DNA of 64,000 nucleotides, taken from the NCBI GenBank assembly GCA_964594295.1, contig CAZQPP010000001.1:5039-69038 (forward strand). The letters run 5' to 3'. The stretch is from an uncultured Myxococcales bacterium (GTDB lineage: Bacteria > Myxococcota_A > UBA9042 > UBA3505). Below are positions 1 through 64,000 of this stretch, one piece after another. How positions within the stretch are numbered: the stretch's first letter is position 1; each line of letters opens with the position of its first letter. Position numbers and translations under genes: made by a program. Below the pieces are notes generated by a model. It had not been told where the DNA came from. It worked only from the letters and a program-made list of their open reading frames with translations, and ran no database searches.

Positions 1-1159
1 CCGCCTCCGTGTCCAGGTGCACCAGGCCGACAAGCGCGACCGGGTTCGGAAGGAACATCATGTTCCTCTGCCGCGGCAGGTCCTTGCCGTCTTCCTCGAA
101 AGAGCAGTGCAGCGACAGCAGCGCCGCCCCGCCCGACACCGCGACGTCCGGGAGGTGTCGCAGGCTTGCGTTCGGGAAGTCCGCCTTGACGCAGTCCTGG
201 AAGCTCGGCGTGTGGGTCGTCCCGCCCGTCATCACGACGTACTGGATCTCCTCCGCGCTCACGGAGGACTCCTCGAGGATATCGTCCCACAGCCTCTTGG
301 CGATCTTGTGCGTCGCCTGCACGAGCTCGTCGTAGCGTTTCCCGTCAAGGCGGAAGCGGAGGGCCTTGTCGGAGCCCGGCGTGAAGACTCTCGGGATCGT
401 GAACCAGGTCTCCGGGTCACGGCAGAGACCGCGCTTGGCCTGGTCGACCACCTCGAGGAGCTGAGCGAGGGAGGTCGGGTGCTTCACGTCGGCCAGCGTG
501 ATCCTGTTCTCCTCCAGCACGCGCAGGGCGGTCTGGAGGACCGTGAAGTCCATCGCGTTGCCCGCCATCAGGCCCTGCTCGCCGCCCTCGGCGAGGATGC
601 GCACCCCCTTTGAGGTGTTCCGGGCGACGGCGAAGCCAGAGCCGGAGTATCCCGCGGAGACCAGAGCTATGGTCGCTGTCTCTCGCCCCCCGATGTGGCG
701 CTCGCGGAAGAACTCGGCAGCCGCGGCGGCCTCGGAGCAGAGGGCGCACCTCTTGCCGGAGGAGGCCATCGCGTTGCGGAAGGCGCCGATGACGTGGCCG
801 TCGGCCCACATGGGGTAGGCGAGCATGACGCCGTCGGTCTCCCGGCTGCCGTACTGCTCGGCGCCCTCGATCGCCTCGGCGAGGAGGTTCGCGACGAGAT
901 CCCAGGTCTCCCACTTCTGCGCGCCGAGAGCTATCGCGAGGCCCCGCTCGAGCTGCTGGCAGAGGGAAGGGAAGAAGCGGCTGGCGTAGAGGTCCGCCGC
1001 CCGCGTCGGCAGCGAGATGGGGTAGTAGCGCTTCATCACCCGGAAGGTCTCCGGGACGTTCACGACGGTGCGCTCGCCGTCCGGGTACACGTAGGCAACG
1101 CGGGGGGAGCGGGAGCCGATGTCGATACCCAGGCGGATCGGCGTGTTCTCGTCCATCAT
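1..1159 (-). CDS. Hsp70-superfamily (actin-like fold) ATPase, second paralog. Partial: the C-terminus lies beyond the window start.
   Basis: Hand translation of the minus strand from ATG at 1159-1157 gives MMDENTPIRLGIDIGSRSPRVAYVYPDGERTVVNV... It carries Hsp70 nucleotide-binding-domain-like motifs: GIDIGS (phosphate-1), LVSAGYSGSGFAV (phosphate-2-like) and VVMTGGTTHTPSFQD (adenosine-motif-like). It is absent from the ORF track because there is no in-window stop. The start codon overlaps the stop of the upstream Hsp70 gene (ATGA at 1156-1159). The plus-strand ORF 17..613 in the track is its antisense shadow. Confidence 0.6.
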   Translation of the reverse strand, partial: MMDENTPIRLGIDIGSRSPRVAYVYPDGERTVVNVPETFRVMKRYYPISLPTRAADLYASRFFPSLCQQLERGLAIALGAQKWETWDLVANLLAEAIEGAEQYGSRETDGVMLAYPMWADGHVIGAFRNAMASSGKRCALCSEAAAAAEFFRERHIGGRETATIALVSAGYSGSGFAVARNTSKGVRILAEGGEQGLMAGNAMDFTVLQTALRVLEENRITLADVKHPTSLAQLLEVVDQAKRGLCRDPETWFTIPRVFTPGSDKALRFRLDGKRYDELVQATHKIAKRLWDDILEESSVSAEEIQYVVMTGGTTHTPSFQDCVKADFPNASLRHLPDVAVSGGAALLSLHCSFEEDGKDLPRQRNMMFLPNPVALVGLVHLDTEA

Positions 1160-3324
1160 GCTCCTCCCGTTCCGCGGACGATGAGAGCTTCGTCGTCCAG
1201 CATCTCTCCGCCGTGCTGCTGCTTGAACTCCTGGAAGGCCTTGTGCACGAGGTCCATCAGCCCCATGTGAGTGACCTCGACCTGCGGGTCGCCACGAGCC
1301 ACCTCATCGCGAAGCTGCTCGGCGGCCCTCCGGATCGCCGGCCCCAGCTGGCGGTCCTCCTGGGCTATGGTGTGCTCTGCGAGCCAGAGCGCAGACGCGA
1401 CCCCGCAGCCCGTGAGCATGGTCGAGTGGAGCGCCTGCATCACCTGCTTGGCCCCTTCCCGGTCCTCCCCGAGGGTCAGGTCCTGGGCGTGCCGGATGTG
1501 GTCGTTGAGCGTCTTGCGGGCGCCGGCATCCAGGAAGCTGTCGTATTCTTGCATGAAGCCCCGCGCGTGAGGGATGAACTCCGCGACCTGCCTGACCGGA
1601 TCGTCCTTTCTCCCGGCGGCGTCGGGCGGCTCGAGGCGCCAGGTGGGAGAAGCGCCGCTGCTCGACGTGGGGTAGTTCAACGATATGAGCAGCGTCCGGT
1701 CCCGGTCGTAGGTGAAGCAGACCTCCACGGGATCCCCGGCCTTCACGTCGGGTGGGATCTGGTCGATGGTGAGCATGGAGATCAGCGTGTTGTGAGAGGC
1801 CTTGGGCTGGTCTCCCTCGTAGATCAGGATCTGCATCCTGTCCTCGCGGGGGACCTGGAAGCGCTCCGAGCTCGTGACCGGGTACATCGTGCCTTCGCCC
1901 AGGATGGCCTGGTAGGCGTCCGTGTCGCTCCCTTTCCGGTAGGCGACGCCGAGGGAGCGGGGGATCGCGGCCGAGATCTCCTTGACCCCCGCAACATTGG
2001 CATCCATGTCGGATCTGGCGTTCAAGAGCTGCGCCCGGCAGTCCGGGTTCTGGCACTCTGCAGCTTCGAGAGGGTTTCGTGTCTCGCAGGCTTCGCACAC
2101 CAGGGCGTCGAGGCCCTGTGCGTACAGGGCGGCTCCCTTGGCCACCGCCTGCATCGGGTTGTAGGCGAGGCGCACGCGCCGCACTCCGTCGGTCTCGAAG
2201 ATGGACTGGAGGAGGATGCGCACGCGGTCTACCGCGCTGCTGCCCCCCACCATCAACACCTCGGTCAGGTTCTCGGGCTGCATGCCCTGCCTCGTCAGGA
2301 ACTCGGAGAGGATGCTGTGGATGCGAGCCTCTATGGGCTTCATGATCTTCTCGAAGTCACCCTGGGTCAGGACGAGCTCATCATCCTCCTCCTCGCACTT
2401 CTCCTGGAACCACCCACCGTCCCGGGTACGGACCGAGGGGATGTCCACGTAGACCTCGGCGGTCCCCGAGGAGAGGTTGTGCTTGGCTGCCCGGGCGCTC
2501 TCGCGCAGTCTCTGCAGGAGGTTGTGGTCGTCCGGCCCTACCTGCCCGCCTCGCTCCCGGATCCAGTCGACGACGTGGTCGAGGATGCGTTGATCGATCT
2601 CGTCTCCACCGAGGAAGTTGTCCCCGGTGTAGCCGAGGATCATCATGTCGCCTCCCGCGCGCTGCACGAGGGAGATGTCCAGGGTGCCCCCGCCGAAGTC
2701 GAAGACCAGGACCCGGGACTGCTCCTCCTTGGTGCCGGCGCCCTCCGACAGGGCCGCGGCGGTCGGCTCGTCGAAGACCGCGAGGACCTTCAGGCCGGCC
2801 AGCGCGCCCGCCTGCCGGGTTGCCTTCCGCTGGTGCTCGTGGAAGTAGGCGGGCACGGTGATCACGGCGTGAGTGACGGGCGCGCCCAGCCGGGCTTCGG
2901 CATCCTCCTTCAGCCTCCTCAAGACATGGGCCGAGATCTCCTCGGGAGCGGGCAGCGACTCGCCGAGCCTCACCACGACGCCGTGCCCGCCCGTCGGGTC
3001 CTCCTCGACACGGTAGCCTACCCGCTCCCGCGCGACCTGCACCTTCGGATCATTGAAGGAGAGCCCGACGAAGCGCTTGATCGAACGCACGGTGTTCCGT
3101 GGGTTGCGCTTCGCGTTGTTCTCGGCCTCCCGGCCGATCTGGACGGTCCTGTACGAGGCGCTGTCGACCCCCTTGGGCAGGGCGACGACCGACGGCGTGC
3201 TCTCCTCGTTGTCCGAGTTCGGCAGCACCCGCGCCTGCCCGGTCTCGTCGACGTGAGCTATCAGCGAGTTCGTCGTCCCGAGGTCGATGCCAACGCGCAG
3301 CGCGTTCGGAGTCGACTCAGCCAT
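1156..3324 (-). CDS. Hsp70-family chaperone paralog (DnaK-like NBD, Cys4 zinc-ribbon insert, SBD-like beta region and helical lid)
   Basis: ORF-track 722 aa. Canonical Hsp70 motifs are present: VGIDLGTTNSLIAHV, AVITVPAYFHEHQRKATRQAGALAGLKVLAVFDEPTAAAL and LVFDFGGGTLDISLV. The insert CEACETRNPLEAAECQNPDCRAQ (C-x2-C-x11-C-x4-C) follows the NBD. There is no EEVD tail. Confidence 0.85.
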   Translation of the reverse strand: MAESTPNALRVGIDLGTTNSLIAHVDETGQARVLPNSDNEESTPSVVALPKGVDSASYRTVQIGREAENNAKRNPRNTVRSIKRFVGLSFNDPKVQVARERVGYRVEEDPTGGHGVVVRLGESLPAPEEISAHVLRRLKEDAEARLGAPVTHAVITVPAYFHEHQRKATRQAGALAGLKVLAVFDEPTAAALSEGAGTKEEQSRVLVFDFGGGTLDISLVQRAGGDMMILGYTGDNFLGGDEIDQRILDHVVDWIRERGGQVGPDDHNLLQRLRESARAAKHNLSSGTAEVYVDIPSVRTRDGGWFQEKCEEEDDELVLTQGDFEKIMKPIEARIHSILSEFLTRQGMQPENLTEVLMVGGSSAVDRVRILLQSIFETDGVRRVRLAYNPMQAVAKGAALYAQGLDALVCEACETRNPLEAAECQNPDCRAQLLNARSDMDANVAGVKEISAAIPRSLGVAYRKGSDTDAYQAILGEGTMYPVTSSERFQVPREDRMQILIYEGDQPKASHNTLISMLTIDQIPPDVKAGDPVEVCFTYDRDRTLLISLNYPTSSSGASPTWRLEPPDAAGRKDDPVRQVAEFIPHARGFMQEYDSFLDAGARKTLNDHIRHAQDLTLGEDREGAKQVMQALHSTMLTGCGVASALWLAEHTIAQEDRQLGPAIRRAAEQLRDEVARGDPQVEVTHMGLMDLVHKAFQEFKQQHGGEMLDDEALIVRGTGGA

Positions 3325-3751
3325 TGTCCTGTTCCTCCTGCTTGTCCTTCTCCACGACGACGCGGGCCACTCGAAGCACCTTCCACTCCTTCTCTCCGAG
3401 GAGCTTCATCTCGTAGCCCCGGCGCAGGACCTCGAGGATGGTCCCTGGTGCCTCGCCCGACTCCCGCACCTCGTCGATCTTGTGGAAGCGAAGGTCCACC
3501 TGCCCGCCCGGGCACCCGAAGGGGCGCACACCGTGGGAGATGAAGGCCCGGTTCGCTCTCTCGATGGCCTTCGTCACGTTCTTGTGCTCGTCGCCGGTCG
3601 CTCTCCGCTGCCACTCCTCGAGCCAGTCGACGACCTCGATCACGGCGCCGACGAGGCTCTCGTGCTCCGCGAGCGCGCTCTTGATCAGGTCCTCGGGCGA
3701 CGGCCTCGCCATCACGCCGCGCATCTCCCTTGGGTTCAGCCTAGTCACCAT
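3317..3751 (-). CDS. GrpE-like nucleotide-exchange factor (short form), putative
   Basis: ORF-track 144 aa. The C-terminal segment RFHKIDEVRESGEAPGTILEVLRRGYEMKLLGEKEWKVLRVARVVV parallels the GrpE C-terminal signature FDPxxHQA...APGxVL..QKGYxL.GR.IR.AMVxV. It overlaps the Hsp70 start by 8 bp. The real start may be the internal Met (MRGVMARP...). Confidence 0.5.
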   Translation of the reverse strand: MVTRLNPREMRGVMARPSPEDLIKSALAEHESLVGAVIEVVDWLEEWQRRATGDEHKNVTKAIERANRAFISHGVRPFGCPGGQVDLRFHKIDEVRESGEAPGTILEVLRRGYEMKLLGEKEWKVLRVARVVVEKDKQEEQDNG

Positions 3752-4151
3752 TGTGCCTCCTATCCCCGAAAACCTCGGCGGGTGCGGGCAGCCGCGGAGC
3801 CCGGTCGGTCCACTCCTCTGCCGGGAGCGGCGGCGGCTCCTTCGCGAAGGCCTCTATGAGCTCGCGTGGCAGCCTCGCCCTCCAGCCGTCCACCTCCTGC
3901 ACGGAGGGCGCCTCTCGCGACAGCGCGCCGCAGAAGACCTCCAAGACGAGCCTCTGAGGCACCGATCGCAGAGCCCGCCACGCGCCGTGGACCGCCGGGT
4001 CGTTTCGGTCCGATCGGGTCATCTTGAAGCTGGCGTCGAGCACCTCGGTGTTCGAGCTGCTCGGGCCGACGCCGAGCCGCGCGAGGGCGACGAAAGGGTT
4101 GGGACCGTCCCACGGCAGCAGCGGATCGGCGAAGAGCTTCTCGTCGGCCAT
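3741..4151 (-). CDS. Small protein, possible degenerate J-domain-like co-chaperone (HPD replaced by NDP)
   Basis: ORF-track 136 aa. The segment LARLGVGPSSSNTEVLDASFKMTRSDRNDPAVHGAWRALRSVPQR has the spacing of a J-domain (YxxLGV..A..EIKKAYRKLA.KYHPDKN....AYEVLSD..R) but lacks the His-Pro-Asp triad. Its start shares one base with the CHAT gene stop (TGATG at 4149-4153). Confidence 0.35.
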   Translation of the reverse strand: MADEKLFADPLLPWDGPNPFVALARLGVGPSSSNTEVLDASFKMTRSDRNDPAVHGAWRALRSVPQRLVLEVFCGALSREAPSVQEVDGWRARLPRELIEAFAKEPPPLPAEEWTDRAPRLPAPAEVFGDRRHNGD

Positions 4152-7100
4152 CAGCCCTCCTTCACCGGAACCGGGACCAGGGTGGGACGCGCCTGGGTCC
4201 GCCGGCCTTGCATGAGGTCGCGCAGCCGCGACAGGTCGCTGCGCAGCTCCTGAACGGTTTTGTCATCGGGATTCAGATCCGGGTTGCGCTCCAGGAAGGA
4301 GTCCCCAACCTGGATCCCCTCGCCGCAAAGAAGCCTTGCCTCCTGGTGCTTCGACTCCTCCTTCAGCTCGATGCTGCGGATCGCAGAGATCTTCAAGAAG
4401 TTGCAGACGATGTGCGGCGTCTCGAGGGCGCGCACGGCGCTGCGGAGGAGGTCGTAGGCCTGCACGTGGCTCTTGTACGCGTTGGTTATGAAGATGGCGA
4501 CATCGGCCCGCAGCTTGGCCCACGCCCTCGTGACCACGGTGCTCCCCAGCGTCGCCGGGTGCCGGACCGACTCCAAAGCGCCCGCCAGGCGGCACGCGCG
4601 AACCAGCCTGCCCTCCAACGCCTCTCCATCCTTGTCGCCGGCGCCACCCTGCTTCTCCGCGTCGTACTCGCGAGTCGCCCCGATGGCCTTGTCGGCCCAC
4701 TCGCACAAAAGCCCCTCCACGTCACCGCCGCAGCTCACCCGCCTGCCCGCCAGTCGATAGCGGAGGGCCTCGAGGTAGGCGTCGAGGTCCTTGAGCTCTC
4801 GCAACGCCCTCTTTGCCGTCGAGAGCCGGGGTGTGCTGCGAGAGAGCTCTCGCCTGAGCTCCTCGAAGATCCGGCGGCCCGCCAGCATGGCTACGTGCGC
4901 GGAGAGCACGCGGCCCCGCTCTTCGTCCCGAAGGTTCGCGTGGAAAGGAAAGCGCTCGCCAAAGTCAGGTGCGTCGAGGAGCTCGTTGGCTCCTTCGCCC
5001 ACCTCCCCTTCCTCGAGCCGATCGGGGTCCGGCAGCAAGGACTTCGGGTCCTCTCCCCCCGTGCTCCCGAGGAGCGAGCCGAGCTCCGAGAATGAGAAGA
5101 CCAGGTCGTGGAAGGTCTCTACCGTCATGCGCTGGGCGAAGCGCACGTACTCGGCCTTCGACATCACGAGGAGCTCGGTGTAGACGCCGCTGAGCTCCTC
5201 GGCGACGGCGCCCAGGTAGCCGAGCCGGCGCGCAAGCTGGAAGCCCATGGCCGTCCCCCCGGGCACGGACTCGAGCGCGCTCGAGCTGCTCACGCCGAGC
5301 ATCTCCTGCTCGTCCAGGGCCCGCAAGCGGCGAACGAGCTCCAGGTCTCCCGTCCGGCTCTCGTGCTCCGCGAGGCAGTCGCCGAGGAGACCGGCCAGTC
5401 GGTCCTTGACCACCTCGACCAGCTCCCCGAGGTCGGCGGGGCGCGGCAAGCCGTAGACGTCGAAGCGCTGCCCGACCCAGGCGCGGACGCCGGACCTGCA
5501 ACCCCTCAGGGCGCCCAGGAGAGCGATGCACCGGTGGTAGAGGTCCTCGAAGAGCCCAGGATCGTCCGTGAGCGAGGCAGCGTGCAGGCAGATCAAGTAG
5601 GCTCCGCGAAGCCCCTCGAGCTGGACGAGGGGGCGCGTCGACTCCAGCGACGGGGCGACGCCGGCCCAGGCCTCTTCGACGGCCTCGCTGACCCTCCCTC
5701 CAGCCGCCAGCACCGCCACGCGGTCGGCGGGGGCGAGGCCCTCGAGGAGGGCGTCCGGCACGCACGTGGCGCCTTCCGCGACAGCCTCGAAGAGCGCTCG
5801 CAGCGCAGCGTTTGCGGCGGGTGGGTTCGTCGCCGGCAGGAAGGTGGCGTCTACCTCGAGCCGTGGCTTCGGCTTGCTCAGCCGGCGCAGAGAGCCTTGC
5901 TGCAGGCGCTTGGTGCGCGGAGAGTCGTGAGAAGGCGTCAGCTTCAGGATCTCCCCGGCGCTCATGCCGGGGTGGGCACCGGCCGCGGAGAGCACGAGGT
6001 AGTCGTGAGGAGCGTCGAGGGAGCGGCCGAGCTGGATCGGCGCCACCTCGTTGAGCATCACGGAGGCGAGCTCCGGCGGCAGGGAGGCGAGATCTGTCGC
6101 CTCCGAGTCGCTCGCCGGAGGTGCGGAGGCGAGGTAGGACTCCAGCCCGGCCAGGTCGTCGGGGATGTCTTGCCCGGCGCCGTCGGAGCTCCGCTCACCC
6201 GAGAGCCAGCGCAGCAGCTCCGCGCGCGCCCCGGGGAGCAGCAGCTCGGCGGACGGCCGGGAGGCTCCGCTCAGGCGCTCCAGGACCCGCGAGCGCAGGC
6301 TCTCGGTGAGGGCGGCCAGGCTCGCCTGGAGCCGATCGCGCTCCTCGTCGCTCAGCTTCGCCGCAGGCTCCGCCGACAAGAGAAGGTCCTCAGCGATGCG
6401 CAGGGCTCGCACGACCTCGGCCAGGTCCTCCGGCCCCTCCGCGTTGTCGATCTCTCTGCCTCGCTCCGCCAGCCACCCGCTCAGCTCTACGGCGTAGATC
6501 TCCCCGGCCAGGTCCGGCAGCGCCCCTCCGGGTTGCCCCGGCCCGAGCGAGCCGGCACGGACGAGCTTGGAGCACGCCTCGGGGAGCCTCGGCAGGGTAC
6601 CCGAGGACACGGCCGCGAGGTCTCCGAGAGCATCGACGCCCAGGGACACCGACTCGCTCAGGCGCCCGTGAAGCTCGCGCAGCAGCTCAACCTTGCGCCG
6701 TCCTCCGCGCGGATCGACGGCCACCGCCCCGGCGGTCCCGGGCAGGTCCGGGATGCGCTTGCTCCAGGCATCAAGCAGAGCGCTCCAGTTTCGCGCCGGC
6801 CGCGCGGCTTGGAGCTTGATGTCATCCTCGAGCTCGCCCAGGCTGGCCCGCAGCGCAGAGACACGGTCTGTCTCCTCAACGAGCTTCTTGGCACGCGCGG
6901 CGATGGGCGCCGACGGGCTGGACACGTAGCCCTTGAGGATCTGTAGAGCGCGCTTGGTGTTCCCCTCGTTCGCGAGCTGAATCGCCCTGTCGAAGACCTG
7001 CACGTCGCCTACGTCGAGGAGGGGAGGCAGGCTGGACGGGACGTACATGACGGGCAGGAACCACTCCGGCTCGCCGGCGAGGAAGAGCTCTTTGAGCGCG

Positions 7101-8053
7101 AGCCAGAAGGCGATCTCGGCGTGCCGGGCTCTTGGTCCCGATGGGTCGAGGAGGGCACGGTAGAAGTGCCGGAAGAAGGTCTGGAGCGTCTCGCGCTGCA
7201 TCCGGTCCACGAGCCCCACGACCCTGGCGCCCGGCAGGCGCCGGGCGATCTCGAAGGCGAGCGGGCTCGAGTGACACACCCCCAGCACTACGAGGCGCAC
7301 GTCCTTCAGAGCGGCCAGCCGCTCCGCGAGGACATGGTGCTGCACCGTGTTCGCGTGATCCTCCAGCCCGTGCAGCGACACCACATCGGGAGCGCGATAG
7401 CCGTGGGCCAGCACGTTGACGACGTGCCAGGTCGGGTCCTTGCCCGCCAGGGCCTCGAGCTGGGAGAGGGTGTCCTCTCCCTCGACGACCTTGTTGCAGG
7501 CTCCGGAGCCACCCAGGGCGCGGTGGGCGGCGCCGATCTCCTCCACTATGGGCTTGCAGTCGAAGCGTTCCAGCGGGGGGTCGCACGCGAGGGTCAGGGT
7601 CTTGAGAGGGCTCTTCTCCAGCTCGAGCACGGGTGCCGGCTCGCCGTGGACACCGCGCAGCAGCACACCGCCGGTCGAGACGAGCGGACGCTTCCGCTCG
7701 TCGATGGCGGCCTCCCACGCCACCTGCTCCAGATCCCGCCAGGCATCCTCCGCGGATCGGGGCGGGCGCAGCACGAAGGGGACCACGCCGTCCCCCTTCG
7801 GACGCCCTGCGATCGCGCAGGTCGAGGCGTGGATCCGGGCGCCGAGGCGGTGGAGGCGCTTCTGCTCGGTGGCCTTCAGGTCGCCGCACCACGCCAGCTC
7901 GGCCACGCTCGCGCTCTCCTCGCGGAGCTCATCGAGGTCGGCCTCGAGCAGCACCTCGAGCCCACGAACATCTCCCTCGTGGACCTCGTATACCGCCCAG
8001 CCGGGCCGGACTCGGCGAAGGACCAGCTCGACCGGCGACCCGAGCGCCTTCAT
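4151..8053 (-). CDS. CHAT-domain (caspase-like Cys protease) protein with a long C-terminal helical/TPR-like region
   Basis: ORF-track 1300 aa. The N-terminal ~330 aa carries the CHAT His/Cys dyad contexts HVVNVLAHGY and RLVVLGVCHSS. The rest is helical repeats. ATGA overlap with the upstream TPR gene at 8050-8053. Confidence 0.8.
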   Translation of the reverse strand: MKALGSPVELVLRRVRPGWAVYEVHEGDVRGLEVLLEADLDELREESASVAELAWCGDLKATEQKRLHRLGARIHASTCAIAGRPKGDGVVPFVLRPPRSAEDAWRDLEQVAWEAAIDERKRPLVSTGGVLLRGVHGEPAPVLELEKSPLKTLTLACDPPLERFDCKPIVEEIGAAHRALGGSGACNKVVEGEDTLSQLEALAGKDPTWHVVNVLAHGYRAPDVVSLHGLEDHANTVQHHVLAERLAALKDVRLVVLGVCHSSPLAFEIARRLPGARVVGLVDRMQRETLQTFFRHFYRALLDPSGPRARHAEIAFWLALKELFLAGEPEWFLPVMYVPSSLPPLLDVGDVQVFDRAIQLANEGNTKRALQILKGYVSSPSAPIAARAKKLVEETDRVSALRASLGELEDDIKLQAARPARNWSALLDAWSKRIPDLPGTAGAVAVDPRGGRRKVELLRELHGRLSESVSLGVDALGDLAAVSSGTLPRLPEACSKLVRAGSLGPGQPGGALPDLAGEIYAVELSGWLAERGREIDNAEGPEDLAEVVRALRIAEDLLLSAEPAAKLSDEERDRLQASLAALTESLRSRVLERLSGASRPSAELLLPGARAELLRWLSGERSSDGAGQDIPDDLAGLESYLASAPPASDSEATDLASLPPELASVMLNEVAPIQLGRSLDAPHDYLVLSAAGAHPGMSAGEILKLTPSHDSPRTKRLQQGSLRRLSKPKPRLEVDATFLPATNPPAANAALRALFEAVAEGATCVPDALLEGLAPADRVAVLAAGGRVSEAVEEAWAGVAPSLESTRPLVQLEGLRGAYLICLHAASLTDDPGLFEDLYHRCIALLGALRGCRSGVRAWVGQRFDVYGLPRPADLGELVEVVKDRLAGLLGDCLAEHESRTGDLELVRRLRALDEQEMLGVSSSSALESVPGGTAMGFQLARRLGYLGAVAEELSGVYTELLVMSKAEYVRFAQRMTVETFHDLVFSFSELGSLLGSTGGEDPKSLLPDPDRLEEGEVGEGANELLDAPDFGERFPFHANLRDEERGRVLSAHVAMLAGRRIFEELRRELSRSTPRLSTAKRALRELKDLDAYLEALRYRLAGRRVSCGGDVEGLLCEWADKAIGATREYDAEKQGGAGDKDGEALEGRLVRACRLAGALESVRHPATLGSTVVTRAWAKLRADVAIFITNAYKSHVQAYDLLRSAVRALETPHIVCNFLKISAIRSIELKEESKHQEARLLCGEGIQVGDSFLERNPDLNPDDKTVQELRSDLSRLRDLMQGRRTQARPTLVPVPVKEG

Positions 8054-10998
8054 TCGCTACCTCCCGGGCTGCCGTCCGCCCAAGCGATGTCCGAGCGCAC
8101 TCCGGCGATCAGAGGATGAGTGGGCGACCTGCGCGCGGCGATCTTCACGAGCTTCCTTGAGGTCATAAGGTGATCCTCGCCCTCGTCCACGCCATCTGAC
8201 ACCGCCCTCGCCAGGCACTGCGCGAGCACGAGGCACAGCGTGGAGTCCCGACGGGGGCTGAGAGCATACACGGTCTTCAGCAGCTCGGCAGCCTGGGCAT
8301 ACCTGCCCTTGAGCCTCAGGCGCAGCCCTTTGGCGAGCAGCTTGGAGACGGGGTCGTCGGCCTTCCACAGGGGCTTGTGGAGCTCCAGCTCGGCGTTCGC
8401 TATGCACAGCTCCGGCTCGTTCGGGTGGCGCGACACCGAGGTGGCCAGCGATCGGCGGAGCGCCTCGTAGGCCTCGAGGCCCACGGCGCCCGCATCGTGT
8501 CTCGGCCCTGCCGTCGCCGCCAGAGCGACAGCCACGGCGGCGCGCTGAACGAGCACCCGGGGATGGGTGGCGTGCTCTCCGAGCCCATCCAAGAGCGCGG
8601 CCGCCTCCTCGAACCGGCGCCCAGCCACCAGCTCACGGGCTCGTTCCAGCGCGCCGGTCGCCGCCGCCGGCGCCTCGGGGAGCCCCGGGGGCGGTGAGCT
8701 GCGGATCTCCACGACCTCCGAGAGGGGCACACCCCAGCCTACCACCTGAAGGGCTCGCTCGAGGTTCTTCACCTCCTCGTCGTCGCGCGCGCTGCGCTTG
8801 ATGCTCTTCACCGCCTCCCTCGCACGGTCCAGGAGCCTGTCCGCTTCCGCGGTGAGGCCGGCGTCCCTCGCCTCTTGGGCACACATGAGGAGGCTGAAGG
8901 TCCAGCTCGCCCCGGCCTGGGTGTCGTGCGGCTGCGCCCGCCACGCCGCCTGGTACTGGTCGGCCGCGTCCTGGTGACGACCGCTGTTGCCCAGCCGATA
9001 GCCGTAGCGCGCGAGGCTCCGGTGGTAGGTCGCCTCGAGACCGGGGATGCCGGTGTCGAGCGCCGTCTTCAGGAGACGCGTGGCCAGGGAGTCCGCGGCG
9101 AGAGAGTCGCGCTGCGCGAGCTGCTCGTCCTTCCCGATCAACAGCCTCGACAGGCGCTCCCGGGTCTCGGACTCCACGCCGAGGGCCACGGACTCACCGA
9201 TGGCCGCGCGCAGCATCTCGCTCACCTGCTCCACCTCGACGTCGGCGCTCAGGGAGGCCTTCAGGGCAGAGACTCCCACGTCCGAGCACAGGCGCGCGGC
9301 ATCCTGACGCAGGGCCTCCGCTGGGTCCGGCAAGCCGGCGAAGCCGAGGTTGAGGCGCTCGATCTCCGCTCGGTCCGCATCCGCTGGAGGCATGTACCGC
9401 ACGAACACGGCGAGGGCCGCGCGCCGGGCCGCCTCCCAGTTTCCGGCCGCGCGGTGGGCGTTGGCCAGGCTCAGCTCCGAGAACCAGCGGCGAAGGTCGG
9501 TGTCCTCCGCCACGCCCTCGTCGGGCAGGTCGATCCCGAACCTCCTGACGAGGGCGCGAAGGCGCTCGTCGGGCGGAGGCCTCCTCTCCTCCGAGGCGCT
9601 GTTCACGAAGTAGCTCCGGAGCTCCTCGAGCCCGGCGACTCTCTCGGCGAACAGAGGCCCGAAGCCGACGCGCGTTTTCCCCGCACCCGAAGACACCTGC
9701 GCCGCCTCGGCGTCCCAGACGGCCCGGGCGGCCATCAGCTCGCGGATCAGCTCGACGTGCAGCTCCGAGAGGGCCGCCGCCGCCTCCTCGTCCCCCCGGC
9801 CTTTGGCGTCGGCGATGGCGTTTGAGATCACTCGCTCAGCGTGCTGCTCGGCTCCCTGCCGGGTACCGTCGACGAAGCCGTCGTAGGGCTCGTCGCTCCC
9901 GTAGACCTTGAGCCGCTCCAGCACGAAGGCGCCCACCCAGCGGGGGTTTGCGAGGAACACCGACACGTGGGCGATGAAGTCCCGCCAGGCGTCGGCGTCA
10001 ACGGTGGGCAGCGAGCGGTGGGCCCGGATGAGCGCGAGGACGGCCAGGGTCCGTATGATGGTGGGGTTCCACGCGTCGGCGGCCTCCGCCTCGGCCAGCG
10101 CCTCGTATGCGCGGTCGTGGTCACCGCGGCGACCATACCAGGCGGCGACCTCCAGGTGATGCGCGTCGCGCGAGGGCGCGCTCGTCCCTATCCCCACCAG
10201 CCCGCCGACCAGGTTCCTGATCGAGGAGCAGTCGGCGTCTGCCGGATCGAGCACCGCGACGGCGTCCTCGAAGCGGCCGAGCAGGGAGAGCTCGCCGGCC
10301 AGCCTGTGCTGTAGCCACCGGCGGATGGGGGCACGATGACGCGCGCCCTCGAGCGCCGCGGCCAGGGCTGATGCCCGCTCGGCGCGGGTCGGGCGCGTCA
10401 TGGCCAGGAGCGCCCGATCCAGCCCCTCTCCGCTCTCCGAGAGGTGCCCGGCCGCGCGGCGTGCGGTGGAGATGTCTCCCTGCTTGAGAGCGCTCAGCGA
10501 GATCGCGCGCCACAGGTGGTCGACCTTCGGACGCGAAGGTGTGCCGATTCCAGGTTGCCGACCTTGCGTAGCAGGGCTTCCGTCCGGCGAGGCCGCGTCG
10601 TCTCGGGACGGCCCAGCCGATCCCGGCAAAGAGCCCTGGACAGGCTCCTGGCGACGGCGCGCAGCCTCGAGACCTTCGAGCGTCGTGGCTGCCTCGGACA
10701 AGCGGCCTTCCGCCACACACTCCTCACAGTGAGCGATCCGCGCCTGGTCCAGGGCAGGGCCGGCGGCTTTGGCCCCCGCGTCGCTCAGGTCCTCCCACGC
10801 CTCCAGGGCCTTCGCGTGCTGACCGGCCCTCCACAGCGCGAGGCCGGTCGCGTAGGCGGTCGCGTCCGAGCGCTCGTCAGATGCCAGGCCGGAGAGACAC
10901 TCGATCACGGCCAGCAGCTGTCCACCTTCGGCGCGAGCCGCGTCCTCGAGCAGCTCCACGATCTCGGGGTCTGTCGGCCAGGTGTGCGCGGCGCTCAT
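8050..10998 (-). CDS. TPR-repeat protein (~982 aa)
   Basis: The ORF track extends to 11403, but the first 135 residues are Arg/Gly/Pro-rich frame shadow overlapping the upstream gene. ATG at 10998-10996 (MSAAHTWPTDPEIVELLED...) overlaps the upstream stop TGA 10995-10997. The body is rich in TPR-like A/L/Y/W helical repeats (e.g. AYATGLALWRAGQHAKALEAWEDL). Confidence 0.7.
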   Translation of the reverse strand: MSAAHTWPTDPEIVELLEDAARAEGGQLLAVIECLSGLASDERSDATAYATGLALWRAGQHAKALEAWEDLSDAGAKAAGPALDQARIAHCEECVAEGRLSEAATTLEGLEAARRRQEPVQGSLPGSAGPSRDDAASPDGSPATQGRQPGIGTPSRPKVDHLWRAISLSALKQGDISTARRAAGHLSESGEGLDRALLAMTRPTRAERASALAAALEGARHRAPIRRWLQHRLAGELSLLGRFEDAVAVLDPADADCSSIRNLVGGLVGIGTSAPSRDAHHLEVAAWYGRRGDHDRAYEALAEAEAADAWNPTIIRTLAVLALIRAHRSLPTVDADAWRDFIAHVSVFLANPRWVGAFVLERLKVYGSDEPYDGFVDGTRQGAEQHAERVISNAIADAKGRGDEEAAAALSELHVELIRELMAARAVWDAEAAQVSSGAGKTRVGFGPLFAERVAGLEELRSYFVNSASEERRPPPDERLRALVRRFGIDLPDEGVAEDTDLRRWFSELSLANAHRAAGNWEAARRAALAVFVRYMPPADADRAEIERLNLGFAGLPDPAEALRQDAARLCSDVGVSALKASLSADVEVEQVSEMLRAAIGESVALGVESETRERLSRLLIGKDEQLAQRDSLAADSLATRLLKTALDTGIPGLEATYHRSLARYGYRLGNSGRHQDAADQYQAAWRAQPHDTQAGASWTFSLLMCAQEARDAGLTAEADRLLDRAREAVKSIKRSARDDEEVKNLERALQVVGWGVPLSEVVEIRSSPPPGLPEAPAAATGALERARELVAGRRFEEAAALLDGLGEHATHPRVLVQRAAVAVALAATAGPRHDAGAVGLEAYEALRRSLATSVSRHPNEPELCIANAELELHKPLWKADDPVSKLLAKGLRLRLKGRYAQAAELLKTVYALSPRRDSTLCLVLAQCLARAVSDGVDEGEDHLMTSRKLVKIAARRSPTHPLIAGVRSDIAWADGSPGGSE

Positions 10999-13400
10999 CG
11001 GAACAACAGCCTCGTCTGCCACATCCACGTCTCGCCTCCGCTGAGGCGGAGGGTCTTCGTCCCGTCGCCAAGGTCGAGGGACGCCGCGTCCGCGCCCGCG
11101 ATCCGGGAACCCGGTTGCTCGGAGGGCCGGGCGCCGGGGTCGAGCGTCACCCCCGCCGCTACCCCATCTCTCCACAATGGCGGTGCCGTGTCCCGGGCGG
11201 TGACCAGCAGCGAGATCAGCCACGCGCTGGTTTGCTCCGGGTGCTCCTCGCGGAGGGCCTGGCCGTCGGGGAAGGATGTCCAGCGGCCCTGCTCGATTCG
11301 GAGGCCCTTCCGCGGGTGACCCAGCGCTCCGAATCCGTCGACCTCCCGGACCACCCCGTCGCGGTCCAGAGCGGCCACGAGCAACAGGGCGTGGCACCTG
11401 CACGTGGGGCGAACGAGCACCTTGACCATCCGTCCCCGCTCGACGCTGGCGCCCGGAGCGACGCCCTCGAAGCCGTCACCCGAACCTACGGCGAGGGCGA
11501 CGTCGACCGCCGCGCCTGTCGTCTCCACGTCCCCGACGCCATCGCCGGGATCGATCCGGCTCCCCCTCAGCAGGTCCAAGGCCGCCGGCGCCGAGGGGCG
11601 CTTGGTCGGCTTCTTCGCTCCGAGCCTCTGGAGCAGAGGGCCGAGCGGCGGAGGCAAGCCCGCTCCGGGGCCACGGGCAGTCTCGGTTGGTCCCCTGGCG
11701 GGCATCTTCGGGACCTTGCCGGTCGCCAGGAAGTGCATCGCCGCGGCCAGGCTGTAGACGTCGGCCGCCGTGCTCCGGCGGCGTTTGGACGTGAGCTCGG
11801 GGGCGGCGAAGCGGCAATGCGGCAAGGCCCGGGCCGTCGTGCCGGCCTGCGCCAGGGCGAGGCCGAGATCGGCGAAGGACGCCCGCCCGTCCTCCGAGAC
11901 GAAGACATCACCGGGGGAGAGAGAGCCCCACGTGAGCTCCCCGTCGTGGAGCCTGGCGAGACCCTCGAGCAGATCCTCCAGCCACCGCAGGACCTCGGCA
12001 CATGAGGCCCGGCCGGCGCGCTCTAGCGCGCAGCCTCCGGAGACGTCGTCGAGGAGCACGAAGAGACCTCCCAGGCCGTCTTCGCCAGGCAAGGCGTGCA
12101 CCAGCTCCGGAATGCTCGACACTCCCAGGTCGGTGTTTGCTCGAACACGCGCATCCAAGGCCTCCGGGTCGAGGGCGCTCCGGTCGAGGAGGCGGACCAC
12201 GACCCTTCGGCGGCGCAGGTTCGCGTCGACCACGCGCCAGGCGCGGACATCGGGGTCGTCGCGGAGGGTGGCGCCCACCTCGAAGTGTGCTCCGAGCGAC
12301 TGCGCCACCTCGTGGGGCACTGCCAGGTCTGCGCAATCGGGCCCCAGCTCGCATATCCCGATGCTCCGCCTCCAATCACGGAGCCAGTCCTCGAAGGAGC
12401 GCGCCTCGTTCCCCCCGGCGGCGTCGCCGGGCCGGGTGCCGTGCTCGTCGTGCTTCGACACGTGGTCACGAACCTCCACGTAGTCGAGGGGCTTGCCGGC
12501 ATTCCAGAAGAGGAGAGACCTCTCGCCGCCTCCGCTGTCTCGGCCGTCATCCACCCTGAGCAGCAGGCCGACAGGCAGGGCCTTGGTCGCGGAAGGGTCC
12601 AAGATGTACACGCGACCGGGGCGCAGCCCGGCGGTCTCCGGCCAACGCAGCTGTGTCGCCGCCTTGGCGGCGAGGCTCTCGCTGCCGACCAGCAGTCGGA
12701 TGCGCCCCTCGAGGCGATCGTCGTGCTTGCCGAACCTGATCTCGTCCACCACGAAGGGGCGGTACGCTCTAAGCCAGCGGAGAGACTGGAGCGTGGCCTT
12801 GAGCGCGGCGGCGAAGCCCTCGACGTAGAGACGCCGGGGTTCTCCTCTCAGCGGCGGGTCGTGACTCCACGTGTTCCGGAGCTGCACCAGCAGGTCGAGC
12901 TGGTCGTGTCCTGATACGCTGCGCCCCTCCTCGTTGAGCACCGCGTCGTGGAACATCCACCGCGGCGCCTCGGGGACGAAGGCATCGGGCCTGGCCTGGA
13001 GCGACGTGGCGAGGTTCCGCAGCAGGCCCAGCAGCTTGCCGAGGAGCGGTTTCCGCAGGTCGACCCAGCTCGCCTCGACCTCCTCCGAGGGTGCTCCTCG
13101 CAAGTAGTCCGGGAGGAGCGTGACCAGCAAGGTTCGCAGCAGGACCTCCACGGCCCCCACGAGTGACTCTGCCTGTGCCTCGGGAGCTCCGTTCCCGGTG
13201 ACAATGACGTCCCGGACCGCGACCGCCAGGGGCATTGGCAGGGCAGCGACAAGTGCCTTGTCTCGTCCTGGATCCCAAGCTGGCATCGTCTTCGGCAGCC
13301 CCAAGAATAGCGCATGGGTGTTGGCGTGCGGACTATATCGGCCGAGGCGGATCGGCACCAGCGGCGCCACTTGCCGGAGCCGGGTGCCGGCCCTGACCAC
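10995..13400 (-). CDS. HEPN-like (RNxxxH) N-terminal domain fused to a degenerate Ser/Thr kinase-like (pseudokinase) domain plus a C-terminal region of unknown fold
   Basis: ORF-track 801 aa from GTG 13400. The likelier start is ATG 13286 (MPAWDPG...), which has a TATAGT -10-like hexamer upstream. The N-terminal ~250 aa is paralogous to the N-terminus of the 36147 protein (shared LLPDYLRGAP and LVQLRNTWSHD versus LIELRNEDAHG, i.e. an R-x4-H motif). The kinase region has DLG and APE-like motifs, but the HRDLKPxN box reads WGSLSPGDV, so the catalytic Asp and Lys are lost. Confidence 0.7.
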   Translation of the reverse strand: MVRAGTRLRQVAPLVPIRLGRYSPHANTHALFLGLPKTMPAWDPGRDKALVAALPMPLAVAVRDVIVTGNGAPEAQAESLVGAVEVLLRTLLVTLLPDYLRGAPSEEVEASWVDLRKPLLGKLLGLLRNLATSLQARPDAFVPEAPRWMFHDAVLNEEGRSVSGHDQLDLLVQLRNTWSHDPPLRGEPRRLYVEGFAAALKATLQSLRWLRAYRPFVVDEIRFGKHDDRLEGRIRLLVGSESLAAKAATQLRWPETAGLRPGRVYILDPSATKALPVGLLLRVDDGRDSGGGERSLLFWNAGKPLDYVEVRDHVSKHDEHGTRPGDAAGGNEARSFEDWLRDWRRSIGICELGPDCADLAVPHEVAQSLGAHFEVGATLRDDPDVRAWRVVDANLRRRRVVVRLLDRSALDPEALDARVRANTDLGVSSIPELVHALPGEDGLGGLFVLLDDVSGGCALERAGRASCAEVLRWLEDLLEGLARLHDGELTWGSLSPGDVFVSEDGRASFADLGLALAQAGTTARALPHCRFAAPELTSKRRRSTAADVYSLAAAMHFLATGKVPKMPARGPTETARGPGAGLPPPLGPLLQRLGAKKPTKRPSAPAALDLLRGSRIDPGDGVGDVETTGAAVDVALAVGSGDGFEGVAPGASVERGRMVKVLVRPTCRCHALLLVAALDRDGVVREVDGFGALGHPRKGLRIEQGRWTSFPDGQALREEHPEQTSAWLISLLVTARDTAPPLWRDGVAAGVTLDPGARPSEQPGSRIAGADAASLDLGDGTKTLRLSGGETWMWQTRLLFR
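13332..13337 (-). promoter_or_regulatory. -10-like hexamer TATAGT (minus strand) upstream of the probable ATG 13286 start of the seven-gene operon
   Basis: The minus-strand sequence cggccgaTATAGTccgcacgcc lies ~46 nt upstream of ATG 13286. There is no convincing -35. Confidence 0.25.
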
Positions 13401-13539
13401 TGACTCCGTGGCACCCCGCGGATGCTCCGCCGGGAAGGGCTCGATCTGTCCGAGAGACGATCAGACCGCCTTGCCGGTGTGGATCTGACCGGGACCTCGA
13501 GCGAAGGCTGCCGGTAGGCTCAGCCATTCGCACGGCCGA

Positions 13540-13556
13540 TGGACAGCAACTGTCCA
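13540..13556. promoter_or_regulatory. Perfect 7-bp inverted repeat TGGACAG-caa-CTGTCCA upstream of the operon, candidate regulator binding site
   Basis: Read directly at 13540-13556, in the 300-bp gap between the SGNH hydrolase gene end (13703) and the operon start. Confidence 0.25.
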
Positions 13557-13702
13557 CGAGCGCTCACAGCTTCCCGGGCGGCGCTCGCTCCCCGATCTCG
13601 AGCTCCTCGATCGCCAGGGCCGGCGTCAGCGCCAGGATGTCGTCGTCGTCGGTGCCGATGCCGGTGTCGAGGATGACTCGGTTCTTCTGCGAGAGACCGG
13701 CA

Positions 13703-15019
13703 TCAGGGTGCCTCGAGCGACAGCCCGGAGTCCTTCAAGAGCGCTGCGAGCAGCACCTCTGCGAGCCTCTCGTAGCCGCGCCGGGTGAAGTGCACGTGGT
13801 CCGGCGCCGCCATCGGCGGCTTCGCCTTCACCCACGACGGCATGGACATCGGGCCCCCTTGAAAGGCGACCAGATCGAAGAAGCCGCAGCCGGCTTCGGC
13901 GCTGACCTCGCGCTGGACCGCGATGATATCCTGGGTGCGCTGCCGGGGTAGCCAGGTGCCCTTCTTGCCCTTGATCGGCCTGTCGGAGGGGCCGATCAGC
14001 AGGCACGAGGCCTCCGGCACGACCTGGCGGATTCGGGCTACCACGAGGCGCAGGTCCTTCTCGTACCTTGGGATCGGCACGTTCTTGTCACCGGACTCGT
14101 TGGTGCCGTAGGCGAGGACCACGAGGTCGGGGCGGCGCCATGCGAGCTGCGCGCGGTAGAGGCGATCGTTCCAGAGCAGGTGGTATCGCGCTCTCGAACC
14201 GCGAATGCCGAGGGTGTCGACGACGACGCCAGGCTCGTCTCTCTCGAGGACCAGGCCGAAGAGGCGGATGAGCCCGTCCCCGAGGGGGCGCACCTCGAAG
14301 CTGTGTTCGCCGTCGTCCACGTCCATGAACATGAAGCCCGGCTTCACCTCGTCGGCCCTGGTGTTCAAGCGGTACACAGGATTCCCGTCGATGCTCACGT
14401 CGAGCTGCCCGCCGGGCGGGCCGCGCAGGTAGAGGAGCGCGTAGCGGCTCACCTTCCGGCCGACGGGGCTCTTTTTCGGCGTCACCACTCGGCCGAAGTC
14501 CTCCTTCGAGCTCGACTCCACCGTAACGCCCGCCATGCCGAAGTAGCCCACGGTCTTGCTCGACGCCCCCACTTGAAAGCTGCGCCAACCGCCGGAGCTG
14601 CTGACTTCGACATCGAGGTGCCGGTAGTACTGCCAGGGCTTGACCGGCATCACGAAGCCGTGACCCGCGTCGCCGAAACGTTGCTGAAGCTTGCGCCGGA
14701 TGTGGCCGGTGAACCAATCCGTCGAGGTGTGTGAGGCACCGAAGAAGAGGAGGCGAGCCTTTCCCGCTCCGGCGGATGCGCGCCAGAGAGCGCGGTGGAG
14801 GTTGTGCAGGGCTCGGCCGGAGGGGTCCTTGATGGGGATCTCGACGCCGAGGACCGGCTGCTCGGCGGCGGAGGCCTTTCGCGAGGGCCCGGCGGCCGCG
14901 GCGTGCGTTGACGGTGTGAGGACGAGGAAGAGGAGCAACGAGGTCACGACGGCGGTCGCCGTTCTCCCCGACGCCGCGGTCCACGGTCTGCTCCGGTTCA
15001 ACGATACGTCGCGTAACAT
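13703..15019 (-). CDS. Secreted SGNH/GDSL-family hydrolase
   Basis: ORF-track 438 aa. N-terminal signal-peptide-like stretch (AVVTSLLLFLVLTPSTHAAAAG). SGNH blocks FFGASHTS (I), AYGTNESG (III) and DHVHF (V). Confidence 0.75.
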   Translation of the reverse strand: MLRDVSLNRSRPWTAASGRTATAVVTSLLLFLVLTPSTHAAAAGPSRKASAAEQPVLGVEIPIKDPSGRALHNLHRALWRASAGAGKARLLFFGASHTSTDWFTGHIRRKLQQRFGDAGHGFVMPVKPWQYYRHLDVEVSSSGGWRSFQVGASSKTVGYFGMAGVTVESSSKEDFGRVVTPKKSPVGRKVSRYALLYLRGPPGGQLDVSIDGNPVYRLNTRADEVKPGFMFMDVDDGEHSFEVRPLGDGLIRLFGLVLERDEPGVVVDTLGIRGSRARYHLLWNDRLYRAQLAWRRPDLVVLAYGTNESGDKNVPIPRYEKDLRLVVARIRQVVPEASCLLIGPSDRPIKGKKGTWLPRQRTQDIIAVQREVSAEAGCGFFDLVAFQGGPMSMPSWVKAKPPMAAPDHVHFTRRGYERLAEVLLAALLKDSGLSLEAP

Positions 15020-15021
15020 CG

Positions 15022-16269
15022 TTGTACTCTACCAGCTCGGATCGGCTTGTCACCAGCCGGACGCGTCGCTGCGGCCTACGCGGTTGCGGCCGGCGCTGCC
15101 ATGACCTATCCCTTCTCGACGACATCAAGAACAAGGATCCCCAGACCAGCGACGCGTCGAAGCTACCCGAAGGGGTGGAGGGCTTCTATCGGGCCCTCTG
15201 GCAGCGCCTCGGGCGCCAGCGCCTGGCCACACGAAAGAGCCCGACGGAGGCTCTCGCCGCCGACGTGTCGCTGCAGATCCTCGGCCTTCTGGCCGCCGCA
15301 CAGGAGCCCCTGGGCTCACAGGACCTGCTCCAGCTGCTCGGCCCGACCATTCCCGATCACCTCCCCGAGCTCCCCGACCAGGACCCGGGAGAGGTGCTTC
15401 TGCGGCTGGTCATCCGCAAGGAGCGCCTCGGCCGCCTCCTCATCGGCGCCGAGCGCCTCAGCCTCTTCCACGACACGCTCCGGCGTTTCATTCTCGACAA
15501 CACGAAGCGGGCGGGCGACGATCTGCCGCACGCCGAGGCGACGGAGTACCACGCCCGCCTGGCCGAGTGGTGTCGCCAGCGAGCCAACCCGGGCTACTCC
15601 GAACGCCACCTCACCCACCACCTCCTGTGCTCCCGTCGTTACGAGGAGCTGGTAGCTCTCTTCGCCGACGCCAGCGACTCCGGGCGCTTCCGCCGCGTGC
15701 TCGCGCGCAACGACGGGGGCGCCCAGCTCGTCCGGGAGCTCCGGCACGCGACCCTGGCCGCGCGAGAGCTCAACCGCCTCGACGAGCTCTTCAGGCTCTC
15801 GATGTTGACCCTGGCGGTGGACGGTCTGAGGCAGTCGGCCGTCATGCCGGGGGCGGCGAGGCTCCTGCTCGAGCTGGGCGACCACCGCGGCGTCGAGATG
15901 ATGTTCGAGGCCTGCCGGGATCCGTCGCAAGGTTGGAAGATCGCATCCGCCGCCTATGTCGACGCCGTCTCGCGCGCAGGCGGTGACGCAGAAGCGGCGT
16001 GGATGGAGCAGCTCCGGCGGCTCGTACGGTCCCTGTCCGGCCTCTCCAGGATCGAGGAGTGTGCCGCCCTCGTCGCCGAGCTCCTCGGGAGCGGTGTCAC
16101 CGATGTCGAGCCCGTGCTGGACAAGCTCACGGGGCTCGGCGCAGAGCAGCGAGCGGAGGTGGCGTGCCGCCGGAGGATGATCGACCAGGCACGCGAGAGG
16201 GGGATGGAGGAGGTCCTGAAGCTCCTCGAAGGAGCTCTCGCGACCTACATCGAGAGCGTGCGTTCCTGA
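15022..16269 (+). pseudogene. Probable 5'-truncated remnant of a STAND/NACHT NTPase: only the post-P-loop helical/winged-helix region is present, with no Walker A/B and no WD40
   Basis: The ORF-track 415 aa starts at TTG only 2 bp from the divergent SGNH start, so the N-terminus is unreliable. PEGVEGFYRALWQRL...LSLFHDTLRRFIL...YHARLAEWC...HLTHHLL is collinear with the region just after the NACHT domain of the 32043 protein (PRGLEGYYGRFFERRF...VEPFHKSVVDWLT...GRRRLAEAC...ALAHGVRHQL). Confidence 0.4.
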
Positions 16270-16312
16270 ACGCGAGCCCGGGCAGTCCGGGCGCCGCCCC
16301 GGGCCGGGCCTC

Positions 16313-18181
16313 TCAGATCCTCTGCTTCGTCAACGCACGCTCGAGCAGCGCACCTATCTCGGACGCGAAACGATCCACGGGCACCTCGGCAATCGACTCG
16401 GGGTAGAACTCGCGAACGTGCTCCGTGTCCGGACCGAGCCCCACGCCGACGAGCTCGACGTCGCACGCGGCGTTGCGGAGCTCGGCGATGGCCTGCTCGA
16501 GGTCGTGCTCGTCGGAGTGTCTTCCTTCGGGGTAGCCGTCGCTGACCGAGATCAGGAGCCTGTCGGTGCAGGGGTAGTCGAGCAGCAGGGCGGCCGCCCT
16601 CCGGAGACAGGGGCCGTCGTCGTTGTAGGCGGGCTCGTTGTGGCCGTCGGGGCGCTCTCCGGCGACCTCGAGCGGCATCTCGCCGATGGCCCTTCGCGCT
16701 GAGGCGGTGAGGCCGTCACCGAAGTTGGCGAAGGGGATGATCTCATCTTGAAAGCCGATGACCGCGAACGGGATGCCGAGCTGGCTGAGGCACTCGACGA
16801 GGAGCACGCTTCCCTGCAGCGCTGCGGTGGCCTTGTCGCCACGCATCGAACCGCTCAGGTCGACGAGCAGCATGACCGCGGCGTCGCGTCGCTCGGGGAT
16901 CGAGGAGCGCATCCACAGGTCGTCGTAGCGACGCGGGTCTGCGTGGAAAGCCATCAGCAGCCGCAGGTCCACGCGCTGCCCGGTCGGGTAGCCGCCGACC
17001 GTTCGAAGGCGCTTGCGCGGCCGCAGCACCTCCTCGATGTGTCCGGCCAGGCGGTCGATCTGGCTGGCCACGGCTGCCCGCGCTCTCTCGTAGGAGGAGT
17101 CGTCGCTCCAACGCACCTGCAGCGGCTCAGACGATCCGGTGGGCCCGACGGGGCTTTGGCCCGCTTCGTCGGGTGAGCCGAGAAGCGGCGAGCGACCGTG
17201 CCCCGGCTGCCCCGGTGCTCCGCCCTGCTCGGCGACTGGAGAGGAGGTTCGGGAGCGCATGAGCACGTCGAGCAGCTCGTTCGCCACAGCCTCCACGGAG
17301 GGCCTGGGTGTGTGCTTGGCGCGCTCGGCGGTCGTGGCCTCCCCTACGATGCGCGCGGCTGCGCGGGCGTCGCTCCGGCGCACGGAATCTCGGGCCCGTT
17401 GCGCTCGCTCGGGATCTCCGGCGAGGTGCTGCGCCACGCGCTCGCGATCGGCCTGCAGCAGGCGCCGGGCCACCGGCAGCACCTCGTCGACGGCGACGCG
17501 CAGGGCCTCGGCCGCGGAGAGCCGCACGGCCTGCTCGACGCGCGGAGGTATCCAGCGGCTGGCCGCGGCCGTCAGCCAGGGCCAGACCTCCTCGCGGTAA
17601 CGCGTGCCGAGCTCCGTCCCCATGGCCGTGGGGTCGAGGCTGACGGGCGGAAGGGTGTTGGCATAACGAATGCGCGCTTCCCGGGTCTCGGACAGGGCCT
17701 CGATGACCGCGGGCGGGCTCGCCGCCGGGTCCGGATTCGGTCGCCAGCCGGTCCTGCCCTCGGCCGCACACTCCCCGCAGAAGCGAATGAAGTCGGGAAG
17801 CACGGCGTTGGCGTCGGGGTGCCCGTATACTTCTGCGGCGCTTCTCAGCCACGCGGCCGCTCCGGGATATCGACGGCGAATCCAGGTCTCCACGCGGGGG
17901 TCTTCGATGCTGTTGAGCGCCAGCGCCAGGGCCGCGGGCGAGTCGAAGTCGACCTCGAAGATGGTGTAGCGGGAGGTGAAGAAGTGGCCCACCTCGTGGG
18001 CGACGATGCCGGCGCAGAGGTCGGGGCCGTGCGCCGAGAGGTCGTCGCGGGCGACCATGAGCACGCGGCGCACGGGATCCCAGGCCCAGGTCTGTGGGTG
18101 GAGCTCGAGGCCGATGCCGGCGTCATGGCACAGCCCCGAAGCGAGCGCCGAGAGCGCCTCGAGCTTGGCCTCGAGGCTCAA
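16313..18181 (-). CDS. vWA-domain protein with an N-terminal HExxH metallopeptidase-like domain (DUF2201-like architecture)
   Basis: ORF-track 622 aa. HExxH in IVAHEVGHFF near the N-terminus. MIDAS motif in VMLLVDLSGSM near the C-terminus. 4-bp overlap with the upstream AAA+ gene. Confidence 0.8.
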   Translation of the reverse strand: MSLEAKLEALSALASGLCHDAGIGLELHPQTWAWDPVRRVLMVARDDLSAHGPDLCAGIVAHEVGHFFTSRYTIFEVDFDSPAALALALNSIEDPRVETWIRRRYPGAAAWLRSAAEVYGHPDANAVLPDFIRFCGECAAEGRTGWRPNPDPAASPPAVIEALSETREARIRYANTLPPVSLDPTAMGTELGTRYREEVWPWLTAAASRWIPPRVEQAVRLSAAEALRVAVDEVLPVARRLLQADRERVAQHLAGDPERAQRARDSVRRSDARAAARIVGEATTAERAKHTPRPSVEAVANELLDVLMRSRTSSPVAEQGGAPGQPGHGRSPLLGSPDEAGQSPVGPTGSSEPLQVRWSDDSSYERARAAVASQIDRLAGHIEEVLRPRKRLRTVGGYPTGQRVDLRLLMAFHADPRRYDDLWMRSSIPERRDAAVMLLVDLSGSMRGDKATAALQGSVLLVECLSQLGIPFAVIGFQDEIIPFANFGDGLTASARRAIGEMPLEVAGERPDGHNEPAYNDDGPCLRRAAALLLDYPCTDRLLISVSDGYPEGRHSDEHDLEQAIAELRNAACDVELVGVGLGPDTEHVREFYPESIAEVPVDRFASEIGALLERALTKQRI

Positions 18182-21150
18182 CGATCGCCGCCCTGGTCCC
18201 CGGAGTCCGGACCGCCGTCGCTGTCGCCGTCACCGCCGCTGCTCTCACCGGGCGCTCCGATGGACCACGTATTCGGCCCGATGCCGGCGGCGTCGAGGAG
18301 CCGCACCACCACGTTCCGATCCGCGGAGGTCGCCACCCGGCCCACGTAGTAGCGCAGCAGGGCGCGCCGGAAGGCGAGGATCTTCTGCGTTCCGTCCTCC
18401 CCGGCCAGGACGCTGCCGAGGAAGTCCATCACGCTCAGGAGCCCGCGCCGGGTGAAGACGTAACGTTCCTTGCGCCGCGCACCCAGCCGCGCCGTACCGT
18501 CCTCGCTGCGCACCGCCGCCTCGAGCCCCGCGTGGAAGCGGGCCAGCGCGGTGAGCAGCTCGGCGATGTGGTCTATCTCGGCCAGCGAGCCCAGGGCAGG
18601 CACGGTCGCGCTGCCGCCGGTGTATGCTCTCCCTCGCAGGGTGACCGGCGGCTGAGCGCCGTACACCAGGTACCTCAGCATCGCGAGATACCCGCGCTCA
18701 CCCGGAGGCGACACATAACGATAGCCGCGCCATCGATCCCGGTAGGCCGGGCTGAGCGTCGAGCGACCGGCGTACTCCGCGGGGTTCATCGTGGCGAAGA
18801 TCCGGAAGCTCGGGTGGACGGGCGTCTTCGAGCCTCCGATCACCTCGTTGCAGTGCTCGGTGACGACAAGGTAGGGGTCGCGCTCGAGGACCGAGTTCAG
18901 GCGCTCCAGGATCTGAGGCTCGGCCAGGTTGACCTCGTCGAGGATCACCCACCATCCATGGCGCATGGCCTGCACGACCAGCCCGTCGTGCCACCTCCAC
19001 GGGTGGCTGTGCATGCGCTCGTTGGCCATGATCTGCTGAACCTCGAGGGCGCTCAGGGCTCTGCTCTCCTCATCCGCGCGGGTCAGGATCAGCTTGGTCT
19101 CCGGCTCGAGCAGGTCGGAGGACTCCCTGAGATCATCGGGCCGGAAAGGCAGCTCCAAGGCGAGATCCTGCGGGACGAAGCGACCTATCAGCTCGCCGGT
19201 GTCGGTCTGGCCGTTGAGGTTCAGCCTCGCCACCGGCTGGTTCAACAACGAGGCCAGGTAGAGCACGCTGCTCGTCTTCGAGGTGCTGGTCTCGCCCTCG
19301 AGCAGGCAAGGCTCGCGCAGGAGCGCGCAGGTCGCGACGTGCGCCAGGGTCGCCGCCGTGTGCTCGTCGAGGCAGTAGTGCGCGAAGGCGCCGGGATCCG
19401 GCGCGCTCTCGTGGCGGGGGCCTGACAGCCGGCGCAGCGTCACGTCGCCCACCCGCAGCGACTCCGCCTCCACGTGCACGAAGGGGGTCGGCTCCCCCGG
19501 GTCCGAGTCGACCTCGCGCAGCCAGCTGTCCACGTCGAAGTCACCCGTGTTGTCGCCTTCCTCCTCGCTCCGGATCGCGGAGTCGTCCTGGCGCGGAAGG
19601 AACAACCAGATGTCGTTGTCGGAGTCCGGCCACGCCTTCTCCACGGGAATGTCGACACCGACGTGCTCGAGGACCAGCGCCTTGATCTCGCTTATCAGGT
19701 ACGACGGTGCGCCGCCGTAGCGGATCTCCCGATCGCGGGAGCCGGTTCGCTGCGAGACCGAGCCGAAGCCGTAGGAACGCAGCTCCTCACACAGCTCGGG
19801 CCAGTCCTCCGAGGAGTGCTTGTGAATTGACAGGTCGAACCTCGACGCCCGCGCGCGGAGCCTCTCCCGCAGCGAGCCGTCGTCGATCCCCTCGGTGGGG
19901 ATCTGCACCACGATCCGCTGTGGGCTGGAGTCGTCGCCCAGCTTCACCGTCTCCAGCGAGAAGCCCTCGGCGCCGATCTCCTCCATCGCCCGTCGCACGA
20001 CGGCCTCGAGTGGGCCGGCCACGGTGGGCTCGTCCGAGCTGCCGCTCCAGATGATCGAGAAGCCGCGAAGCTCGCCGGACAGCGGCGCGGTTTGCACGGA
20101 GGCGAAGCCCATGCCCTCGAGCTCCTCGACGAGCCCCGTGAGCTCGTCGGGCTTGTCGGTCTCGACAGTCACGGCGAAACGCTCCGGGTAGGGGCCGGCG
20201 TAGGGGCGTATCCTGCCTCCCTCGAGCGCACCCATGGGCATCAGGATGCGCGCGCTCATGGGGGCGGAGTTGTCCTTGTTCACGACCGGAAAGCGCGTCG
20301 AGTCCACGCCACGGTCGCTGAGGAAGCTCTTGAACAGGCTGCCGAGACGCGACCCGTCCACACCGGCGCTGTCCTCGTCGAGCTCGGCGAAAGGACCGGG
20401 CGAGAGCTCGAAGCGACAGGTCTCCATGGTCGAGGAGTCAAGCTCCCGCACGCTCAGGTTCGTGAAGCCTCCCGATCGCAGCCGGCCGCAGAGGGCCTCG
20501 GCAGCCTCCAGGTCGTCCGAGAGCACCTCGACCTCGAGGTACTCCCCGGGCTTCTTGGCCTCGTGCTCCGGATCCCTCAGGTACAACCAGATGTCGTCGT
20601 CACCGTCAGACCAGGCCTTTCGTTCCTCCAGCTCTATGCCGAGATCGTGAGCCAGCAGCCAGCGGATGGCGTGACGGACGAAGGGCGTGGCGCCGCCGTA
20701 CATGAGCTGGCTCTCCTCCTGGTATTCCAGCTCCGTACCTTCGTAGGTCAGGCCCAGGCTGGCCAGGGTCCTACGAGCCTCGGCGGCGACCTTCTTCGAG
20801 TCGACCTTGAGCGAGACGTCCCATTTCCCGCACGAGGTCGTGTCCCCGAGCCGCAGCTCCGCGTCGGCGCCCTCGAGCCCCGGGAGCGACTTCATCGGCG
20901 GGCTCAGCGGGCGCAGCGCGCGCATCAGCGCGTGCAGATCGGCGGCCCCGATCGAGTTGCTGTGGCAGAGCTCGTAGGTAGTGCTCGTGGCTGATCTGAT
21001 GTCGACCGACCAGCCCTCCTGCGCCTCCAGGACGGCGGCCAGGGGAAGAGTAATCTCTCCGATGTCGCTGACGATACGGATTCTCAAGGTTCGTTCATCC
21101 GGCCTGCGTGATTGAAAGCTACCCGAAGCGCTCAATGCTGCCTCAGACAC
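18178..21150 (-). CDS. AAA+ ATPase (AAA_5/MoxR-McrB-like) with a ~600-aa N-terminal region containing an internally duplicated module
   Basis: ORF-track 990 aa, GTG start. Degenerate Walker A LLEGETSTSKTS. Walker B WWVILDEVN. FATMNP sensor region. The N-terminal half carries two copies of ...GGA(P/T)...(E/V)(R/E)KAW(S/P)D(G/S)D(D/N)DIWL(Y/F)L. Confidence 0.75.
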   Translation of the reverse strand: MSEAALSASGSFQSRRPDERTLRIRIVSDIGEITLPLAAVLEAQEGWSVDIRSATSTTYELCHSNSIGAADLHALMRALRPLSPPMKSLPGLEGADAELRLGDTTSCGKWDVSLKVDSKKVAAEARRTLASLGLTYEGTELEYQEESQLMYGGATPFVRHAIRWLLAHDLGIELEERKAWSDGDDDIWLYLRDPEHEAKKPGEYLEVEVLSDDLEAAEALCGRLRSGGFTNLSVRELDSSTMETCRFELSPGPFAELDEDSAGVDGSRLGSLFKSFLSDRGVDSTRFPVVNKDNSAPMSARILMPMGALEGGRIRPYAGPYPERFAVTVETDKPDELTGLVEELEGMGFASVQTAPLSGELRGFSIIWSGSSDEPTVAGPLEAVVRRAMEEIGAEGFSLETVKLGDDSSPQRIVVQIPTEGIDDGSLRERLRARASRFDLSIHKHSSEDWPELCEELRSYGFGSVSQRTGSRDREIRYGGAPSYLISEIKALVLEHVGVDIPVEKAWPDSDNDIWLFLPRQDDSAIRSEEEGDNTGDFDVDSWLREVDSDPGEPTPFVHVEAESLRVGDVTLRRLSGPRHESAPDPGAFAHYCLDEHTAATLAHVATCALLREPCLLEGETSTSKTSSVLYLASLLNQPVARLNLNGQTDTGELIGRFVPQDLALELPFRPDDLRESSDLLEPETKLILTRADEESRALSALEVQQIMANERMHSHPWRWHDGLVVQAMRHGWWVILDEVNLAEPQILERLNSVLERDPYLVVTEHCNEVIGGSKTPVHPSFRIFATMNPAEYAGRSTLSPAYRDRWRGYRYVSPPGERGYLAMLRYLVYGAQPPVTLRGRAYTGGSATVPALGSLAEIDHIAELLTALARFHAGLEAAVRSEDGTARLGARRKERYVFTRRGLLSVMDFLGSVLAGEDGTQKILAFRRALLRYYVGRVATSADRNVVVRLLDAAGIGPNTWSIGAPGESSGGDGDSDGGPDSGDQGGDR

Positions 21151-21255
21151 GGCGTGACGTGCAAGGTGGCCACGCCGGACCCTGCTGGCAGCTCCTCACA
21201 CGGAGCGCACGTCGGAAGCGCTGCAGGACACCTGAGACCGGCCCAACGAGCCGAA

Positions 21256-23901
21256 TCAGCTCCAGGTGGCGGTGAAGACGACCGGAGAGCCTCCCTCGAA
21301 GAGGGCGTTGAGCACCTGGCCGGTCTCCTCGTCGGTCACCCCGGCCAGGATCGCCCCGGTCTCCTCGTCGACGAAGAGGACCTCGAGGTACACGGCGAGC
21401 CCTTCAAGCTCGGCTCGGGTGAGCTGCTTCTGGTCCCCGGTGAGGTCCTCGGTTCCGGTCACCGTGCTCAGGTAGACACGCCTGCCCAGGTGCTCGCGCG
21501 CGAGGCGCTCGTCCTTGCGGCGTGTGAGCGCGAGCAGGAGCAGGCGCAGGGCCTCGGTGACATCGTCCGCCGAGTAGTCCCAGTCGTCGGTGAGCCCGTA
21601 CTCTCGGGCGACCTCCCTCGGCTCGTCGGCCTGCATGACGATCAGGTTCGACCCCGAGAGCGGCGTGGAGCGATCACGCAACGCCTTGATGCACGCCTTT
21701 TTCACGTCGCTGTCAGTCTCGTCCGCGAGCATCTCCAGCAAGCGCGGCACGAACGCGGCGGAGCCGGAGCGGGCCATGGCGTTCACCGCTGCCCGGCGCA
21801 ACGCCCAGTCCGAGTCTCGAGACAGCTCGATGAGGATCGCCAGCGCCTCGCTCGAGTCGCCGGCTCCCGCGTCGATCAGGGCCTGCACCTTGGCTAGAGC
21901 GATGGGGCCGTCATCGTCGTGTGCGATGCGCGCGAGCAGGGCTTGGAGCTTGGGAGCCGGCATCCCGGCCCGGCCCGCCGCGGCCACGAGGCGCGAGCGG
22001 ATCACCTCGTTTCTCGACAGCACCAGCCAGTCGAGGTGCTCGATCTCGTCGAAGGCGAGGTCCCCGCTCAGCAACGCGGCGACCTCGGCCAGGAGCGGGT
22101 CCGTGGGTGCATCGAGCCGCGTCAACGCGCTCGCGGCCGCTCGCCGCGTTCTCTCGCTGCGGCTCTCCAAGAGGGAGGCGATCATCGGCTCCGCGCGGCT
22201 GCGCAGCTTGTGCGAGGACTCGAGAAGGAGCCCCGCGTAGCCCTCCGCGTCCCGCAGCGCGAAGAGCGTCGCCGCCTCGGAGTCGTCCTTGTCGAGCTCG
22301 AGGCCTCCTGGGTCACCAGCCAAGGCCAACCGGGCGTGGAAGCGACCGAGCTGCGTCAACGGTCCGCCAAGGCACTCGAGGTTCAATGCCACGAGCCTGG
22401 CCTCGCCGAGGTCATCGCAGGCGTCGAGCACCAGGTCCAGCGCCGCGCGGCACGCCGAGCCACCCACCAGCCCCGCGAGAACGCAGGCTCGCTCCCACGG
22501 CTCGAGCGCGTCGGTCATGCCGAAGTACACCTCCTTCTGCCGTATCTGCTTGGCAAGGCGTCCGGGATGCGCACGGTAGAAGCGCAGCTCCCGATCCGGA
22601 TCCCCGCTGTGGTGGAGCCGCGACTCCTCGATGTCGGGATCGTCGGTTGCGCCCAGGACCTCGAGGGCCCTTGGCAGCAGCGCCGTCACGGGGTCGTTGT
22701 GTCGGGCGACGGCGCGCACGTCCGGGTGCCTCGCCGCCCCGGCACCTTCTGCGCGAAGGACGCGCACGCAGCGTGCAACACGGGCCACGTCGTCGTCGTC
22801 GTCTTTGAGCAGCTCGTCGAGCTGCTCCTCGAAGGCGTCGAGCGTCAGGCACGCCATGGCGGCCCCTGTGCGAGCGTACCAGGAGGACGCGGAGAAGGTG
22901 CCTCCCAGCCAGGCCGGAGTGTTCTCGGCGAGCGTTGCCGCCGCCGCCACGGCGAGCACCTCGGTGTCCTCGTCCTCCCACTTCGCGAGGCGAGAGCCCA
23001 GCACCGGCGCCGCCCAGCGCTCGTCGGACCAGCAGAGGCGCAGCAGGATCTGCTGGATGACGTCGTCGTCGTCCGAGTCCAGCACCGCCCCGAGCAGGTC
23101 GGGATCGTGAAGGGAGATGATGATCTCGGCCAGCCTCGCGATGGCGGGTGCGCCGAGACACACCTCCTCGACGATCTTCTCAACGGGGCTCGAGATCTCC
23201 GCGCCCGCTCGCGCCGCTCGGAGCAGCAGCTCCGGGCACCCGCCGAGCACCTCGGGGTCCGACTCCGCGGTGACGAGCTCGAGGATCTCCTCATCGGTGA
23301 GCTTGTCCGCGGCGAGGTTCAAGACGGCGTAGGCGCTGCGGCGGACGTATTCGTCCTGGTGGCGTGCGTGGAGCCGCGCCACCTCGAGGGCTCGCTCGGA
23401 CCCTATCATCGCCAGCGCTTCCATGCTCGCCTTGAGCCTCCTCTCGGTGCCGAAGCCGCCTTCGTATCCACAGGCGGTGGCGACTTCGGCGAGCGGCCTC
23501 TCCAGCTCGTGCAGGCCGCAGTCACCCGCGAAACGAAGCACCTCGTAGCGAGGCTGCTCTCCCTCGATGTGCTGCCGCACAGCTTGAACCAGCGCCGATC
23601 GCTCGACGGGCGCCGCCAGGGCCCTAACCGAGCCGGAGAGGGTGTTCTCCGGGACGCCGGCGGCAGCCAGGACCGGCCGGACCTCCGAGTCGAGGCCTAC
23701 CTTGACCTCGAATACCTCGCACCAGCGCATGACCTGCTCGCGCTGGTAGACCCACAACGATGGGGCGGCTTCGGTGGCCTTCTTCTGCTCCGCCCTCCGG
23801 GAGAACTGCTCCAAGAGCGCCAGCTCCTCCTCGGTGAGCGTCGAGAAGCTACCCGCCTCGAGGGCCTTGGCGACGACCTGCCGTGCGTGGCGTTGTTTCA
23901 T
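21256..23901 (-). CDS. HEAT/PBS-lyase-type repeat protein (~882 aa)
   Basis: The ORF track extends to 25164, but the upstream 420 residues are Arg/Pro/Gly frame shadow over the neighbouring gene. ATG 23901-23899 (MKQRHARQVV...) overlaps the upstream stop TGA 23900-23898. Repeats such as RRAAVNAMARSGSAAFVPRLLEMLADETDSDVKKACIKALRD are HEAT-like. Confidence 0.7.
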   Translation of the reverse strand: MKQRHARQVVAKALEAGSFSTLTEEELALLEQFSRRAEQKKATEAAPSLWVYQREQVMRWCEVFEVKVGLDSEVRPVLAAAGVPENTLSGSVRALAAPVERSALVQAVRQHIEGEQPRYEVLRFAGDCGLHELERPLAEVATACGYEGGFGTERRLKASMEALAMIGSERALEVARLHARHQDEYVRRSAYAVLNLAADKLTDEEILELVTAESDPEVLGGCPELLLRAARAGAEISSPVEKIVEEVCLGAPAIARLAEIIISLHDPDLLGAVLDSDDDDVIQQILLRLCWSDERWAAPVLGSRLAKWEDEDTEVLAVAAAATLAENTPAWLGGTFSASSWYARTGAAMACLTLDAFEEQLDELLKDDDDDVARVARCVRVLRAEGAGAARHPDVRAVARHNDPVTALLPRALEVLGATDDPDIEESRLHHSGDPDRELRFYRAHPGRLAKQIRQKEVYFGMTDALEPWERACVLAGLVGGSACRAALDLVLDACDDLGEARLVALNLECLGGPLTQLGRFHARLALAGDPGGLELDKDDSEAATLFALRDAEGYAGLLLESSHKLRSRAEPMIASLLESRSERTRRAAASALTRLDAPTDPLLAEVAALLSGDLAFDEIEHLDWLVLSRNEVIRSRLVAAAGRAGMPAPKLQALLARIAHDDDGPIALAKVQALIDAGAGDSSEALAILIELSRDSDWALRRAAVNAMARSGSAAFVPRLLEMLADETDSDVKKACIKALRDRSTPLSGSNLIVMQADEPREVAREYGLTDDWDYSADDVTEALRLLLLALTRRKDERLAREHLGRRVYLSTVTGTEDLTGDQKQLTRAELEGLAVYLEVLFVDEETGAILAGVTDEETGQVLNALFEGGSPVVFTATWS

Positions 23902-25349
23902 GGGTAGTCCTCCGTCACAATGGTCAGGGTGTCGGTCGCGCAGGAGTTGAGCGGGCTCTCCACCTGCTCGCCGTCGTCGGCGACGAGGTATACGACGAAG
24001 AGGCGCTTGCCGCTCTGCCGGAGCAGGTTGACCGTGCCCGTGCTGACGGGCGCGTAGCCGTCGGTGAAGAGCACGCCGGCCTCGATGTCGTTGGACTGGA
24101 CCAGGTCCACGATGGGAGGATCGAAGTCGGTGCCCCCGCCCCCGCGAATGCGCCCCGCCGCCATCTCCTCCACGTCGACCTCTCGCACGCTGTCGTCGAA
24201 GGCGCGCACCCGCAGCGGCACGTCCCGGAGCTCGTCTATGAAGGCGGCGACGTACTTGTAGTTGCCGGCCATCGATCCGGAGACGTCTACGTAGAATGCC
24301 AGCGCCCGCTTGACACCGGTGTTGTGCACCTCGAGGTTCCAGTACAGGCGAAAGACGTCGCTCACGCCGGCCGCGAGGTAGGCCAGCCCCATGCGGCTCG
24401 GGTACCACGGGAAGGGCTGGACTCGGGAGCGGCGCTGGAAGGGCTCTCGGATCTTGGACGCGGTCTGCCGCACGACGCGGCGGAGGCGGATGCGCCGGAG
24501 GAACTCCTCGACCTTGGAGGTGCCGATGTCGACGAGGGAGACACAGTACTCGCCGAGCGCGCTCCCCGCGTCCGAGCTCCGCGGCAGGCGACCGCGCACG
24601 TCCTCGAGGACCTTGTCGATTGCCTTTGCCACGAGGGGCGGGGGTGTCCGCGGCATGCCGGGTGGATAGCGCGGGACATCGGGCGCGGAGTGGGGGGTGC
24701 CCCAGCCACCGTGCTCGCCGTCCTCGCCGTCCCCTCCGCCGCCCCCGCCCTGCAGCCTCAAGAGCTGGTAATAAAGGGCCGAGGGGTTCAGGCGGCTCAT
24801 GTCTCCGTCGACGCCCCGATCCCAGATCTGGTGCCACAGCGCGCGCTGCTCCGCCGGGAGCTTGGACGCCTCCGCCGCGCAGTTTGCGAGGTCGATGATC
24901 GTCCCGGCGGACTCCTCCTCGTAGACCTCCTTGCTGAGCTCCCGCATGCGCTCGGGCCAGGCCTCGAAGAGGAGCCGGTTGATGCAGACGTCCAGGGTGA
25001 CGTTCGCCAGCGAGTGGTTCGTGAAGCGCTCGCCGAAGCCGTGGAACATGGAGCGGTGCAGGAGCTCGTGGCGCAGGACCATCTCGATGTTGTCCACGCT
25101 CATGGCGCAGATTGCCGGACCCACGTGGATGGACTCGGCCCCCGTGCCGCGGTGGTGTCTCCACGACGCGCTCTCCTCCTCGGGATCGTACTCGACGAGG
25201 CCCGCGGCCTCCACGAAGGTGGCGCCGAGGCGCATGGCGGCCTGGCGCAGCTTCTGCTCCGCGACCAGGCGCTCCAGCGTCGGGGGCTCGCCGGCAGCCA
25301 CGTCAGCCGAGCTCCAGGGAGCCGAAGTAGCGCAGGATCGTCTCGTCAT
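23898..25349 (-). CDS. vWA-domain protein with an N-terminal HExxH metallopeptidase-like domain (DUF2201-like), partner of the MoxR ATPase
   Basis: ORF-track 483 aa. HELLH in VLRHELLHRSMFHGFGE. MIDAS in LAFYVDVSGSMAG. A poly-Gly/Asp linker lies between the two domains. The ATG at 25349 overlaps the MoxR gene by 47 bp; an alternative GTG at ~25300 would leave a 2-bp spacer. Confidence 0.8.
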   Translation of the reverse strand: MTRRSCATSAPWSSADVAAGEPPTLERLVAEQKLRQAAMRLGATFVEAAGLVEYDPEEESASWRHHRGTGAESIHVGPAICAMSVDNIEMVLRHELLHRSMFHGFGERFTNHSLANVTLDVCINRLLFEAWPERMRELSKEVYEEESAGTIIDLANCAAEASKLPAEQRALWHQIWDRGVDGDMSRLNPSALYYQLLRLQGGGGGGDGEDGEHGGWGTPHSAPDVPRYPPGMPRTPPPLVAKAIDKVLEDVRGRLPRSSDAGSALGEYCVSLVDIGTSKVEEFLRRIRLRRVVRQTASKIREPFQRRSRVQPFPWYPSRMGLAYLAAGVSDVFRLYWNLEVHNTGVKRALAFYVDVSGSMAGNYKYVAAFIDELRDVPLRVRAFDDSVREVDVEEMAAGRIRGGGGTDFDPPIVDLVQSNDIEAGVLFTDGYAPVSTGTVNLLRQSGKRLFVVYLVADDGEQVESPLNSCATDTLTIVTEDYP

Positions 25350-26736
25350 CTGCGGGCACGTCGCCCTCCCAGAGATCGATCAGCCATGCCTTCAACGCGT
25401 TCACGGCCGGCCGCTTGTCGGCGAGCAGGGTGCCGTCGGAGACCATGCCCTGGTAGCGCTTGATGTTCCGCAGCGCCCTGTCGTGGGTCTTGTCCTTGGG
25501 GCACTGGCTCACCACCTTGGCCAGCTTGGGAGCGGCGAAGTTGATGGCCTTGTGGAGCGTGCCCACGAGGTGGCCGTCTACCTGGCGCAGCGCGTCCCCC
25601 GTGTAGCCCAGCTCGTCGAGGAGGCGCCGGAGGTCCACGAGCTTCTCACGCTCCCCCTTTGCCGAGGCTCCCCTCAGGAGCTGGCCGACGACCTTCTCCA
25701 CCTCGTCGACGGCCAGCTCTTTTCGCATCGAGCCCCAGTGCCTCCGGACATATGCGACGCGCTCCTCGAAGGTCGTCAGCCCGCCCAGCTCGACGCGCAG
25801 CTTCTCGCTCGCCGCGAGCTCGCCCGTTCTCAGGAGCTTGGCGGCCGAGCGGTGCAGCCCGTCGAGCAGGGCGGGCTTGATCTGGAGCTTCGTAGCGATC
25901 CCGTATCTCAACGCCGGCACGGCGCCCCGCGAGAGCGCGTCGGCGCTCCCCTCGACCCGGTACCAGGCGGCGACGGCCATGATGAGCTCGGGCAGGTTGC
26001 GGGCATAGGTCCGCGGGCTCAGGTAGGGCCCGTTCTGCTCCTGCAGCACCCGCAACAGGCCCGGCACGAGGTGAGCCACGTAGCGCACCACGGCCTCCCG
26101 CGCGCCCTCCTCGACGAGCGCGGCGTGGGCCTGCTGGATCTCCACGAAGGCCCGCGCGATGCTGGCGTCCTCCACCCCGCTGTCGCCGCCGAGGGCGAGC
26201 TCGGCCATGGCCTGCACGTCGGCGCTGCTCACCCCTTCTTGCATCTCCGGCACGGGCATCACGGCGTAGAAACGATCGAGGAGCGCCTCGTCCAGCTGGA
26301 AGGCCGCCGCGTAGGACTCCGGGTTCGCGGTGGCCACCAGGGTCCGGTAGGAGAGCGGCAGGCCGAAGCAGGTGTGCTCCTCCAAGATCTCCAGCCACAG
26401 GTTCTGGCTCTCCTTGCCGGCGCGTGTGATCTCGTCGACCACGATGGTGTCCTTGTCCCAGATGCTGCGCTGGTGGTGCACGAAGGCCAGCCGACCGGCG
26501 CGGATAGCCTCGGGATCGGGGATGCCGGCGATGGAGACCAGGTCGTCCTTCGTCGCGTCGTAGAATACGAAGCCCTGCTGGCCGTATCCCCGGGAGAGCT
26601 CGCGCGCCAGCCGCGTCTTCCCCGTGCCGTGGCGGCCGATGAGCATGAAGCTCTTGTTCATGGCCATCAGGCCGACGATCACGGGCTCGATCTCGCGGTA
26701 GCCGTGGTTGATGCGATCCAGCAAACCGATTGACAT
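25303..26736 (-). CDS. MoxR-family AAA+ ATPase
   Basis: ORF-track 477 aa. Walker A MLIGRHGTGKTRLA. Walker B TIVVDEITRA. TLVATANP sensor-1 region. Confidence 0.85.
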   Translation of the reverse strand: MSIGLLDRINHGYREIEPVIVGLMAMNKSFMLIGRHGTGKTRLARELSRGYGQQGFVFYDATKDDLVSIAGIPDPEAIRAGRLAFVHHQRSIWDKDTIVVDEITRAGKESQNLWLEILEEHTCFGLPLSYRTLVATANPESYAAAFQLDEALLDRFYAVMPVPEMQEGVSSADVQAMAELALGGDSGVEDASIARAFVEIQQAHAALVEEGAREAVVRYVAHLVPGLLRVLQEQNGPYLSPRTYARNLPELIMAVAAWYRVEGSADALSRGAVPALRYGIATKLQIKPALLDGLHRSAAKLLRTGELAASEKLRVELGGLTTFEERVAYVRRHWGSMRKELAVDEVEKVVGQLLRGASAKGEREKLVDLRRLLDELGYTGDALRQVDGHLVGTLHKAINFAAPKLAKVVSQCPKDKTHDRALRNIKRYQGMVSDGTLLADKRPAVNALKAWLIDLWEGDVPADDETILRYFGSLELG

Positions 26737-26805
26737 GCCCTGCGTCCCTCGTTGCGACCCGGCGAGTCTGCCGCGCGAAGGGAGCGAAGTCCAACCGGGC
26801 CGCTG

Positions 26806-29800
26806 CTAGATCTGCTCCGGGGCCTGCTCGTCGAGGGGCGCCGCGACCGACTGAAGCTCGCGTGCCAGATCTGCGGCCGACGCGAAGCGCTGCTCGGGCT
26901 CCTTGGCAAGGCACTTGCGGATCAGCTTGTCGAGCTCCGCGGGCACCTCCGCCCGCTCGCGGCGCGGGCTCGGGACTGGATCCCTGGCGTGCGCCATCCC
27001 GGAGGCGAGCGCCGTCTCCTTGCGGAAGGGAGCGCTCCCCGTCAGGAGCTCGAAGAGCACGACGCCGAGGGAGTAGATGTCCGAGCGCGCTGTGGGCTCC
27101 TTCCCTTCGAACTGCTCGGGGCTCATGTACTCCGGAGTGCCGACTGCCATGCCGGTCATGGTCAGGGTGATGCTCTCCCTCGATCGGGCTATGCCGAAGT
27201 CGGTCAGCTTGACCCGGCCGCCTTCGAAGAGGAGGAGGTTCGCCGGCTTGATGTCGCGGTGGAGGATCTCCGCCGCGTGGACCGCCGACAGGGCGTCGCA
27301 GACCTGGCCCCCGATGTCGAGCACCTGCTCTACGTCAAGGGGCAGGGGAAGCTCGCTGGCGTCGAGGGCGACCCGATCGCCGCCGGCGGGCCAGCCGGTG
27401 GCCCGCTCCATGACGATGTAGAGGTCGACCAGGGTGTCTCCCGAGCCGAGCACGCGGGTGATGCTCGGGTGATCGAGGTCCCTGGCGTTGCTCGTTTCGA
27501 GGAGGAAGCGCTCGACCATCGAGTGGTCACCGAGGTAGCGGTAGGGCAGGAGCTTGAGGGCCAGCGCCGCCGCGTCCCCACCTGCCTCCTCGTCCTTCAC
27601 CTCGTAGATGTCGGCCATGCCGCCGCTGCGGAGGTGAGCCAGCACGCGGTAGCGCTTGTCGATCAGGACTCCCGGCTCGAGGCGCTCTCGTGCAGAGGCG
27701 CCGTCGACACGCAGCAGCCTGGCCTTGCGGCGGCGCAGCTCGGGACGGCGAAGCTCCGTCGCGAGCTCGGCGCGCCCTTCCTCGAGCTTGAAGCTGTGGG
27801 ACACGGGCTTGTCGTCGTCATCATCGATGACCGGCGATCCCGCGATCCCGCGGTACTCCATGCGGCGGGAGCTCACCTTCCGAAGCACGAAGAGGTGTGC
27901 CTTGTGACAGTCCGGGCAGTCGCGGTGCACGTAGAAGGGGTGGAGGTCCAAGACCTCCCCCTTTGCCGGGCTGACGCAGTAGACGTGCTGCGCGCTCAGC
28001 TCGAGGTCCGACTGGACCACGGAGTGCTCGGCGGTGCCGTGGAAGCCCATGAGGAGCCGGCAGCTGTGTTTCCGCAGCCCGTGCTCAGCGCTGGCGTGGT
28101 CCACCGCGACGAGGGGGTAGTCCTTGAGGAAGGCGACGCTCTGCAGGAGGCGCAGGACCGCGGTCTTGAAGTCCTTCAGCTCGGCTGGGGTTGGCGGTGT
28201 GCCTTCGCGACGTTTCAGCAGGTCGTTTCGCTGCTCGACCAGGGCGTCGATTGACTTCAAGAGGTGTCGTGATCTCTCGCCGTACAGCTCGGAGAGGAAG
28301 GCCTCCCCGTGACCGGCCGTGGTCTTGAGGGCGTCGCGCAGCAGCCCCGTCCAGTCGCCCAGGCTCGGTGGTTTCTTGAGTCGCTCCAGGAGTGGGCCTG
28401 CCGTGGCGGAGGAGACGGCGATGGCATCGCTGAAGGCCAGCACGGCCAGGTGCCGCACCGTGCAGCTCAGCAGGTCCGCGAGCTGGCTCAAGCGAGCGCC
28501 GCTCCGAGCCCCTTCGCGAAGGCCGTAGCACGCCCGGGCGACGGGGTGCGGGAAGCGGTGCTCTACGGCGTTGAGCAGCAGGGCCGAGGGGATCTCGGCG
28601 CTGGAAGGAGGCGACGCGGCGGCTGGTGCCGGAGTCGCCGCGGTCGTCGCCGGCATCATGCGCTTCATGAGTTCGGCCGTCGCCGGGGCCGAGGTCACCG
28701 AGAAGATCACGACGAGCGAGGCGTCTCGCCGCGCCGCGATCTCCATGACCGCGTCGAACATCACCCCGGCCGCCTCGCGGGGGTGGATTCCGCCGGCTCG
28801 GGCCGCGAGCAGCGGCAGCGCCACGCTGGTCCAGCCGCGCTCCGTCGCTTCCTCGAGGCATCGCCGCACGACCTCGCGGAGGATCTCGGTGTCGGGCGGC
28901 CTGCCGGTGAGATCGTCGATCACCCCGGCGTGGATGACGTGCCGGGCCGGTAAGCGCCCTGCCGCGGTTACGCTGACGCCGCCGTGCTCCAGCGGACCGC
29001 TACACGAGGCCTCCCGGTCGATCTCCGCGCCACCGCGGCGCTGGATGGCGCCGTGTACGCTGCGGGACGGGGCCTCGCGGACCCGAAGGCTGCGGCTGCG
29101 GGAGACCGCGATCGCGTCGACGGACAGGGAGCAGATGTCCGCGGTGGTGAGCTTGACGAGGCACTCCCCGAGGGCGACCTCGGCGTCGGACTCGATGTCT
29201 CGCGGGTCGGGGCGTGGTGGGCCGTCGTGAGCGCCGGGAGGTGCGGCCTCCGCAGACGAGGGCGCCTGTTCACGCTCCCAGCGCTCTCGGGCTTCCGGCC
29301 CGATTTCCGGCAGCCCCGGTCCGGGAGCGCCGAAGACGCCCTTGGGCTCCCAGCGGTGGTCGATGTGGAGAGGGTGGATCGCGTGTCCGGCCTGGGCCTG
29401 CTCGATCTGGCGCCGGTAGTCTGCCGCCATCGGACCGACGACCTCCCGGAATGCCCATGCAGTCAGGCAGGCGCGGTTCTGGATGAAGGTGAGGCGGTCC
29501 TCGAAGGGCCAGCCGAAGACGACGTCAAAGCCGGCGCGTTGCGCGTCGGCCAGGGTCTCCAAGCTCTCGACCGGCACGGTGGGAACCGCCAGGAGACGGA
29601 GATCGATCGAGCCACCCTCGCTCGCGACCGTGCTTCGGCCCAGGTCGGCAAGAGGCTCGGATAGGTCGATGGCGCGTTGCACACTCTTGCCCAGTGGCTC
29701 TTTGGAGCTGCCTGCGTCGGGAGATCCGAAGGTCCCCGCGATGCCGATCTTGGGTTCCTTGGCGATTGCTTCGAGTGGGTCCAGCGACAGGATGCGTTGG

Positions 29801-31824
29801 TCGATCGCGGGAGAAGCCCTTGCAACGAGCCAGTCCAGGACCGGGTTCAGATCATGTGGATGAATAGGACGCTTTCCGTCGACGGTGAGCTCGGGACGCC
29901 AAAGCAGATCCTTCAGCGGCGACTCCGTTACAGCCCCGTGGGCCAGCTCCTCGAGAGAGCAGGAGCCTTCGTCTGTCACTGGCTCTATGAACACGTCTCG
30001 AGCACGTCGCCAATCGCGTTGGATTGAGGTCGCCTCCTTGCATGAGCGCAAGAGCGTATCTGCGGCAATCACGGTGGCCTTTCCGGTGGTCCGCAGCTTC
30101 GCCAGACACCCCCTGCACTCCTCTGTCAGGGCGCTGAGCACCTGTGGTTTGGCGGAAGCGATCAGCACAGGAACAGCCTCTTCAGCGAGCTGCACGAGGC
30201 GCTCCATAGCAGTGGCCTTGGCAGCTTCAAGACCCAGCGTGCGAAAGAAGAAGAGGCCGCCGGCGGAGGATGCCAGCTTCTCTTCGAGGTCTGTTGTCAG
30301 CTTCCATGGCTCGTTCATGAGGGTGGGCCGAGCCATGACGACAGAGGCCTCGTCCGCCCAGGATGACATGCGTGTCAAGAGAGCAAGAATCGACTCACGC
30401 CAGTCGAGAGGGTGAAGCTCACAGTCGCGCCAGAGCCGCTCGAAGAAATCGTCCCGGCGGATCTCGTCCACAAATGCGGACGTCGACCTTGCGATAGGCC
30501 GCTGTGTTGCAACGAGCCGGTCCCTGACTGTGGCCACGATTGGCCGTAGCTCGGGAGCGCGATGCGACAGGGCGGACACGCTGGCTCGAATAGCGTCGCG
30601 GTCAACCGCCGCCAGAGCTACCCGCTCCAATTCTCCTTCATGGTCCCGCAACATGCTCAGAATTCGCTCTGCGAGCCTCCCCGAGCTGCCGCGGGGCGCC
30701 ACTTCCGCACCTGTCCACGCACTGCCGAGCATCTCGAGTGTGCGCGCGGCGACCTCGTCCGCGCAAAGGCTCACAAAACGCTCTCGTTGCCGCACCCGTA
30801 TTGCCGAGACCCCCGCCGTCTCGTATCGCCTGGGTGACAGACCTGGGGCTGGCACTGCGATGTGGGGCAACTGGTTTGACTTCCAAGCGGCAAACCTCCC
30901 GGCGAGGGGGTCGATGCTGGATGCCAGGGCGATCTCCGCCGCTGCCCGGAGGTTTTGCGTGGTCGTTGCAGCGTGACCTCCGAGCAGGCAAACGCTCTCG
31001 AATGGGGCGTTGCTTGCCTTGTCTTCCCCGGGCCTCCCGTGGGGATCGAAAACGAGCGGCATCGACGGCCGGCCGCCGGCGCCCGCGGTGTGCGGGATGG
31101 CCATGAAGGCGTCGATCTCCTTCAAGGCGGCGTAGGCGTTCGAGTTGAGGTGGCCGTGGTCGGAGATCTCCCTGAACGCCGAGGGCAGGAGGAGAAGGGC
31201 CTCGAGCCGGGGGGGCTTTCCGGAGAGTCGCTGCCACAGCGACCGGACCAGGTATGCCGCCGGCAGCAGGATGGCGCCACCCGTCTCGCCGCACAAGGAG
31301 GCAGCGAAGAGCAAGCGATACGGCGCCGTCGAGTCACGTGAAGCCGCCGCAGTTGAGAGGCGGTCGTACTCGGCGCGCAGTACCTCGCGGAAGCCGCTGT
31401 TTTCGGCAAGATGACAGTAGAAGCGCAGGCGGCTCAGGAGTCGCGAGCCGCCTGCGCCCTTTTGTAGCTGCCTCGAAGTGGACAACAACTCCGAGTAGGA
31501 GGGACCGAGCCAGGACCCCAACCGAGCGTCGTCGGCGCGACGCTCCAGCTTCTCGTAGTTGTCTGCCTGCCGGGCAAGGTCGCGCCCTGTCATCCCAACG
31601 GTCTGCACCGGCTCGGCCAGCGGCTCCGCGGGCTCCCAGAAGTCGGCGCACACGAACCCGACCCGAGCGCGGATGTCCTCCCAACGCGTTGACTCTTGGA
31701 GGCGGCGAGCGACCGTGTCGACGATCCGCGTCCCGGCCCCGCCGAGGCCGATGAAGATGGTCGGCCTCGCGGCCAATGCCGGCCCTAACCGGTGACCACG
31801 GCCCCGGAGGGCGTGGTCTCGCAA
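26806..31824 (-). CDS. Giant multidomain protein: N-terminal tubulin/FtsZ-like GTPase-like domain (tentative), macro (ADP-ribose-binding) domain, degenerate HEPN-like helical domain, and C-terminal active Ser/Thr protein kinase
   Basis: ORF-track 1672 aa. The N-terminus PTIFIGLGGAGTRIVD is GxGGxG T1-loop-like, and CGETGGA is T4-like. The macro segment reads VDAIAVSRS...SVHGAIQRRGG...AGRLPARHVIHAGV...SVALPLLAARAGGIHP. The segment LLKSIDALVEQRNDLLKRREG...FLKDYPLV is paralogous to the HEPN-like N-termini of the 10995 and 36147 proteins, but His is replaced by Lys. The kinase carries HRDIKPANLL, DFG and GTPEYMSPE. Confidence 0.8.
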   Translation of the reverse strand: MRDHALRGRGHRLGPALAARPTIFIGLGGAGTRIVDTVARRLQESTRWEDIRARVGFVCADFWEPAEPLAEPVQTVGMTGRDLARQADNYEKLERRADDARLGSWLGPSYSELLSTSRQLQKGAGGSRLLSRLRFYCHLAENSGFREVLRAEYDRLSTAAASRDSTAPYRLLFAASLCGETGGAILLPAAYLVRSLWQRLSGKPPRLEALLLLPSAFREISDHGHLNSNAYAALKEIDAFMAIPHTAGAGGRPSMPLVFDPHGRPGEDKASNAPFESVCLLGGHAATTTQNLRAAAEIALASSIDPLAGRFAAWKSNQLPHIAVPAPGLSPRRYETAGVSAIRVRQRERFVSLCADEVAARTLEMLGSAWTGAEVAPRGSSGRLAERILSMLRDHEGELERVALAAVDRDAIRASVSALSHRAPELRPIVATVRDRLVATQRPIARSTSAFVDEIRRDDFFERLWRDCELHPLDWRESILALLTRMSSWADEASVVMARPTLMNEPWKLTTDLEEKLASSAGGLFFFRTLGLEAAKATAMERLVQLAEEAVPVLIASAKPQVLSALTEECRGCLAKLRTTGKATVIAADTLLRSCKEATSIQRDWRRARDVFIEPVTDEGSCSLEELAHGAVTESPLKDLLWRPELTVDGKRPIHPHDLNPVLDWLVARASPAIDQRILSLDPLEAIAKEPKIGIAGTFGSPDAGSSKEPLGKSVQRAIDLSEPLADLGRSTVASEGGSIDLRLLAVPTVPVESLETLADAQRAGFDVVFGWPFEDRLTFIQNRACLTAWAFREVVGPMAADYRRQIEQAQAGHAIHPLHIDHRWEPKGVFGAPGPGLPEIGPEARERWEREQAPSSAEAAPPGAHDGPPRPDPRDIESDAEVALGECLVKLTTADICSLSVDAIAVSRSRSLRVREAPSRSVHGAIQRRGGAEIDREASCSGPLEHGGVSVTAAGRLPARHVIHAGVIDDLTGRPPDTEILREVVRRCLEEATERGWTSVALPLLAARAGGIHPREAAGVMFDAVMEIAARRDASLVVIFSVTSAPATAELMKRMMPATTAATPAPAAASPPSSAEIPSALLLNAVEHRFPHPVARACYGLREGARSGARLSQLADLLSCTVRHLAVLAFSDAIAVSSATAGPLLERLKKPPSLGDWTGLLRDALKTTAGHGEAFLSELYGERSRHLLKSIDALVEQRNDLLKRREGTPPTPAELKDFKTAVLRLLQSVAFLKDYPLVAVDHASAEHGLRKHSCRLLMGFHGTAEHSVVQSDLELSAQHVYCVSPAKGEVLDLHPFYVHRDCPDCHKAHLFVLRKVSSRRMEYRGIAGSPVIDDDDDKPVSHSFKLEEGRAELATELRRPELRRRKARLLRVDGASARERLEPGVLIDKRYRVLAHLRSGGMADIYEVKDEEAGGDAAALALKLLPYRYLGDHSMVERFLLETSNARDLDHPSITRVLGSGDTLVDLYIVMERATGWPAGGDRVALDASELPLPLDVEQVLDIGGQVCDALSAVHAAEILHRDIKPANLLLFEGGRVKLTDFGIARSRESITLTMTGMAVGTPEYMSPEQFEGKEPTARSDIYSLGVVLFELLTGSAPFRKETALASGMAHARDPVPSPRRERAEVPAELDKLIRKCLAKEPEQRFASAADLARELQSVAAPLDEQAPEQI

Positions 31825-31898
31825 GACGTTCCAGAGCTCATCAGGGGAGCGAGCCTACCAGCGGCTCCAAGAGCGCGACAAGCTACCGTGCGCGGCGT

Positions 31899-31926
31899 GG
31901 GCTCCCGAGCCCGGGGGCTCGAGCCC
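31899..31926. promoter_or_regulatory. Composite GC-rich palindromic element GGGCTCCCGAGCCCGGGGGCTCGAGCCC in the divergent intergenic region, candidate operator
   Basis: Read directly: GAGCCC-gg-GGGCTC (31907-31920) overlapping the perfect 12-bp palindrome GGGCTCGAGCCC (31915-31926). It lies between the divergent starts of the giant VMAP-like gene (31824) and the TIR-NACHT gene (32043). Confidence 0.3.
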
Positions 31927-31942
31927 GATGGCGGGTGTGCGC

Positions 31943-31971
31943 TTGACGCCTCCACGCCGCAACGCTCAGAT
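31943..31971 (+). promoter_or_regulatory. Weak sigma70-like promoter candidate for the TIR-NACHT-WD40 gene: TTGACG, 17 nt, TCAGAT
   Basis: -35 TTGACG at 31943-31948. 17-nt spacer. -10 TCAGAT at 31966-31971, a 3/6 match. ~70 nt upstream of ATG 32043. Confidence 0.2.
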
Positions 31972-32042
31972 GGACCCACCGGCACCTCCCGTGCCGGTTC
32001 GCCGGACCACGCGGAGCCGATGGACGGGTCACAAGGAGGGAC

Positions 32043-35000
32043 ATGAGCGAGCTGGCCGAGCGGTCGCTGTCGATCTTCTTGAGCTACGGGCACGACGAGA
32101 GAGCCGCCGACGCGCTGGAGATCAAGGCCGACCTCGAGGCTCGCGGGCACACGGTGTGGTTCGACCTCGAGAGGCTTCGGGCCGGCCGTGACTGGGCGGG
32201 GTACATCGAGGAGGGGCTCGACGCCTGCGACCTCGTGGTGCTGCTGATGACGCCGCACTCCGTCAGGCGGCGCGAGCGCTCGGAGCCCCACTCCACGGAC
32301 GGCTTCTGCCTGAACGAGCTCGCCAGGGCCCTCGAGCGAAACAAGACGGTCATCCCGGTGATGCTGGCCTGGGTCGACCGGGGGCCGCCGCTCGCCATCA
32401 GCCGCGTCCAGTACCTCGACCTCACCGACTGCGTGCCCATCGACCGGGAAGACGAGCGTTATCGTCGCCGCTTCGCCCGCCTCGTCGACGCCGTCGAGCA
32501 CGGCAACCTCGACATGGGAGGGGCGCAGGCCCGCCTGCAGCGCTACCTGCGGCCGCTGGACTTCAGCCAGGACATGGCCCCGCACATCGCCGGCTTCCGC
32601 GGCCGCAGGTGGGTAGATGCCCTCGTCGACGAGTGGCTCGACGAGCGCCCGGACTCCCAGCTCCTCTGGATCGCGGGTGGGCCGGGCCTCGGCAAGACGG
32701 CCCTGGCCACGCACCTCCAGCGCCGCCACGACGCCGCGGCCTGCCACTTCTGTGTCTTCGGCCACGAGGACAAGGCGAACGCGCGCCGAGCGGTGCTCTC
32801 CATCGCCTACCAGCTCGCGGCAGCCTTCCCGGAGTACTTCGAGAGCCTGAAGGCGGTCCCTCTCGAGGAGGAGCACCTCAAGAACGCGCACACGCTCTTC
32901 GACAACCTGCTGGTGACGCCGCTGCGCCGGATCGAGGCGCCCGATGGGGGGGGGCTGGTGATCCTCGACGCCCTCGACGAGGCCGCATCGGGGGCCCGCA
33001 ACGAGCTTGCAGAGCTCGTGGCATCCGGGTGGCGCCGCCTGCCGTCCTGGCTTCGCCTCATCGTGACGAGCAGGCCCGAGCCGGAGCTGCTGCGGCGCAT
33101 GGGAGGCCTCCGGCGGCCGGTGGAGCTCGTCGGGGAGGATCCGCGCAACCTCGAGGACCTGCGCGAGCTTGTCGTGGCGAACCTTGAGGAGTCGGGCTTG
33201 GACGCGCCTCCCGAGACGGTGGCCCGCATCGTCGAGCACAGCGGCGGCATGTTCCTCTACGCGGTGCAGGTCTTGGAGGAGATCCGCGATGGCGAGATCT
33301 CCGTGCACGAGCCGGAGTCCTTTCCCCGTGGGCTCGAAGGGTACTACGGGCGCTTCTTCGAGCGCCGATTCGCGGATGCGCGAGGATACGACGAGGAGAG
33401 CCGCCCGCTCCTCGAGGCGGTGGTCGCGAGGAGAGCGCCGCTTCCCCTCGGCCTGCTCGCCGAAACCCTCGATGTGCCGCTCTTCGAGCTGTCACGCAGG
33501 CTGCGACAATGCGGCTCGCTCTTCCCGCCGCGGCGGAGCGGTGAGGAGGAGCGGGACTGGACGGTGGAGCCCTTCCACAAGTCGGTTGTGGACTGGCTGA
33601 CCAGCAGCGACGAGCACGGCTACCACCGCGCCGGCGACTTCGCGGTCGACGTCGAGGCGGGCCGGCGTCGGCTCGCAGAGGCGTGCGAGGGGTGGGGGCG
33701 TTTGGAGGGTGCGGCGCGGTGCTACGCCCTGGCGCACGGTGTGCGGCACCAGCTCGAAGCAGGTCGTCTCGAGCAGGCCGCGGAGGCGCTTTGTGACTTC
33801 GGCTGTCACCACCACCGGGTCGAGGCCGGCGGAGCGGACGCGGTGACCGAGACCGTCGGCGACTTCATTCGCACAGAAGAGGCGGCGGCGAAGGCCCGTT
33901 GGGTTGGGCCCCACTGGGACTTGCTCCAAGAGTGGCAGGCCTTCTACAGGGAGCGCTCCCACAGGGCACGCCGGCACGAGAGGCCGGAGCTGGGACTGCT
34001 GCAGGCGGCCTACGCACACGCAGAGCGGAGCCACGTCAGCCGAAGCGCGGAGGGCTGGCTTGCGAAGTGGGGCCCGAGCGCCTCCTGGCTTCGCGCCGTT
34101 CGCAGGCCCCCCGAGGCGCGCGCCAGTGCCTGCCTGATGACGCTCCCGGTTGACGCCGCCTCCGTCGCGCTGGACTCGGCGGGCAAGCGGGCGCTCTCGG
34201 GGGGCTTCGACGGGGTCGTGAAGCTATGGGACCTGGAGACGGGCGCGTGCCTGCTCGCTCTCGAGGGACACACGGAACAGGTGATCGCCGTCGCCTTTCG
34301 GGGAGAGGGCGAAGTGGCGTTGTCGGTGAGCCTGGACGGCACTATCGGGCTCTGGAACCTCGCCTCGGGCACCTGCCTGCAAACCGTCGCCTGGGAGGCG
34401 CGCAGTGCGATCGCTGCCACGACCGACACGGAGGGCGGGCTGGTCTTCTCGGCACATCAGGAGCGGGACGAGCCCGGAAGCTGCGAGACGACCTTGAAGC
34501 TCTGGGAGCTGGAGACCGGCGCCTGCCTGCACACGATGGAGGGGCACGCGGATGCTGTGGATGCCCTCGCGGCGATCCCTCCGCGCGGCCGAGCCGTCTC
34601 GGGTGGCTGGGACGGGAAGCTCAAGCTCTGGGACCTTGAGAGCGGCAACTGCCTCCGCGTCTTGGAGAGCTATGCCCACATGGTGACGTCGGTCGCGGTC
34701 GATCCTTCGGGCCGGTGGGCCGTCTCCGGCAACGATTCCGGAGGATTGGAGCTCTGGGACCTGGAGACGGGAGCTTGTTCGGGCATCTTGGAGAAGCACG
34801 ACTTCTTCGTGGCTGCCGTCGCGTTCGCGCGCACCGGCCAGCGGGTGTTCTCGGTTGACTACCATGGGACGATCAAGGCGTGGGATCTCGAGACCGGCGA
34901 ATGCCTCCGCACCATCGACGGCGACGGGCAATGGTTCCACGGAGGCAGCGGTGTGCCCGTCGCCGCCCTGGACCCGGAAAACCGGCGGGCCGTTACGGGG

Positions 35001-36086
35001 ATCGGCGGAAGGACTCTGAAGGTCTGGGACCTCGAGACGGCCGCACACGCGCCGAGCAGAACGGAGCACGCGGAAGCGGTGTACGCACTTGCTGTCGACG
35101 CCGAGCGAGGGAGGGCTGTCAGCGGGAGCGCCGACCACTCGCTGAAGCTCTGGGATCTCGAGAGCGGTGACTGCTTGAGCACCCTTCGTGGCGTCTACGG
35201 AGCCGGGATCCTGCGGACGCCTTTGGCGTTCGACGCAGCGAGGGGGCGTGTTGTCACCGAGGACGGCCCTCTTGACGGTACGCTTGGGCTCTGGAGCACC
35301 CGGTCAGGCACGCTTCTGCGCACCCTTGAGGAGCACACGGGCCCTGCCAACGACATCGTCTTGCTCGACGAAGGCAAGCGGGCGCTCTCGGCGGGCGGCG
35401 AGACCCTGGAGGTCTGGGATCTTCGGAGCGGTGAGCGCCTGCGCACCCTCGTCGGGCACAGGGCCAGGGTCACCGTCGTCGAGCCGTGGAAGGAGGGCCG
35501 TCGAGCGATCTCGGGAAGCGAGGACGACTCGCTCCGGGTCTGGGACGTGGAGATCGGCGAGTGCCTGCGCACCCTCGAGGGGCACACCGCCTCGGTGACC
35601 GCCCTCGCGTTGTGCCGGCAGGACCGGTGCGCCCTCTCCGGGAGCAGCGACGGCACGCTCAGGCTGTGGGAGCTGGAGACGGGTGACTGCCTGCACGTCC
35701 TCGAAGGGCACACGAGCGGCGTGAACGCCCTGGCCGCCGACCCCACCGGCCGCGTCGCCCTCACGGCCCGCCGCCACGGGGCCATGAGGCAGTGGGACCA
35801 GCGCGCGGGCGCTTGCCTCCGCCTCCTCGAGGGGCACGAGGACTGGGTCAAAGCGGTCGCCCTGGCCCCGGGGGCAGGGCGCGCGGTCTCGGGGAGCACG
35901 GACAACACCTTGAAGGTCTGGGACCTTCACACGGGCGAGTGCCTCGCCACCTGGGTCGCAGAAGGTGCAGTGTTGTGCTGCGCGTGGCCTCCTGGCCGCA
36001 TCGTCGCCGGAACGGGCGCCGGCGAGGTCCTGATCCTCCGGCTCACCGATGCCGGCCCGTGGCGTCCGCGGCCACGAGGCGCGTGA
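32043..36086 (+). CDS. TIR-NACHT(STAND)-WD40 protein
   Basis: ORF-track 1347 aa. AGGAGG lies 3 nt before the ATG. TIR-like N-terminus (SIFLSYGHDE...VVLLMTPHS). NACHT Walker A LWIAGGPGLGKTAL and Walker B GGLVILDALDEA. At least 14 WD40 repeats (GH...WD motifs) follow to the C-terminus. Confidence 0.9.
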   Translation: MSELAERSLSIFLSYGHDERAADALEIKADLEARGHTVWFDLERLRAGRDWAGYIEEGLDACDLVVLLMTPHSVRRRERSEPHSTDGFCLNELARALERNKTVIPVMLAWVDRGPPLAISRVQYLDLTDCVPIDREDERYRRRFARLVDAVEHGNLDMGGAQARLQRYLRPLDFSQDMAPHIAGFRGRRWVDALVDEWLDERPDSQLLWIAGGPGLGKTALATHLQRRHDAAACHFCVFGHEDKANARRAVLSIAYQLAAAFPEYFESLKAVPLEEEHLKNAHTLFDNLLVTPLRRIEAPDGGGLVILDALDEAASGARNELAELVASGWRRLPSWLRLIVTSRPEPELLRRMGGLRRPVELVGEDPRNLEDLRELVVANLEESGLDAPPETVARIVEHSGGMFLYAVQVLEEIRDGEISVHEPESFPRGLEGYYGRFFERRFADARGYDEESRPLLEAVVARRAPLPLGLLAETLDVPLFELSRRLRQCGSLFPPRRSGEEERDWTVEPFHKSVVDWLTSSDEHGYHRAGDFAVDVEAGRRRLAEACEGWGRLEGAARCYALAHGVRHQLEAGRLEQAAEALCDFGCHHHRVEAGGADAVTETVGDFIRTEEAAAKARWVGPHWDLLQEWQAFYRERSHRARRHERPELGLLQAAYAHAERSHVSRSAEGWLAKWGPSASWLRAVRRPPEARASACLMTLPVDAASVALDSAGKRALSGGFDGVVKLWDLETGACLLALEGHTEQVIAVAFRGEGEVALSVSLDGTIGLWNLASGTCLQTVAWEARSAIAATTDTEGGLVFSAHQERDEPGSCETTLKLWELETGACLHTMEGHADAVDALAAIPPRGRAVSGGWDGKLKLWDLESGNCLRVLESYAHMVTSVAVDPSGRWAVSGNDSGGLELWDLETGACSGILEKHDFFVAAVAFARTGQRVFSVDYHGTIKAWDLETGECLRTIDGDGQWFHGGSGVPVAALDPENRRAVTGIGGRTLKVWDLETAAHAPSRTEHAEAVYALAVDAERGRAVSGSADHSLKLWDLESGDCLSTLRGVYGAGILRTPLAFDAARGRVVTEDGPLDGTLGLWSTRSGTLLRTLEEHTGPANDIVLLDEGKRALSAGGETLEVWDLRSGERLRTLVGHRARVTVVEPWKEGRRAISGSEDDSLRVWDVEIGECLRTLEGHTASVTALALCRQDRCALSGSSDGTLRLWELETGDCLHVLEGHTSGVNALAADPTGRVALTARRHGAMRQWDQRAGACLRLLEGHEDWVKAVALAPGAGRAVSGSTDNTLKVWDLHTGECLATWVAEGAVLCCAWPPGRIVAGTGAGEVLILRLTDAGPWRPRPRGA
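33900..36086 (+). repeat. Duplicated ~2-kb module (helical linker plus WD40 array), copy 1; paralogous to 38040-39911
   Basis: Protein segments WQAFYRERSHRARRHERPELGLLQAAYAHAERS...ACLMTL and ...ECLATWVAEGAVLCCAW...GEVLILRLT are mirrored in the second protein (WRSFFQVNAHKMRIHERPEIGLLQAAYAHAEQS...ACLMTL, ...ECLATWVAEHAVLCCAW...GEVLILELT). The nucleotide sequences are visibly similar, e.g. ctgctgcaggcggcctacgc. Confidence 0.6.
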
Positions 36087-36146
36087 GCGCCGGCGACTTC
36101 GGCTGCGCTCTCCCGCGGTAGTCCCCCTTCGAGGGCCTGTGCCATA

Positions 36147-39100
36147 ATGCCGCAGGTGAGGATGCACAGCACCATCACGGACCTGGCAATCACGCGGCGG
36201 ATGCCGGAGCCGATCGCCTGGGCCTGGCACAACGTGCGCGCGGCGCGCGGCGGGCATCCGCACGAGCACTCGGCGCAGCTCATCGGGGCCCTGGACGTCA
36301 CGCTCCGGACGCTGGTGTCGCTGCTCTTGCCGGACTACCTGCGCGGCGCGCCTGATCCGCGCATCGAGGACGAGCTGTCCTGCCTGGGCAGGCCCTCCCT
36401 TGGCGCCTACCGCGACCTGATCCGCTCTCTGCTCTCATCCCTGCGACAGCGACGGGAGCCCGGCCCCTTCTTCCCCGAGGCCTGCGAGTGGTACTTCGAC
36501 GCCAAGGGCAAGCCCACACGCAGCGCTCGGGCCCTCTCCAGCCTCATCGAGCTGCGCAACGAGGACGCGCACGGTCGCGCGCGAACGGCGGCCCAGATGG
36601 CGCCCTTCGCGGACGAGGTCGAGGGGCTCATGGAAGACCTCCTCGCAGGCGCGAGGTGGCTGCGGGGCTACCGGATATTCCGCGTCCTCGACCCCAGGCT
36701 CGTGAGCCGAGCGCGTTTCGGGGGCCGCCTGCAGTTCCTCTACGGCTCAACGCCTCTCGGGCAGACGGAGAGAGCGTCGTGGGCGGCGCATCTCCTGCCC
36801 GACACCGTCTACGTTGCGTCCCCCGATGGAGAGCGGCTGCTCGAGGTCTCCCCCTTCTTCAGCACCCTCAACGACCCGAGCGTCAACGACAGGCGGCTCT
36901 TCCTCTTCGTGGCAGCGCCGAGAGGCAAGTGGCTGACGCTGCGGCACGACCAGAGCGGAGCGACGCAGGAGAAGCTCCTCCCCGCGATCGACGAGAAGGA
37001 GATGCCCTTCTCCACCTGGCTCGAGCGCCGCGAGGAGCTCGAGCCGGCATTGGCCAACTCCACGCCGGCGCCCTTTGCTGCCCTGGACTGGGCCGGCGTC
37101 GGGGATCTGCTCGGCGAGCGCTACCGTCTGCTCGAGCCCTTGGGGCGCGGTGGCATGGCCACGGTCTACCGGGTGGAGGACACCTACTTCGACGAGGAGC
37201 GGGCGCTGAAGGTGCTCACCGAAGAGGCCTCCTCCGACGAGCGCCTGTGCGCGCGCTTCCGGGCCGAGGCCAAGCTCATGCGCCACCTCGGCGAGCATCC
37301 CTACGTCCTCGGTGTCGACGACGTCTCGCCTCTGCCCGACGGGCGCTGGTGCATAGCGATGCCCGTCGTCGAAGGCGGCACGCTCCAAGACCAGCTCCAA
37401 GCAGGGCCCGTCGCACCCGAGCGTGTCGCGAGGTGGGCCCGCCAGGCCCTCGAGGCCCTTGACCACCTCCACGAGAACCACGTCTGGCATCGCGACATCA
37501 AGCCCTCGAACATCCTGCTCGACAACTTGGACGACACCATCCGCCTCGCGGACTTCGGGATCGCCCGCGAGGCGGGCTCCACGCTGCGCCTCACGCGAGC
37601 AACGGAGCGAATCGGGACGCAGGCCTACATGGCGCCCGAGCTCCTCGTCGAAGGTGGGGAGCCGGGGCCGGCGACGGACCGCTTCAGCCTGGCCGTCACC
37701 CTGCACGAGCTTGTGACCGGTGCGCTGCCGAAGGGTACGCCCGGAGAGGGGATCGGGGGCGAGCTGGGTTCGTTGATCCGTGCGTTGGGGCACGAGGAGC
37801 CGGCACGCCGGCTCGCTGCCGCGATCGGCGAGCAGTCTCCGCTCCCCCGAATCGAGCCCCCAAAGCGCCGCTCTGACTCAGATCACGCGTCGAAGCAGCT
37901 CGGATTGGAGATGGCCGTCGAGACGCTGACCGACTTCGGGCATCACTACGGTCGCCTGAAGGACGGTGGAGAAGACCCGGTAGCCGAGGTCTTCGCGGCT
38001 TTCGAGCGAGCCAGGGCAGCTGTCTCGGAGCTGGGCTGGGACGGGCCGCAGCTGGATGAGCTCGAGGAATGGCGGAGCTTCTTCCAGGTGAATGCGCACA
38101 AGATGCGAATTCACGAGCGACCCGAGATCGGCCTGCTGCAGGCGGCCTACGCCCACGCGGAGCAGAGCCCTCTCAGCCATGCCGCCCTGCACTGGCTGCG
38201 CAAGCACGGGCCGGATGCGCTGTGGCTCCGTGCGATCCGCCGGCCGCGCGAGGAGAAGCGCGGCGCGTGCCTGATGACCCTGGGGCGGCACACCGGCCGG
38301 GTGCAGGCAGTGGCCCTGGACCCCGAGGGTTGTCACGCGATCTCGCAGGGCGCGGACAAGGCAATCAGGCTCTGGGACCTGCAGACGGGCGCCTGCCTGC
38401 GTAGCCTCAAGAAGCACACCGCCAAGGTGGAGTCCGTCGCGCTGGGCCCCGGAGGGCGGCGTCTGCTCTGCGGCAACCGTGACAACACGCTCAAGGTGTG
38501 GAACCTGCAGACCGGCAAGCGTATCTGTACCCTGAGGGGCCACGGCGCAACCGTGAGGGCCGTTGCGTTGGACCGCGACGGCCGGCGGGCGGTCTCGGGG
38601 GGCGAGGACGAGAAGCTCAAGGTGTGGGACCTGGAGACGGGCAAGTGCCTGCTCACCTTCGAGGCGCAAGCTCGCTTCGTGCGGGCGGTCGCGCTGAGCT
38701 ACGAGGCCGGTCGCGCGGTCTCGGTGAGCGACGACGGGAAGCTCGACGTGTGGGACCTGGAGACGGGCTCACGCGCGCGTGCCCACTGGGTGCACGTCGG
38801 CTACATGCGCCCCGTCGCCTTGGACTGCGCGGGCCGTCGTGTGCTCACGGCGGGCAGGGACGGTGTGCTCGACCTCGTTGAGATCGAGACCGGGGACATC
38901 CTGCGCAGCATCGAGATCGGCGACGCGGAGCCGGACTCCGTGGCGCTGGACTCGCAGGGCCGGCGCGCGGTCCTGGGGCACGATGACGGCACGCTGAATC
39001 TGTGGGACCTCGAGACGGCAGCGCAGCCGCGCTCTTCGGAGGGGCACCTCGAGGAGGTGACCTCCGTCGTGCTGGATCCCGAGCGCCGGCGAGCCGTCTC

Positions 39101-39911
39101 CGGGAGCTCTGATGAGACGCTGATGGTCTGGGACCTGGAGACAGGAGGGCGCCTCGACACGCTCGCTGGACACACCAAGGGAGTAACGGCTCTCGCCATC
39201 GAGCCCAAGGGCACGTGCCTGGTATCGGGGAGCGATGACGGGACGCTCAAGGTGTGGGACCTGGAAGCCGGTCAGCGTGTGCGTACCCTCGAGCGTCACA
39301 CGGGCGCCGTGAAGAGCGTTGTCGTGGACCCCGAGGGCCGGCAAGTGGTTTCGGGGAGCAGCGACAACACGCTGAGGGTCTGGGACCTGGGGACGGGAGA
39401 GCTGCTTCGCACCCTGCGGGAGCACGCCGCTCCGGTGACAGGCCTCTCCCTGGACCTCGAGAGGCGCCATGTGCTCTCCGGGAGCATGGACGAGACCATC
39501 GTCCTGTGGGACCTGGCGACATGCGCGAACCTGCGCAGGCTGCGCGGCCACGCGGGTGGAGTGACGGCTCTTGCGTTGCACCCGCTGCGCCGGCAAGCCG
39601 TCTCCGGGGGGCGCGACGCCGCGTTGAGGTTGTGGGACCTTGAGGCAGGCGAGTGTGTACGGACCTTCGGGGGACACACGGGATACGTGTCGTCCGTGGC
39701 TCTGGACGCGCCCGGCGACCGACTCCTCTCGGGAAGCTACGACGGGACTCTGAGGGTATGGAACCTGCAAACCGGCGAATGCCTCGCCACCTGGGTCGCC
39801 GAGCACGCGGTGCTCTGTTGCGCCTGGAATGGCGGCCCCATCGTCGCCGGCACCGCCGCTGGCGAGGTCCTCATTCTCGAGCTCACCCCGCCCGGGCCCT
39901 GGTCACCTTGA
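36147..39911 (+). CDS. HEPN-like (RNEDAH) N-terminal domain, active Ser/Thr kinase, then a WD40 beta-propeller
   Basis: ORF-track 1254 aa. LIELRNEDAHG carries the R-x4-H motif. Kinase motifs LGRGGMATVYRV, HRDIKPSNILL, DFGIA and MAPELL. The linker plus WD40 part is paralogous to the C-terminal half of the TIR-NACHT-WD40 protein. Confidence 0.85.
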   Translation: MPQVRMHSTITDLAITRRMPEPIAWAWHNVRAARGGHPHEHSAQLIGALDVTLRTLVSLLLPDYLRGAPDPRIEDELSCLGRPSLGAYRDLIRSLLSSLRQRREPGPFFPEACEWYFDAKGKPTRSARALSSLIELRNEDAHGRARTAAQMAPFADEVEGLMEDLLAGARWLRGYRIFRVLDPRLVSRARFGGRLQFLYGSTPLGQTERASWAAHLLPDTVYVASPDGERLLEVSPFFSTLNDPSVNDRRLFLFVAAPRGKWLTLRHDQSGATQEKLLPAIDEKEMPFSTWLERREELEPALANSTPAPFAALDWAGVGDLLGERYRLLEPLGRGGMATVYRVEDTYFDEERALKVLTEEASSDERLCARFRAEAKLMRHLGEHPYVLGVDDVSPLPDGRWCIAMPVVEGGTLQDQLQAGPVAPERVARWARQALEALDHLHENHVWHRDIKPSNILLDNLDDTIRLADFGIAREAGSTLRLTRATERIGTQAYMAPELLVEGGEPGPATDRFSLAVTLHELVTGALPKGTPGEGIGGELGSLIRALGHEEPARRLAAAIGEQSPLPRIEPPKRRSDSDHASKQLGLEMAVETLTDFGHHYGRLKDGGEDPVAEVFAAFERARAAVSELGWDGPQLDELEEWRSFFQVNAHKMRIHERPEIGLLQAAYAHAEQSPLSHAALHWLRKHGPDALWLRAIRRPREEKRGACLMTLGRHTGRVQAVALDPEGCHAISQGADKAIRLWDLQTGACLRSLKKHTAKVESVALGPGGRRLLCGNRDNTLKVWNLQTGKRICTLRGHGATVRAVALDRDGRRAVSGGEDEKLKVWDLETGKCLLTFEAQARFVRAVALSYEAGRAVSVSDDGKLDVWDLETGSRARAHWVHVGYMRPVALDCAGRRVLTAGRDGVLDLVEIETGDILRSIEIGDAEPDSVALDSQGRRAVLGHDDGTLNLWDLETAAQPRSSEGHLEEVTSVVLDPERRRAVSGSSDETLMVWDLETGGRLDTLAGHTKGVTALAIEPKGTCLVSGSDDGTLKVWDLEAGQRVRTLERHTGAVKSVVVDPEGRQVVSGSSDNTLRVWDLGTGELLRTLREHAAPVTGLSLDLERRHVLSGSMDETIVLWDLATCANLRRLRGHAGGVTALALHPLRRQAVSGGRDAALRLWDLEAGECVRTFGGHTGYVSSVALDAPGDRLLSGSYDGTLRVWNLQTGECLATWVAEHAVLCCAWNGGPIVAGTAAGEVLILELTPPGPWSP
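38040..39911 (+). repeat. Duplicated linker plus WD40 module, copy 2
   Basis: See copy 1 (33900-36086). Confidence 0.6.
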
Positions 39912-39984
39912 GCGTCATGCACACCCGAGTGGCCCACGAGCGCCGCTGAACCCTGAGGCCACCTCCCGCTGACAACCGACCGCC

Positions 39985-40668
39985 ATGTCGCCCCGCCAGA
40001 AGTTCCCCCGCATCTACCACGTCCCCTGGAGCGCCGCCGTCGCCGCGGACGACCGGCGGCACAAGGACCTCTCCTTCTTCGAGGGAGAGGAGGTCGTGGT
40101 CACCGAGAAGCTCGACGGCGAGAACACCACGATCTACCCCGACGGCGCCTGCCACGCGCGCTCCTTGAGCAGCGGACCCCACCCGTCGCGAACGTGGGTG
40201 AGACGCTTCGCTGCGGAGATCGGGCACCATATCCCCGAGGGCTGGCGGGTCTGCGGCGAGAACATGTTCGCCGAGCACAGCATCCGCTACGAGGAGCTGC
40301 CCTCCTACTTCCTCGCCTTCTCGGTCGTTGACGAGGATGACACGGTCCTCGGGTGGGAGGACATGGAGGCCGTCTTGCGGGGTCTCGCCGAGGCCTCCGG
40401 TCGCGAGGTGCCGCACACGCCGGTCCTGTACCGGGGGGTGTTCGACGAAGAGGCGATAGCCGCGTTGTGGACCGGGCGCTCGGCATTCGGTCCGGTGGGT
40501 GAGGGCTACGTCATCCGGCTCGCCCGCGCCTTCCCGGTCTCTCAGATCACCGGTGGGGCAATGGCGAAGCACGTGCGGCGCGGCCACGTTCAGCCCGACA
40601 CCTCGCACTGGATGAGCGCTCCCGTGCGTCCGAACGGTCTCAGGGAGGATGTCGATGGACAGACGTGA
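39985..40668 (+). CDS. ATP-dependent RNA-ligase-like nucleotidyltransferase (small Rnl-type)
   Basis: ORF-track 227 aa. Motif I TEKLDGENT (KxDG, the adenylylated Lys). Motif IV-like GEGYVIRLA. Motif V-like AKHVRRGH. Confidence 0.6.
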   Translation: MSPRQKFPRIYHVPWSAAVAADDRRHKDLSFFEGEEVVVTEKLDGENTTIYPDGACHARSLSSGPHPSRTWVRRFAAEIGHHIPEGWRVCGENMFAEHSIRYEELPSYFLAFSVVDEDDTVLGWEDMEAVLRGLAEASGREVPHTPVLYRGVFDEEAIAALWTGRSAFGPVGEGYVIRLARAFPVSQITGGAMAKHVRRGHVQPDTSHWMSAPVRPNGLREDVDGQT

Positions 40669-40954
40669 CTTCAGCGCCGTCATCGGGCAGCTCCGCGCCA
40701 CGGGGAGGGCGCAGATGCGATTCGAGGGCGGCTCGATGCGCCCGCTGCTCGAGTCGGGGCGGGTATACACCTTCGAGTTTGCCGAGCGCTACGAGGTAGG
40801 GGACATGGTCTTCTGCCGCGTGGACGGCAGGTACATCGACGCCCACCTGGTGCGCGAGGTAGACGCCGAGAAGGGATACTTGATCGGCAACAACCTGGGA
40901 GGGAAGCCGGACGGGTGGACCTGGGAGGTCTTCGGGCGGATCGTGGACGCTTGA
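40649..40954 (+). CDS. Small protein with a LexA/S24-peptidase-like signature (tentative)
   Basis: ORF-track 101 aa, overlapping the RNA ligase gene by 20 bp. EGGSMRPLL resembles the GxSMxP Ser-nucleophile motif of S24/S26 peptidases. A downstream Lys (AEKGYLIGNN) could be the general base. Confidence 0.35.
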   Translation: MSMDRRDFSAVIGQLRATGRAQMRFEGGSMRPLLESGRVYTFEFAERYEVGDMVFCRVDGRYIDAHLVREVDAEKGYLIGNNLGGKPDGWTWEVFGRIVDA

Positions 40955-42189
40955 GCCTCCGTGCGCGCCCCCCGCGGCTGGTGCGGCCGGGAGGTAGTGG
41001 TACGGTAGCGCCGAATCCCGCGGAGGACGAAGTGGGCGGAAAGTGGGCTATCTCGGAGCTTTCGGTCGGCCAGGAGGTCGAGGCGACCTTCTGGGCGAAC
41101 CCGGTCAAGGAGTCGCGTCACCGCTACCGGGCTACCCATCTCGACGGGAAGCGTGCCCCGAAGGTGGTGCTCTCGAGCGATCGGCGCATCGCGCCCGGCG
41201 TGCCGTGCATCGTGCGGATCACCACGATCGCGAAGACGGCGCGGCCGGATCGCGGGCACATCGAGGTGGAGCTGGTTCACGCCCTCGACCTCCCCCTCGA
41301 AGGGGTCTACGTCGACCCCGTCGTGAAGACCAAGCTGCAGGTCTTGCTCGAGAGCGGGCTGAACATCCTGCTCGACGGGCCGCAGGGCTGCGGAAAGACG
41401 GTCATCGCGCGCGCGATCGCAGACACCCTCGGCATGAGGTTCGTCTTCTTCAACTGCAGCTCGGTCATCGAGCCGACGGACTTCCTCGCGACCATCCAGG
41501 TCCGAGCCTCGGAGGGGGGGCACCCGGTCACGGACTTCGTGAAGACCGATGTCCTGCGTGCGCTGGAGGAGGCCTCCGAGAACGACGGCGAGCGCTACCT
41601 GGTGTTCTTCGACGAGCTCAACCGCTGCCGGGAGAGCGCCCGCAATGCCCTGATGCCCGCCCTCGACGCTACCCGGAGAGTGTTCAACCCCATCGCCAAC
41701 GACTTCCTGGCGATCCCGCAGAACGTGCAGTTCATCGCCGCGGTCAACAGCGGGCGAGAGTTCAGCGGCACCTTCGGCGTGGATCCTGCACAGCTCGACC
41801 GCTTCGCACCCATCGCCATGGACTACCCGCCGCCGGCGGAGGAGCGGAAGCTGCTCGCCAAGCGTCACCCCGAGCTGAGCAGGCCTACTATCGAGTTTGC
41901 CGTCGAGGTCGCCCACGAGATCCGCTCCGCCCCTGACCTCGACCAGGGCCTGAGCGTGCGGGCCACCGACGAGGCGTGCCTCTACCTGAAGCACCCCCTC
42001 ATCGCGAGCAGGAGGGAGAGCATGATGGCCGAGGTGCTCAAGTCCTCCTACTGCGGCCGTTTCTTCGGGCGCTGGAACGACAGCTCCTCGGACGCCGGCG
42101 TGGTCTGGGTGATCATCGAGCGCAAGCTCGAGGAGCGCGCTCGGGCGAAGCACAGGCGCAGCGCGAAGGCGAAGGCCCGCCGCTCTTAG
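40915..42189 (+). CDS. MoxR-like AAA+ ATPase (AAA_5 type)
   Basis: ORF-track 424 aa; the N-terminal ~45 aa may be an over-extension. Walker A LLDGPQGCGKTV. Walker B YLVFFDELNR. Sensor FIAAVN. Lys-rich tail. Confidence 0.8.
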   Translation: MDLGGLRADRGRLSLRARPPRLVRPGGSGTVAPNPAEDEVGGKWAISELSVGQEVEATFWANPVKESRHRYRATHLDGKRAPKVVLSSDRRIAPGVPCIVRITTIAKTARPDRGHIEVELVHALDLPLEGVYVDPVVKTKLQVLLESGLNILLDGPQGCGKTVIARAIADTLGMRFVFFNCSSVIEPTDFLATIQVRASEGGHPVTDFVKTDVLRALEEASENDGERYLVFFDELNRCRESARNALMPALDATRRVFNPIANDFLAIPQNVQFIAAVNSGREFSGTFGVDPAQLDRFAPIAMDYPPPAEERKLLAKRHPELSRPTIEFAVEVAHEIRSAPDLDQGLSVRATDEACLYLKHPLIASRRESMMAEVLKSSYCGRFFGRWNDSSSDAGVVWVIIERKLEERARAKHRRSAKAKARRS

Positions 42190-42879
42190 TAGCGCCCCCT
42201 CGAATTGAGGAGGCGGGCGCAGAGGCCTCGCAACAGGCCCCTGCGCCCGCCATCGAGCTCGCGCGGCAGCGGCATGAGCCCCCGCGTCCGAGCGGCGCGA
42301 TGAACTGCGCTGTGCGGGCGTGGGGTTTCGCTGACGTTGCGAGCCCGAATCGGGGAGAGAGACCCGCCTCCCGGTGGGAGCGGCGTGGTGTGCACGTCCC
42401 GTCACCGCGACCGGGCCGTGGGCCCGGTGAGCCGGTGTCGCTGCCTTGGGGAGACCCCTTGGCTGCGTACGGGAGTGAACGAGAGGGCGGAATCGACGTC
42501 GCGGTCAAGGAGGCGGCGGATGCCGGCCAAAGGTGCTTCGTTGGCGGGGCAGGCGTCTCGCGAGCGAGAAGCCATTTCCGCGGGCGCTTCGCTTGTCGCG
42601 AAACGCATGGTTGGTGGTGTGAATGGCACCGGCGCCGCACCTCGACCGCTCCCACCTGAGAGGTCGCCGCGTTGGTGCGGCCCTTCGGCGCTCCTGGTCT
42701 TGACGCCGCGGCCGGGGGCTCGGCCGTGGCGGCGCCAGGACGCCCACGGCTCCCGCCGTTCGCCCTAGGGCCCGGGGGCGGGAGACGCCGCGCTCCGGCA
42801 TCACGCCGGAACACTCCTTTTCGTCGTCGGCAGAAGCCGTCCGCCCGTCCGCGAGGCGCGGTACACGCCGCTGCCGCGT

Positions 42880-42905
42880 GGTGTTTCGCGAGCGAAACAC
42901 CTTTT
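42880..42905 (+). terminator. Terminator-like hairpin: 10-bp perfect stem GGTGTTTCGC/GCGAAACACC followed by TTTT
   Basis: Read directly: ggtgtttcgc-ga-gcgaaacacc then tttt. It lies ~700 bp downstream of the MoxR-like gene, inside a 900-bp non-coding gap. Confidence 0.35.
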
Positions 42906-43080
42906 AGGGCGGGGTCTGCTTCCCCGATTCTTGAGATTCGAGCTTGGAAAGAGCGAGGGCTCCGGCAGCCGTCGGCCTCGAAGACCGCGACCCGACGGCC
43001 GGGCGCCGTGGAGATTCAAGACGCACGACCCCCGCGAAGCTGACACCCCACGCTGCGGCGCGCATGGTCCCGTGGCGCCG

Positions 43081-46000
43081 CTACCTCCCCAGCGAAGCCC
43101 CCACGAGGCGGACGACGCAGCGCCCGAAGGCCGAGACCGCTGAGCTCATGTCGTCGTCGAGGATCTCCACGTGGTGCGGGAAGGTCACGTGGTCGAGGCG
43201 GCGAAGCGCGACCTGCACGCACAAGAAGCCGTGACGGCGGGTGAGCTGGGCGACGAGGTTTCGGAGCGCCTCCACCGTGCACTCGGTGGGAGAGCCGTCG
43301 CTCACCATGATCAGCAGGCGCCGGCTCCGCTTGGAGCTCATGGCCCTCTTCGCCGCCGCGAAGAGGGCCCCCGCGTCGTTGTTGCCGCCGCCGACCTCGA
43401 GTGAGGCCGCCGCGCAGCGTCGCCCGCCTCCAGCCTCGAAGAGGGTCTGGTCGTCGAAGCCGTAGAAGCGGGTATCGATCCCGGGGAGCCCGCGAGTGGC
43501 CGCCGACAGCAACGTGGCGAAGAGCTTCGCCCTCTCGTGGTTCTCGTTGATTGCCATCGAGCCCGAGCAGTCCACGAGCGTGCCGATGTGCAGGTCGTTT
43601 CTCAGCACGCGCTCGGAGGCGCAGAGCATCCTTGGGTCGGAGCGGAGCAGGGCGGCGCGGATGCGCCCGCGGTCGACGCTTCGGCCCTGCACACGCCCGC
43701 CTTCCCGGGTGTATCCGATGCCCATGCGCACGAAGAAGCGACGCATGCGCCTCGCGAGAGGCGCCACGACGCGCTCGTGCTCCGCGTAGAGCCTGGGGTC
43801 GAAGGGCACGACGACCCTCTCGACAAGCTCGGCGAAGTCGGTGTCTTCGCCCAGGTTGATCCCACGCACCACGAGAGACGAGTCCGGCCCGTCCTGCTCG
43901 CTCCGGGAGACCACGGCCACGCCGCCGGCGGGGCGCAGCAGCTCGTCGGCGGCCTCTTGCAGATCCTCCTGCGTCATGCCCTCGCTGGCGGCGTTGAGCT
44001 CGGTCACCTCCACCCTCTCGATCGCGCCGGGACCAAGAGGAGCGAGCAGCGCGGTCTCGTCGCCGAAGATCGCCTTGAGCTCCCGTGCCACTCCGAGGAG
44101 CTGCTCCATCGACGAGCCCCGGAAGCTGCGCCCGAACAGAGTGAGCGCCTGCGCGACGCGCTCGTCCCCGTGGCGGTTGCCGAGCCCCATGCGCAGCGCG
44201 GTCACGAACCTCGCGAAGCTGTTCTCCGATCCCTCCAGCGAGCGCAACACCGAGCCCGAGCGGAGGCGGACGCTGTCTGGCGCCCTGCCGACCTCCAGCG
44301 CAGTGGCGGTGAGCACCTCGAAGCAACGCCATCCCAGGCTGGCGGTGAGGCTCCTCGCATCCACCTCGCGCCGCGAGTGGCGGAATGCGTAGGCCGCGAG
44401 CACCTTGAGGGCGTTCCCGTGCTCCTCGTCGCGGGCCCTCATGTTGCGCTCGAGGTGCTCGTCGGCCACCAGGTTCAGCAGGTCCCCGAGGCCTTCGTCG
44501 AGAGCCTTCGCCCAAACCTCCGCGCTGCGCGGCCCTCCGTGGTAGACGTGGTGGCCGAGCTCGTGGAGGACGAGCGCGCGCACCACCGTTTCGCCGTTGG
44601 GCTCGACGCGGAGCAGGGGCAGTGGGTTGACCTGGATGCAGCGCGATCCCATCCGCGCGTAACCCAGCTCGCCGCCGGCCAGCATCTCGATCTCCATCTG
44701 CGCCCCCGTGAGCAAGCGGGCGTTGCGCTCGGCCTCGAGCCACACGCGGGCCAGCTCCCGGAGCCGAGGGTGCGGCGCTCGAGGGGCCCGCCGCAACGCG
44801 GAGAGCGCCGCTCCCTGCGCGCTCTCGGAGGGGGTGGTGCCGGCGATCGCGGCCAGGAGCTCGGTCCTGACGTCGGCCTCTTCGGGCGAGCCGACCAGCG
44901 CGTCGACGAGCTCGCAGGTGATCTCGTCTCGGCCGGCAGCGAGGACGGCAGCGGTCACGCGCCTGAGAGCCTCCGGCTCGGCCAGGCGGACAATCCCCTC
45001 CCACAAGGAGTCCCAGCCGACCGGGCTTCTGCCCAGGCCGGCGTATGGCAGCAGCACCGGCAAGCCCTCGGCTCGCCCCTTCGAGAGCAGGGCCGCGGCC
45101 GCTTCGACCCGCAGCTCCTCGAGCCGCTCAGTGCCGGTGTGCAGGAAGGCTGCGAGGGCGTCGAGCACGATGTCGGGGCGCCAGCTCACCCTGTCGACGA
45201 GCCACGCGACCGCCCGGCCCCAGGCGCTGTGGTGAGGCGAGACCGCGAGCGCGCACGCCAACCTCTCGGCGGAGGCGCCCAGGTCTTTCAGGCGGCGCCA
45301 GTCCTCGGCGAGGAACCAGGACGTCTCGCTCGGCGCGACCGCGGCCCGCAAGGCGTGCTCCAGGGCCCCGCTGTCGCCGCGCGCCATCAGGGCGAGGGCT
45401 ACGCAAAAGCGCACCTCGGGGAGCCCCGACGTGTGGGCGGCCAGCGCCCGGCAACGATCCAGGGCGGCTCCATCCGGCCAGTCGGGGATGGTGAGCGCGA
45501 TCTCCCGGACGCAGGGCAGAGCGGGCACGCTCTCCAGAGCCGCCGCGACGCTGGCCGCTCCAGGCTCGCCCAGGGCGAGCAGAGAGCGCGCCGCCGCCGT
45601 GGCGACGTCGGCGAAGGCGCTGCGGCAGAGCTTCTCCAGGCGCTTCGCGCTCCGGCTCGTCCTCGCCTCCTCGAGCAGGCTCAGGTCCGACGTGCCGGTC
45701 ACCACCTTGGTGACGGAGGCTTTGCCGAGGCCGTGCGAAGAGACCCACCGCGACAGAGCCACGCGGACGTCCATCGACATCTCGCCGATGAGGCGGAGCA
45801 CGTTGTTCCTGCGGGCGTCGATGGCCTCCACCTCCACCCGGCCGCGGTGGAAGTCGACCAACATCTCGCTTGCGTGGACCCTGAGCGCCTCGCACCTCTG
45901 CTCCATGTTGAGGCCGCGGCTGGGAGGGAGAAGCTCGGCCAGCTCGGATCTACCCTCGTCCAGGTCTCCAAGGGTGAGCACGTCGAAGAGCAGCTCGATG

Positions 46001-48309
46001 GTGCCCGCAGGCGCCAGCTCTGCGAGGTCTCGGTGCTCGCGCCAGCGCCGGTGGCGAACGGTGGCGGAGCAGCCCCGCCAGACGATGGCGCAGAGCCTGT
46101 CGGACTCCAGCCCCAGCGCCCACTTCAGCATCCCGAGGATTCCCCCCTCCCATGAATCGGCTGCCAGCGCGAACAACGAGAGGTTCGCGGACCACCGGTG
46201 CAGCAGGGCGTTCGCGAAAAGAGAGGGCTGCGGAAGCCCGGCCGCGGCTTCCACGACGCAGCGTTCCAGCGTCGCGTCGAAGCTCTCACCGTCGATCTCG
46301 TATCGGCTGAAGAGACGATCGACCTCGTCAGGAGGGTCGTCAGCGAGGATCAAGGCCTTGCAGATCCGGACGTCGCCGACAGGAGCACCCGAGCGTGCGT
46401 CGAGGGCCGCGGTGAGGCCTCGGGAGGGCCTCTCGGGGAGCATCTCCACCACGAAGCCAAGGTCGTGCTCCGGGCAGGCGGCGATCCTGTCGTGCTCTCC
46501 TTGCTTCAGCTCGTGGGGCGGCTGCCCGCGTGCCGGCCGCGGGGAGGTCTCCTTCCGTGGCACCGCCAGCTTCGCCCAGTCGGCGACGACCGGGTCCGGG
46601 TGCCCGAGGAGCTCGCTCATCAGGGCGTGGGCGACGGGAAAAGGGAAGCCGGGCGCGACAGGCTCCATCGACGCCAGGGCGACGATCTCCTCCTTCGAGA
46701 GCCTCTTGAGAGCAGAGAGCCAGCTGGGCTTCCGGTATCGCCGGCCGAGCCAGCCGAGGAGGGCCGGTGCGAGGGAGCTGTGCTCGCGCCCCGGGGCTCC
46801 GAGGACAACCGGCAGGACTTCCCGGAGGGCAAAGCCCTCTCCTTCGAGCCAGGAGCCGACAGCCTCGCTGAGCGCCGCCGCTCGCCTCTCGGAGAATCGG
46901 CCCTCTGTGGAGGCGTGGGCGAGGAGAGCCTTCACGAGGCCCATGCGCTCGCCGGCGGGGCGGAGACGAAGCACCGCGAGCTCCTCGAGACGGTCTAACG
47001 GGAGCGCCGCGGCCAGGACCGTCACGTGAGCCGCCGTCGTCGTCCGCGGCTCCTCGAGCAGCGCCCGGATGATCTCGCTGAAGGCCGCCTCTCCCGGGCC
47101 CCGCTGGGGCAGGGAGCAGAGCGCGTCGAGCCCTGTCGGGCCCGCGTGCAGCGACTCGACAACGCGTTGCTTCCCCCAGGTCCTCAGCAGGCGAACGAGG
47201 CAGGAGCCCGAGAGCAAGCGGGAGATCCCGGCGGCGACCGGCAGGTCGAGGCAGCCGTCCTCCCTGTCCGCGATGCCGCAGCCGATCACCGCGGGGAGAT
47301 CCTGCCATCGCTCGGGTCTGCGCAGATCGACCCCGGCAAGAGTCGCAGCGGCCGCCTTTCGGTCGCCGACGGGGATGCCGGGATGAGCGAGGAGCCCGGG
47401 CAGGATCACGCTGGAGAGCGCGAGGGCGTCGGTGGGCCAGCGGGGCTTGCCGAGGAGCACGGAGGCCACGCTCAGGGCAACGCTCCAAGGGGCGAAGCGA
47501 ACGGCTCGCCTGCTCTCGAGGTCCTCACGCAGGGCCGCGAAGAAACGGCGCGTCAGCGGCGAGTCCATCGCGCCGGCGCCGTCGGGGCCGGGGGGGCAGA
47601 AGAGCCCTACGATCCGGTCGAGGTCGTCCTCCTGAGCGCGTGCCGCCTCGACGGAGCGCTCGATCCCGGCGGGGGTGTCCTCCCCCGAGGGCGCCGCGGT
47701 GGCGCGCCCGCGAAGAGGCGCGAGGAAGTCGGCCAGCCGGACCGACTCGAGCACCTCGACTATGAGGCGCCCCGCGACCTCGCGGTCGAGCTCCCCGGCT
47801 TCGACGCCCTCGAGGAGCAGGCGAACGCTCGCCGGCGAGAGCGGGCCCCACTGGTTGAGGCGCCGCTCCGCCAGGTCGGCGCTCTCGGGGTCAGCGAGGG
47901 CGTGCGCCGCGAGAGAGCTCATCGCCTTGGTAGCTTGCCGCTGCTCCACGGAGAGGACGGCGAGGCGCGCTACCGGGCGTGGGTGAAAGAGGGCATGGCA
48001 CAAGCGCCCCGGCTCCTCGCTGGAGGAGCGCATGAGCGAGTATGCGGCGCTCTCCACAACCGCGTCCTCCCTGTCGTCGAGGGCCCGGACGATCCAGCGG
48101 AATGCGTCCGTCCCCCTGGCGCCGGCAAGGACCTTCACCGCGGCGGCGCGCACCGCCGCGTTCGGATGCTCCAGCGCCGGCTCCAGCACGCCCCAGAACG
48201 GGAGGCGTTGCCTCGGGCCAAGGCGTCCGGCCTCCCGCAGGAGCTCCTCGAGATCGGGATGATCGAGGTTCCCGCCGGCGAGGAGGCCGAAGAGCAGGGT
48301 GTCTCGCAT
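43081..48309 (-). CDS. Large HEAT-repeat protein with a C-terminal HExxH metallopeptidase-like domain and vWA domain (extended DUF2201-like architecture)
   Basis: ORF-track 1742 aa, ATG start. N-terminal HEAT-like repeats (NAAVRAAAVKVLAG...). HExxH in RALVLHELGHHVYH. MIDAS in GTLVDCSGSMA near the C-terminus. Confidence 0.8.
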   Translation of the reverse strand: MRDTLLFGLLAGGNLDHPDLEELLREAGRLGPRQRLPFWGVLEPALEHPNAAVRAAAVKVLAGARGTDAFRWIVRALDDREDAVVESAAYSLMRSSSEEPGRLCHALFHPRPVARLAVLSVEQRQATKAMSSLAAHALADPESADLAERRLNQWGPLSPASVRLLLEGVEAGELDREVAGRLIVEVLESVRLADFLAPLRGRATAAPSGEDTPAGIERSVEAARAQEDDLDRIVGLFCPPGPDGAGAMDSPLTRRFFAALREDLESRRAVRFAPWSVALSVASVLLGKPRWPTDALALSSVILPGLLAHPGIPVGDRKAAAATLAGVDLRRPERWQDLPAVIGCGIADREDGCLDLPVAAGISRLLSGSCLVRLLRTWGKQRVVESLHAGPTGLDALCSLPQRGPGEAAFSEIIRALLEEPRTTTAAHVTVLAAALPLDRLEELAVLRLRPAGERMGLVKALLAHASTEGRFSERRAAALSEAVGSWLEGEGFALREVLPVVLGAPGREHSSLAPALLGWLGRRYRKPSWLSALKRLSKEEIVALASMEPVAPGFPFPVAHALMSELLGHPDPVVADWAKLAVPRKETSPRPARGQPPHELKQGEHDRIAACPEHDLGFVVEMLPERPSRGLTAALDARSGAPVGDVRICKALILADDPPDEVDRLFSRYEIDGESFDATLERCVVEAAAGLPQPSLFANALLHRWSANLSLFALAADSWEGGILGMLKWALGLESDRLCAIVWRGCSATVRHRRWREHRDLAELAPAGTIELLFDVLTLGDLDEGRSELAELLPPSRGLNMEQRCEALRVHASEMLVDFHRGRVEVEAIDARRNNVLRLIGEMSMDVRVALSRWVSSHGLGKASVTKVVTGTSDLSLLEEARTSRSAKRLEKLCRSAFADVATAAARSLLALGEPGAASVAAALESVPALPCVREIALTIPDWPDGAALDRCRALAAHTSGLPEVRFCVALALMARGDSGALEHALRAAVAPSETSWFLAEDWRRLKDLGASAERLACALAVSPHHSAWGRAVAWLVDRVSWRPDIVLDALAAFLHTGTERLEELRVEAAAALLSKGRAEGLPVLLPYAGLGRSPVGWDSLWEGIVRLAEPEALRRVTAAVLAAGRDEITCELVDALVGSPEEADVRTELLAAIAGTTPSESAQGAALSALRRAPRAPHPRLRELARVWLEAERNARLLTGAQMEIEMLAGGELGYARMGSRCIQVNPLPLLRVEPNGETVVRALVLHELGHHVYHGGPRSAEVWAKALDEGLGDLLNLVADEHLERNMRARDEEHGNALKVLAAYAFRHSRREVDARSLTASLGWRCFEVLTATALEVGRAPDSVRLRSGSVLRSLEGSENSFARFVTALRMGLGNRHGDERVAQALTLFGRSFRGSSMEQLLGVARELKAIFGDETALLAPLGPGAIERVEVTELNAASEGMTQEDLQEAADELLRPAGGVAVVSRSEQDGPDSSLVVRGINLGEDTDFAELVERVVVPFDPRLYAEHERVVAPLARRMRRFFVRMGIGYTREGGRVQGRSVDRGRIRAALLRSDPRMLCASERVLRNDLHIGTLVDCSGSMAINENHERAKLFATLLSAATRGLPGIDTRFYGFDDQTLFEAGGGRRCAAASLEVGGGNNDAGALFAAAKRAMSSKRSRRLLIMVSDGSPTECTVEALRNLVAQLTRRHGFLCVQVALRRLDHVTFPHHVEILDDDMSSAVSAFGRCVVRLVGASLGR

Positions 48310-48341
48310 CTGGTGCCCGCACAGGCAGGACGTGAGCGCCT

Positions 48342-50870
48342 GTGGCTAGCAGCCGCGCCGGCCGGTCGCAAGCTGCGACCTCGTCGACGGCGCTGCCGTC
48401 TGGGAGCGGAGAGGCGCAGCCCACGACACAGCTCCGGCAGCTGGACACAAAGTGTCCAAGGCGGGGTGTAGGTTCCTCTCCCAGAGCCGCCGAGGAGACC
48501 CAATTGCACGACTTCGTACACCTGCACGTGCGCTCCCATTGCTCCTACATGGCCAGCAGCGTCAGGGTGCGTGAGCTGGTTCCAAGGGTGGCCGAGCTCG
48601 GCATGCCCGCGGTCGCGCTGACGGACTGCGAATATTTGGCGGGTGCGATCGATCTCTACACTCGCGCTCGGCGAGCAGGCATCCGCCCCATCCTCGGATT
48701 CGCCGCCACCATGGCCTCGTGTGCCGCCGGCGAGGTCGACGGCGATGCTCGCCACGAGATGCTGCTGCTGGCCGCCGGCATCGAGGGCTACCGCAACCTC
48801 TGCCGGCTGGTTCGCGCGGCCGGCGACGCCCGTGCAGCGACGGGGCGGTCCGGGCTCGAGCTTGCAAGCCTGGCGGAGCACTCGGCCGGCCTGGTGCTGC
48901 TGACCGGAGGCCTCCGCGGAGGGCTGGCGCGGCTCCTGATGCGCGGCGAGCGCGACGCCGCCCGGGAGCGGCTATGCCTGCTCCGCGATGCCCTGGGGCC
49001 GGAACGAGTCTTCGTCGAGCTGCGCGGCAACGAGACCCATGAGGAGCGGGAGGCGAACCGCGGTCTCGTCGAGCTCGCGCGGGCGGAGGGTGCGCCGATC
49101 GTCGCCACGGCGGATGTGCGCCACCTGCGCCCGGAGGACAGGGAGGCCTACGAGGTCTTGAGAGCCATCGGCAGGGGAGGGCGGGTGAGCGAGGAGGCGA
49201 GCCCGGAGCAAGAGCCGGCGCGGCTTCACCTGGCCTCGCCCGACGAGATGGCCGCGCGCTTCGGCGAGCTCCCGGAGGCCTTGTCGGCCACGCTGCGCGT
49301 CGCCGAGATCTGCGATGTCGAGATCGACGCGGGCACCGTGCGCATGCCGAAGCTGGAGCGTGGGCTCGGGCAATCCGCCGCGGCCCTCCTCGCCGAGAAG
49401 GTGGCCGCCGGGCTGCGGAGGCGCCTCGGAGACGCCGGTGAGGACACCGGGGTTAAAGGTGTCTCGATCTACGAGGAGCGGGTGCGCCGCGAGCTCACCG
49501 TCATCGAGGAGGTCGGCTTCACGGATTACTTCCTCGTCGTCGCCGACTACGTGCGGTGGGCGAGGGAGGCCGGGGTGCCGGTCGGGCCGGGCCGCGGCTC
49601 CGTCGGTGGGAGCGTGGTCGCCTGGGCGCTTCGAATCACCGAGATCGACCCGATCCGCCACGGGCTGCTCTTCGAGCGCTTCATGAACGCCGAGCGGGCC
49701 AACGCGCCGGTCATCTCCGTGGACCTCTGCCCGGTGCGCAGGCTGGAGGTGGCCGACTACATTTCGAGGAGGCACGGCATCGAGAAGGTCGCCTGGGTCG
49801 GCGAGCACGAGGAGATCCTCGGCGGGGCGCTCGTGGGCGACGTCGCCGACGCCCTCGGGATGAGCGGCGCGCGGATCGAGCGGATCCGCGACCTCGTTCC
49901 GAGCCACCGGTGGTCCTCCGTGCGGTACGCATCGGAGCACGATGAGGAGCTGCGCGACCTTGTGAGCCGGGACGCCGCCTATGCGCGCCTGCTCGCTCTG
50001 GCCGACCAGCTCTGGGGCCTCTACCGCGGCCCCACGGCCCACCCACCGAACCTGGTCATCTCCGACGAGCCCCTCGCGGGCATCGTGCCCGCAACCCGCG
50101 ATGTCCGGGGCCTCCTGACAACGCAGTACGGCAGATACGATGTCGAGGACCTTGGCTTCTTCCCCCTCGAGCTGCTCGGGCTCGAAGTGCTCACGGTCCT
50201 CGACCACGCCGAGAAGCTCGTGCGTCAGGGCCCGGTGCCGCGTTTCTGCCTCGAGTCCATCCCCTTGGACGGCGAGGAGGCCTTCGAGCTCATCTCATCG
50301 GGCGACACAGGCGACATCTTCCAGGTCGGGTCTGCCGGCTTCCGTGAGCTGCTCGCGTGGCTCCAACCGAGCTGCTTCGAAGACCTCTGCGCGGCGGTCG
50401 CCCTGTATCGGCCCGGGGGCCTCGGCTCGGGGATGCTCGCGGACTTCGGCAAGCGCAAGCGCGGCGAGGCAGAGGTGCTCTACCCCCATCCCATCCTCGA
50501 GGGGTGCTTGAAGGAGACCTACGGGGTCATGGTCTACCAGGAGCAGGTCATGCGGGCCGTCGTCGAGGTCGCGGGCTTCACGATGGACGGGGCCGACCTG
50601 CTCAGGCGAGCGCTCGGCACGAAGAAGGCTGACGACGTGGAGAAGATGAGGTGCCTCTTCCTGGAGGGCGCCGCGGAGCGCGGCCTCGGAGCAGGCGAGG
50701 CTGGCGAGATCTTCTCGGCGCTCGAGCACTACGCCGGGTACGGCTTCAACAAGGCCCACTCGGTAGCCTACTGCCTGCTCACCTACCGCTGCGCCTACCT
50801 GAAGGCTCACTTCCCGGATCTCTACTCGGAGGCCGTGGAGCGGTGCGCCAGCGGGCCGTCCTCGGGCTGA
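48342..50870 (+). CDS. DnaE-like DNA polymerase III alpha fragment: PHP domain plus polymerase core, lacking the C-terminal third (beta-clamp-binding, OB, tail). Possible gene remnant.
   Basis: ORF-track 842 aa. The likely true start is TTG 48504, preceded by GAGGAG with a 6-nt spacer. PHP motif FVHLHVRSHCSY. Conserved palm/fingers motif NKAHSVAYCLLTYRCAYLKAHFP lies close to the stop. An unrelated minus-strand gene begins 78 bp downstream. Confidence 0.6.
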   Translation: MASSRAGRSQAATSSTALPSGSGEAQPTTQLRQLDTKCPRRGVGSSPRAAEETQLHDFVHLHVRSHCSYMASSVRVRELVPRVAELGMPAVALTDCEYLAGAIDLYTRARRAGIRPILGFAATMASCAAGEVDGDARHEMLLLAAGIEGYRNLCRLVRAAGDARAATGRSGLELASLAEHSAGLVLLTGGLRGGLARLLMRGERDAARERLCLLRDALGPERVFVELRGNETHEEREANRGLVELARAEGAPIVATADVRHLRPEDREAYEVLRAIGRGGRVSEEASPEQEPARLHLASPDEMAARFGELPEALSATLRVAEICDVEIDAGTVRMPKLERGLGQSAAALLAEKVAAGLRRRLGDAGEDTGVKGVSIYEERVRRELTVIEEVGFTDYFLVVADYVRWAREAGVPVGPGRGSVGGSVVAWALRITEIDPIRHGLLFERFMNAERANAPVISVDLCPVRRLEVADYISRRHGIEKVAWVGEHEEILGGALVGDVADALGMSGARIERIRDLVPSHRWSSVRYASEHDEELRDLVSRDAAYARLLALADQLWGLYRGPTAHPPNLVISDEPLAGIVPATRDVRGLLTTQYGRYDVEDLGFFPLELLGLEVLTVLDHAEKLVRQGPVPRFCLESIPLDGEEAFELISSGDTGDIFQVGSAGFRELLAWLQPSCFEDLCAAVALYRPGGLGSGMLADFGKRKRGEAEVLYPHPILEGCLKETYGVMVYQEQVMRAVVEVAGFTMDGADLLRRALGTKKADDVEKMRCLFLEGAAERGLGAGEAGEIFSALEHYAGYGFNKAHSVAYCLLTYRCAYLKAHFPDLYSEAVERCASGPSSG

Positions 50871-50947
50871 GCATGTAACCGCCCTTCGTGGCTTCGTCCC
50901 GGTTAGGTTGTCGGGGCCTGCGTGAGGAAATCCGCTTGCGCCGCACG

Positions 50948-51358
50948 TCAGTGGAGATCTTCGCCGGCCCGTCTCGCGGCATCGCGCACGACCTGGCGCA
51001 CGCGCTCACGCGTCAGGTTGATCGCGGCGCCGACGTCGGCGAGGGTCTGCCGACCGTGCTCGGCTATGTCCAGAGCGCAGGTGAAGGGGATCTCCCAGGG
51101 CGGGCGGTCTGGGAAGTTGAGCTTGATGGCACGGCTGCCGGGCTTGACGTCCAGGTAGAGGTGGTATCGACAGCCTACGAAGGGGCAAGGTCGCGGGCCG
51201 TCGCGACAATCCTCGCGACTGCGCGGGCGGTGGTGCTCCATCCAGTCCACGAGCTCCTTGCCGGCGGCCACCTCCTCGGGAGAGAGCCTCGGCGACGAGA
51301 TCGTGCGGGGCCTGGCCACGGCGCCGCGTCTTCCTTCGCGCTCCCGTGTCTTGGGCAT
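50948..51358 (-). CDS. Sigma-70 region-4-like HTH DNA-binding protein (putative regulator)
   Basis: ORF-track 136 aa. The C-terminal segment [26 protein letters not shown] matches the region 4.2 HTH pattern (TLEEIG..LGVTRERIRQIE..AL.KL). Divergent from the ATPase gene at 51506. Confidence 0.55.
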
Positions 51359-51505
51359 GACATGGTCCTCCGCATTCGGCTGCGGCGCTCGATAGTAATA
51401 GCCTTCGCCCGAGGGTGGTGGAAAGTTGTCAAGTTTTCTCGAATCGGCTCAACGTGATTCGGCGACAAGGGCTCGACCGGAGCAAGCTCAGAGACGAGGA
51501 AGCAC

Positions 51506-53998
51506 ATGTCGGAGCAGATCGCGACTCTCGCCCTTCAGGGGACGCCGTACACCGCGTTGGCCGGCTTCGCCGTGCGGAAGATCCTCTCGGCGGAGATCTT
51601 CTCCCACCAGGTGGGCTTGGGAGCGGGTTACCCGACGGCGCCCCTGGTCGCGGCGGTCTGTCGAGATCGTTGGACGGACCTCGGAGGTACGCTCTGCTGC
51701 TTGCCGGAACCCGTCGAGGGCCTGCTCGTGCTCGGGGCCGGCGCCGAGTGGGCTCCGTCGTCTCGCGAGCAGGCCTTTTGCGCCTTCCTCGCCGTCGGGC
51801 GGGGTGGCTGCACAGAGGAAGCGCGGAGCCACGCCGCTCGACAGGTGAAGAGCTTGTGGCTGCTCGTGTCGACCACCCTGGACTACCTTCAGCTCGAGAT
51901 GATCGACTCCGTGCAGGCGCTCCGCAACGTCTACGGAGCGGCGGACGCCGGCCGCACCGTGGAGATCCGGCGCCGACTCGAGCGCGTCACCATCGAGCAG
52001 GGCATCCTCGAGCGCAGACCGCTGGGCTTCTCCGGTACGGGCGACGCGCGCGAGCGGGTGCATGAACGAGGTGATGCCCCCGGGTTGGAGCACCTCTTCC
52101 CGTGGGTACCGAGCGACGACCCCTGGGGTCGCCTGGTCGACGCCCTCGAGCGCTCGGCGCCCGCTGCCCTGCTGGTGCACTTCCAGGGTTTGGAGCGCGC
52201 CCCCGAGCGCTGCATGGACCAGGCCCGCGGGGCGGTGTCGCGAGCCTACGACCTCCAGCACGACCCGCGGTGGGGGAAGACGGGAGCGCCCTCCGGCCTC
52301 GATCGCCAGGTGGCGGATCTCTACGACGCGGCGGTTGACCGGCTGGCCCGGATGAACGGCAACGTCCTGGCCATGCGCGTGTTCAGCGCGGGCGACATCG
52401 CCGAGACGCCGGGCCTGCAGGCCGTGGCGGTCCGCGCCATCGACGACGCCTCGGTCGATCCCGACCGGAAGCGGCGCCTGCCCCTGTTCCACGGTGGCGC
52501 CCGCACGGGGGTCGTGGGGTCGGAGGAGGTGCTCGTGCCATTCGCAGAGCCCGATCTCGACATCCTGTTCAGCCCGGAGGAGGCGGGTGGGGTCCTGCGG
52601 ACACCCGCCCCGCCGGCACACGACCTGGGCACGATGCGGGTGCTGCGCTCGCGGACGGCAGCCTGCACGGGCAAATCCGGCGATGACTGCGTCCTCGGAG
52701 TCAACGCCCACCGCGGTATCCGCCAGGAGATCGCGGTGGAGAGCCCCATGCGCTTCCGGCACACCTACGTCGTCGGCCAGACCGGGACCGGGAAATCCAC
52801 TCTGCTGCTGCACATGGTCCTCCACGACATACGGCGTGGACGAGGCGTTGCCGTTCTCGACCCCCACGGCACCCTCATCGAGGACATCCTGAAGCACACG
52901 CCCAAGGAACGCGCGGAGGATGTCGTCATCGTGGACCCGACCGACATCGAGCGGCCGGTCGGCTTCAACGTGCTCCGCATCACGGCCCACGACCCGACTC
53001 GCTACAGGCACGAGCGGGACATCCTCATCGACGATCTCTACTCCTACATCCACCTCACCTACGATCTGATGAAGGTGGGCGGGCCGCGCTTCGAAGACCA
53101 CTTCCGCTCGATGTTGCGTCTTCTCATGGGAGACGAGGCCCCCTCCCCGCCGCTCGTCCCCAACCTGATGATGCTGCGCCCGGCATACAGGAGCCAGGAG
53201 CTTCGTGACCGTCTGCGCAAACGGCTCACGCAGGACGACGCTGTGCTCCAGAGCTTCTTCGAAGAGGCGGAGGGTGTAACCTCGAGCGACGAAAGGCTCG
53301 TCAACCTGGCGCCCTACGTCACCAGCAAGTTCAACCGCTTCCTCGCCGACGCGGCGCTCAGGAACATGACCTGCCAGGACGGCATCCTCGACTTCGGCGA
53401 GATCATAGAGAGCAAGCGCATCTTGCTCTTCAACCTCGGAAAGGGCCGATTTGGAGAGCAGGCCGCAGGGCTCCTCGCTGCTCAGCTGGTCTCCCGGCTG
53501 CGTCTAGCGGCCATGGGACGCAAGATCGACCATCACACCCCTCCCTTCTTCCTCTACGCCGACGAGTTCCAGATGTTCGCCGGCGAGCGCTTCGACGAGC
53601 TCCTCGCGGAGGCTCGCAAGTTCCGCCTCGGCCTCGTCCTCGCGCACCAGTTCGCCGGCCAGCTCCCCGAGAAGACGCTCCACGCCATCTTGGGCAACGT
53701 CGGCACCGTAGTCGCTCTCCGTACCGGTGCCCGCGACGCGGAGATGCTCGCCCCCCTCTTCACCCCCAGCTTCCTCGCGCGAGACCTGTCGAGCCTCCCG
53801 AACTTCGTCGCATACGCCCGCAGCGCCGGCCAGCTCGGCACCGAGCCCTTCAGCCTCGAGCTGGCCCCGCCGCCCGCCAAGGGCGATCCCAAGCTCGCCG
53901 AGGCCGTACGCCAGCTCTCCCGGCTGAAGCACGGCCGGGACCGCTGTATCGTAGAAGCCGAGATCAACGCGACCTACCGCGCGTTCCTCTCGGGATGA
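51506..53998 (+). CDS. FtsK/HerA/TraG-superfamily P-loop ATPase (AAA_10/DUF87-like) with a ~400-aa N-terminal region of unknown function
   Basis: ORF-track 830 aa. AGGAAG lies 3 nt before the ATG. Walker A HTYVVGQTGTGKST. Walker B PFFLYADEFQ. The C-terminal region resembles the TraD/TraG-type coupling-protein tail. Confidence 0.75.
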   Translation: MSEQIATLALQGTPYTALAGFAVRKILSAEIFSHQVGLGAGYPTAPLVAAVCRDRWTDLGGTLCCLPEPVEGLLVLGAGAEWAPSSREQAFCAFLAVGRGGCTEEARSHAARQVKSLWLLVSTTLDYLQLEMIDSVQALRNVYGAADAGRTVEIRRRLERVTIEQGILERRPLGFSGTGDARERVHERGDAPGLEHLFPWVPSDDPWGRLVDALERSAPAALLVHFQGLERAPERCMDQARGAVSRAYDLQHDPRWGKTGAPSGLDRQVADLYDAAVDRLARMNGNVLAMRVFSAGDIAETPGLQAVAVRAIDDASVDPDRKRRLPLFHGGARTGVVGSEEVLVPFAEPDLDILFSPEEAGGVLRTPAPPAHDLGTMRVLRSRTAACTGKSGDDCVLGVNAHRGIRQEIAVESPMRFRHTYVVGQTGTGKSTLLLHMVLHDIRRGRGVAVLDPHGTLIEDILKHTPKERAEDVVIVDPTDIERPVGFNVLRITAHDPTRYRHERDILIDDLYSYIHLTYDLMKVGGPRFEDHFRSMLRLLMGDEAPSPPLVPNLMMLRPAYRSQELRDRLRKRLTQDDAVLQSFFEEAEGVTSSDERLVNLAPYVTSKFNRFLADAALRNMTCQDGILDFGEIIESKRILLFNLGKGRFGEQAAGLLAAQLVSRLRLAAMGRKIDHHTPPFFLYADEFQMFAGERFDELLAEARKFRLGLVLAHQFAGQLPEKTLHAILGNVGTVVALRTGARDAEMLAPLFTPSFLARDLSSLPNFVAYARSAGQLGTEPFSLELAPPPAKGDPKLAEAVRQLSRLKHGRDRCIVEAEINATYRAFLSG

Positions 53999-54076
53999 GG
54001 CGGAGAAGGACGCGCGCGGGAGACGCACAGCTGCTACACAGCACAACAGGATCGGCCACCGGCAAGGAGGTTTGAT

Positions 54077-54418
54077 ATGTGGCTCTTCACCGACTTCGGC
54101 TTCTTCAGCGTGGTCCAGAAGCCCGACACGAGCTGCCTGACCGTCAGGTCCAGGGTCGGGGACGATCTCGACCGGCTGCGGGAGCGCTACCTCCCCGAGC
54201 TCTCCGATACCGTGGTGGGCGGGGGAACCGACTACCCCTTCCGTGCCACGGTGTCCCACGCGGACTTCGCCGCCGGGCTATCGAGGATCGCGTCCGCCCT
54301 CGACTACTCCAACTTCAAGTACCGGGTCGAGGGCACCCTGGGTCGCGAGCGTTCGTCGGTGTACGGGCGAGTGTGGCAGGATCTCCTCGCGCTTGAGACG
54401 CCTGATGAGCGGGAGTGA
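54077..54418 (+). CDS. Hypothetical small protein
   Basis: ORF-track 113 aa. Strong RBS AAGGAGG 7 nt before the ATG. No recognisable motif. Confidence 0.5.
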   Translation: MWLFTDFGFFSVVQKPDTSCLTVRSRVGDDLDRLRERYLPELSDTVVGGGTDYPFRATVSHADFAAGLSRIASALDYSNFKYRVEGTLGRERSSVYGRVWQDLLALETPDERE

Positions 54419-54542
54419 CGCCTCCGGCCTCGCGCCAAGGTGGGCGGCATGTCCGGAGAACGCCCGGCGTGGCATCTTCCGGCCGTAGCACCTGACGCCC
54501 TCGTCGCGGTGCCCCGAACAACCGACACACAGGGAGGCTGGA

Positions 54543-56288
54543 TTGCGGGCCGACAATGACTGCGCCGTGTTGGAGCTCCGGGTCGTGGGCTCCCTCGCGG
54601 GTACGTTCCGCGTGAAGCGCTACCAGCGCGGGTACCGCTGGGGCGAAGAGGAGGTGACGCGCCTGCTCGACGACATCTGGTGCAGCCGTGGGCAGCCCTA
54701 CTGCCTTCAACCCGTCGTGGTCAAGGCCGCCGGCCCCGATGAGTGGGAGCTGGTCGACGGCCAGCAACGCCTGACGACCCTGCTGCTGATCCTGCTGTAC
54801 ATGAAGCGAGCGGAGCTGAAGCGGATCGAGCCGAAGTACAGGATCCGCTACGACACCCGCCCCGAGCTCGCCAGGTACTTCGAGACCTTCGATCCCGACC
54901 TGGCCAAGACGAACATCGACCTGTACCACCTTCACCAGGCCTACTCGTGTATCGCCGGGTGGTTCGAGTCGCCGGACCGCGAGAACGGGGATCCTCAGCT
55001 GGCCGCCGACGACATCTACGGCTGCCTCAGCCGGACGGTGCGCGTGATCTGGTATCGCGTGCCGGAGGCGACCAGAGCCACGACGCTGTTCCGCCGGCTG
55101 AACGTGGGCAAGATCTCCTTGACCAACGCCGAGCTCGTCAAGGCGTTGCTGCTCTCGCGCAGCCGCTCGGAGGTGTCCGGATCGAGCCGCGCCGAGGAGC
55201 GGGCCGCGCAGTGGGACGCCATCGAGCGGGACCTGCAGGACGAAGACCTGTGGGCCTTTGTCAGCGACGGTCACGAGGCCGGCCGGGAGGCGACGCGTAT
55301 CTCCCTGCTGCTCGACACCCTCGCGGGCGGGCTCCGTGGGCGCAAGCGCCCCCGCGTCCACACCTTCGACGTGCTCCGCACCAGGATCGAGGCCGACGCC
55401 GAGGCATTCTGGACCAGCGTGGTAGACCTGTACGCCCGCATCCTCGGGTGGTTCGCCGACCGCAGCGTCTACCACAAGGTGGGTTACCTGGTCGCCACGG
55501 GCGTTGCGTTCGCCGACCTGGTCGGGCTGGCCGAGGGCAAACGCCGAAGCGAATTCGAGGGCGCGCTCGACGCGGCCATTCGTGACCGCCTGAGGTTGAC
55601 CGCCTCACGGGTACACGATCTGAGGTACGGGACGAGCGGGCACGAGGAGAAGCTGCACCGGCTCCTGCTGCTCATGAACGTCGAGAGCGTGCGACGGATG
55701 GAGAACACCTCCGAGCGGTATCCGTTCAGGCTGCACCGTGAGGGCACCGGGCGCGACAAGCCGCGCTGGTCGCTGGAGCACATCCACGCGCAGCACGCGG
55801 AGCAACTGAACAAGGAGGTCGAGAGGCGGAGCTGGCTGCAGGAGCACAAGCGCTCGTTGCAGGATCTGCCGGACTCAGCGGGCGCCGAGAATCGGAGCCT
55901 CCGCCGCCGCATCGACGTGGCGCTCGGCAAGGTTGACGGCGACACCTTCGACAAGCTGTCTGGCGATGTGGCCGCGCACTTCTCGCGCGACTCCGGCGCC
56001 GAGATGCACGCGATCGGCAACTTGGCCCTGCTGGAGAGTGGACAGAACACGGCGCTCTCCAACTCGGTCTTCGAGGTGAAGCGCCGCAAGATCCTCGAGC
56101 TTGACCGTGCCGGTGAGTACATCCCGATTTGCACGCGCCGCGTGTTCTTGAAGTACTACGCGGGTGCCGACGCGCAGCAGGTGCACTTCTGGAGCCGCCG
56201 CGACCGCGAGGCCTACCTGGATGCGATGTTGGGCAAGGAGCGCGGTGTGCTCCGCCCGTACCTCATGCCGGAGGCCGAAGGCGCATGA
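54543..56288 (+). CDS. GmrSD-family type IV restriction enzyme-like protein (DUF262 ParB-like N-terminal domain plus DUF1524 HNH-like C-terminal domain)
   Basis: ORF-track 581 aa. TTG start preceded by GGGAGG with a 5-nt spacer. DUF262 signature LVDGQQRLTTL. DUF1524 signature WSLEHIHAQH...GNLALLESGQNTALSN. Confidence 0.85.
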   Translation: MRADNDCAVLELRVVGSLAGTFRVKRYQRGYRWGEEEVTRLLDDIWCSRGQPYCLQPVVVKAAGPDEWELVDGQQRLTTLLLILLYMKRAELKRIEPKYRIRYDTRPELARYFETFDPDLAKTNIDLYHLHQAYSCIAGWFESPDRENGDPQLAADDIYGCLSRTVRVIWYRVPEATRATTLFRRLNVGKISLTNAELVKALLLSRSRSEVSGSSRAEERAAQWDAIERDLQDEDLWAFVSDGHEAGREATRISLLLDTLAGGLRGRKRPRVHTFDVLRTRIEADAEAFWTSVVDLYARILGWFADRSVYHKVGYLVATGVAFADLVGLAEGKRRSEFEGALDAAIRDRLRLTASRVHDLRYGTSGHEEKLHRLLLLMNVESVRRMENTSERYPFRLHREGTGRDKPRWSLEHIHAQHAEQLNKEVERRSWLQEHKRSLQDLPDSAGAENRSLRRRIDVALGKVDGDTFDKLSGDVAAHFSRDSGAEMHAIGNLALLESGQNTALSNSVFEVKRRKILELDRAGEYIPICTRRVFLKYYAGADAQQVHFWSRRDREAYLDAMLGKERGVLRPYLMPEAEGA

Positions 56289-58534
56289 AGTCCCGCCTGA
56301 CATCCTACTCCGCCTTGTTCGATGAACCGGGCGGCGGTCACCCCGCCGTGGAGGCGGTGGAGATCCCGCTGATCCAGCGTGACTACGCCCAGGGGCGGGA
56401 GGGCAAGAAGGTGGAGCGTATCCGCCGCGACTTCCTGACCGTCCTCCTCGAGGCCGTGGACGGAGGGGAGGCCGTCAACCTGGACTTCGTGTACGGCGAC
56501 GTCGAGGCAGGAGTGCTACGTCCCCTGGACGGGCAGCAGCGCCTGACCACGCTCTTCCTCCTGCACTGGTACCTGGCCTGGCGGATCGACCGCCCGCTGT
56601 CGGAGCTCGGCTGGACGCGTTTCACCTACGCCACCCGGGCCACGGCGCGCACCTTCTGCCAGCGCCTGGTCGCCAACAGGCCCCCGGCCGCGACGCCGAA
56701 TGTCTCCGAGTGGATCACGGACCAGCCCTGGTATCTGTATACCTGGGATCACGACCCGACCGTGAAGGCGATGCTGGTGATGCTGGACGCGATCCACGAG
56801 CGCTTCGGCGCGATCGACCACGCCGCCGCCTGGCACCGCCTGGTGGAGGCTTCGCCCGGGTCCGTCACCTTCCACCTGCTGCCGCTGGAGGGCATGGGGC
56901 TCAACGAGGACCTCTATATCAAGATGAACTCGCGCGGGAAGCCGCTGACCGAGTTCGAGAACTTCAAGGCGCGTTTCGAGGAGCTGCTCGAGGGGAGCTG
57001 TGAAGATCGCGTGGAGGAGGTCGCGCGCAAGATAGACACGACCTGGGCGGACGTGTTGTGGCCGTTTGACGGCGGAGACCACGTGGTCGACGACGAGTTC
57101 ATGCGCTACTTCCACTTCGTCACCGACGTGATCACGTGGGAGAACGGAGAGGACCCGACGAGTGACGTCGAGGCGCAGGCGACCAGGCTGTTCGGTCCCG
57201 AGGCCGACGTGCCCGCGGGGAACCTGGACCGCCTTGTCAGGATGTTCGACACCTGGGTCGGCGTGGACGTGAGGGCGGCCTTCGAGGCCCTGTTTCGCGG
57301 CCCCGACCAGGCGGAGAGCGCGAACGGGCCGCACCGCCCGGTGCTGTTCGAGGCGCCCGCGAACCTGTTCGAGGCCTGCTGTCGTGACTACGGACGCGTC
57401 CGTGGCAAGGCACGCGACTTCAGCTTGAGCTCCACCCTGCTGCTCTACGCGGTGCTCGTCCACCGCCTCGAAGGCACCGCCGACTTCCTGCGCCGCCTCC
57501 GCGTGCTCCGAAACCTGCTCGCTTTCGCGGGTAACGAACTGCGGGCCGACACCATGGCCCAGTTCGTCAGGGACGCGCGCGAGCTCGTCGTCACGGGATC
57601 TCTCGACGACCTGCCGGCCTTCACCCGCGCTCGAGTCGCCGAGGAGCGGGCGAAGCGGGATCTGGTCGGAACCCACCCGAACCTCGAGCCGACCCTGCAC
57701 CGCCTGGAGGACCACCCGCTGCTACAGGGCACGCTCGTCGTTTTCGAGCTCGACCCGGCCAGCCTGAAGCGGCGTGCCGACGCGTTCTTGCGTCTGTACG
57801 ACGGTCGATCTCGTTATCCAGAGGTCACCGGGGCGTTGCTGGCCTGCGGCGACTACTCCAGGCGCCAGCGCAACGAGCGCTACTTCCAGCTGGGCTCACC
57901 CAAGAACGACGGTCCCTGGCGGTTGCTGTTCACCGCCGACCCGCGGGACAAGCAGGCGCGAGCGCGCCGGGCGCTCGGTGCTCTGCTGGACGCCGTCGCC
58001 GCCCCCGACATCGGCGGAGCGTTGACCACGGTGCAACGGAGCTTCGTCGACGAATGCGAGCGCGCGGCCCGCTTCGACTGGCGCTACTACCTCGTCCGCT
58101 ATCCCGCGATGCGCACCGGCGACAACGGCGTCTACGTCGGCTGGGAGGGCAGGCTGCGCTACCAGATCTGTATGCTCCGCGGCGTGAGCGTGGCTGGCTA
58201 CTACCGTGACGCCTACCTGTGGGCGCTGCTCGAAGAGAGCGACGCTTCGGGGGCGGTCGAGGACACGTGGTTCACCGGGTACGAGCACCTGGAGCGCTGG
58301 ATTACGCTGAAGCGAAGCCGCGCCGGGATTCGGTGCGTGGACGAGGGCCTTCGGCTCGACCCGCCTCGTCGGGTCCGCCACCGGCGGGCTTGGGACGAGG
58401 TCTGCACCAGGCACGGTGTGGTCGACGGTCTGCTGCCCGTCCCCCAGACCGCGGGCGATCCGCCCGTCGACACGGTCGATCGCGTGTCGCTGGGAGCGGC
58501 ATTGCTCCGAGACCTCGTCCGGGCCGGGTGCTGA
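56285..58534 (+). CDS. DUF262 (ParB-like NTPase/nuclease) domain protein, second subunit of the GmrSD-like pair
   Basis: ATG 56285 (MKSRLTSYSALFDE...) overlaps the upstream stop (ATGA). The ORF track shows an over-extended 801-aa version starting at 56129. DUF262 signature PLDGQQRLTTLFLLH. ~749 aa. Confidence 0.8.
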   Translation: MKSRLTSYSALFDEPGGGHPAVEAVEIPLIQRDYAQGREGKKVERIRRDFLTVLLEAVDGGEAVNLDFVYGDVEAGVLRPLDGQQRLTTLFLLHWYLAWRIDRPLSELGWTRFTYATRATARTFCQRLVANRPPAATPNVSEWITDQPWYLYTWDHDPTVKAMLVMLDAIHERFGAIDHAAAWHRLVEASPGSVTFHLLPLEGMGLNEDLYIKMNSRGKPLTEFENFKARFEELLEGSCEDRVEEVARKIDTTWADVLWPFDGGDHVVDDEFMRYFHFVTDVITWENGEDPTSDVEAQATRLFGPEADVPAGNLDRLVRMFDTWVGVDVRAAFEALFRGPDQAESANGPHRPVLFEAPANLFEACCRDYGRVRGKARDFSLSSTLLLYAVLVHRLEGTADFLRRLRVLRNLLAFAGNELRADTMAQFVRDARELVVTGSLDDLPAFTRARVAEERAKRDLVGTHPNLEPTLHRLEDHPLLQGTLVVFELDPASLKRRADAFLRLYDGRSRYPEVTGALLACGDYSRRQRNERYFQLGSPKNDGPWRLLFTADPRDKQARARRALGALLDAVAAPDIGGALTTVQRSFVDECERAARFDWRYYLVRYPAMRTGDNGVYVGWEGRLRYQICMLRGVSVAGYYRDAYLWALLEESDASGAVEDTWFTGYEHLERWITLKRSRAGIRCVDEGLRLDPPRRVRHRRAWDEVCTRHGVVDGLLPVPQTAGDPPVDTVDRVSLGAALLRDLVRAGC

Positions 58535-58544
58535 CGGCCCGGCG

Positions 58545-59477
58545 TCACTTGAGGTCGCAGAGCTCCACCTCCTCCAGCCGAAACGGCGGTGGAGAAGGGG
58601 TGCGGGCAACGAGCACGGCGGCAAGCGCGGGAAGCTCCCTGCCGTGCCAGGGGCGCGTTCGACTCGTCGTCCACAGCCGCGCCCCGGCCTCGAAGACCAC
58701 GCGCAGATCGCAGGGCTCGGTCTCCGCGCCGCCCCCGAAGCGCAGGAGCATGCCGTCCTTTCCCTCGACGAGGTCGACTCCGCACATCGCTCGGCGCGAG
58801 GTGGCCTCTCCCGGCTCGTCCGTTGTCACACCCAGCAGGGGGATCCTGGCGAAAGGGGCGCGGATCGCATAGACGCTCCCGCCCTCTCCGACCTCGAAGC
58901 CAACCGGGTAGTCGTCGCCGCGGACCTCTCGTGTCCTCGCTGCGTGCTCTCCGGTCCACCGGAGAACAAAGCCCCCGCGCCAGGGGTCGAGGGCGAGCTT
59001 CCACGGTGGGCCTCCTGAGGCGAGGCTCTCGTAGAAACGCCTGAACATGCGCACGATTATCAGCAGGAAGACCTCGCCCTGCCTGAGCGTGTAGGGCACG
59101 TCGACCTCCGGCACGGGCCGGCGCTGCTCGGGGTCCAGGAAGAGCACGCGGTTGGGCCGCTCCTCCTTCGGGAGGGTGAAGAGGCTGCGCTGTGCCTCGA
59201 GGTCAAAGCCGGGGATGGGCGGCCGGCCGTCTCGGAGAGCCCCCTCCCAGTGTCCCTGCTCCATCTCGGCGATCGCGTACTTCAGCGGCCTTGGCGGCTC
59301 CGAGAACTCGGCGCGCACGTCCTCGATCGCCTTGTCCGACAGGTTGGGAAAGTGCACGCAGAGGGGGCGGATGGCTCGGAGCAGGAGCTCGTGCTCGCGA
59401 AGGCTCACGACCTCTTCGCGCAGCAACATCTCGAGGTAGGGGTCGATGGGGTGCATGGTGGCTGCGAAGGTTAGCAC
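58545..59477 (-). CDS. Hypothetical protein
   Basis: ORF-track 310 aa, GTG start; the internal ATG at 59456 is an alternative. No recognisable motif. Protein-like composition. Confidence 0.45.
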   Translation of the reverse strand: MLTFAATMHPIDPYLEMLLREEVVSLREHELLLRAIRPLCVHFPNLSDKAIEDVRAEFSEPPRPLKYAIAEMEQGHWEGALRDGRPPIPGFDLEAQRSLFTLPKEERPNRVLFLDPEQRRPVPEVDVPYTLRQGEVFLLIIVRMFRRFYESLASGGPPWKLALDPWRGGFVLRWTGEHAARTREVRGDDYPVGFEVGEGGSVYAIRAPFARIPLLGVTTDEPGEATSRRAMCGVDLVEGKDGMLLRFGGGAETEPCDLRVVFEAGARLWTTSRTRPWHGRELPALAAVLVARTPSPPPFRLEEVELCDLK

Positions 59478-59605
59478 GCCGTGCGGCTGAGGGTGCGGGC
59501 GAGGGCAGCGGTGAAGGCTCCGCTCTCCGGGAGCGTGTTAGGGTGCGAGGAGGCCCAAAGCCGCCACCAAGCCGGCGCGCGACTGTCGATTCTCTCCGGA
59601 GGCCC

Positions 59606-60340
59606 ATGAGAGCACAGCTTCTTTCCGACGCCCACCTGGAGTTCCACAGCGACGGAGGCCGCCGCTTCATCGTGAGCCTCGATCCCCGCGATGTGGACGT
59701 CTTGGTGCTGGCCGGGGATATCTGCGCCGGCGACCGGGCCGGCGCGACCCTCGCGGCCCTGTGCGCCCGCTTCCCCGAGGTCGTCTACGTCTACGGGAAC
59801 CACGAGCTCTACGGGAGCGACTTCGACAGCCTTCGGGGTGCGCTCGCCCACGCCGCCCGGGGCAACCCGAATCTCCACGTCCTCGACTGCGGCGTGGCGG
59901 AGATAGGCGGGGTGCGTTTCGTGGGCACTCCTCTGTGGTTCCCCTTCCAGGAGGACAACCACAAGTACCAGGCCGCCCTGAATGACTTCCGGCTGATCGC
60001 CGACTTCAGCTCGCGGGTCTACGAAGAGCACGAGCGCGCCACGCGTTTCCTCAGCGCAAACCTGCGCGAGGGTGATGTCGTGGTCACCCATCACCTCCCC
60101 AGCAGGAAGAGCGTGCCGCCGTGCTACGTGGATGACCCCCTGACCCGCTTCTTCGTCGCGCCGATGGACGAGCTGATCCGCCGCGCTCGACCTCGGCTGT
60201 GGCTTCACGGGCACACGCACGACAGCGCCGACTACCACCTTGGGTCGACGCGGGTGGTCGCCAACCCCACCGGGTACCACCCCTTCGCGCTCAACGAGAG
60301 CTACGAGGAGAAGCTGGTGATCGAGCTGGCCGCGCCTTGA
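59606..60340 (+). CDS. Calcineurin-like metallophosphoesterase
   Basis: ATG 59606 (MRAQLLSDAHLE...) with GGAGG upstream. The ORF-track entry 59192..60340 is over-extended. Motifs LSDAHL, AGDICAGD, YGNHE, VVTHHLP, LHGHTH. Confidence 0.8.
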   Translation: MRAQLLSDAHLEFHSDGGRRFIVSLDPRDVDVLVLAGDICAGDRAGATLAALCARFPEVVYVYGNHELYGSDFDSLRGALAHAARGNPNLHVLDCGVAEIGGVRFVGTPLWFPFQEDNHKYQAALNDFRLIADFSSRVYEEHERATRFLSANLREGDVVVTHHLPSRKSVPPCYVDDPLTRFFVAPMDELIRRARPRLWLHGHTHDSADYHLGSTRVVANPTGYHPFALNESYEEKLVIELAAP

Positions 60341-60365
60341 GCCTCTTCGAGGTGTTGGCATCGCC

Positions 60366-61286
60366 TCAGACCGGGTATGCCGCCAGGTGCACGAGCTCCT
60401 CGTCGGCCACGAGCGCCGAGCAGGTCATGCCGGCGGCTTCCATCCTCAGGTCCGTGCCGACACCGGGAGGGCGGTGACAGGACGGCGCGGCGCTCGCGAG
60501 GGCTGCGAGGAGCCTGGTGGGGTCGGGCAGCGCTTCGGGTCGCGCCGGAGAGTCCGAATCGGCGATGCTCGCGTCGAGTGCGTAGGAGCGGACGAGCTGC
60601 TCGTGGTGAGCTCGGTAGCACTCCTCCGACCCAAGCAGGTCGATGCCGAGGAGCTTGCCGTCGAGGAAAGCGGCGACGCCGGTCTGGCCTTCGCGCGGGG
60701 GCAGCGCGTGCACGTGCGCGTCAACCTCGCCGGTCGTGGCGTCGAGCACGTCGGACATGCAGGCGGTGCGTGACGTGACGCGGGTTACCGTCGACAGCTC
60801 GTCGACCTCGTGCCAAACGCTGCTCTGGCAAGCGTCGTAGGAGCCTCGCCGCCGCAGGCTCTCCAGCACCCGCACCTGCTTGTTGCGCCGCATGGTCGAG
60901 CTGAGGCCTCGCCTCTTGCTCCGGAACCTGCCGCTCCGCCGGGACCAACGGCCGGCCTCCACGCAGGAGACCGGGATGGACAGCTTGCTGCCCGGCGAGA
61001 CGAGGATAGTCGTGTTCACGATCCGGTTCTGCTTGGCGCCGATGAGCTCGGAGCCGTCGAGGAGCAGCAGGTGGCGCTGGCCCTCGTGCTTGACGAAGAG
61101 GGTCTGGACCCGACCGGCCTCGCTCACCTCGTCCACCACCGTGTCGCCTCGCTCGATGGCGTCGGCGAGGGCCGACACCTCCGGGCCGCTTGGAGGTCCG
61201 AACAAGGGCACGAGCAACAGGCTACCGTGCCCGACAGGCTCACCGGCCACTACCTCGAGAAGGGATTCAGGAAACAGAACGCTCAT
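60366..61286 (-). CDS. Hypothetical protein
   Basis: ATG 61286-61284 (MSVLFPESLL...) preceded by GGAGGTG. The ORF track is extended to 61358. No recognisable motif. Contains LLLLDGSELIGAKQNRIVNTTILV. Confidence 0.5.
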   Translation of the reverse strand: MSVLFPESLLEVVAGEPVGHGSLLLVPLFGPPSGPEVSALADAIERGDTVVDEVSEAGRVQTLFVKHEGQRHLLLLDGSELIGAKQNRIVNTTILVSPGSKLSIPVSCVEAGRWSRRSGRFRSKRRGLSSTMRRNKQVRVLESLRRRGSYDACQSSVWHEVDELSTVTRVTSRTACMSDVLDATTGEVDAHVHALPPREGQTGVAAFLDGKLLGIDLLGSEECYRAHHEQLVRSYALDASIADSDSPARPEALPDPTRLLAALASAAPSCHRPPGVGTDLRMEAAGMTCSALVADEELVHLAAYPV

Positions 61287-61476
61287 GGACACCTCCGAAT
61301 ACACGGCAGACGAAGCTCGGCTGCGCTTCTGACATCGGAGCCATGCCGGCAGGCCCACGTGTCCGCGGCCGGGGGGCGGCGCGCGAGCCTGTGGTGGCGT
61401 GTCCGTGGACCGTTGTTTGGGCCCGTAGTATCGTGCCTTCCAGCCGGATTGGGCCGGGTCGAACAGGGAGCACGAA

Positions 61477-62790
61477 ATGGGAATCGACTGGAACAGGCTG
61501 CGCTATCGCGGTGACCTGGCGGACGTCAGGACGCTCTTCGAGACCTACCGCGTCGAAGACTACCTCGACACGGTCGAGGAGAACCGGCGTCAGGTAGACC
61601 TGAGGCTCCGCGAGCAGCTGCTCAGCTCCGGAATTCGCCTGACGGAGAGGCTGTCGCCTCGAATCTACCGTCTCTACGGGGAGGTCTGCAGCGCCATCGA
61701 CATCGACTTCGAGGCCGAGGTCTTCTGCCTCCCCGACACGGACATCAACGCCTTCGCGATGCTCGATCTCAAGGAGAGCGGAGAGTTCTTCCTCATCGGC
61801 ATGACGGCCGGAGCCCTCGAGAAGCTCGACGACGCCGAGATCAAGGCCGTGCTCGGGCACGAGATCGGGCACTTCCTGTTCGGGAACAACCGCCTGAACG
61901 GGCTGATCTGTACCGACGACGAAAACCCCGCGGCCACCGTCCTACCCGCCTTCGGCGAGAGCCTCTTCTTGAGGTGGCGCAAGAAGGCCGAGATCAGCGC
62001 CGACAGGGTGGGCCTCGTCGCAAACCGCGACTTCGAGGCCGCCGCGCGAGGCCTGCTCAAGGCCACGTTCGGATTGAGCGAGCGAAACCTGAACCTCGAC
62101 ATCGAGGCCCTGCTCGCCCAGATCGACGAGGTCAAGGACAACCCCGAGCTGATCCAGGCGACCTTCGCGAGCCACCCGATCCTGCCGATCCGCCTGAAGT
62201 CCCTCGAGCTCTTCTCGAGGTCTCAGAAGGCGCGCGCCGCCAGCCTCAAGGTTCGGGGCAGGCCCTTGTCCGACAAGAGGCTCGAGGACTCGGTCGACGA
62301 GCTCATCAAGCTGACTCGCAGGCACCCATTCGATCCTGTCGCGAAGGCCGTCATGGAGGTCGTGGCCTGCGGGGGCGCGCTTGTCCTCGGCGCGGACGGT
62401 GACGTGCACGACGAGGAGGTCAAGGTCCTCATTCAGATCCTCCACAGGTGGTTTACCGACGAGCCCGAAGACGTGATCACCGTGGACAAGGCGGAGATCG
62501 AGAAGAGGCTCCCGGCGGCCATCGAGGTGGTCAACGAGGAGGGGGGCCACGAGGACAAGGGCTTCATCCTGTCGCGGCTCGCCGACGTGGCGATGGCTGA
62601 CGGCGCGCTCGTGGACGTGGAGGGAACGGTCATCCTCGACATCGGGGAAGCCTTGGAGCTCTCCTCGAAGAGGACCTACGGCGTCATGGTCGGGGCGGCA
62701 CAGTCGGTGGGCTTCAGGACGGACGTGCGCCTGAGCCGCATGGCTCAGCAGGTGCGCGAAGAGCTGCGTGTAGGGTTCGGGTTGTCCTGA
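61477..62790 (+). CDS. M48-family (HtpX/Ste24-like) zinc metallopeptidase with a C-terminal TerB-like domain
   Basis: ORF-track 437 aa. GGGAG lies 6 nt before the ATG. HExxH in AVLGHEIGHFLFGNN. Downstream EISADRVGL. C-terminal ~150 aa (DEEVKVLIQILHRWF...LSRLADVAMADGAL) is TerB-like. Confidence 0.8.
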   Translation: MGIDWNRLRYRGDLADVRTLFETYRVEDYLDTVEENRRQVDLRLREQLLSSGIRLTERLSPRIYRLYGEVCSAIDIDFEAEVFCLPDTDINAFAMLDLKESGEFFLIGMTAGALEKLDDAEIKAVLGHEIGHFLFGNNRLNGLICTDDENPAATVLPAFGESLFLRWRKKAEISADRVGLVANRDFEAAARGLLKATFGLSERNLNLDIEALLAQIDEVKDNPELIQATFASHPILPIRLKSLELFSRSQKARAASLKVRGRPLSDKRLEDSVDELIKLTRRHPFDPVAKAVMEVVACGGALVLGADGDVHDEEVKVLIQILHRWFTDEPEDVITVDKAEIEKRLPAAIEVVNEEGGHEDKGFILSRLADVAMADGALVDVEGTVILDIGEALELSSKRTYGVMVGAAQSVGFRTDVRLSRMAQQVREELRVGFGLS

Positions 62791-62820
62791 CCCGGGCCCG
62801 CCTCCCGGCGCGGCTGCTCC

Positions 62821-63360
62821 CTACTTCGGCTTGTCCTGCTTGAGGATCACGAACTCGACGCGGCGGTTGCGCTGGTGATCCTCTTTGGTCTCGGCGCCCT
62901 TCACGAGCGGTCTCGAGAAGCCGAAGCCCTTCGAGCTCAGGCGTGACCTGCTGATGCCGTTCTTGACCAGGTAGCGCAGGACGGCCCGCGCGCGCCCCGC
63001 CGAGAGCTTGAGGCTGTCGGCGGCCTTGCCCCGCTCGTCGGTGTGGCCCTCGATGCGGACCTTCAAGATCTGGGGGTTCTCCTCCAAGACCTTCTTCGCC
63101 TCGTCGAGCAGGGGGAAGCTCTCGGGCTTGATCCTGGTCTCGTTGAAGTAGAAGAGGACCTCCAGGAGGTTCACGGTCAGCGGCTTGGCCTCGGGCTTCG
63201 CCACCTGGTCGAAGGTGATCTCGACGTTCGCGCCTGTCGCCGCCGCGAGCGCGTTTCGAGTAGGCGAGAGGGGCTGGGGAACGAGCTGCTGGGCCTGCGC
63301 GAGCTCCGACCACAAGACACGCGTTGCCGCCAGAAGCGGGGCAAAACCCGCCCAATTCAA
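62821..63360 (-). CDS. OmpA-like (peptidoglycan-binding) domain protein with a probable signal peptide
   Basis: The ORF-track 356 aa is over-extended. The plausible start is TTG ~63360 (LNWAGFAPLLAATRVLWSELAQA, signal-like). The C-terminal OmpA_C signature is IEGHTDERGKAADSLKLSAGRARAVLRYLVKNGISRSRL...NRRVEFVI. The start codon is uncertain. Confidence 0.6.
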   Translation of the reverse strand: MNWAGFAPLLAATRVLWSELAQAQQLVPQPLSPTRNALAAATGANVEITFDQVAKPEAKPLTVNLLEVLFYFNETRIKPESFPLLDEAKKVLEENPQILKVRIEGHTDERGKAADSLKLSAGRARAVLRYLVKNGISRSRLSSKGFGFSRPLVKGAETKEDHQRNRRVEFVILKQDKPK

Positions 63361-63582
63361 ACGGTTTTTCAGTTCAATCCCCTTCCCGATCAGTAGAGAG
63401 AGCCTCTTTTGGCCTAGCCCATTGCCGGAACCGTGAACCCAAGGTGAAGGTTGCCGGATAGCAAGAGATGCACTCCCTGACAGCGACGAGCCCCGCACGC
63501 GCGCGCGTGGCCCAGCCCTCGGGCCCTCGGACCCTCGCCGTGGCTCGAAGTCCGCACCCGGGCCTCGCAGGAGCCGCCCAAC

Positions 63583-63804
63583 GTGGTCTGCCCCGAGCCG
63601 GCCTGGCGCCTGGGCCGGCCCTCCTGTACTGAGGCCGGCATGTGGAACCAGCGCTACGACACCGAAGAGTACGTGTACGGCACCGAGCCAAACGGCTTCC
63701 TGGCCGAGGCCTGCGCGCAGATCCCGGCCGGGCCGGTGGTCTGCCTCGGCGCCGGCGAGGGCCGCAACGCCGTCTTCCTGGCCGAACGAGGCGCCCGTGC
63801 CTGA
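63583..63804 (+). pseudogene. N-terminal fragment of a class I SAM-dependent methyltransferase (ends right after motif I)
   Basis: ORF-track 73 aa. MWNQRYDTEEYVYGTEPNGFLAE...VVCLGAGEGRNAVFLAERGA matches a Gly-rich SAM-binding motif I, then terminates. The downstream frame switches into gshA. Confidence 0.4.
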
Positions 63805-64000
63805 CAGCGCAAGACCGCCCCTGTCCCGTGACGACCTCGCGGCCTGGTTCGCTGCCGGCGGCAAGCCCGCGGAGCGGTGGCGCATCGGCACCGAGCACGA
63901 GAAGTTCCCCTTCCACCTCGATGACCTGCGCCCCCTCGCCTACGACGGCGAGCCGGGAATTCGCACCCTGCTCGAGGAGCTGGCCGGCCGTTACGGATGG
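63797..64000 (+). CDS. gshA: Glutamate-cysteine ligase, GCS2/plant-type family. Partial: the 3' end lies beyond the window.
   Basis: Hand translation from GTG ~63797: VPDSARPPLSRDDLAAWFAAGGKPAERWRIGTEHEKFPFHLDDLRPLAYDGEPGIRTLLEELAGRYGW. RxGTEHEKF is the GCS2 N-terminal signature. Not in the ORF track because it runs off the window. Confidence 0.6.
   Translation, partial: MPDSARPPLSRDDLAAWFAAGGKPAERWRIGTEHEKFPFHLDDLRPLAYDGEPGIRTLLEELAGRYGW

Follow-up and report, generated by a model that had tools for sequence, protein, structure and literature searches.

Why should a caspase-like protease and a giant TPR protein be encoded, stop codon upon start codon, together with a private set of Hsp70-type chaperones? 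This is the question raised by a minus-strand operon at the left end of the 64,000-nucleotide stretch of DNA analysed here (the window). Our preferred answer, to which we give a probability of roughly 0.55, is that it is a conserved nine-gene conflict system, most likely anti-phage and acting by abortive infection, with a mechanism that would be gated by its chaperones. The features on which the argument draws are as follows.

13401..13702, minus strand: intergenic region bounded by the g1 ORF and the GDSL-lipase stop at 13703; presumed operon promoter region
10995..13400, minus strand: gene 1 (g1), variable-effector gene; 801-aa ORF from GTG 13400, junctions confirmed
8050..10998, minus strand: g2, 982-aa TPR-like alpha-solenoid scaffold protein; weak TPR_14/TPR_19/ANAPC3 matches
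4151..8053, minus strand: g3, 1300-aa protein with N-terminal divergent CHAT/caspase-like domain (about 7034-7621)
7403-7405 and 7274-7276, minus strand: codons of His217 and Cys260, putative catalytic dyad of g3
3741..4151, minus strand: g4, 136-aa J-domain-like protein without the HPD motif; folded core 3933-4118
3317..3751, minus strand: g5, short nucleotide exchange factor of GrpE type, 144 aa; limited to the four-helix-bundle and beta-domain part
1156..3324, minus strand: g6, 722-aa full Hsp70; Pfam HSP70 E=1.4e-97
2116-3294, minus strand: g6 NBD, catalytic motifs intact
2038-2097, minus strand: g6 CxxC...CxxxxC zinc ribbon in place of the interdomain linker
about 1645-2007, minus strand: g6 SBD-beta-like domain
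1159-1602, minus strand: g6 C-terminal helical domain, family-specific
1..1159, minus strand: g7, NBD-only Hsp70 paralogue; first 386 of 468 aa in the window, leaving by the left edge
outside the window, after g7: YbjN-family gene, 203 aa, seen on contig L004
outside the window, after the 203-aa gene: YbjN paralogue, 215 aa, seen on L004

A check of the window's ORFs places the seven co-directional minus-strand genes at the coordinates listed, and all six overlapping junctions read as the initial annotation had given them: ATGA stop/start overlaps at 10995-10998 (g1/g2), 8050-8053 (g2/g3) and 1156-1159 (g6/g7), TGATG at 4149-4153 (g3/g4), an 11-bp overlap, ATGGTGACTAG, at 3741-3751 (g4/g5) and an 8-bp overlap, ATGGCTGA, at 3317-3324 (g5/g6), all on the minus strand. 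Seven genes are indeed what the window holds, but the full operon has nine: L004, a JGI contig with the same sequence as the window and our source for the full length of g7 and the genes downstream, carries two more past the left edge, which are YbjN/T3SS-chaperone-like paralogues; the YbjN family is related to peptide-binding T3SS chaperones (PMC9503650). No terminator-like or promoter-like site within 1-14200 rises above shuffle expectation. Upstream of g1, across a 300-bp gap, lies an unrelated GDSL-lipase gene, and a vWA/MoxR/HEAT set sits in the window 3 kb upstream of the operon. Since a sigma-70 consensus was not found in the region upstream of g1, we only infer that the operon promoter lies in 13401..13702. 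The likelier true start of g1 is ATG 13284-13286 (Met39, giving 763 aa) rather than GTG 13400; a TATAGT stands ahead of this candidate, at about 13333-13338.

The operon arrangement is far beyond chance. Where the initial annotation had set a lack of synteny in other genomes as grounds for refuting it, we find identical gene order and one-to-one orthology in at least eight distinct lineages, at 30-50% protein identity, all loci compared being metagenomes or MAGs; the lineages include Planctomycetota and Acidobacteriota MAGs such as Thermoguttaceae (L003) and Terracidiphilus (L016). The fixed core comprises the TPR scaffold, the CHAT protease, the J-like protein, the short GrpE, the Hsp70, the NBD-only Hsp70 and the two YbjN-like paralogues.

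The first gene is the one that varies. Its N-terminal module is, according to locus, a TIR domain (TIR_2), a DUF4062 or, in the window, an unknown helical domain plus pseudokinase, and a flexible linker always joins this module to one constant C-terminal domain, about 150 aa long (10998-11492 in the window), which is common to the DUF4062 proteins of L001 and L011/L016 and the TIR protein of L018. In the window the kinase-like region (about 11565-12287, followed by the linker) scores 30.9 bits in Pfam, against a cut-off of 31.7, and also matches NCBIfam MAD6 and PADLOC PD-T4-6/MkoA; its catalytic residues are replaced (VVVR with no beta3 Lys, WGS for HRD, DLG), and the pseudokinase assignment made earlier is borne out. 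The HEPN domain proposed for the N-terminus is not: this helical region of unknown fold offers a single weak R-N-x3-H motif (12861-12878), has no HMM or PDB-sequence match, and yielded no recognisable enzymatic domain. The effector is better read as an exchangeable g1 module (TIR/DUF4062 elsewhere) than as specifically an RNase. Two loci (L001/L009) have an extra TIR and TIR-like effector inserted, and the N-terminal domain of these inserted effectors is homologous to the C-terminal helical domain of g6 (hhalign 99.1%, E=1e-18).

Varying effector modules might also be expected of a toxin-antitoxin-chaperone-like addiction module, in which g1 would be the toxin and a core component a labile antitoxin, stabilised by YbjN/Hsp70 and degraded by CHAT, with stabilisation of a mobile element, not immunity, as the main role. 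Chaperone-dependent TA systems with antiphage roles have been reported (bioRxiv 10.1101/2024.02.24.581848), and YbjN proteins are peptide-binding chaperones (PMC9503650). Nonetheless, the short Hsp70 and CHAT region find no match on 72,556 plasmids; the L016 operon has clean borders and ordinary chromosomal genes on its flanks; and nine genes over about 14 kb make it far larger than any known TA module. We consider this reading very unlikely, noting that it overlaps functionally with a conflict system and does not exclude one.

What, then, are the two large core proteins? The initial annotation had called g2 a TPR protein, and although the matches of g2 itself are weak, its L001 orthologue (32% identity over full length, E=9e-97) exceeds the Pfam TPR_19 threshold, and an orthologue is found in every locus that extends to the g2 position. 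Likewise, g3, described earlier as a CHAT protein with an intact His/Cys dyad, is too divergent to match Pfam CHAT in the window, but its L001 orthologue does so (E=1.8e-4), as do 17 of 27 remote relatives recovered by exhaustive HMMER search (PF12770). Loss of the dyad among orthologues had been named beforehand as a possible refuter; His217 and Cys260 are each at least 90% conserved among the remote relatives. A Foldseek search with an AF2 model of the CHAT region, itself of low confidence (pLDDT 47), placed the SAVED-CHAT 8tl0 at the top (E=4e-6), ahead of caspases 4/11/6, MALT1 and DdvA. The remaining C-terminal region, about 950 aa, is helical, and the family of 1229-1404-aa proteins forms about 12 clusters at 50% identity.

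The match to DdvA (8rw5), a CHAT-containing anti-sigma factor, provides the model for a non-immune alternative: a folding, assembly or regulated-proteolysis operon, in which the private Hsp70 set folds and assembles the giant TPR and CHAT proteins, whose signalling proteolysis would serve a programme of development or stress. Chaperones typically have large repeat proteins among their clients, the window g1 is a pseudokinase without a proven toxic domain, and no operon component matches the PADLOC defence models except the g1 kinase-like region. We regard this alternative as unlikely, given that g1 bears TIR or DUF4062 in other loci, with extra TIR effectors inserted, and that N-terminal module swapping on a constant adaptor is a hallmark of conflict systems; the distribution across phyla is also rare and sporadic, and the operon stands in a defence island, the window being dense with such systems (vWA/MoxR/HEAT, Tubulin_2-Macro-kinase, TIR-NACHT-WD40, GmrSD).

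The chaperone set is as predicted in most, though not all, of its parts. The GrpE-like identity of g5 holds: it scores 35 bits in Pfam, where the cut-off is 25.8, over positions 61-165 of the 165-position model, and its orthologues match GrpE in all loci. Two Hsp70 paralogues are present as claimed, g6 full-length with its zinc-ribbon insert and g7 of NBD type; g4 has the J-like fold proposed for it, but not the HPD motif. Aligned with DnaK, g6 retains GIDLGTTNS, K70, E171, DFGGGTLD and VGGS, and is predicted to be ATPase-competent; the VLLL linker is missing and the equivalent of R167 is Ala. By contrast with these intact motifs, g7 (43.8 bits in Pfam HSP70) has a truncated subdomain IB and a degenerate phosphate-2 motif, SAGYSG for DxGGGT, and its family amounts to only 6 clusters among 5.8 billion proteins. 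Because g4 lacks HPD, and g6 the VLLL linker and the R167 equivalent, a canonical J-Hsp70 cycle seems unlikely to operate here.

That loss of the canonical J-Hsp70 interface, together with the degenerate motifs of g7 and the matches of g6 to MreB/actin-like models, could also suggest that the Hsp70 paralogues are not chaperones at all but an actin-fold polymer or scaffold, whose NTP-dependent assembly nucleates a TPR/CHAT/effector complex; tubulin/Hsp70 multimeric assemblies have been proposed as STAND analogues in GTPase-centred systems (Kaur et al. 2020; PMC7159879). We hold this to be improbable. The MreB matches are the generic actin-fold signal of any Hsp70 NBD, g6 has its Hsp70-type SBD-beta in full and every ATPase motif, and its neighbours, a GrpE exchange factor and a protein of J fold, are strictly conserved with it, which makes sense only for an Hsp70-type nucleotide cycle.

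Returning to a chaperone-gated conflict system, we propose a speculative scheme for how it might fire. The g1 protein would be the effector, its conserved C-terminal domain serving as the ‘handle’ through which the core keeps it inactive; the YbjN pair would serve as holdases, as would the substrate-binding domain of the Hsp70. The TPR/helical repeat surfaces may sense an infection cue, or the cue may come about when the dedicated Hsp70 is perturbed or titrated; a precedent is bNACHT25, which senses phage in a DnaJ-dependent way (PMC12169576). The ATP- and GrpE-dependent Hsp70 cycle would then remodel the complex and license the CHAT protease, which may cleave the linker or an inhibitory partner to free an active effector; in the TIR versions this might deplete NAD+ or send a signal, and in the window version the activity may be that of an RNase. 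The ATP-consuming step could thereby set a threshold against accidental firing, and NBD-only g7 is probably a partner of the full Hsp70 in the manner of Hsp110, regulating it and not acting as an enzyme. What sets the system off, what CHAT cuts and which way control runs (the chaperone activating the protease, or the reverse) are all inferred in this scheme.

How does this compare with known systems? CHAT proteases of defence systems resemble the operon in combining the dyad with TPR-like repeats, and in a predicted activation of defence via proteolysis. The TPR-CHAT (Csx29) of type III-E CRISPR ‘Craspase’ is presumably an instance of this combination. SAVED-CHAT of CBASS-type signalling (8tl0), the best structural match, shares the caspase-fold CHAT with its His/Cys dyad. 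Unlike either, the operon has no CRISPR, SAVED or cyclic-nucleotide component, its Pfam-divergent CHAT domain is N-terminal on the 1300-aa g3 with the TPR protein separate, and its putative regulator is an Hsp70 machine. EACC1/caspase-like protease modules fused to DnaK-like chaperones (bioRxiv 2025.11.14.688446; PMC12642450) likewise tie such a protease physically to a domain of the Hsp70 family, again in defence, with a proteolysis-gated effector logic; those are fusions, however, whose DnaK-like domain shares about 50% identity with DnaK, with the pore former EACC1 as effector and no GrpE, J-like, NBD-only or YbjN genes, whereas here the genes are separate, all four kinds are present and the effectors are TIR/DUF4062/pseudokinase proteins.

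Set against DnaK-DnaJ-GrpE, the operon is alike in its GrpE-family exchange factor, its J-fold partner and an Hsp70 that has an SBD-beta and an NBD complete in its catalytic motifs, and it has the NBD-only paralogue in addition; g6 differs from DnaK in its zinc ribbon for the VLLL linker, the Ala at R167 and a family-specific helical domain for the lid, g4 from DnaJ in lacking HPD and the G/F, zinc-finger and client-binding domains, and g5 from GrpE in lacking the long N-terminal helix. CnuD of type III CoCoNuTs (Bell et al. 2024, eLife; PMC11090510) is another Hsp70-like NBD/SBD that a defence operon has recruited, but McrB/McrC homologues are its fusion or pairing partners (no McrBC is found here), and it has degenerate Walker-like motifs, predicted RNA binding and no GrpE or J partner. 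Eukaryotic client activation by Hsp70/Hsp90-TPR complexes (Hop, CHIP; SGT1-HSP90 for plant NLRs) and Hsp70-Hsp110 is an analogy only, in that a TPR protein, an Hsp70 and a nucleotide-exchange/regulatory Hsp70-like paralogue could permit an effector of immunity or death to act; homology is limited to shared folds and no EEVD motif occurs here, although, speculatively, the loosely conserved C-terminal tail of the long-Hsp70 family could act as an EEVD-like docking element. The likeness to MoxR-vWA ‘ternary’ systems (Kaur et al. 2020), of which the vWA/MoxR/HEAT set upstream of the operon is one, is functional: there too an ATPase chaperone and co-chaperone set a threshold for effectors that can be swapped, and peptidases, caspase-like or other, are often present, but the ATPase is AAA+ rather than of actin/Hsp70 fold, and the operon has no vWA protein.

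We found no published description of the whole gene set, and to that extent the initial view of it as an undescribed defence system stands; its chaperone theme, however, is known, the nearest being that of the GAP1-N2 GTPase-centric conflict systems of Kaur, Burroughs, Iyer and Aravind (2020, eLife; PMC7159879). These predicted systems share, by gene content, a full Hsp70, a GrpE, a second Hsp70 without peptide-binding domain and DnaJ-or-TPR partners, read there as NTP-dependent thresholding or assembly. Absent from all nine genes here are the DO-GTPase, GAP1 and FNIII-repeat protein; the J-like and TPR proteins are separate; the operon further has a CHAT protease, a pair of YbjN chaperones and a slot for TIR/DUF4062/pseudokinase effectors; and the hosts are Planctomycetota and Acidobacteriota as opposed to actinobacteria and firmicutes. 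We judge the operon to be real, and a probably undescribed variant of chaperone-thresholded conflict systems; if the conflict-system reading is true, it is one in which the trigger of an anti-virus system would be a chaperone machine.

The region at 1-13400 holds seven co-directional open reading frames, all on the minus strand:

10995-13400, minus strand: g1, first gene of the operon (ORF call)
8050-10998, minus strand: g2, TPR protein (ORF call)
4151-8053, minus strand: g3, CHAT protein (ORF call)
3741-4151, minus strand: g4, J-like protein (ORF call)
3317-3751, minus strand: g5, GrpE (ORF call)
1156-3324, minus strand: g6, long Hsp70 (ORF call)
1-1159, minus strand: g7, short Hsp70 (ORF call, open at the window edge)

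Read on the minus strand, the junctions reproduce every overlap listed in the initial annotation, namely ATGA at 10995-10998, 8050-8053 and 1156-1159, TGATG at 4149-4153, and overlaps of 11 bp at 3741-3751 and 8 bp at 3317-3324. A site scan gave neither terminator-like nor promoter-like sites above shuffle expectation inside the operon block, and upstream of g1 there are 300 bp of intergenic sequence before an unrelated gene for a GDSL lipase. The ATG at 13284-13286 is more probably the start of g1 than the GTG at 13400. The count of seven genes has to be revised: on L004, a JGI metagenome contig identical in sequence to the window operon, g7 is 468 aa long and is followed by a YbjN-family gene of 203 aa and then by a gene of 215 aa, such that the operon comprises nine genes, with two of the YbjN family lying beyond g7. 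ARAGORN also called a 70-nt tRNA-Ser(GGA) inside the CHAT ORF (5606-5675, minus strand), which in all likelihood is spurious, the coding sequence being GC-rich; across the whole window Rfam places no tRNA at gathering score.

Related loci were reached by three routes, through the CHAT protein, the short Hsp70 and the J-like protein. Every locus that covers a given position keeps the same order there (gene 1, TPR, CHAT, J-like, GrpE, long Hsp70, short Hsp70, YbjN, YbjN'), with 30-50% pairwise protein identity to the window, and the operon occurs in at least eight distinct lineages; the set is thus syntenic well beyond a single genome. Among these lineages are a Thermoguttaceae MAG (L003, Planctomycetota; the same locus as L001, and the only one recovered by a scan of genome contigs) and a Terracidiphilus MAG (L016, Acidobacteriota), where unrelated genes on the opposite strand bracket the nine genes and thereby define the unit. 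The CHAT-protein family is rare: a search of 1.84 billion representatives gave about 12 clusters (50% identity) with lengths of 1229-1404 aa. In a set of 5.8 billion proteins, the short Hsp70 makes up just six clusters at 90% identity. A word-indexed homologue search with g3 returned only one relative, and an exhaustive HMMER (phmmer) search was used instead. Carriage on plasmids was considered and rejected, as neither the short Hsp70 nor the CHAT region had a hit on 72,556 plasmids. In one related locus (L017, 11948-12442) the second YbjN-like gene has, immediately downstream and in the same orientation, a gene for an FKBP-type peptidyl-prolyl isomerase, by which the chaperone set may have been extended in that lineage.

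The g3 protein has no Pfam match, whether searched whole or as residues 1-353; its relatives place it more readily, with Pfam CHAT (PF12770) matching 17 of the 27 found by phmmer (best E=1.3e-25) and the L001 orthologue reaching 21.5 bits over the His/Cys region, against a cut-off of 24 (E=1.8e-4). In a low-confidence AF2 model of residues 1-353 (pLDDT 47), His217 and Cys260 each come right after one of two consecutive core strands (211-215 and 254-258). Foldseek matches this low-confidence model best to the SAVED-CHAT structure 8tl0 (E=4e-6), with further matches to caspases 4/11/6, MALT1 and the CHAT-containing DdvA; a PDB sequence search with the CHAT profile gave chance-level matches only. 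Both residues are at least 90% conserved across the 27 relatives and invariant in the 12 of 1229-1404 aa. On this evidence we accept g3 as a predicted divergent CHAT protease of the caspase-haemoglobinase fold with its His/Cys dyad intact, as had been proposed at the outset.

The long Hsp70 was originally described as a full Hsp70 carrying a zinc ribbon, and it is one: g6 scores 327.8 bits against Pfam Hsp70 (PF00012; cut-off 20.6, E=1.4e-97), keeps GIDLGTTNS, K70, E171, DFGGGTLD and VGGS in alignment with DnaK, and aligns also over an SBD-beta-like region. Canonical elements of DnaK-type allostery are nevertheless lacking. A CxxC...CxxxxC zinc ribbon (2038-2097) occupies the place of the VLLL interdomain linker of DnaK, and the residue aligned with DnaK R167, which contacts the J-domain, is alanine (residue 182, 2770-2772, minus strand), as it is in five out of five aligned members of the long-Hsp70 family. 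A family-specific helical domain has replaced the lid. The short Hsp70, g7, belongs with the Hsp70-family NBDs (43.8 bits against PF00012, cut-off 20.6), in line with its first description; its phosphate-2 motif DxGGGT reads SAGY[ST]G, its subdomain IB is truncated and an SBD is absent. Because of the degenerate phosphate-2 motif and the truncated subdomain, g7 probably hydrolyses ATP weakly or not at all (a weak or pseudo-ATPase). A less likely reading of the Hsp70 genes is that they encode a polymer scaffold, a rival to the licensing scheme that we set out below. For GrpE, g5 passes the Pfam gathering score (PF01025; 35 bits against 25.8, model positions 61-165 of 165) as a short form without the long N-terminal helix, its L001 orthologue scores 50.5 bits, and the GrpE-like call therefore holds.

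In the short-Hsp70 family, the otherwise variable tail after the NBD carries a common hydrophobic motif, VPGLVxL, seen in the window as ALVGLVHLD (g7 residues 375-383; 11-37, minus strand; compare L001 18586-19953). It is speculative, but this motif might act as a built-in client-like peptide for the substrate-binding domain of the long Hsp70.

The remaining chaperone component, g4, had been called J-like, and this holds for its predicted fold; as a J-protein it is non-canonical. It has no Pfam match even at E<=10, and a PDB sequence search with the J-like profile gave chance-level matches only. A seven-member alignment has a J-domain-like pattern that is collinear with reference J-domain sequences by hhalign (P=0.0033, score 20.0); none of 100 column-shuffled controls reached that score (maximum 15.5 vs 20.0), and the reversed control gave 7.8. 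We take the fold, as predicted from these alignments, to be J-like with helix I-IV topology. In the window the HPD position is occupied by TRSD; relatives have T/S-P-D-D, R-P-E-E or A-D-A there, and none has His; as HPD is absent from every member and Pfam DnaJ (PF00226) is not matched, g4 is J-like rather than a bona fide J-protein. HPD contacts the NBD/linker interface of DnaK in the DnaK-DnaJ complex (5nro), and R167/D35 genetics pair D35 of DnaJ with R167 of DnaK. The parallel losses of HPD, of the VLLL linker and of the R167 equivalent suggest that the J-Hsp70 partnership has been remodelled into a non-canonical, co-evolved interface, and this coordinated loss is of interest for Hsp70 mechanism in general.

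Turning to the putative effector position, gene 1 varies between loci: an unassigned helical region followed by a pseudokinase in the window, DUF4062 in L001 and L011/L016, and TIR_2 in L018. In every version a low-complexity linker leads into a common C-terminal domain (about 150 aa) that extends to the last residue. The kinase-like region of g1 scores 30.9 bits against PF00069 (cut-off 31.7) and clearly matches defence-associated kinases, namely NCBIfam MAD6 (E=2.5e-14), PADLOC PD-T4-6 (E=3.8e-15) and MkoA. Its motifs read VVVR (beta3 Lys lost), WGS (HRD Asp lost) and DLG, and the Gly loop is absent; with catalytic motifs replaced in this way, the protein is a predicted pseudokinase, as first annotated. 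The accompanying assignment of a HEPN domain fared less well and is a lead only, no HEPN model or PDB sequence match having been found. Residues 175-180 read RNTWSH, where an R-x4-H pattern arises in 84% of shuffles of g1 and R-N-x3-H in 1.6%. Residues 1-250 have no Pfam match at E<=10, all NCBIfam and PADLOC matches fall within the kinase-like region and none in the N-terminal region, a PDB sequence search with the N-terminus gave chance-level matches only, none of them relevant, and a composite profile search (g1 N-terminus, C-terminal domain and J-like protein) returned only a g1 fragment and no homologues of the N-terminus.

A second site of variation lies between GrpE and the long Hsp70, where TIR and TIR-like domains are inserted as two genes in L001 (14117-16262) and as one fused gene in L009 (5886-7949). 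At its N-terminus the insert has a domain of about 130 aa with a homologue in the long Hsp70, namely the helical domain at the C-terminus of that protein (1159-1602 in the window; hhalign 99.1%, E=1e-18); the two have the motif GCG[IV]AS.L[FW]LAE.T[IV]A in common, and this homology points to a shared docking module. An invariant core combined with TIR-type modules that are exchanged on an unchanging adaptor is what marks out a conflict system, and this arrangement speaks against the less likely rival view that the genes form a non-immune assembly or regulated-proteolysis operon. The TPR-like solenoid signal of g2 is weak, with an orthologue above threshold, and supports the original TPR call, and YbjN (PF10722) is matched in L001, L004, L005 and L006, where genes 8 and 9 are paralogues (hhalign 99.3%, E=4e-20). 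YbjN proteins are peptide-binding and T3SS-chaperone-like (PMC9503650). Chaperones standing beside a variable, possibly toxic protein would also suit a TA-chaperone-like module, an unlikely third rival to chaperone-licensed release of an effector.

Synthesising these findings, we propose the following scheme as the most likely mechanism. The gene-1 protein would be the effector, whose C-terminal domain the core grips, the YbjN pair and the SBD of the Hsp70 serving as holdases. The repeat proteins would sense a cue, or the cue would arise from perturbation of the private Hsp70 itself; in response, a GrpE-dependent cycle of ATP use would remodel the complex and license CHAT, and cleavage by CHAT would free the effector. 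The ATP-dependent step would set a threshold, a role that has been proposed for MoxR-vWA systems (Kaur et al. 2020; PMC7159879), and NBD-NBD pairing may allow the NBD-only paralogue to control the full Hsp70, by analogy with Hsp110. We put the general scheme, of chaperone-licensed CHAT and effector release, at a little better than even (roughly 0.55). A more specific version is tentative and, to our mind, rather doubtful: that the private Hsp70 machine is the sensor or switch of a previously uncharacterised class of prokaryotic immune system, its ATP cycle licensing CHAT to release TIR-type or other death effectors. The machine could guard the host DnaK system, which many phages exploit, or serve as its decoy; alternatively, it could monitor proteostatic stress brought on by infection. 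Were this reading true, bacteria would have an equivalent of the NLR and caspase activation that chaperones license in eukaryotes. Taken as a whole, the initial interpretation appears largely right, with HEPN unproven, the J-like protein non-canonical and the mechanism plausible.

The genes around the operon are as follows:

16313-26736, minus strand: vWA (CobT_C-type, 622 aa), MoxR-like AAA_5 (990 aa), HEAT-repeat (1302 aa) and AAA_5/AAA_3 (477 aa) genes
26806-31824, minus strand: Tubulin_2 (PF13809) + Macro + apparently active protein kinase, 1672 aa, an unusual architecture
32043-39911, plus strand: TIR_2 + NACHT-type (NPHP3_N) + WD40, 1347 aa, NLR-like; then kinase + WD40, 1254 aa
43081-48309, minus strand: HEAT-repeat protein, 1742 aa
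48342-50870, plus strand: DNA polymerase III alpha-type gene
51506-53998, plus strand: TrwB-like coupling-protein domain
56129-58534, plus strand: GmrSD_N, type IV restriction
61477-62790, plus strand: Peptidase_M48 + TerB

Tubulin-like proteins are another hallmark of GTPase-centred conflict systems. In its make-up, the run at 16313-26736 resembles the MoxR-vWA 'ternary' conflict systems of Kaur et al. 2020. Together, the vWA/MoxR/HEAT run, the Tubulin_2-Macro-kinase, TIR-NACHT-WD40 and kinase-WD40 proteins, GmrSD and M48-TerB agree with reading the operon as a conflict system.

Hsp70 is the most studied of chaperones, and we know of no immune system built around it that has been characterised by experiment. 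As a compact and readily tested example, the operon brings together a clear protease (the Cys/His pair), a clear ATPase (equivalents of K70/E171), swappable TIR effectors with an easily read NADase output, and natural variants. It could show how a chaperone cycle becomes an immune threshold or sensor, and what a J-like protein lacking HPD and an Hsp70 reduced to its NBD contribute; it would also test whether bacteria have a parallel to the way in which eukaryotes license immune receptors and caspases through chaperones and TPR proteins. No description of the gene set was found in the literature searched (subscription journals lying outside the search), the sole prior record found being a computational observation of Hsp70/GrpE genes alongside some GTPase conflict systems (PMC7159879). 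In PADLOC-DB v2.0.0, no model matches CHAT, the J-like protein, GrpE or either Hsp70, the kinase-like region of g1 alone being matched (PD-T4-6, mad6, MkoA, PglW).

The Hsp70-family domain of CoCoNuT CnuD (PMC11090510) and that of the EACC1-protease-DnaK fusions (PMC12642450) likewise stand in defence, but in different architectures; CnuD was rejected as the family to which the operon belongs, because there is no McrBC here. The closest likeness is to the Hsp70 theme that Kaur et al. 2020 (PMC7159879) saw around GAP1-N2 GTPases, in about 14% of the neighbourhoods; this theme has an Hsp70, GrpE, a second Hsp70 without the peptide-binding domain (SBD-less) and a DnaJ or TPR component, as here. 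Its DO-type GTPases, GAP1 and FNIII are absent from the present operon, none of whose nine genes has a GTPase, GAP1 or FNIII match in a search of Pfam (window, L001, L015/L016 and L017/L018), whereas CHAT, YbjN and the effector slot are extra. On this comparison of gene content, we would rate the operon as not categorically new, and as falling with the NTPase-chaperone-thresholded, protease-containing conflict systems.

What the first reader, a model, noticed from the sequence alone, without database searches (positions are those of the whole stretch)
16313..31824. Six-gene MoxR/vWA operon with two AAA+/vWA pairs, a HEAT protein and a giant kinase-containing protein, resembling a vWA-MoxR ternary conflict system
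Seen: the minus-strand order is giant protein (26806-31824), MoxR AAA+ (GRHGTGKT), vWA-HExxH protein, HEAT-repeat protein, second AAA_5-type ATPase (990 aa), second vWA-HExxH protein. There are ATGA or 4-bp overlaps at 23898-23901 and 18178-18181. There is a 105-bp internal gap at 21151-21255. Established knowledge: MoxR AAA+ ATPases act with vWA partners. vWA-MoxR systems with a third effector-bearing component have been described as NTP-dependent conflict systems. Inference: the giant macro-kinase protein is the third (effector/sensor) component. Having two ATPase/vWA pairs and a HEAT scaffold in one operon is unusual.
Basis: partly seen in the sequence, partly recalled or inferred. Interest (0 to 1): 0.8.

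Follow-up and report, generated by a model that had tools for sequence, protein, structure and literature searches.

The report
Three stacked ATPase modules, not one operon
The six genes are real, but they are three separate units lying head to tail in a defence-island-like region of a myxobacterial genome: a one-off giant protein, a conserved three-gene ATPase/adaptor/scaffold set, and a widespread two-gene ATPase/adaptor set, and neither set has been described before.

Summary

Comparative genomics splits the cluster exactly at its two intergenic gaps.
1. MoxR -> HExxH-vWA -> HEAT protein is a strictly ordered three-gene operon. It stands alone in at least 12 other Myxococcota loci with unrelated neighbours.
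2. The 990-aa AAA_5 ATPase -> HExxH/CobT-like vWA pair stands alone in about 25 metagenome loci of GC 0.36-0.72.
3. The giant tubulin-like/macro/kinase protein has no close relative anywhere. It is never found beside either module.

The conserved third component of the MoxR-vWA set is therefore the HEAT protein, not the giant. The HEAT protein is marked by a rare C-terminal alpha/beta domain.

The triad meets none of the defining features of the four published ternary types (VMAP, iSTAND, FtsH, beta-propeller).

The window also holds a third AAA_5 ATPase and a HEAT-HExxH-vWA fusion protein. TIR-NACHT-WD40, GmrSD and ARPP-1 genes are present too.

Best reading: stacked, independently mobile NTPase conflict modules. 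A defence role is inferred, not shown.

The parts
26806..31824 (-). Giant multidomain protein (1672-aa ORF; public call 1656 aa from TTG 31776). Lineage-specific; not part of either conserved module.
   Evidence: Only distant Tubulin_2 hits (26-29% identity over about 36% of the query) were found among 5.8e9 clusters.
30742..31758 (-). Tubulin_2 (FtsZl1) domain of the giant, residues 23-361. The T1 loop GLGGAG is kept. The T4 signature is degenerate: GETGGA, where relatives have GGTGSG.
   Evidence: Pfam 106.8 bits against a cut-off of 27. Alignment with six relatives.
28759..29064 (-). Macro (ADP-ribose-binding/hydrolase-type) domain of the giant, residues 921-1022.
   Evidence: Pfam 2.2e-16. 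NCBIfam ADP-ribose-binding models about 1e-15, below their cut-offs.
27655..28569 (-). Pre-kinase domain of about 300 aa, residues 1086-1390. It is shared with two other kinases of the window. The R-N-x3-H motif of the other two is RNDLLK here.
   Evidence: BLASTP of the giant (residues 1086-1650) against the PK-WD40 protein (residues 14-559), E 8e-24. Alignment A6. No Pfam family.
26881..27648 (-). Ser/Thr protein kinase domain, residues 1393-1648. The HRD, DFG and catalytic-Lys motifs are present.
   Evidence: Pfam 1.8e-38. Sequence read.
26737..26805 (-). 69-bp gap between the giant and MoxR: the first module boundary.
   Evidence: No terminator-like site. RNA fold z-score +0.54.
25303..26736 (-). 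MoxR-type AAA+ ATPase (477 aa) with an all-helical C-terminal extension of about 270 aa. First gene of the conserved triad.
   Evidence: AAA_5/AAA_3. 205 homologues with Walker A/B and Arg residues invariant. Model pLDDT 90, matching RavA 3nbx, MoxR 2r44, BchI and MCM.
23898..25301 (-). vWA1 (467 aa): N-terminal zincin-like HExxH domain (HELLH at 25056-25070), a linker, and a C-terminal vWA with MIDAS DxSxS (24273-24287). Second gene of the triad.
   Evidence: HExxH is kept in 21 of the 23 orthologues; MIDAS is kept in all. DUF2201_N is hit by 14/20 members, DUF2201 by 9/20, VWA_CoxE by 8/20.
21256..23901 (-). HEAT-solenoid protein (881 aa), the conserved third gene of the triad. Solenoid at residues 1-745, plus a C-terminal alpha/beta domain (residues about 750-881, 21256-21654).
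   Evidence: Follows vWA1 in 12 or more loci. Model pLDDT 88.8. The C-terminal domain is found in only 50 cluster representatives, nearly always at the extreme C-terminus. It is shared with a gene of about 370 aa upstream of MoxR in distant systems (hhalign probability 93.8).
21088..21255 (-). Gap between the HEAT and AAA_5 genes (105 bp to the longest ORF start, 168 bp to the called start): the second module boundary.
   Evidence: No promoter- or terminator-like site. RNA fold z-score -0.56.
18178..21150 (-). AAA_5 ATPase (990/969 aa). It has a unique N-terminal region of about 590 aa with an internal duplication, plus one midasin-like AAA module (residues 605-808, 18727-19338; Walker A GETSTSKT, Walker B ILDEVN). 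First gene of the dyad.
   Evidence: PDB search: best single Midasin module 83.7 bits, against CobS 25 and NorQ 22. 35 metagenome relatives.
16313..18181 (-). vWA2 (622 aa): N-terminal HExxH domain (HEVGH, 17984-17998), a long linker, and a CobT_C/midasin-type MIDAS domain (DLSGS, 16850-16864). Second gene of the dyad.
   Evidence: orthologue at 47% identity, HExGH kept. Midasin MIDAS 6qt8 at 1.3e-8, CobT at 1.7e-4. It follows the ATPase in about 25 loci.
40915..42189 (+). Outside the finding: a third AAA_5/NorQ-like ATPase (424-aa ORF), convergent with the fusion protein listed next.
   Evidence: Pfam AAA_5 1.7e-14. NorQ 9qh4 at 7.5e-9.
43081..48309 (-). Outside the finding: a 1742-aa fusion of HEAT repeats, HExxH (HELGH, about residue 1249) and vWA (DCSGS, about residue 1590). 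One polypeptide carries what vWA1 and the HEAT protein carry as two.
   Evidence: HEAT_2. VWA_CoxE 1.8e-5. BLASTP to vWA2, E 5e-5. Motifs read.

Best explanation
The region is a stack of three independent modules on one strand, inside an island of conflict-type genes.

**Module A: MoxR -> zincin-vWA -> HEAT protein.** This is a self-contained ternary NTPase system.
- Shown: the order is strict, the genes are translationally coupled, and the triad recurs in other genomes. The ATPase motifs, the HExxH motif and the MIDAS site are all conserved.
- Inferred, by analogy with NorQ/NorD and other MoxR-vWA pairs: the MoxR hexamer grips the C-terminal vWA domain of vWA1 and uses ATP to twist or stretch the linker to its N-terminal zincin-like domain. 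The MIDAS site holds an acidic residue of a client.
- Inferred: the HEAT solenoid is the sensor or scaffold. It docks through its conserved C-terminal alpha/beta domain. Remodelling switches the HExxH peptidase, or releases the client.

**Module B: AAA_5 protein -> HExxH/MIDAS protein.** This is a second, unrelated two-gene machine of the same logic. Its ATPase and MIDAS domains are, among solved structures, closest to eukaryotic Midasin. Its N-terminal region of about 590 aa would be the client or sensor end.

**Module C: the giant protein.** It is a lineage-specific, single-chain signalling or effector protein. It combines a tubulin-like domain with a degenerate GTP loop, a macro domain, a pre-kinase domain and an active-looking Ser/Thr kinase. 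Its kinase module is paralogous to two neighbouring kinases. It may work on its own, or with the divergently transcribed TIR-NACHT-WD40 gene.

The modules sit together because conflict systems accumulate in islands, not because they form one machine.
For: **The boundaries in the window coincide with the units seen elsewhere.**
- Triad alone: L002-4, L006, L007, L009, L010; L031, L032, L034, L039, L040/41 with annotated unrelated neighbours such as polA, gcvT, priA and cox genes.
- Dyad alone: L035 and about 25 of 35 metagenome loci, with no other conserved neighbour.
- Giant: only distant Tubulin_2 hits, in contexts without MoxR.

**Couplings within modules.** ATGA and TTGA overlaps, and a 1-nt spacer between MoxR and vWA1, lie inside modules. 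The gaps of 69 bp and 105-168 bp lie between modules.

**Functional residues are conserved**.

**The third component.** The C-terminal domain of the HEAT protein recurs in the gene next to MoxR in distant systems. It is rare and nearly always at the extreme C-terminus. A HEAT-HExxH-vWA fusion 20 kb away links HEAT repeats and zincin-vWA in one chain.

**Divergence pattern.** MoxR 56-64% identity, vWA1 44-56%, HEAT 27-31% in the same loci.

**Conflict context.**
- The window holds TIR-NACHT-WD40, PK-WD40, two GmrSD genes, a HerA-like NTPase and ARPP-1.
- Distant MoxR-vWA relatives sit next to NACHT-FGE-sulfatase, and next to CYTH-nucleosidase plus a Cas10-like gene.

**Mechanistic template.** The NorQD cryo-EM work (PMC13036017).
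Against: - No experiment, and no hit in PADLOC, for any of the five AAA/vWA/HEAT proteins.
- Many triad loci lie among housekeeping genes.
- The HEAT partner has a constant size (870-940 aa). It lacks the hypervariable effector architecture typical of the published ternary systems.
- All six genes share a strand, and no terminator-like site lies in the gaps. Co-transcription and cross-talk are therefore possible.
- FtsZl1/Tubulin_2 genes are typically linked to vWA genes (PMC2875224; a weak vWA gene next to P0125). This argues for some tie between the giant and the vWA genes.
- The structures of vWA1, vWA2 and the complexes were not modelled.
Confidence: 0.55

Rival explanations
1. One reading: one six-gene operon forming a single vWA-MoxR conflict system. 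The giant macro-kinase protein is the effector or sensor, and the HEAT protein is a scaffold joining two ATPase/vWA pairs.
For: - Same strand, short gaps, no terminator-like sites in the gaps.
- The order giant -> MoxR -> vWA mimics VMAP -> MoxR -> vWA.
- Tubulin-like, macro and kinase domains are all listed among the effector domains of ternary systems.
- FtsZl1 operons usually contain vWA genes and often kinases.
Against: - The units are never co-located in 12 or more triad loci and 25 or more dyad loci.
- The giant has no orthologues.
- The two pairs are unrelated.
- None of the defining features of the published ternary families is met.
Confidence: 0.15
2. The triad and the dyad are housekeeping chaperone sets, like NorQD, CbbQO, CoxDE or CobST. 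They would mature or metallate a cellular enzyme or complex. Their presence in this island would be incidental.
For: - All characterised bacterial MoxR-vWA pairs are maturation factors (PMC13036017).
- Triad loci often lie among housekeeping genes.
- The partners have constant architecture.
- vWA2 and the AAA_5 protein give weak CobT/CobS matches.
Against: - No conserved client gene lies next to either module.
- Distribution is rare and patchy: 28 loci in 185,579 species genomes, and 50 cluster representatives of the HEAT C-terminal domain.
- NCBIfam CobS/CobT scores are far below their cut-offs: 17 against 558, and 20 against 759. No CobN family was detected among the large window ORFs scanned.
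- The conserved HExxH motif has no counterpart in the known maturation factors.
- Distant relatives have defence-type neighbours.
Confidence: 0.2
3. The giant protein belongs functionally to the divergently transcribed TIR-NACHT-WD40 / PK-WD40 pair, not to the MoxR genes. Its macro domain would read or degrade NAD-derived products of the TIR domain, and its kinase would relay the signal.
For: - A divergent 218-bp region lies between the giant and the TIR-NACHT-WD40 gene.
- The pre-kinase plus kinase module of the giant is paralogous to the N-terminal module of the PK-WD40 protein (E 8e-24).
- The PK-WD40 and TIR-NACHT-WD40 proteins share 42.5% identical WD40 regions.
- Macro domains are linked to NAD-based conflict systems.
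Against: - This rests on adjacency and domain logic alone.
- There are no orthologous loci to test it.
- The catalytic state of the macro domain was not examined.
Confidence: 0.1

Closest known systems
VMAP / iSTAND / FtsH / beta-propeller MoxR-vWA ternary conflict systems (Kaur, Burroughs, Iyer, Aravind 2020, PMC7159879)
   Same: - A MoxR-type AAA+ ATPase, a vWA partner with an intact MIDAS site, and a conserved third protein, in a fixed gene order.
- The third component diverges faster than the ATPase.
- Found in Myxococcota and other aggregating bacteria.
- HEAT repeats and, rarely, metallopeptidase domains also occur in those systems.
   Different: - The third component here is a HEAT solenoid with its own C-terminal domain. 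It is not VMAP-C, iSTAND, FtsH or a beta-propeller.
- The order is MoxR -> vWA -> third component, where the VMAP type has VMAP -> MoxR -> vWA.
- MoxR has no N-terminal WxhapG/PsWRxa extension and no GxxxTAKS P-loop.
- The vWA domain is C-terminal to a constant zincin-like domain and carries no variable C-terminal effector array.
NorQ/NorD, CbbQ/CbbO, CoxD/CoxE, RavA/ViaA (characterised MoxR-vWA chaperone pairs)
   Same: - A hexameric clade-7 AAA+ ATPase with a partner built as N-terminal domain, linker and C-terminal vWA/MIDAS.
- The fold of the MoxR model matches RavA and MoxR structures.
   Different: - No client enzyme is encoded nearby.
- The partner carries a conserved HExxH motif.
- There is an obligatory third HEAT protein.
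- MoxR has an extra helical C-terminal extension of about 270 aa.
Pfam DUF2201_N + DUF2201 (putative metallopeptidase + VWA-like) proteins
   Same: The same two-domain layout. The vWA1 family hits these models: 14/20 and 9/20 members.
   Different: The window protein itself is below both gathering scores (13.7 against 23.2, and 19.1 against 26.4). No function is published for the family.
Aerobic cobaltochelatase CobS/CobT and phage CobS/CobT-like pairs
   Same: An AAA_5 ATPase followed by a CobT_C-type vWA protein.
   Different: - No CobN.
- The ATPase has a unique N-terminal region of about 590 aa.
- vWA2 has an HExxH N-terminal domain.
- Scores to the CobS/CobT equivalogs are far below their cut-offs.
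Eukaryotic Midasin (Rea1/Mdn1)
   Same: - The AAA module of the 990-aa protein scores 83.7 bits (E 1e-22) to a single Midasin AAA module, against 22-25 bits to CobS or NorQ.
- The MIDAS domain of vWA2 has Midasin's MIDAS domain as its best solved match.
   Different: - One AAA module rather than six fused ones.
- The MIDAS domain is on a separate polypeptide.
- Bacterial, with no ribosome-assembly context.
FtsZl1 / Tubulin_2 operons (Makarova and Koonin 2010, PMC2875224)
   Same: A Tubulin_2 protein of more than 1000 aa lies next to vWA genes and is associated with a Ser/Thr kinase.
   Different: - The kinase and a macro domain are fused to the tubulin-like domain.
- The T4 GTP loop is degenerate.
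- The neighbouring vWA genes belong to MoxR-type modules that occur elsewhere without any tubulin-like gene.

Membership tests
VMAP-type vWA-MoxR ternary system | A VMAP protein with a VMAP-C domain encoded immediately upstream of MoxR. | tested here: not met
   The upstream giant ends in a kinase domain. No Pfam family other than Tubulin_2, Macro and Pkinase was hit in it, including its sub-regions at E up to 1. Whether the Pfam copy holds a VMAP-C model was not checked separately; it does hold bpMoxR from the same paper.
VMAP-type vWA-MoxR ternary system | MoxR with an N-terminal extension carrying the WxhapG and PsWRxa motifs. | tested here: not met
   Walker A starts at residue 34. The 33 preceding residues hold no such motif (against the description read).
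VMAP-type vWA-MoxR ternary system | vWA followed by a variable C-terminal array of effector domains. | tested here: not met
   vWA is the C-terminal domain. The N-terminal zincin-like domain is constant across 23 orthologues.
iSTAND / FtsH / beta-propeller ternary systems | A third component that is an inactive STAND NTPase or FtsH, or a beta-propeller fused to vWA. For the last two types, a GxxxTAKS P-loop in MoxR. | tested here: not met
   No such domains in the triad. The P-loop is GRHGTGKT. The window MoxR gave no bpMoxR hit at E <= 0.01. One 44%-identical relative, P0106, is borderline (27.9 against 27).
MoxR-type (clade 7) AAA+ ATPase | Walker A/B, sensor and arginine residues conserved, and an AAA+ fold closest to MoxR, RavA, chelatase and MCM. 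| tested here: met
   Invariant columns G34, G37, G39, K40, D101, E102, N138, R155 and R242 in 22 sequences. Foldseek hits RavA 3nbx, 2r44 and BchI 1g8p at E about 1e-5.
DUF2201-type zincin-vWA protein | An N-terminal HExxH (DUF2201_N) domain plus a C-terminal VWA-like (DUF2201) domain with MIDAS. | tested here: inconclusive
   The motifs are present and conserved, and family members hit both models. The window protein is below both gathering scores.
Cobaltochelatase CobS/CobT | Equivalog-level similarity to CobS and CobT, and a CobN partner or cobalamin context. | tested here: not met
   TIGR01650 scores 17.4 against a cut-off of 558. TIGR01651 scores 20.4 against 759. No CobN family was detected among the large window ORFs scanned; the dyad loci share no third conserved gene.
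FtsZl1 / Tubulin_2 | A Tubulin_2 profile match. | tested here: met
   106.8 bits against a cut-off of 27, covering profile positions 1-353 of 356.
FtsZl1 / Tubulin_2 | An intact tubulin/FtsZ GTP-binding signature (GGTGSG T4 loop). | tested here: not met
   The giant has GETGGA, where five of the six relatives have GGTGSG/GGTGAG and the sixth (P0128) GGTGSS. The T1 loop GLGGAG is kept.
Midasin | Six tandem AAA modules and a MIDAS domain in one polypeptide. | tested here: not met
   A single AAA module (residues 605-808), with MIDAS on the next gene. This is a similarity, not membership.
Known anti-phage defence systems (PADLOC-DB 2.0) | A profile match of the core proteins to a catalogued system. 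| tested here: not met
   No hit for vWA1, the HEAT protein, the AAA_5 protein or vWA2. MoxR gave only a weak mad8 match (6e-4). The giant matches only through its generic kinase domain.

The most novel reading that the evidence does not exclude
Two claims would hold together.

1. MoxR -> zincin-vWA -> HEAT protein (with its private C-terminal docking domain) is a fifth, so far undescribed class of MoxR-vWA ternary conflict system. In it, ATP-driven remodelling gates a latent HExxH peptidase.
2. The adjacent AAA_5 / HExxH-MIDAS dyad is a widespread bacterial family that is the closest prokaryotic relative of the eukaryotic ribosome-assembly motor Midasin (AAA module plus MIDAS domain). That would make it a candidate for Midasin's bacterial ancestor.
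Probability: 0.3. Interest if true: 0.75.

Novelty: new variant of a known kind. Interest (0 to 1): 0.6.

Why it matters
MoxR-vWA pairs are among the least understood AAA+ machines. Only a few maturation factors (NorQD, CbbQO, RavA-ViaA) have known clients. The 'ternary' conflict systems are predictions without experiments.

This window gives two compact, conserved and separable modules with clear testable residues: Walker B, MIDAS, HExxH and a C-terminal docking domain. It also gives a natural fusion (HEAT-HExxH-vWA) that says which parts touch.

If the triad is a defence system, it adds a new third-component type and a protease output to the ternary scheme.

If the dyad is truly the nearest bacterial kin of Midasin, it offers a simple model for how an AAA ring drives a MIDAS domain.

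The result also shows that 'one operon' readings in GC-rich defence islands can be stacks of independent systems.

Tried and rejected
- **Word-indexed homologue search for the AAA_5 protein.** It returned 2 hits and suggested an orphan. A pattern scan of metagenomes with the ATPase half then found 35 loci, so the apparent rarity was an artefact of the index.
- **First metagenome scan.** Patterns taken from the N-terminal region found nothing.
- **Promoter and terminator consensus scan over 15800-32300.** Counts were at chance level and nothing fell in the gaps.
- **RNA folding of both gaps.** Not different from shuffles. The internal-promoter question stays open.
- **Profile search of the MoxR family against PDB sequences.** No hit. 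Only the fold comparison worked.
- **Fold search of the HEAT model.** It returned only generic solenoids. The C-terminal domain could not be searched alone.
- **Idea that the two AAA/vWA pairs are tandem duplicates.** Rejected: no significant similarity beyond the MIDAS strand.
- **Cobaltochelatase reading of the second pair.** Rejected.
- **PADLOC.** Nothing beyond generic kinase hits to the giant and a weak mad8 match for MoxR.
- **Literature search on DUF2201.** Nothing functional.
- **The tRNA-Ser call at 5606-5675.** It lies inside a 1300-aa ORF and is probably spurious.
Full report
**Observation**

The window is GC-rich (0.66-0.73). It corresponds to a metagenomic contig of a Myxococcota-like organism. 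The exact MoxR protein occurs on JGI contig Ga0118720_1004957 and on a 69.6-kb NCBI contig. The closest relatives are Polyangiales, Nannocystaceae and Labilithrix MAGs.

The ATGA overlap (vWA1/HEAT) and the TTGA overlap (AAA_5/vWA2) are read directly. MoxR and vWA1 are separated by one base if the publicly called GTG at 25301 is used.

Three refinements:
- The giant protein begins with a full-length Tubulin_2 (FtsZl1) domain (106.8 bits).
- The AAA_5 gene is called at 969 aa by both JGI and NCBI, and orthologue P0122 begins to align at residue 22. The 'internal gap' is therefore 105-168 bp.
- A second gap of 69 bp separates the giant from MoxR.

**The cluster is three units, not one**

*The triad.* I searched for MoxR relatives (205 proteins). 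I fetched 28 genome loci and seven further annotated contigs.

- Wherever enough downstream sequence exists, MoxR is followed by a vWA1 orthologue.
- In the Myxococcota loci, and in one Bacteroidales locus, an 870-900-aa HEAT protein follows next.
- The flanks differ from locus to locus: priA, lgt, lspA; cox genes; polA, gcvT; a sigma factor; FG-GAP proteins. They are often on the other strand.
- None of these loci contains a relative of the giant, of the AAA_5 protein or of vWA2.

*The dyad.* The 990-aa ATPase at first seemed nearly unique (2 hits), although its one distant relative already sat in an ATPase -> vWA pair on its own. A pattern scan of metagenomes with the ATPase half then returned 35 loci with GC from 0.36 to 0.74.

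- In about 25 of them a 930-1000-aa protein, with both the N-terminal region and the ATPase, is followed directly by a 600-700-aa vWA2 orthologue.
- Clustering of all flanking ORFs found no other gene conserved across lineages.
- There is no MoxR, vWA1, HEAT or giant hit in any of them.

*The giant.* It has no close relative. The N-terminal 900 residues found six proteins at 26-29% identity over the tubulin-like domain only. Their neighbourhoods contain other large proteins, not MoxR.

*Conclusion.* The two intergenic gaps of the window fall exactly at the borders of units that live separately elsewhere. The overlapping or abutting junctions lie inside the units.

**Module A: MoxR, zincin-vWA, HEAT protein**

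*MoxR.* The ATPase has invariant Walker A/B, sensor and arginine positions across 22 diverse members. A confident model (pLDDT 90) matches RavA, a Cytophaga MoxR, BchI and MCM. This places it in the helix-2-insert / pre-sensor-1 hairpin group that includes MoxR. It adds an all-helical C-terminal extension of about 270 aa with no match.

*vWA1.* It has an N-terminal domain with R-H-E-x-L-H, kept in 21 of the 23 orthologues. Its C-terminal vWA domain has all MIDAS residues (DxSxS, T, D) in every orthologue. Family members hit DUF2201_N (14/20), DUF2201 (9/20), VWA_CoxE (8/20) and SprT-like (4/20). The window protein itself is below the Pfam thresholds.

*The HEAT protein.* It models with pLDDT 88.8 as a solenoid (residues 1-745) followed by an alpha/beta domain (residues 750-881). 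The solenoid matches karyopherins, SF3B1, CAND1 and PP2A-A generically.

*The C-terminal domain is the informative part.*
- An exhaustive HMMER search of 1.84 billion cluster representatives found it in only 50 proteins. It is nearly always at the extreme C-terminus, mostly in proteins of 870-940 aa.
- In distant MoxR-vWA systems (Clostridia, Nitrospirae and unclassified MAGs; 36-46% MoxR identity) a conserved gene of about 370 aa sits immediately upstream of MoxR. It has no Pfam match. Its C-terminus aligns with the HEAT protein's C-terminal domain (hhalign probability 93.8, E 1.8e-7).
- The third component is therefore defined by this domain, in the way VMAP-C defines VMAPs. Its position relative to MoxR can change.

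*Divergence.* Within the same loci MoxR is 56-64% identical, vWA1 44-56% and the HEAT protein 27-31%.

**Module B: AAA_5 protein and vWA2**

- The ATPase has an N-terminal region of about 590 aa with no Pfam family. It contains an internal duplication: residues 148-191 resemble residues 475-518, E 1e-9.
- It has a single AAA_5 module.
- Against all PDB sequences, its best single-module match is eukaryotic Midasin: 83.7 bits, E 1e-22, alignment running through the inter-Walker insertion. CobS scores 25 bits and NorQ 22 bits.
- The MIDAS domain of vWA2 likewise has Midasin's MIDAS domain as its best solved match (6qt8, 1.3e-8). CobT scores 1.7e-4.
- vWA2 keeps HExGH in its 47%-identical orthologue.
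- The two ATPases and the two vWA proteins of the window are not detectably related to each other beyond the MIDAS strand. The second pair is therefore not a duplicate of the first.
- A cobaltochelatase role is excluded by the NCBIfam scores (17 against 558, and 20 against 759) and by the absence of CobN.

**Module C: the giant protein**

Domain order:
1. Tubulin_2.
2. About 500 residues with no match.
3. Macro.
4. A domain of about 300 aa.
5. A Ser/Thr kinase with the HRD, DFG and catalytic-Lys motifs.

The tubulin-like domain keeps the T1 loop. Its T4 signature is GETGGA, where five of the six relatives have GGTGSG or GGTGAG and the sixth (P0128) GGTGSS. GTP handling may therefore be impaired.

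The pre-kinase domain plus the kinase is paralogous to the N-terminal part of the neighbouring PK-WD40 protein (E 8e-24), and to an 801-aa kinase-like protein at 10995-13400. The two paralogues carry an R-N-x3-H motif reminiscent of HEPN domains; the giant has RNDLLK. The HEPN reading rests on the motif only and was not tested.

**Context**

- Divergent from the giant lies a TIR-NACHT-WD40 gene, followed by the PK-WD40 gene.
- Further right are two GmrSD genes, a HerA/TrwB-like NTPase, an ARPP-1 protein and M48-TerB.
- To the left is an Hsp70-like gene with two unannotated giants.
- Twenty kilobases away lies a third AAA_5/NorQ-like ATPase (40915-42189). It is convergent with a 1742-aa protein that fuses HEAT repeats, an HExxH motif and a vWA/MIDAS domain. 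This fusion is independent evidence that HEAT repeats and zincin-vWA act together.
- Distant relatives of Module A sit next to a NACHT-FGE-sulfatase protein, and next to a CYTH-nucleoside hydrolase plus a Cas10/Cmr2-like gene. Altae-Tran et al. note vWA systems with kinase and tubulin domains near CRISPR loci (PMC10910872).

**Mechanism**

*Shown:* conserved order, coupling, and conservation of the catalytic, MIDAS and HExxH residues.

*Inferred from the NorQD structures* (PMC13036017):
- In NorQD the MIDAS site is proposed, not shown, to be a contact point with the client.
- vWA1 and vWA2 have the same layout: N-terminal domain, linker, C-terminal vWA.

*My proposal:* ATP-driven remodelling controls the zincin-like domain, either through auto-inhibition or through access to a substrate. 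The HEAT solenoid acts as the sensor or scaffold and docks through its C-terminal domain.

A conflict role is inferred from four things: context, the patchy and rare distribution (28 loci in 185,579 species genomes), the faster divergence of the third component, and the neighbours of distant relatives. It is not shown. PADLOC has no model for these proteins.

**Comparison with the known**

The four published MoxR-vWA ternary types have defining features that I read from the paper and tested. None is met.

The closest functional analogues are the VMAP-type systems (same three-part logic) and NorQD-type chaperones (same two-part mechanics).

The link between the giant and the vWA genes has a thematic precedent in FtsZl1 operons (PMC2875224; a weak vWA gene beside P0125). 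It has no direct comparative support.

**Verdict**

The ternary logic holds, but with a different third component, the system is not a member of the published families, and the six genes are not a conserved unit.
- Novelty: a new variant of a known kind. Two by-products deserve follow-up: the third-component C-terminal domain and the Midasin-like dyad.
- Interest: 0.6.

Noticed in passing
window 40915-42189 (+) and 43081-48309 (-): A third AAA_5/NorQ-like ATPase, convergent with a 1742-aa HEAT-HExxH-vWA fusion protein. This is a single-chain counterpart of vWA1 plus the HEAT protein.
   Followed up: partly
window 39985-40954 (+): An RNA ligase family gene (PF09414, 1.6e-29) and a small S24-like ORF lie directly upstream of the third AAA_5 ATPase, on the same strand.
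   Followed up: no
window 27655-28569 (-), 36147-37121 (+), 12021-13310 (-): Three kinases of the window share a pre-kinase domain of about 300 aa with no Pfam family. Two of them carry an R-N-x3-H (HEPN-like) motif. The giant has RNDLLK at that position.
   Followed up: partly
window 32043-36086 (+) and 36147-39911 (+): A TIR-NACHT-WD40 protein is transcribed divergently from the giant, followed by a kinase-WD40 protein. Their WD40 regions are 42.5% identical over 771 residues.
   Followed up: partly
window 1156-13400 (-): An Hsp70-like gene is followed upstream by two proteins of 1300 and 1117 aa with no family match, and by an 801-aa kinase-like protein. This may be another NTPase/Hsp70 conflict module of the kind discussed by Kaur et al.
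   Followed up: no
window 51506-63891: A HerA/TrwB-like NTPase, two GmrSD (type IV restriction) genes, an ARPP-1 domain protein, M48-TerB and OmpA. Together they give the region a defence-island character.
   Followed up: no
window 48342-50870 (+): An 842-aa DNA polymerase III alpha-like ORF (PHP, NTPase and finger domains). It is short for DnaE and is adjacent to the HEAT-vWA fusion gene.
   Followed up: no
L021 56-9990: In a Nitrospirae MAG, a 1990-aa ORF fuses RpoB-like and RpoC-like domains. A sigma-54 activator-type AAA+ protein follows it, upstream of a distant X-MoxR-vWA set.
   Followed up: no
L023 490-7278 and L014 10001-16216: Distant MoxR-vWA pairs are followed by a CYTH-nucleoside hydrolase fusion and a Cas10/Cmr2-like protein (L023), or by a NACHT-FGE-sulfatase protein (L014).
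   Followed up: partly
L032 15468-17672: In one 6.6-Mb genome the triad is followed by a fourth gene, a second HEAT-repeat protein of 734 aa. The vWA1 orthologue of that locus has lost the HExxH motif.
   Followed up: no
window 5606-5675 (-): ARAGORN calls a 70-nt tRNA-Ser(GGA) inside the 1300-aa ORF. It is probably a false positive.
   Followed up: no
L054, L065, L069, L075, L076: A variant of the dyad. The vWA2-like gene precedes a shorter ATPase that lacks the N-terminal region, with a small conserved ORF of about 130-150 aa between them in three of the loci.
   Followed up: no

Follow-up and report, generated by a model that had tools for sequence, protein, structure and literature searches.

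A tubulin/FtsZ-like domain, a macro domain and a degenerate HEPN-like domain fused to a Ser/Thr kinase in a single bacterial protein

The fusion gene and its surroundings

We analyzed a gene in a 64,000-nucleotide stretch of DNA (the window) that encodes one large multidomain protein. The ORF list gives its maximal open reading frame (ORF) as 26806-31824 on the minus strand, with 1672 codons counted from the first TTG and the stop codon at 26808-26806. Residue numbers below refer to this ORF, in which residue 17 is the TTG at 31776. The features of the gene and of its neighbors were located as follows.

26806..31776, minus strand: whole fusion gene, 1656-aa multidomain protein (ORF list, translation and an identical public protein)
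30742..31758, minus strand: FtsZl1/Tubulin_2 domain (PF13809), tubulin/FtsZ fold, residues 23-361 (Pfam)
31717..31764, minus strand: T1-type nucleotide loop PTIFIGLGGAGTRIVD, GxGxxG unbroken (nine-member family alignment)
31273..31293, minus strand: T4-type signature loop, variant CGETGGA (nine-sequence family alignment)
29215..30741, minus strand: extension, residues 362-870, ~500 residues, at the position typical of the long FtsZl1 C-terminal region
28690..29160, minus strand: divergent macro domain, residues about 889-1045 (Pfam PF01661)
27802..28578, minus strand: HEPN-like domain, called domain X, residues 1083-1341, roughly 260 residues (structure model, family alignment)
28210..28230, minus strand: RNDLLKR, degenerate RNxxxH(G) with His replaced by Lys (alignment, model, PMC3710099)
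26845..27666, minus strand: Hanks-type Ser/Thr kinase, PknB/StkP-like, residues 1387-1660 (Pfam Pkinase, 1.8e-38)
25303-26736, minus strand: AAA_5/MoxR-like protein, 477 aa (Pfam, L008 gene calls)
23898-25301, minus strand: 467-aa protein, weak VWA-like match (Pfam, L008 gene calls)
21256-23901, minus strand: HEAT protein, 881 aa (Pfam, L008 gene calls)
18178-21150, minus strand: AAA_5 protein, 990 aa (Pfam, L008 gene calls)
16313-18181, minus strand: vWA/CobT_C protein, 622 aa (Pfam, L008 gene calls)
32043..36086, plus strand: TIR-NACHT(NPHP3_N)-WD40 protein, divergent neighbor ~270 bp from the probable start of the fusion gene (Pfam)

The first-pass annotation had described a 1672-aa protein starting at 31824. 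The ORF proved real, and all the motifs that had been picked out lie in its single frame: PTIFIGLGGAGTRIVD at residues 21-36, CGETGGA at 178-184, SVHGAIQRRGG at 922-932, LPARHVIHAGV at 958-968, HRDIKPANLL at 1522-1531, DFG at 1542-1544 and TPEYMSPE at 1563-1570. However, the start and the size needed correction. Public protein data contain an identical protein of 1656 aa (NCBI), a near-identical second 1656-aa copy (JGI) and a 1081-aa fragment (ENA). Since the identical protein measures 1656 aa and starts at residue 17 of the maximal ORF, the fusion gene probably starts at TTG 31776 and encodes 1656 aa; an RBS-like AGGG lies ~8 nt upstream of this codon. Pfam matched Tubulin_2 at residues 23-361 (1.8e-30), Macro at 921-1022 (2.2e-16) and Pkinase at 1393-1648 (1.8e-38). 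The local DNA is 69% GC, at which spurious long ORFs are frequent, but these scores together with the single-frame motifs are far beyond chance. Membrane anchoring was ruled out, as no transmembrane segment was found and the maximal Kyte-Doolittle mean over 19 residues was only 1.48. The fusion protein is cytoplasmic and is a single real polypeptide of five parts.

Domains of the fusion protein

The four domains originally called (tubulin/FtsZ-like, macro, degenerate HEPN-like and apparently active kinase) were all upheld. The tubulin-like assignment, which had been tentative, is now secured by the Tubulin_2 profile, which scored 106.8 bits (cut-off 27) and was covered at positions 1-353 of 356. 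The N-terminal domain has the tubulin/FtsZ GTPase fold, with a structure model of moderate quality (pLDDT 62). GTP binding calls for a glycine-rich T1 loop and a GGGTG(S/T)G signature (T4) loop. The T1 loop GLGGAG was intact, and G10, G12 and G15 were invariant across the nine aligned family members. The signature loop reads [AGMC]GGTG[SG]G in most relatives (AGGTGSG in L009), whereas the change from Gly to Glu was found in the fusion protein alone among the nine, and the motif was gone completely in P0037. In addition, the IDT[DN] motif reads ADFW here. Because of the glutamate in the signature loop and ADFW in place of IDT[DN], GTP binding by this tubulin-like domain is doubtful. To our knowledge, no FtsZl1 protein has been studied experimentally. 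The T6-H7 elements for filament contacts could not be aligned in FtsZl1, and the family is possibly non-polymerizing (Makarova and Koonin 2010, PMC2875224).

A long C-terminal extension past the tubulin-like domain, made of a coiled coil and a helical domain, belongs to the FtsZl1 architecture (PMC2875224). Residues 362-870 had no Pfam match and no recognizable family. One weak match connected residues 758-856 with residues 849-937 at the C-terminus of the FtsZl1 protein P0002 (domain E of 9e-4). A word-index search with residues 362-880 returned zero matches; it also missed the self cluster, which makes this negative result unreliable.

The macro domain had been noted as a possible ADP-ribose sensor. 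The domain itself is real (PF01661, 2.2e-16, 60.3 bits with the cut-off at 22), and its best solved relative by sequence was TTHA0132 (2dx6; 2.4e-17), with macroH2A at 1.5e-09. However, the residues for the ADP-ribose ligand are mostly replaced. In the residue-level alignment to TTHA0132, the adenine-contacting Asp was retained, but NAAN was changed to VSRS with loss of the canonical Asn, loop 1 (GGG-V-[AD]) was changed to RSL followed by a four-residue insertion and SVHGAIQ, and loop 2 GTGxGG (GTGVGG) was changed to AARAGG (GTRAGG in the subfamily consensus). The Asp is therefore the only one of these canonical contacts that is kept. Thus the domain resembles TTHA0132 and macroH2A in the fold and the adenine-contacting Asp, and differs in that the catalytic or ribose-contacting Asn and both Gly-rich loops have been swapped for a subfamily signature. 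This signature is conserved in P0017, P0022, L009 and L010. The domain belongs to a special macro subfamily, in which conserved motifs of its own stand where the remaining canonical ADP-ribose contacts would be. ADP-ribose sensing cannot be assumed when the canonical Asn and both Gly-rich loops have been replaced; certain macroH2A isoforms likewise do not bind ADP-ribose.

Domain X was modeled as a HEPN-like helical bundle (about 1083-1238) followed by a beta-rich subdomain (about 1238-1327) with a CxxC. RNDLLKR sits at the end of a helix (model residues 106-126), the site of Rx4-6H in HEPN domains; in the HEPN topology, this motif lies at the end of helix 3 (PMC3710099). HEPN domains have a core of four up-down helices, an insert separating helices 2 and 3, a polar residue next after the R of the motif and an acidic residue in helix 2 (Ex3[KR]). 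The family consensus has Ex3R and RNxxxHG at the HEPN positions. R...H occupied the profile positions in 85 of the 159 X domains, and further sequences of the type RNxxx[KR]GHG (Rx6H-type) were seen outside this count. The corresponding motifs of the fusion protein are SCTVR and RNDLLKR, with E and H both gone. Both losses are common to its clade, where the K-R pair substituting for H is conserved; two paralogues in the window retain RNEDAHG and RNTWSHD. The modeled bundle and the loss of E and H relative to the family consensus bear out the description of a degenerate HEPN-like domain. Since the acidic residue and the catalytic His are lost, RNA cutting is not expected, and domain X of the fusion protein is predicted to be catalytically inactive.

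Pfam searches with 10 X-domain sequences (E<=10) and a PDB sequence search with domain X gave no match, and hhalign against one DUF4145 sequence gave a probability of 0.2. The family comprises 293 clusters at 50% identity and has no Pfam model. Its partners are cNMP-binding, macro, receiver and TIR domains and an N6-MTase with its S subunit. As these partners are typical of HEPN effectors, we counted them in favor of an effector role; from its sequence associations, the family appears to behave like a HEPN effector fused to such modules.

The C-terminal kinase had been annotated as active, and this agrees with the alignment to StkP and PknB, in which every catalytic motif was present (GGMADIY, K1424, the E of RFLLE, HRD at 1522-1524, DFG at 1542-1544 and SPE). 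Its activation loop is Thr-rich. The domain aligned end-to-end with StkP (1.7e-46) and PknB (1.8e-43). The NCBIfam model PknB_PASTA_kin matched at 8.7e-78, in the kinase part only and with 262.7 bits against a cut-off of 450. MAD6 (157 bits against 460) and PglW (56.5 against 990) also matched the kinase domain only, and the PADLOC models PD-T4-6 and mad6 aligned to the same domain. Membership in PD-T4-6, MADS, BREX PglW or lanthipeptide synthetase was rejected because all these matches were at the level of the kinase domain. The kinase domain thus aligns with those of PknB/StkP, PD-T4-6 and MADS MAD6, but the likeness is limited to residues ~1385-1670 with scores below every NCBIfam whole-protein cut-off, and the fusion protein has neither PASTA domains nor the other parts of PknB/StkP or of the PD-T4-6/MADS systems.

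Relatives and gene neighborhood

Apart from the self cluster, a word-index search with residues 1-1383 returned only FtsZl1 proteins whose similarity was confined to the first 320 residues, which at first suggested a singleton architecture. This picture did not survive an exhaustive HMMER search with domain X. The combination had been thought undescribed, and no paper on a Tubulin_2-macro-HEPN-like-kinase protein was found in the literature; however, it is not unique, as it recurs in other metagenomic clusters. Tubulin_2-Macro-X-kinase was also found in P0022 and P0017, which belong to two other 50%-identity clusters (metagenomic). P0019 (no macro domain) and P0037 (macro remnant only) have the order Tubulin_2-X-kinase, and P0021 has the reversed order X-kinase-Tubulin_2. 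Independent proteins with the whole architecture showed 36-41% identity in the macro-X region. The distribution is sparse, divergence is high even where the architecture is the same, and the middle region could not be aligned.

X and kinase aligned contiguously (residues ~1067-1665) in dozens of proteins and are a conserved two-domain module present in many other proteins. Bacteria also have proteins of the order kinase-X and proteins of the order X-kinase with an intact RNxxxH, the paralogue at 36147-39911 being among them. The stand-alone Macro-X proteins P0077 and P0146 have canonical macro loops and an intact RNxxxH and, on these motifs, look like ligand-activated HEPN effectors. L009 (metagenomic) encodes Tubulin_2-Macro-TIR_2. 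Its extension equals that of the fusion protein in length, its macro domain is placed identically, and at residues 874-1077 it matched residues 871-1073 of the fusion protein with 46% identity (1e-49). L010 is a Macro-TIR_2 fragment. Tubulin_2, extension and macro domain are thus a conserved chassis on which TIR replaces the HEPN-kinase part in relatives, an effector swap seen in these two metagenomic contigs only. The only match in a contig scan with the macro+X alignment was an unrelated, stand-alone macro gene (194 aa) of an Ardenticatena MAG, and a viral contig scan found no relatives.

Most of the genes downstream of the fusion gene overlap or are separated by gaps of at most 69 nt, with no terminator-like sites in the gaps, and the co-directional genes at 16313..26736 (minus strand) are a possible operon. 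A promoter and terminator scan gave nothing above chance. The divergent neighbor at 32043..36086 matched TIR_2 (4.2e-21), NPHP3_N (3.5e-23) and WD40 in Pfam. Its adjacency to the fusion gene is kept solely in the near-identical contig L008, which has the same neighbors as the window. NACHT-like genes lie on either side in L002 (weak matches), and there is no adjacent TIR or STAND gene in L001, L003 and the contig of P0019. The downstream genes at 16313..26736 have no homologue beside related fusion genes. Furthermore, no shared partner gene was found by all-against-all phmmer among L001-L003, L005-L007 and the window, or by BLASTP among the first three related loci. Since no conserved neighborhood was found, the MoxR/vWA/HEAT genes and the TIR-NACHT gene were rejected as demonstrable components, and the coupling to the TIR-NACHT gene proposed earlier found no support there. 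No neighbor is conserved across related loci, so that a tie to a defense island rests on the domain repertoire and the local context.

At other loci, kinase, FHA and PP2C genes adjoin FtsZl1 (L005), a vWA gene lies directly upstream of FtsZl1 (L006), and P0037 adjoins an FtsZl1 operon that includes OmpA and a further Tubulin_2 gene. Pfam and NCBIfam scans found no GTPase domain among the neighbors. DO-GTPase, GAP1, VMAP or iSTAND was not recognized near the fusion gene, the last three possibly having no model in these libraries.

Possible role and comparison with known systems

Our preferred reading, which is tentative, is that assembly activates the fusion protein, which would act as an effector in a conflict or stress-signaling system. 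The tubulin-like platform (FtsZl1) would self-associate, possibly in a nucleotide-dependent manner, and this might be modulated by whatever ligand or modified protein the macro domain reads. Assembly would gather the C-terminal modules, with the putatively dead HEPN domain as a dimerization and regulatory element, and the kinases would trans-autophosphorylate their Thr-rich activation loops before phosphorylating their targets. Assembly may be helped by the downstream MoxR-like AAA+/vWA-like genes. Induced proximity or oligomerization is what activates TIR NADases and HEPN nucleases as well as RD kinases with threonines in the activation loop, so a polymerizing platform would be coherent as their common activator. 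Kinase genes in FtsZl1 operons and planctomycete kinase-FtsZl1 fusions have been recorded (PMC2875224), and an earlier proposal casts tubulin homologues in conflict systems as assembly modules resembling STAND (PMC7159879). We counted the domain identities, the partners of domain X, its loss of H and E in the clade of the fusion protein, its pairing with the kinase as one module, the recurrence, the effector swap, the FtsZl1-kinase links and the lack of transmembrane segments for this reading. Against it, we counted the possible non-polymerization, the altered signature loop, the pLDDT of 62, the unconserved neighbors and the swap seen in two contigs.

A bolder form of this reading, which we consider unlikely, takes the chassis as a tubulin-based immune platform. 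Polymerization of the tubulin-like domain would be triggered by an infection cue, which the specialized macro domain might read in the form of an ADP-ribose-related ligand or an ADP-ribosylated protein, and the polymer would switch on the fused effector: the TIR NADase in L009, the kinase with a recycled dimerizing HEPN domain here. The macro and dead-HEPN cassette would then be the fossil of an ADP-ribose-gated RNase effector (cf. the Macro-X protein P0077). If true, a cytoskeletal polymer would here achieve the kind of higher-order assembly signaling for which STAND/NLR and TIR systems are otherwise known.

The fusion protein could instead belong to a housekeeping cytoskeletal or membrane-remodeling machine with vWA and AAA+ partners for the remodeling of envelope or vesicles, in which the kinase merely regulates the machine or couples it to the cell cycle or development of a social, kinase-rich bacterium. 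FtsZl1 operons usually carry vWA, kinase, GTPase and OmpA genes and have been interpreted in terms of remodeling (PMC2875224), in line with the vWA-like and MoxR-like genes downstream of the fusion gene, the OmpA-containing operon beside P0037 and the vWA gene in L006. However, the protein has no membrane segments, its neighbors are unconserved, and the sparse distribution, high divergence and unalignable middle region do not fit well. The TIR swap on the chassis and the macro and HEPN-type company are hallmarks of conflict systems, and we judge a housekeeping role unlikely.

A sensor kinase is a rather doubtful alternative, in which ADP-ribose or a nucleotide made by a TIR protein, for example the neighboring TIR-NACHT-WD40 protein, binds to the macro domain and turns the kinase on, the tubulin-like part being a mere scaffold. 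The divergent TIR-NACHT-WD40 gene ~270 bp upstream, the kept adenine-contacting Asp and the canonical Macro-X proteins P0077 and P0146 agree with it. The sister proteins L009 and L010, with the same macro subfamily fused to TIR, keep the link to NAD+/ADP-ribose alive. However, the Asn and both ribose-phosphate loops are replaced in the whole subfamily, and P0019 and P0037 keep Tubulin_2-X-kinase with no macro domain or a remnant. In addition, TIR/STAND adjacency is absent at L001, L003 and the P0019 contig, and the neighbor, a STAND protein complete with sensor repeats, needs no partner.

In an RNase L/Ire1-like enzyme of reversed domain order, domain X would still bind and perhaps cleave RNA via the Lys-Arg after RN, with the kinase as a nucleotide-controlled dimerization switch. 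The pairing of kinase and HEPN matches the logic of Ire1 and RNase L, and some HEPN families use alternative residues (PMC3710099); the conserved K-R and the bacterial proteins of both orders, including the paralogue at 36147-39911, point the same way. Nevertheless, this is improbable, as the Ex3R acidic residue and the His are both lost, and all kinase catalytic residues and a phosphorylatable activation loop are kept, unlike in the RNase L pseudokinase. Finally, an artefact (chimeric assembly, read-through between neighboring genes or pseudogene decay) can practically be dismissed: chance long ORFs come easily at high GC and the tubulin-like signature loop, macro and HEPN motifs are degenerate, but the same 1656-aa protein came from three independent sources with identical neighbors in L008, all domains lie in one frame with strong Pfam scores, and independent proteins share the whole architecture at 36-41% identity in the macro-X region.

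Within the tubulin/FtsZ superfamily, FtsZl1 ranks among the branches that have diverged most, and no function of it is known from experiments fifteen years after its description, be it in membrane remodeling or in conflict. That one lineage has TIR on the chassis where another has a kinase and a HEPN relic points to the conflict reading and suggests that immune-type effectors can be swapped on a tubulin-based platform. This reading is directly testable, since assembly of the tubulin-like part would be easy to read out as kinase autophosphorylation or NAD+ cleavage. Bacterial kinase-HEPN proteins in both orders also bear on the origin of the Ire1/RNase L design.

Among known systems, FtsZl1 (PF13809; PMC2875224) is the closest at the N-terminus, where the fusion protein is a clear member with a long extension, and kinase and vWA companions and a kinase fusion are known there. 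The differences are that its kinase is C-terminal and accompanied by macro and HEPN-like domains, whereas the published fusions have an N-terminal kinase (an order shown by P0021, with domain X ahead of the kinase), and that its signature loop is GETGGA instead of GGTGSG. No report of an FtsZl1 protein with a macro or HEPN-like domain was found in the literature consulted. The tubulin GAP1-N2 DO-GTPase/MoxR-vWA ternary systems share its repertoire of tubulin-superfamily, MoxR-like AAA+, vWA, kinase, TIR and macro domains. These conflict systems occur in kinase-rich 'multicellular' bacteria, and their tubulin was proposed to be an NTP-dependent assembly module like STAND NTPases (Kaur, Burroughs, Iyer and Aravind 2020, PMC7159879). 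However, tubulin in those systems has a gene of its own or, rarely, is an effector fused to vWA, whereas here it is fused directly to effectors. Ire1 and RNase L (kinase and KEN, a HEPN RNase) likewise hold a protein kinase fold and a HEPN-type domain in one polypeptide, and activation by dimerization or oligomerization is the expected logic for both (PMC3710099). The order is reversed in the fusion protein, which pairs a predicted dead HEPN domain with a seemingly active kinase, the opposite of RNase L. Sequence kinship is at the superfamily level at most, and the beta subdomain with CxxC is an addition. With NLR/STAND immune proteins carrying TIR or kinase effectors at the N- or C-terminus, such as the neighboring TIR-NACHT-WD40 protein, the core differs, being a tubulin/FtsZ fold instead of a STAND P-loop NTPase and having no repeat-type sensor domain, but we infer a likeness in the combination of a nucleotide-dependent oligomerizing core with interchangeable, proximity-activated effectors.

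The target gene, its tubulin-like domain and its kinase

The first-pass annotation had read the ORF at 26806..31824 on the minus strand as a four-domain fusion. The ORF list gave the same coordinates, the 1672 codons were stop-free on translation, and all the motifs quoted from the protein were found in one single frame. Pfam placed the following domains in this frame:

Pfam domains of the target protein
Residues 23-361: Tubulin_2 (PF13809), E 1.8e-30, nearly the whole profile covered
Residues 921-1022: Macro (PF01661), E 2.2e-16
Residues 1393-1648: Pkinase (PF00069), E 1.8e-38

The GC content was 66-73% throughout the window. Three entries of the public protein collection match the ORF: an NCBI assembly yields an identical protein of 1656 aa, a JGI metagenome a near-identical copy of the same length, and ENA a fragment of 1081 aa. 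These matching copies and the in-frame domains demonstrate that the gene is real. The public copies begin at target residue 17, a TTG at 31776 with AGGG upstream, and the product is likely 1656 aa long. No membrane segment was predicted in it.

PF13809 corresponds to FtsZl1, a family described by Makarova and Koonin (PMC2875224), and the match bears out the tentative tubulin/FtsZ-like call over a non-GTPase Rossmann fold. The T1 loop GLGGAG, invariant across the family, is unbroken in the target. The signature loop, however, reads CGETGGA as opposed to [AGMC]GGTG[SG]G in most relatives, and the target was alone among nine aligned sequences in replacing this Gly with Glu. The family motif IDT[DN] is replaced by ADFW, and GTP binding by the target is doubtful. 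An N-terminal protein kinase is present in four planctomycete FtsZl1 members (PMC2875224; PMC9871819).

The kinase of the target could be aligned over its entire length with StkP (1.7e-46) and PknB (1.8e-43). K1424 and the alphaC Glu are present, as are the GGMxxxY loop, HRDIKPAN, DFG, SPE and a Thr-rich activation loop; all catalytic motifs are in place, and the call of a Ser/Thr kinase, predicted to be active, stands. Membership in PknB-PASTA, MAD6, PglW and PD-T4-6 was rejected, the matches covering the kinase domain only and lying below the whole-protein cut-offs.

The HEPN-like domain X and its partners

The region between macro domain and kinase (residues ~1083-1341, domain X) was searched with residues 1075-1390 by exhaustive HMMER against 1.84 billion cluster representatives. 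The search returned 293 proteins at E<=1e-3, 18 of them at E<=1e-30. Domain X was found at varied positions in proteins of varied lengths, indicating a genuine mobile domain. This family of 293 clusters has no Pfam model, and no sequence relatives were found in the PDB. A confident AlphaFold model (pLDDT 88.8, pTM 0.89) was obtained from a 27-sequence alignment. It showed a helical bundle (model residues 3-13, 16-27, 31-60, 62-71, 78-93, 106-126 and 136-152), after which comes a beta subdomain of eight strands (161-249) with a CxxC.

In the same alignment, the family consensus RNxxxHG places a near-invariant Arg at the C-terminal end of helix 106-126, and the consensus Ex3R lies within helix 31-60. 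This motif geometry, for which we cite Anantharaman et al., is the decisive argument for a HEPN-like domain; no profile-level sequence link to any named HEPN family was obtained. The target has SCTVR and RNDLLKR at these motifs and has thus lost both the acidic residue and the His; the K-R replacement marks the entire clade of kinase-fused X domains to which it belongs. Among 159 X domains, R...H was found at the profile positions in 57 of the 99 kinase-less proteins and in 28 of the 60 that have a kinase, counts that leave out the RNxxx[KR]GHG (Rx6H-type) sequences that also exist. Judged by sequence and model, "degenerate HEPN-like", the first-pass wording, appears to be the best available description.

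When the full target was compared with the 150 best X-domain proteins, dozens gave single contiguous alignments over target residues ~1067-1665, showing that X and kinase form one conserved module. Many of these proteins carry WD40 repeats C-terminal of the kinase. Other partners of X are cNMP-binding, Macro, receiver, N6-methylase plus S-subunit and PCMT domains, and it co-occurs with DUF4145; these partners are consistent with a HEPN effector. Examples are cNMP-binding-X, N6_Mtase plus Methylase_S-X, PCMT-X and DUF4145 with X (P0054, P0052, P0123, P0060, P0065 and P0027). X lies at the C-terminus of the receiver-domain proteins P0161 (601 aa) and P0162-P0165. In P0161 the variable insert that separates core helices 2 and 3 of X accommodates a TIR domain, and the X motif is RDSELGHG (Rx5H). 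Kinase-then-X order, as in Ire1 and RNase L, occurs in five bacterial proteins of ~560 aa (P0051, P0072, P0075, P0081, P0106); P0051, the only one from which the motif was read off, retains RN..HG.

The macro domain and the conserved chassis

The closest solved relative of the target macro domain was Thermus TTHA0132 (2dx6; 2.4e-17), followed by macroH2A and the PARP14/15 macro domains. A residue-level alignment showed that the adenine-contacting Asp is retained (VDAIAV), VSRS stands in place of NAAN, four inserted residues and then SVHGAIQ occupy the site of glycine-rich loop 1, and loop 2 has AARAGG in place of GTGVGG. The macro call holds as to the domain itself (Pfam 2.2e-16), but the canonical residues for ADP-ribose binding and hydrolysis are largely replaced, which partly tells against the first-pass reading. 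The five alignable members of this macro subfamily (the target, P0017, P0022, L009 and L010) have in common AIVCSR[SD]RSL, 7 residues and SVHGAIQR.GG, with loop 2 as GTRAGG. This common signature shows that the replacements are not random decay and that the domain is under selection. ADP-ribose sensing by it is possible and should not be assumed.

Architectures related to the target
Tubulin_2-Macro-X-kinase, the complete target architecture: P0022 (1646 aa), P0017 (1543 aa)
Tubulin_2-X-kinase: P0019; P0037, with a macro remnant
X-kinase-Tubulin_2, reverse order: P0021 (2092 aa)
Macro-X without kinase, macro loops canonical and RNxxxH intact: P0077, P0146
Tubulin_2 (2.3e-52)-Macro (2.2e-16)-TIR_2 (4.5e-12): metagenomic contig L009, 94-3720 (+), 1208 aa
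Macro-TIR_2 fragment: metagenomic contig L010, 96-974 (+)

The macro domain of L009 is 46% identical to that of the target (1e-49) and occupies the same position (residues 874-1077 and 871-1073, respectively). The signature loop of L009 is canonical (AGGTGSG). There is thus a conserved chassis, consisting of the FtsZl1 domain, a ~500-residue extension and the special macro domain, that ends in either a TIR or an X-kinase module; the swap is represented by the two contigs L009 and L010. A word-index search with residues 362-880 missed the target's own cluster, and its negatives for that region are untrustworthy.

Gene neighbourhood and possible function

Genes flanking the target
25303-26736 (-): AAA_5/MoxR-like gene, downstream of the target
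23898-25301 (-): 467-aa gene, weak VWA-like DUF2201 match (E 1.5e-3)
21256-23901 (-): 881-aa HEAT gene (HEAT_2)
18178-21150 (-): 990-aa AAA_5 gene
16313-18181 (-): 622-aa vWA/CobT_C gene
32043-36086 (+): TIR-NACHT-WD40 gene, upstream and divergent
36147-39911 (+): X-kinase-WD40 paralogue, 1254 aa, after the TIR-NACHT-WD40 gene

The five downstream genes lie on the same strand, 69-138 nt apart or overlapping, and no terminator-like sites were found in the gaps between them. A single 1302-aa ORF at 21256-25164 (-) was rejected, since gene calling on L008, a near-identical JGI contig, gives two overlapping genes. The paralogue has X at its N-terminus (RNEDAHG intact, Dx3R), then the kinase and WD40 repeats; its residues 14-559 are 27% identical to target residues 1086-1650 (3e-26), and its WD40 part shares ~41% identity with the WD40 part of the TIR-NACHT-WD40 protein next to it. 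Its layout, reversed relative to RNase L, appears to be that of a bacterial HEPN-kinase-repeat protein.

Elsewhere in the window, a third X domain (RNTWSHD, Ex3R) at 10995-13400 (-) is joined to a kinase domain that is weak or degenerate (Pkinase 2.4e-07). Two giant ORFs of ~1117 and ~1300 aa (8050-11403 and 4151-8053, -) without any Pfam or NCBIfam match lie downstream of it, together with a 722-aa HSP70-family protein (1156-3324, -). The genes at 1156-13400 may form a conflict system of their own that includes HSP70, of the type described by Kaur et al. A 1742-aa HEAT protein (43081-48309, -) resembles the vWA protein of 16313-18181 at its C-terminus (30% over 160 aa, 4.5e-4). A PHP plus DNA pol III alpha-type protein of just 842 aa (48342-50870, +) and a HerA/TrwB/STAND-like NTPase with weak matches (51506-53998, +) were also observed.

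No homologous neighbour was detectably shared among the six related loci (L001-L003, L005-L007) or between any of them and the window. L002 has weak NACHT-like genes on either side, L005 kinase, FHA and PP2C genes nearby, and L006 a vWA gene nearby. At L003, an operon at 8560-18540 (-) with OmpA, several proteins without assignment and a second Tubulin_2 gene adjoins the gene of P0037, which is a classical FtsZl1 neighbourhood.

The anatomy of the target, the conservation of its X-kinase module and of the chassis, and the existence of an alternative ending in TIR are established; the account that follows is what we infer. Induced proximity switches on TIR NADases, HEPN nucleases and RD kinases with activation-loop threonines, and HEPN domains work as dimers. 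Because all three effectors are proximity-activated, an oligomerising platform would be the simplest common denominator: the tubulin-like chassis may turn on whichever effector is attached. For the target this could mean that its dead HEPN domain acts as a dimerisation and regulatory element, with the kinase as the output. The weak points of this platform model are the altered signature loop of the target, the basis of the swap in two contigs, and the fact that no FtsZl1 protein is known to polymerise (PMC2875224).

The surroundings of the target fit the FtsZl1-vWA theme as well as a conflict island, but no demonstrable partner gene was found in the window or the six related loci. The former theme would suit a housekeeping remodelling machine whose kinase is regulatory, a reading that is unlikely. 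An ADP-ribose-sensor kinase possibly linked to the TIR-NACHT gene, as first proposed, is somewhat harder to sustain: the chassis is indeed fused to TIR in L009, but the six related loci have no shared neighbour and the macro loops are altered. An RNase L-like enzyme using alternative residues would accommodate the X-kinase pairing and the lost His, and is improbable. An artefact is scarcely credible given the public copies.

The domain combination, thought undescribed at first, was not found in the open-access literature, but it is not unique, as it recurs in P0022 and P0017. Likewise, nothing was found there on FtsZl1 proteins bearing macro or HEPN-like domains, on the Tubulin_2-Macro-TIR relatives or on domain X. 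FtsZl1 itself, its kinase/vWA association and the occurrence of tubulin homologues in conflict systems were known before. Kaur et al. (PMC7159879) suggested that such tubulin homologues are analogues of STAND NTPases, and the platform model proposed for the target agrees with this suggestion.
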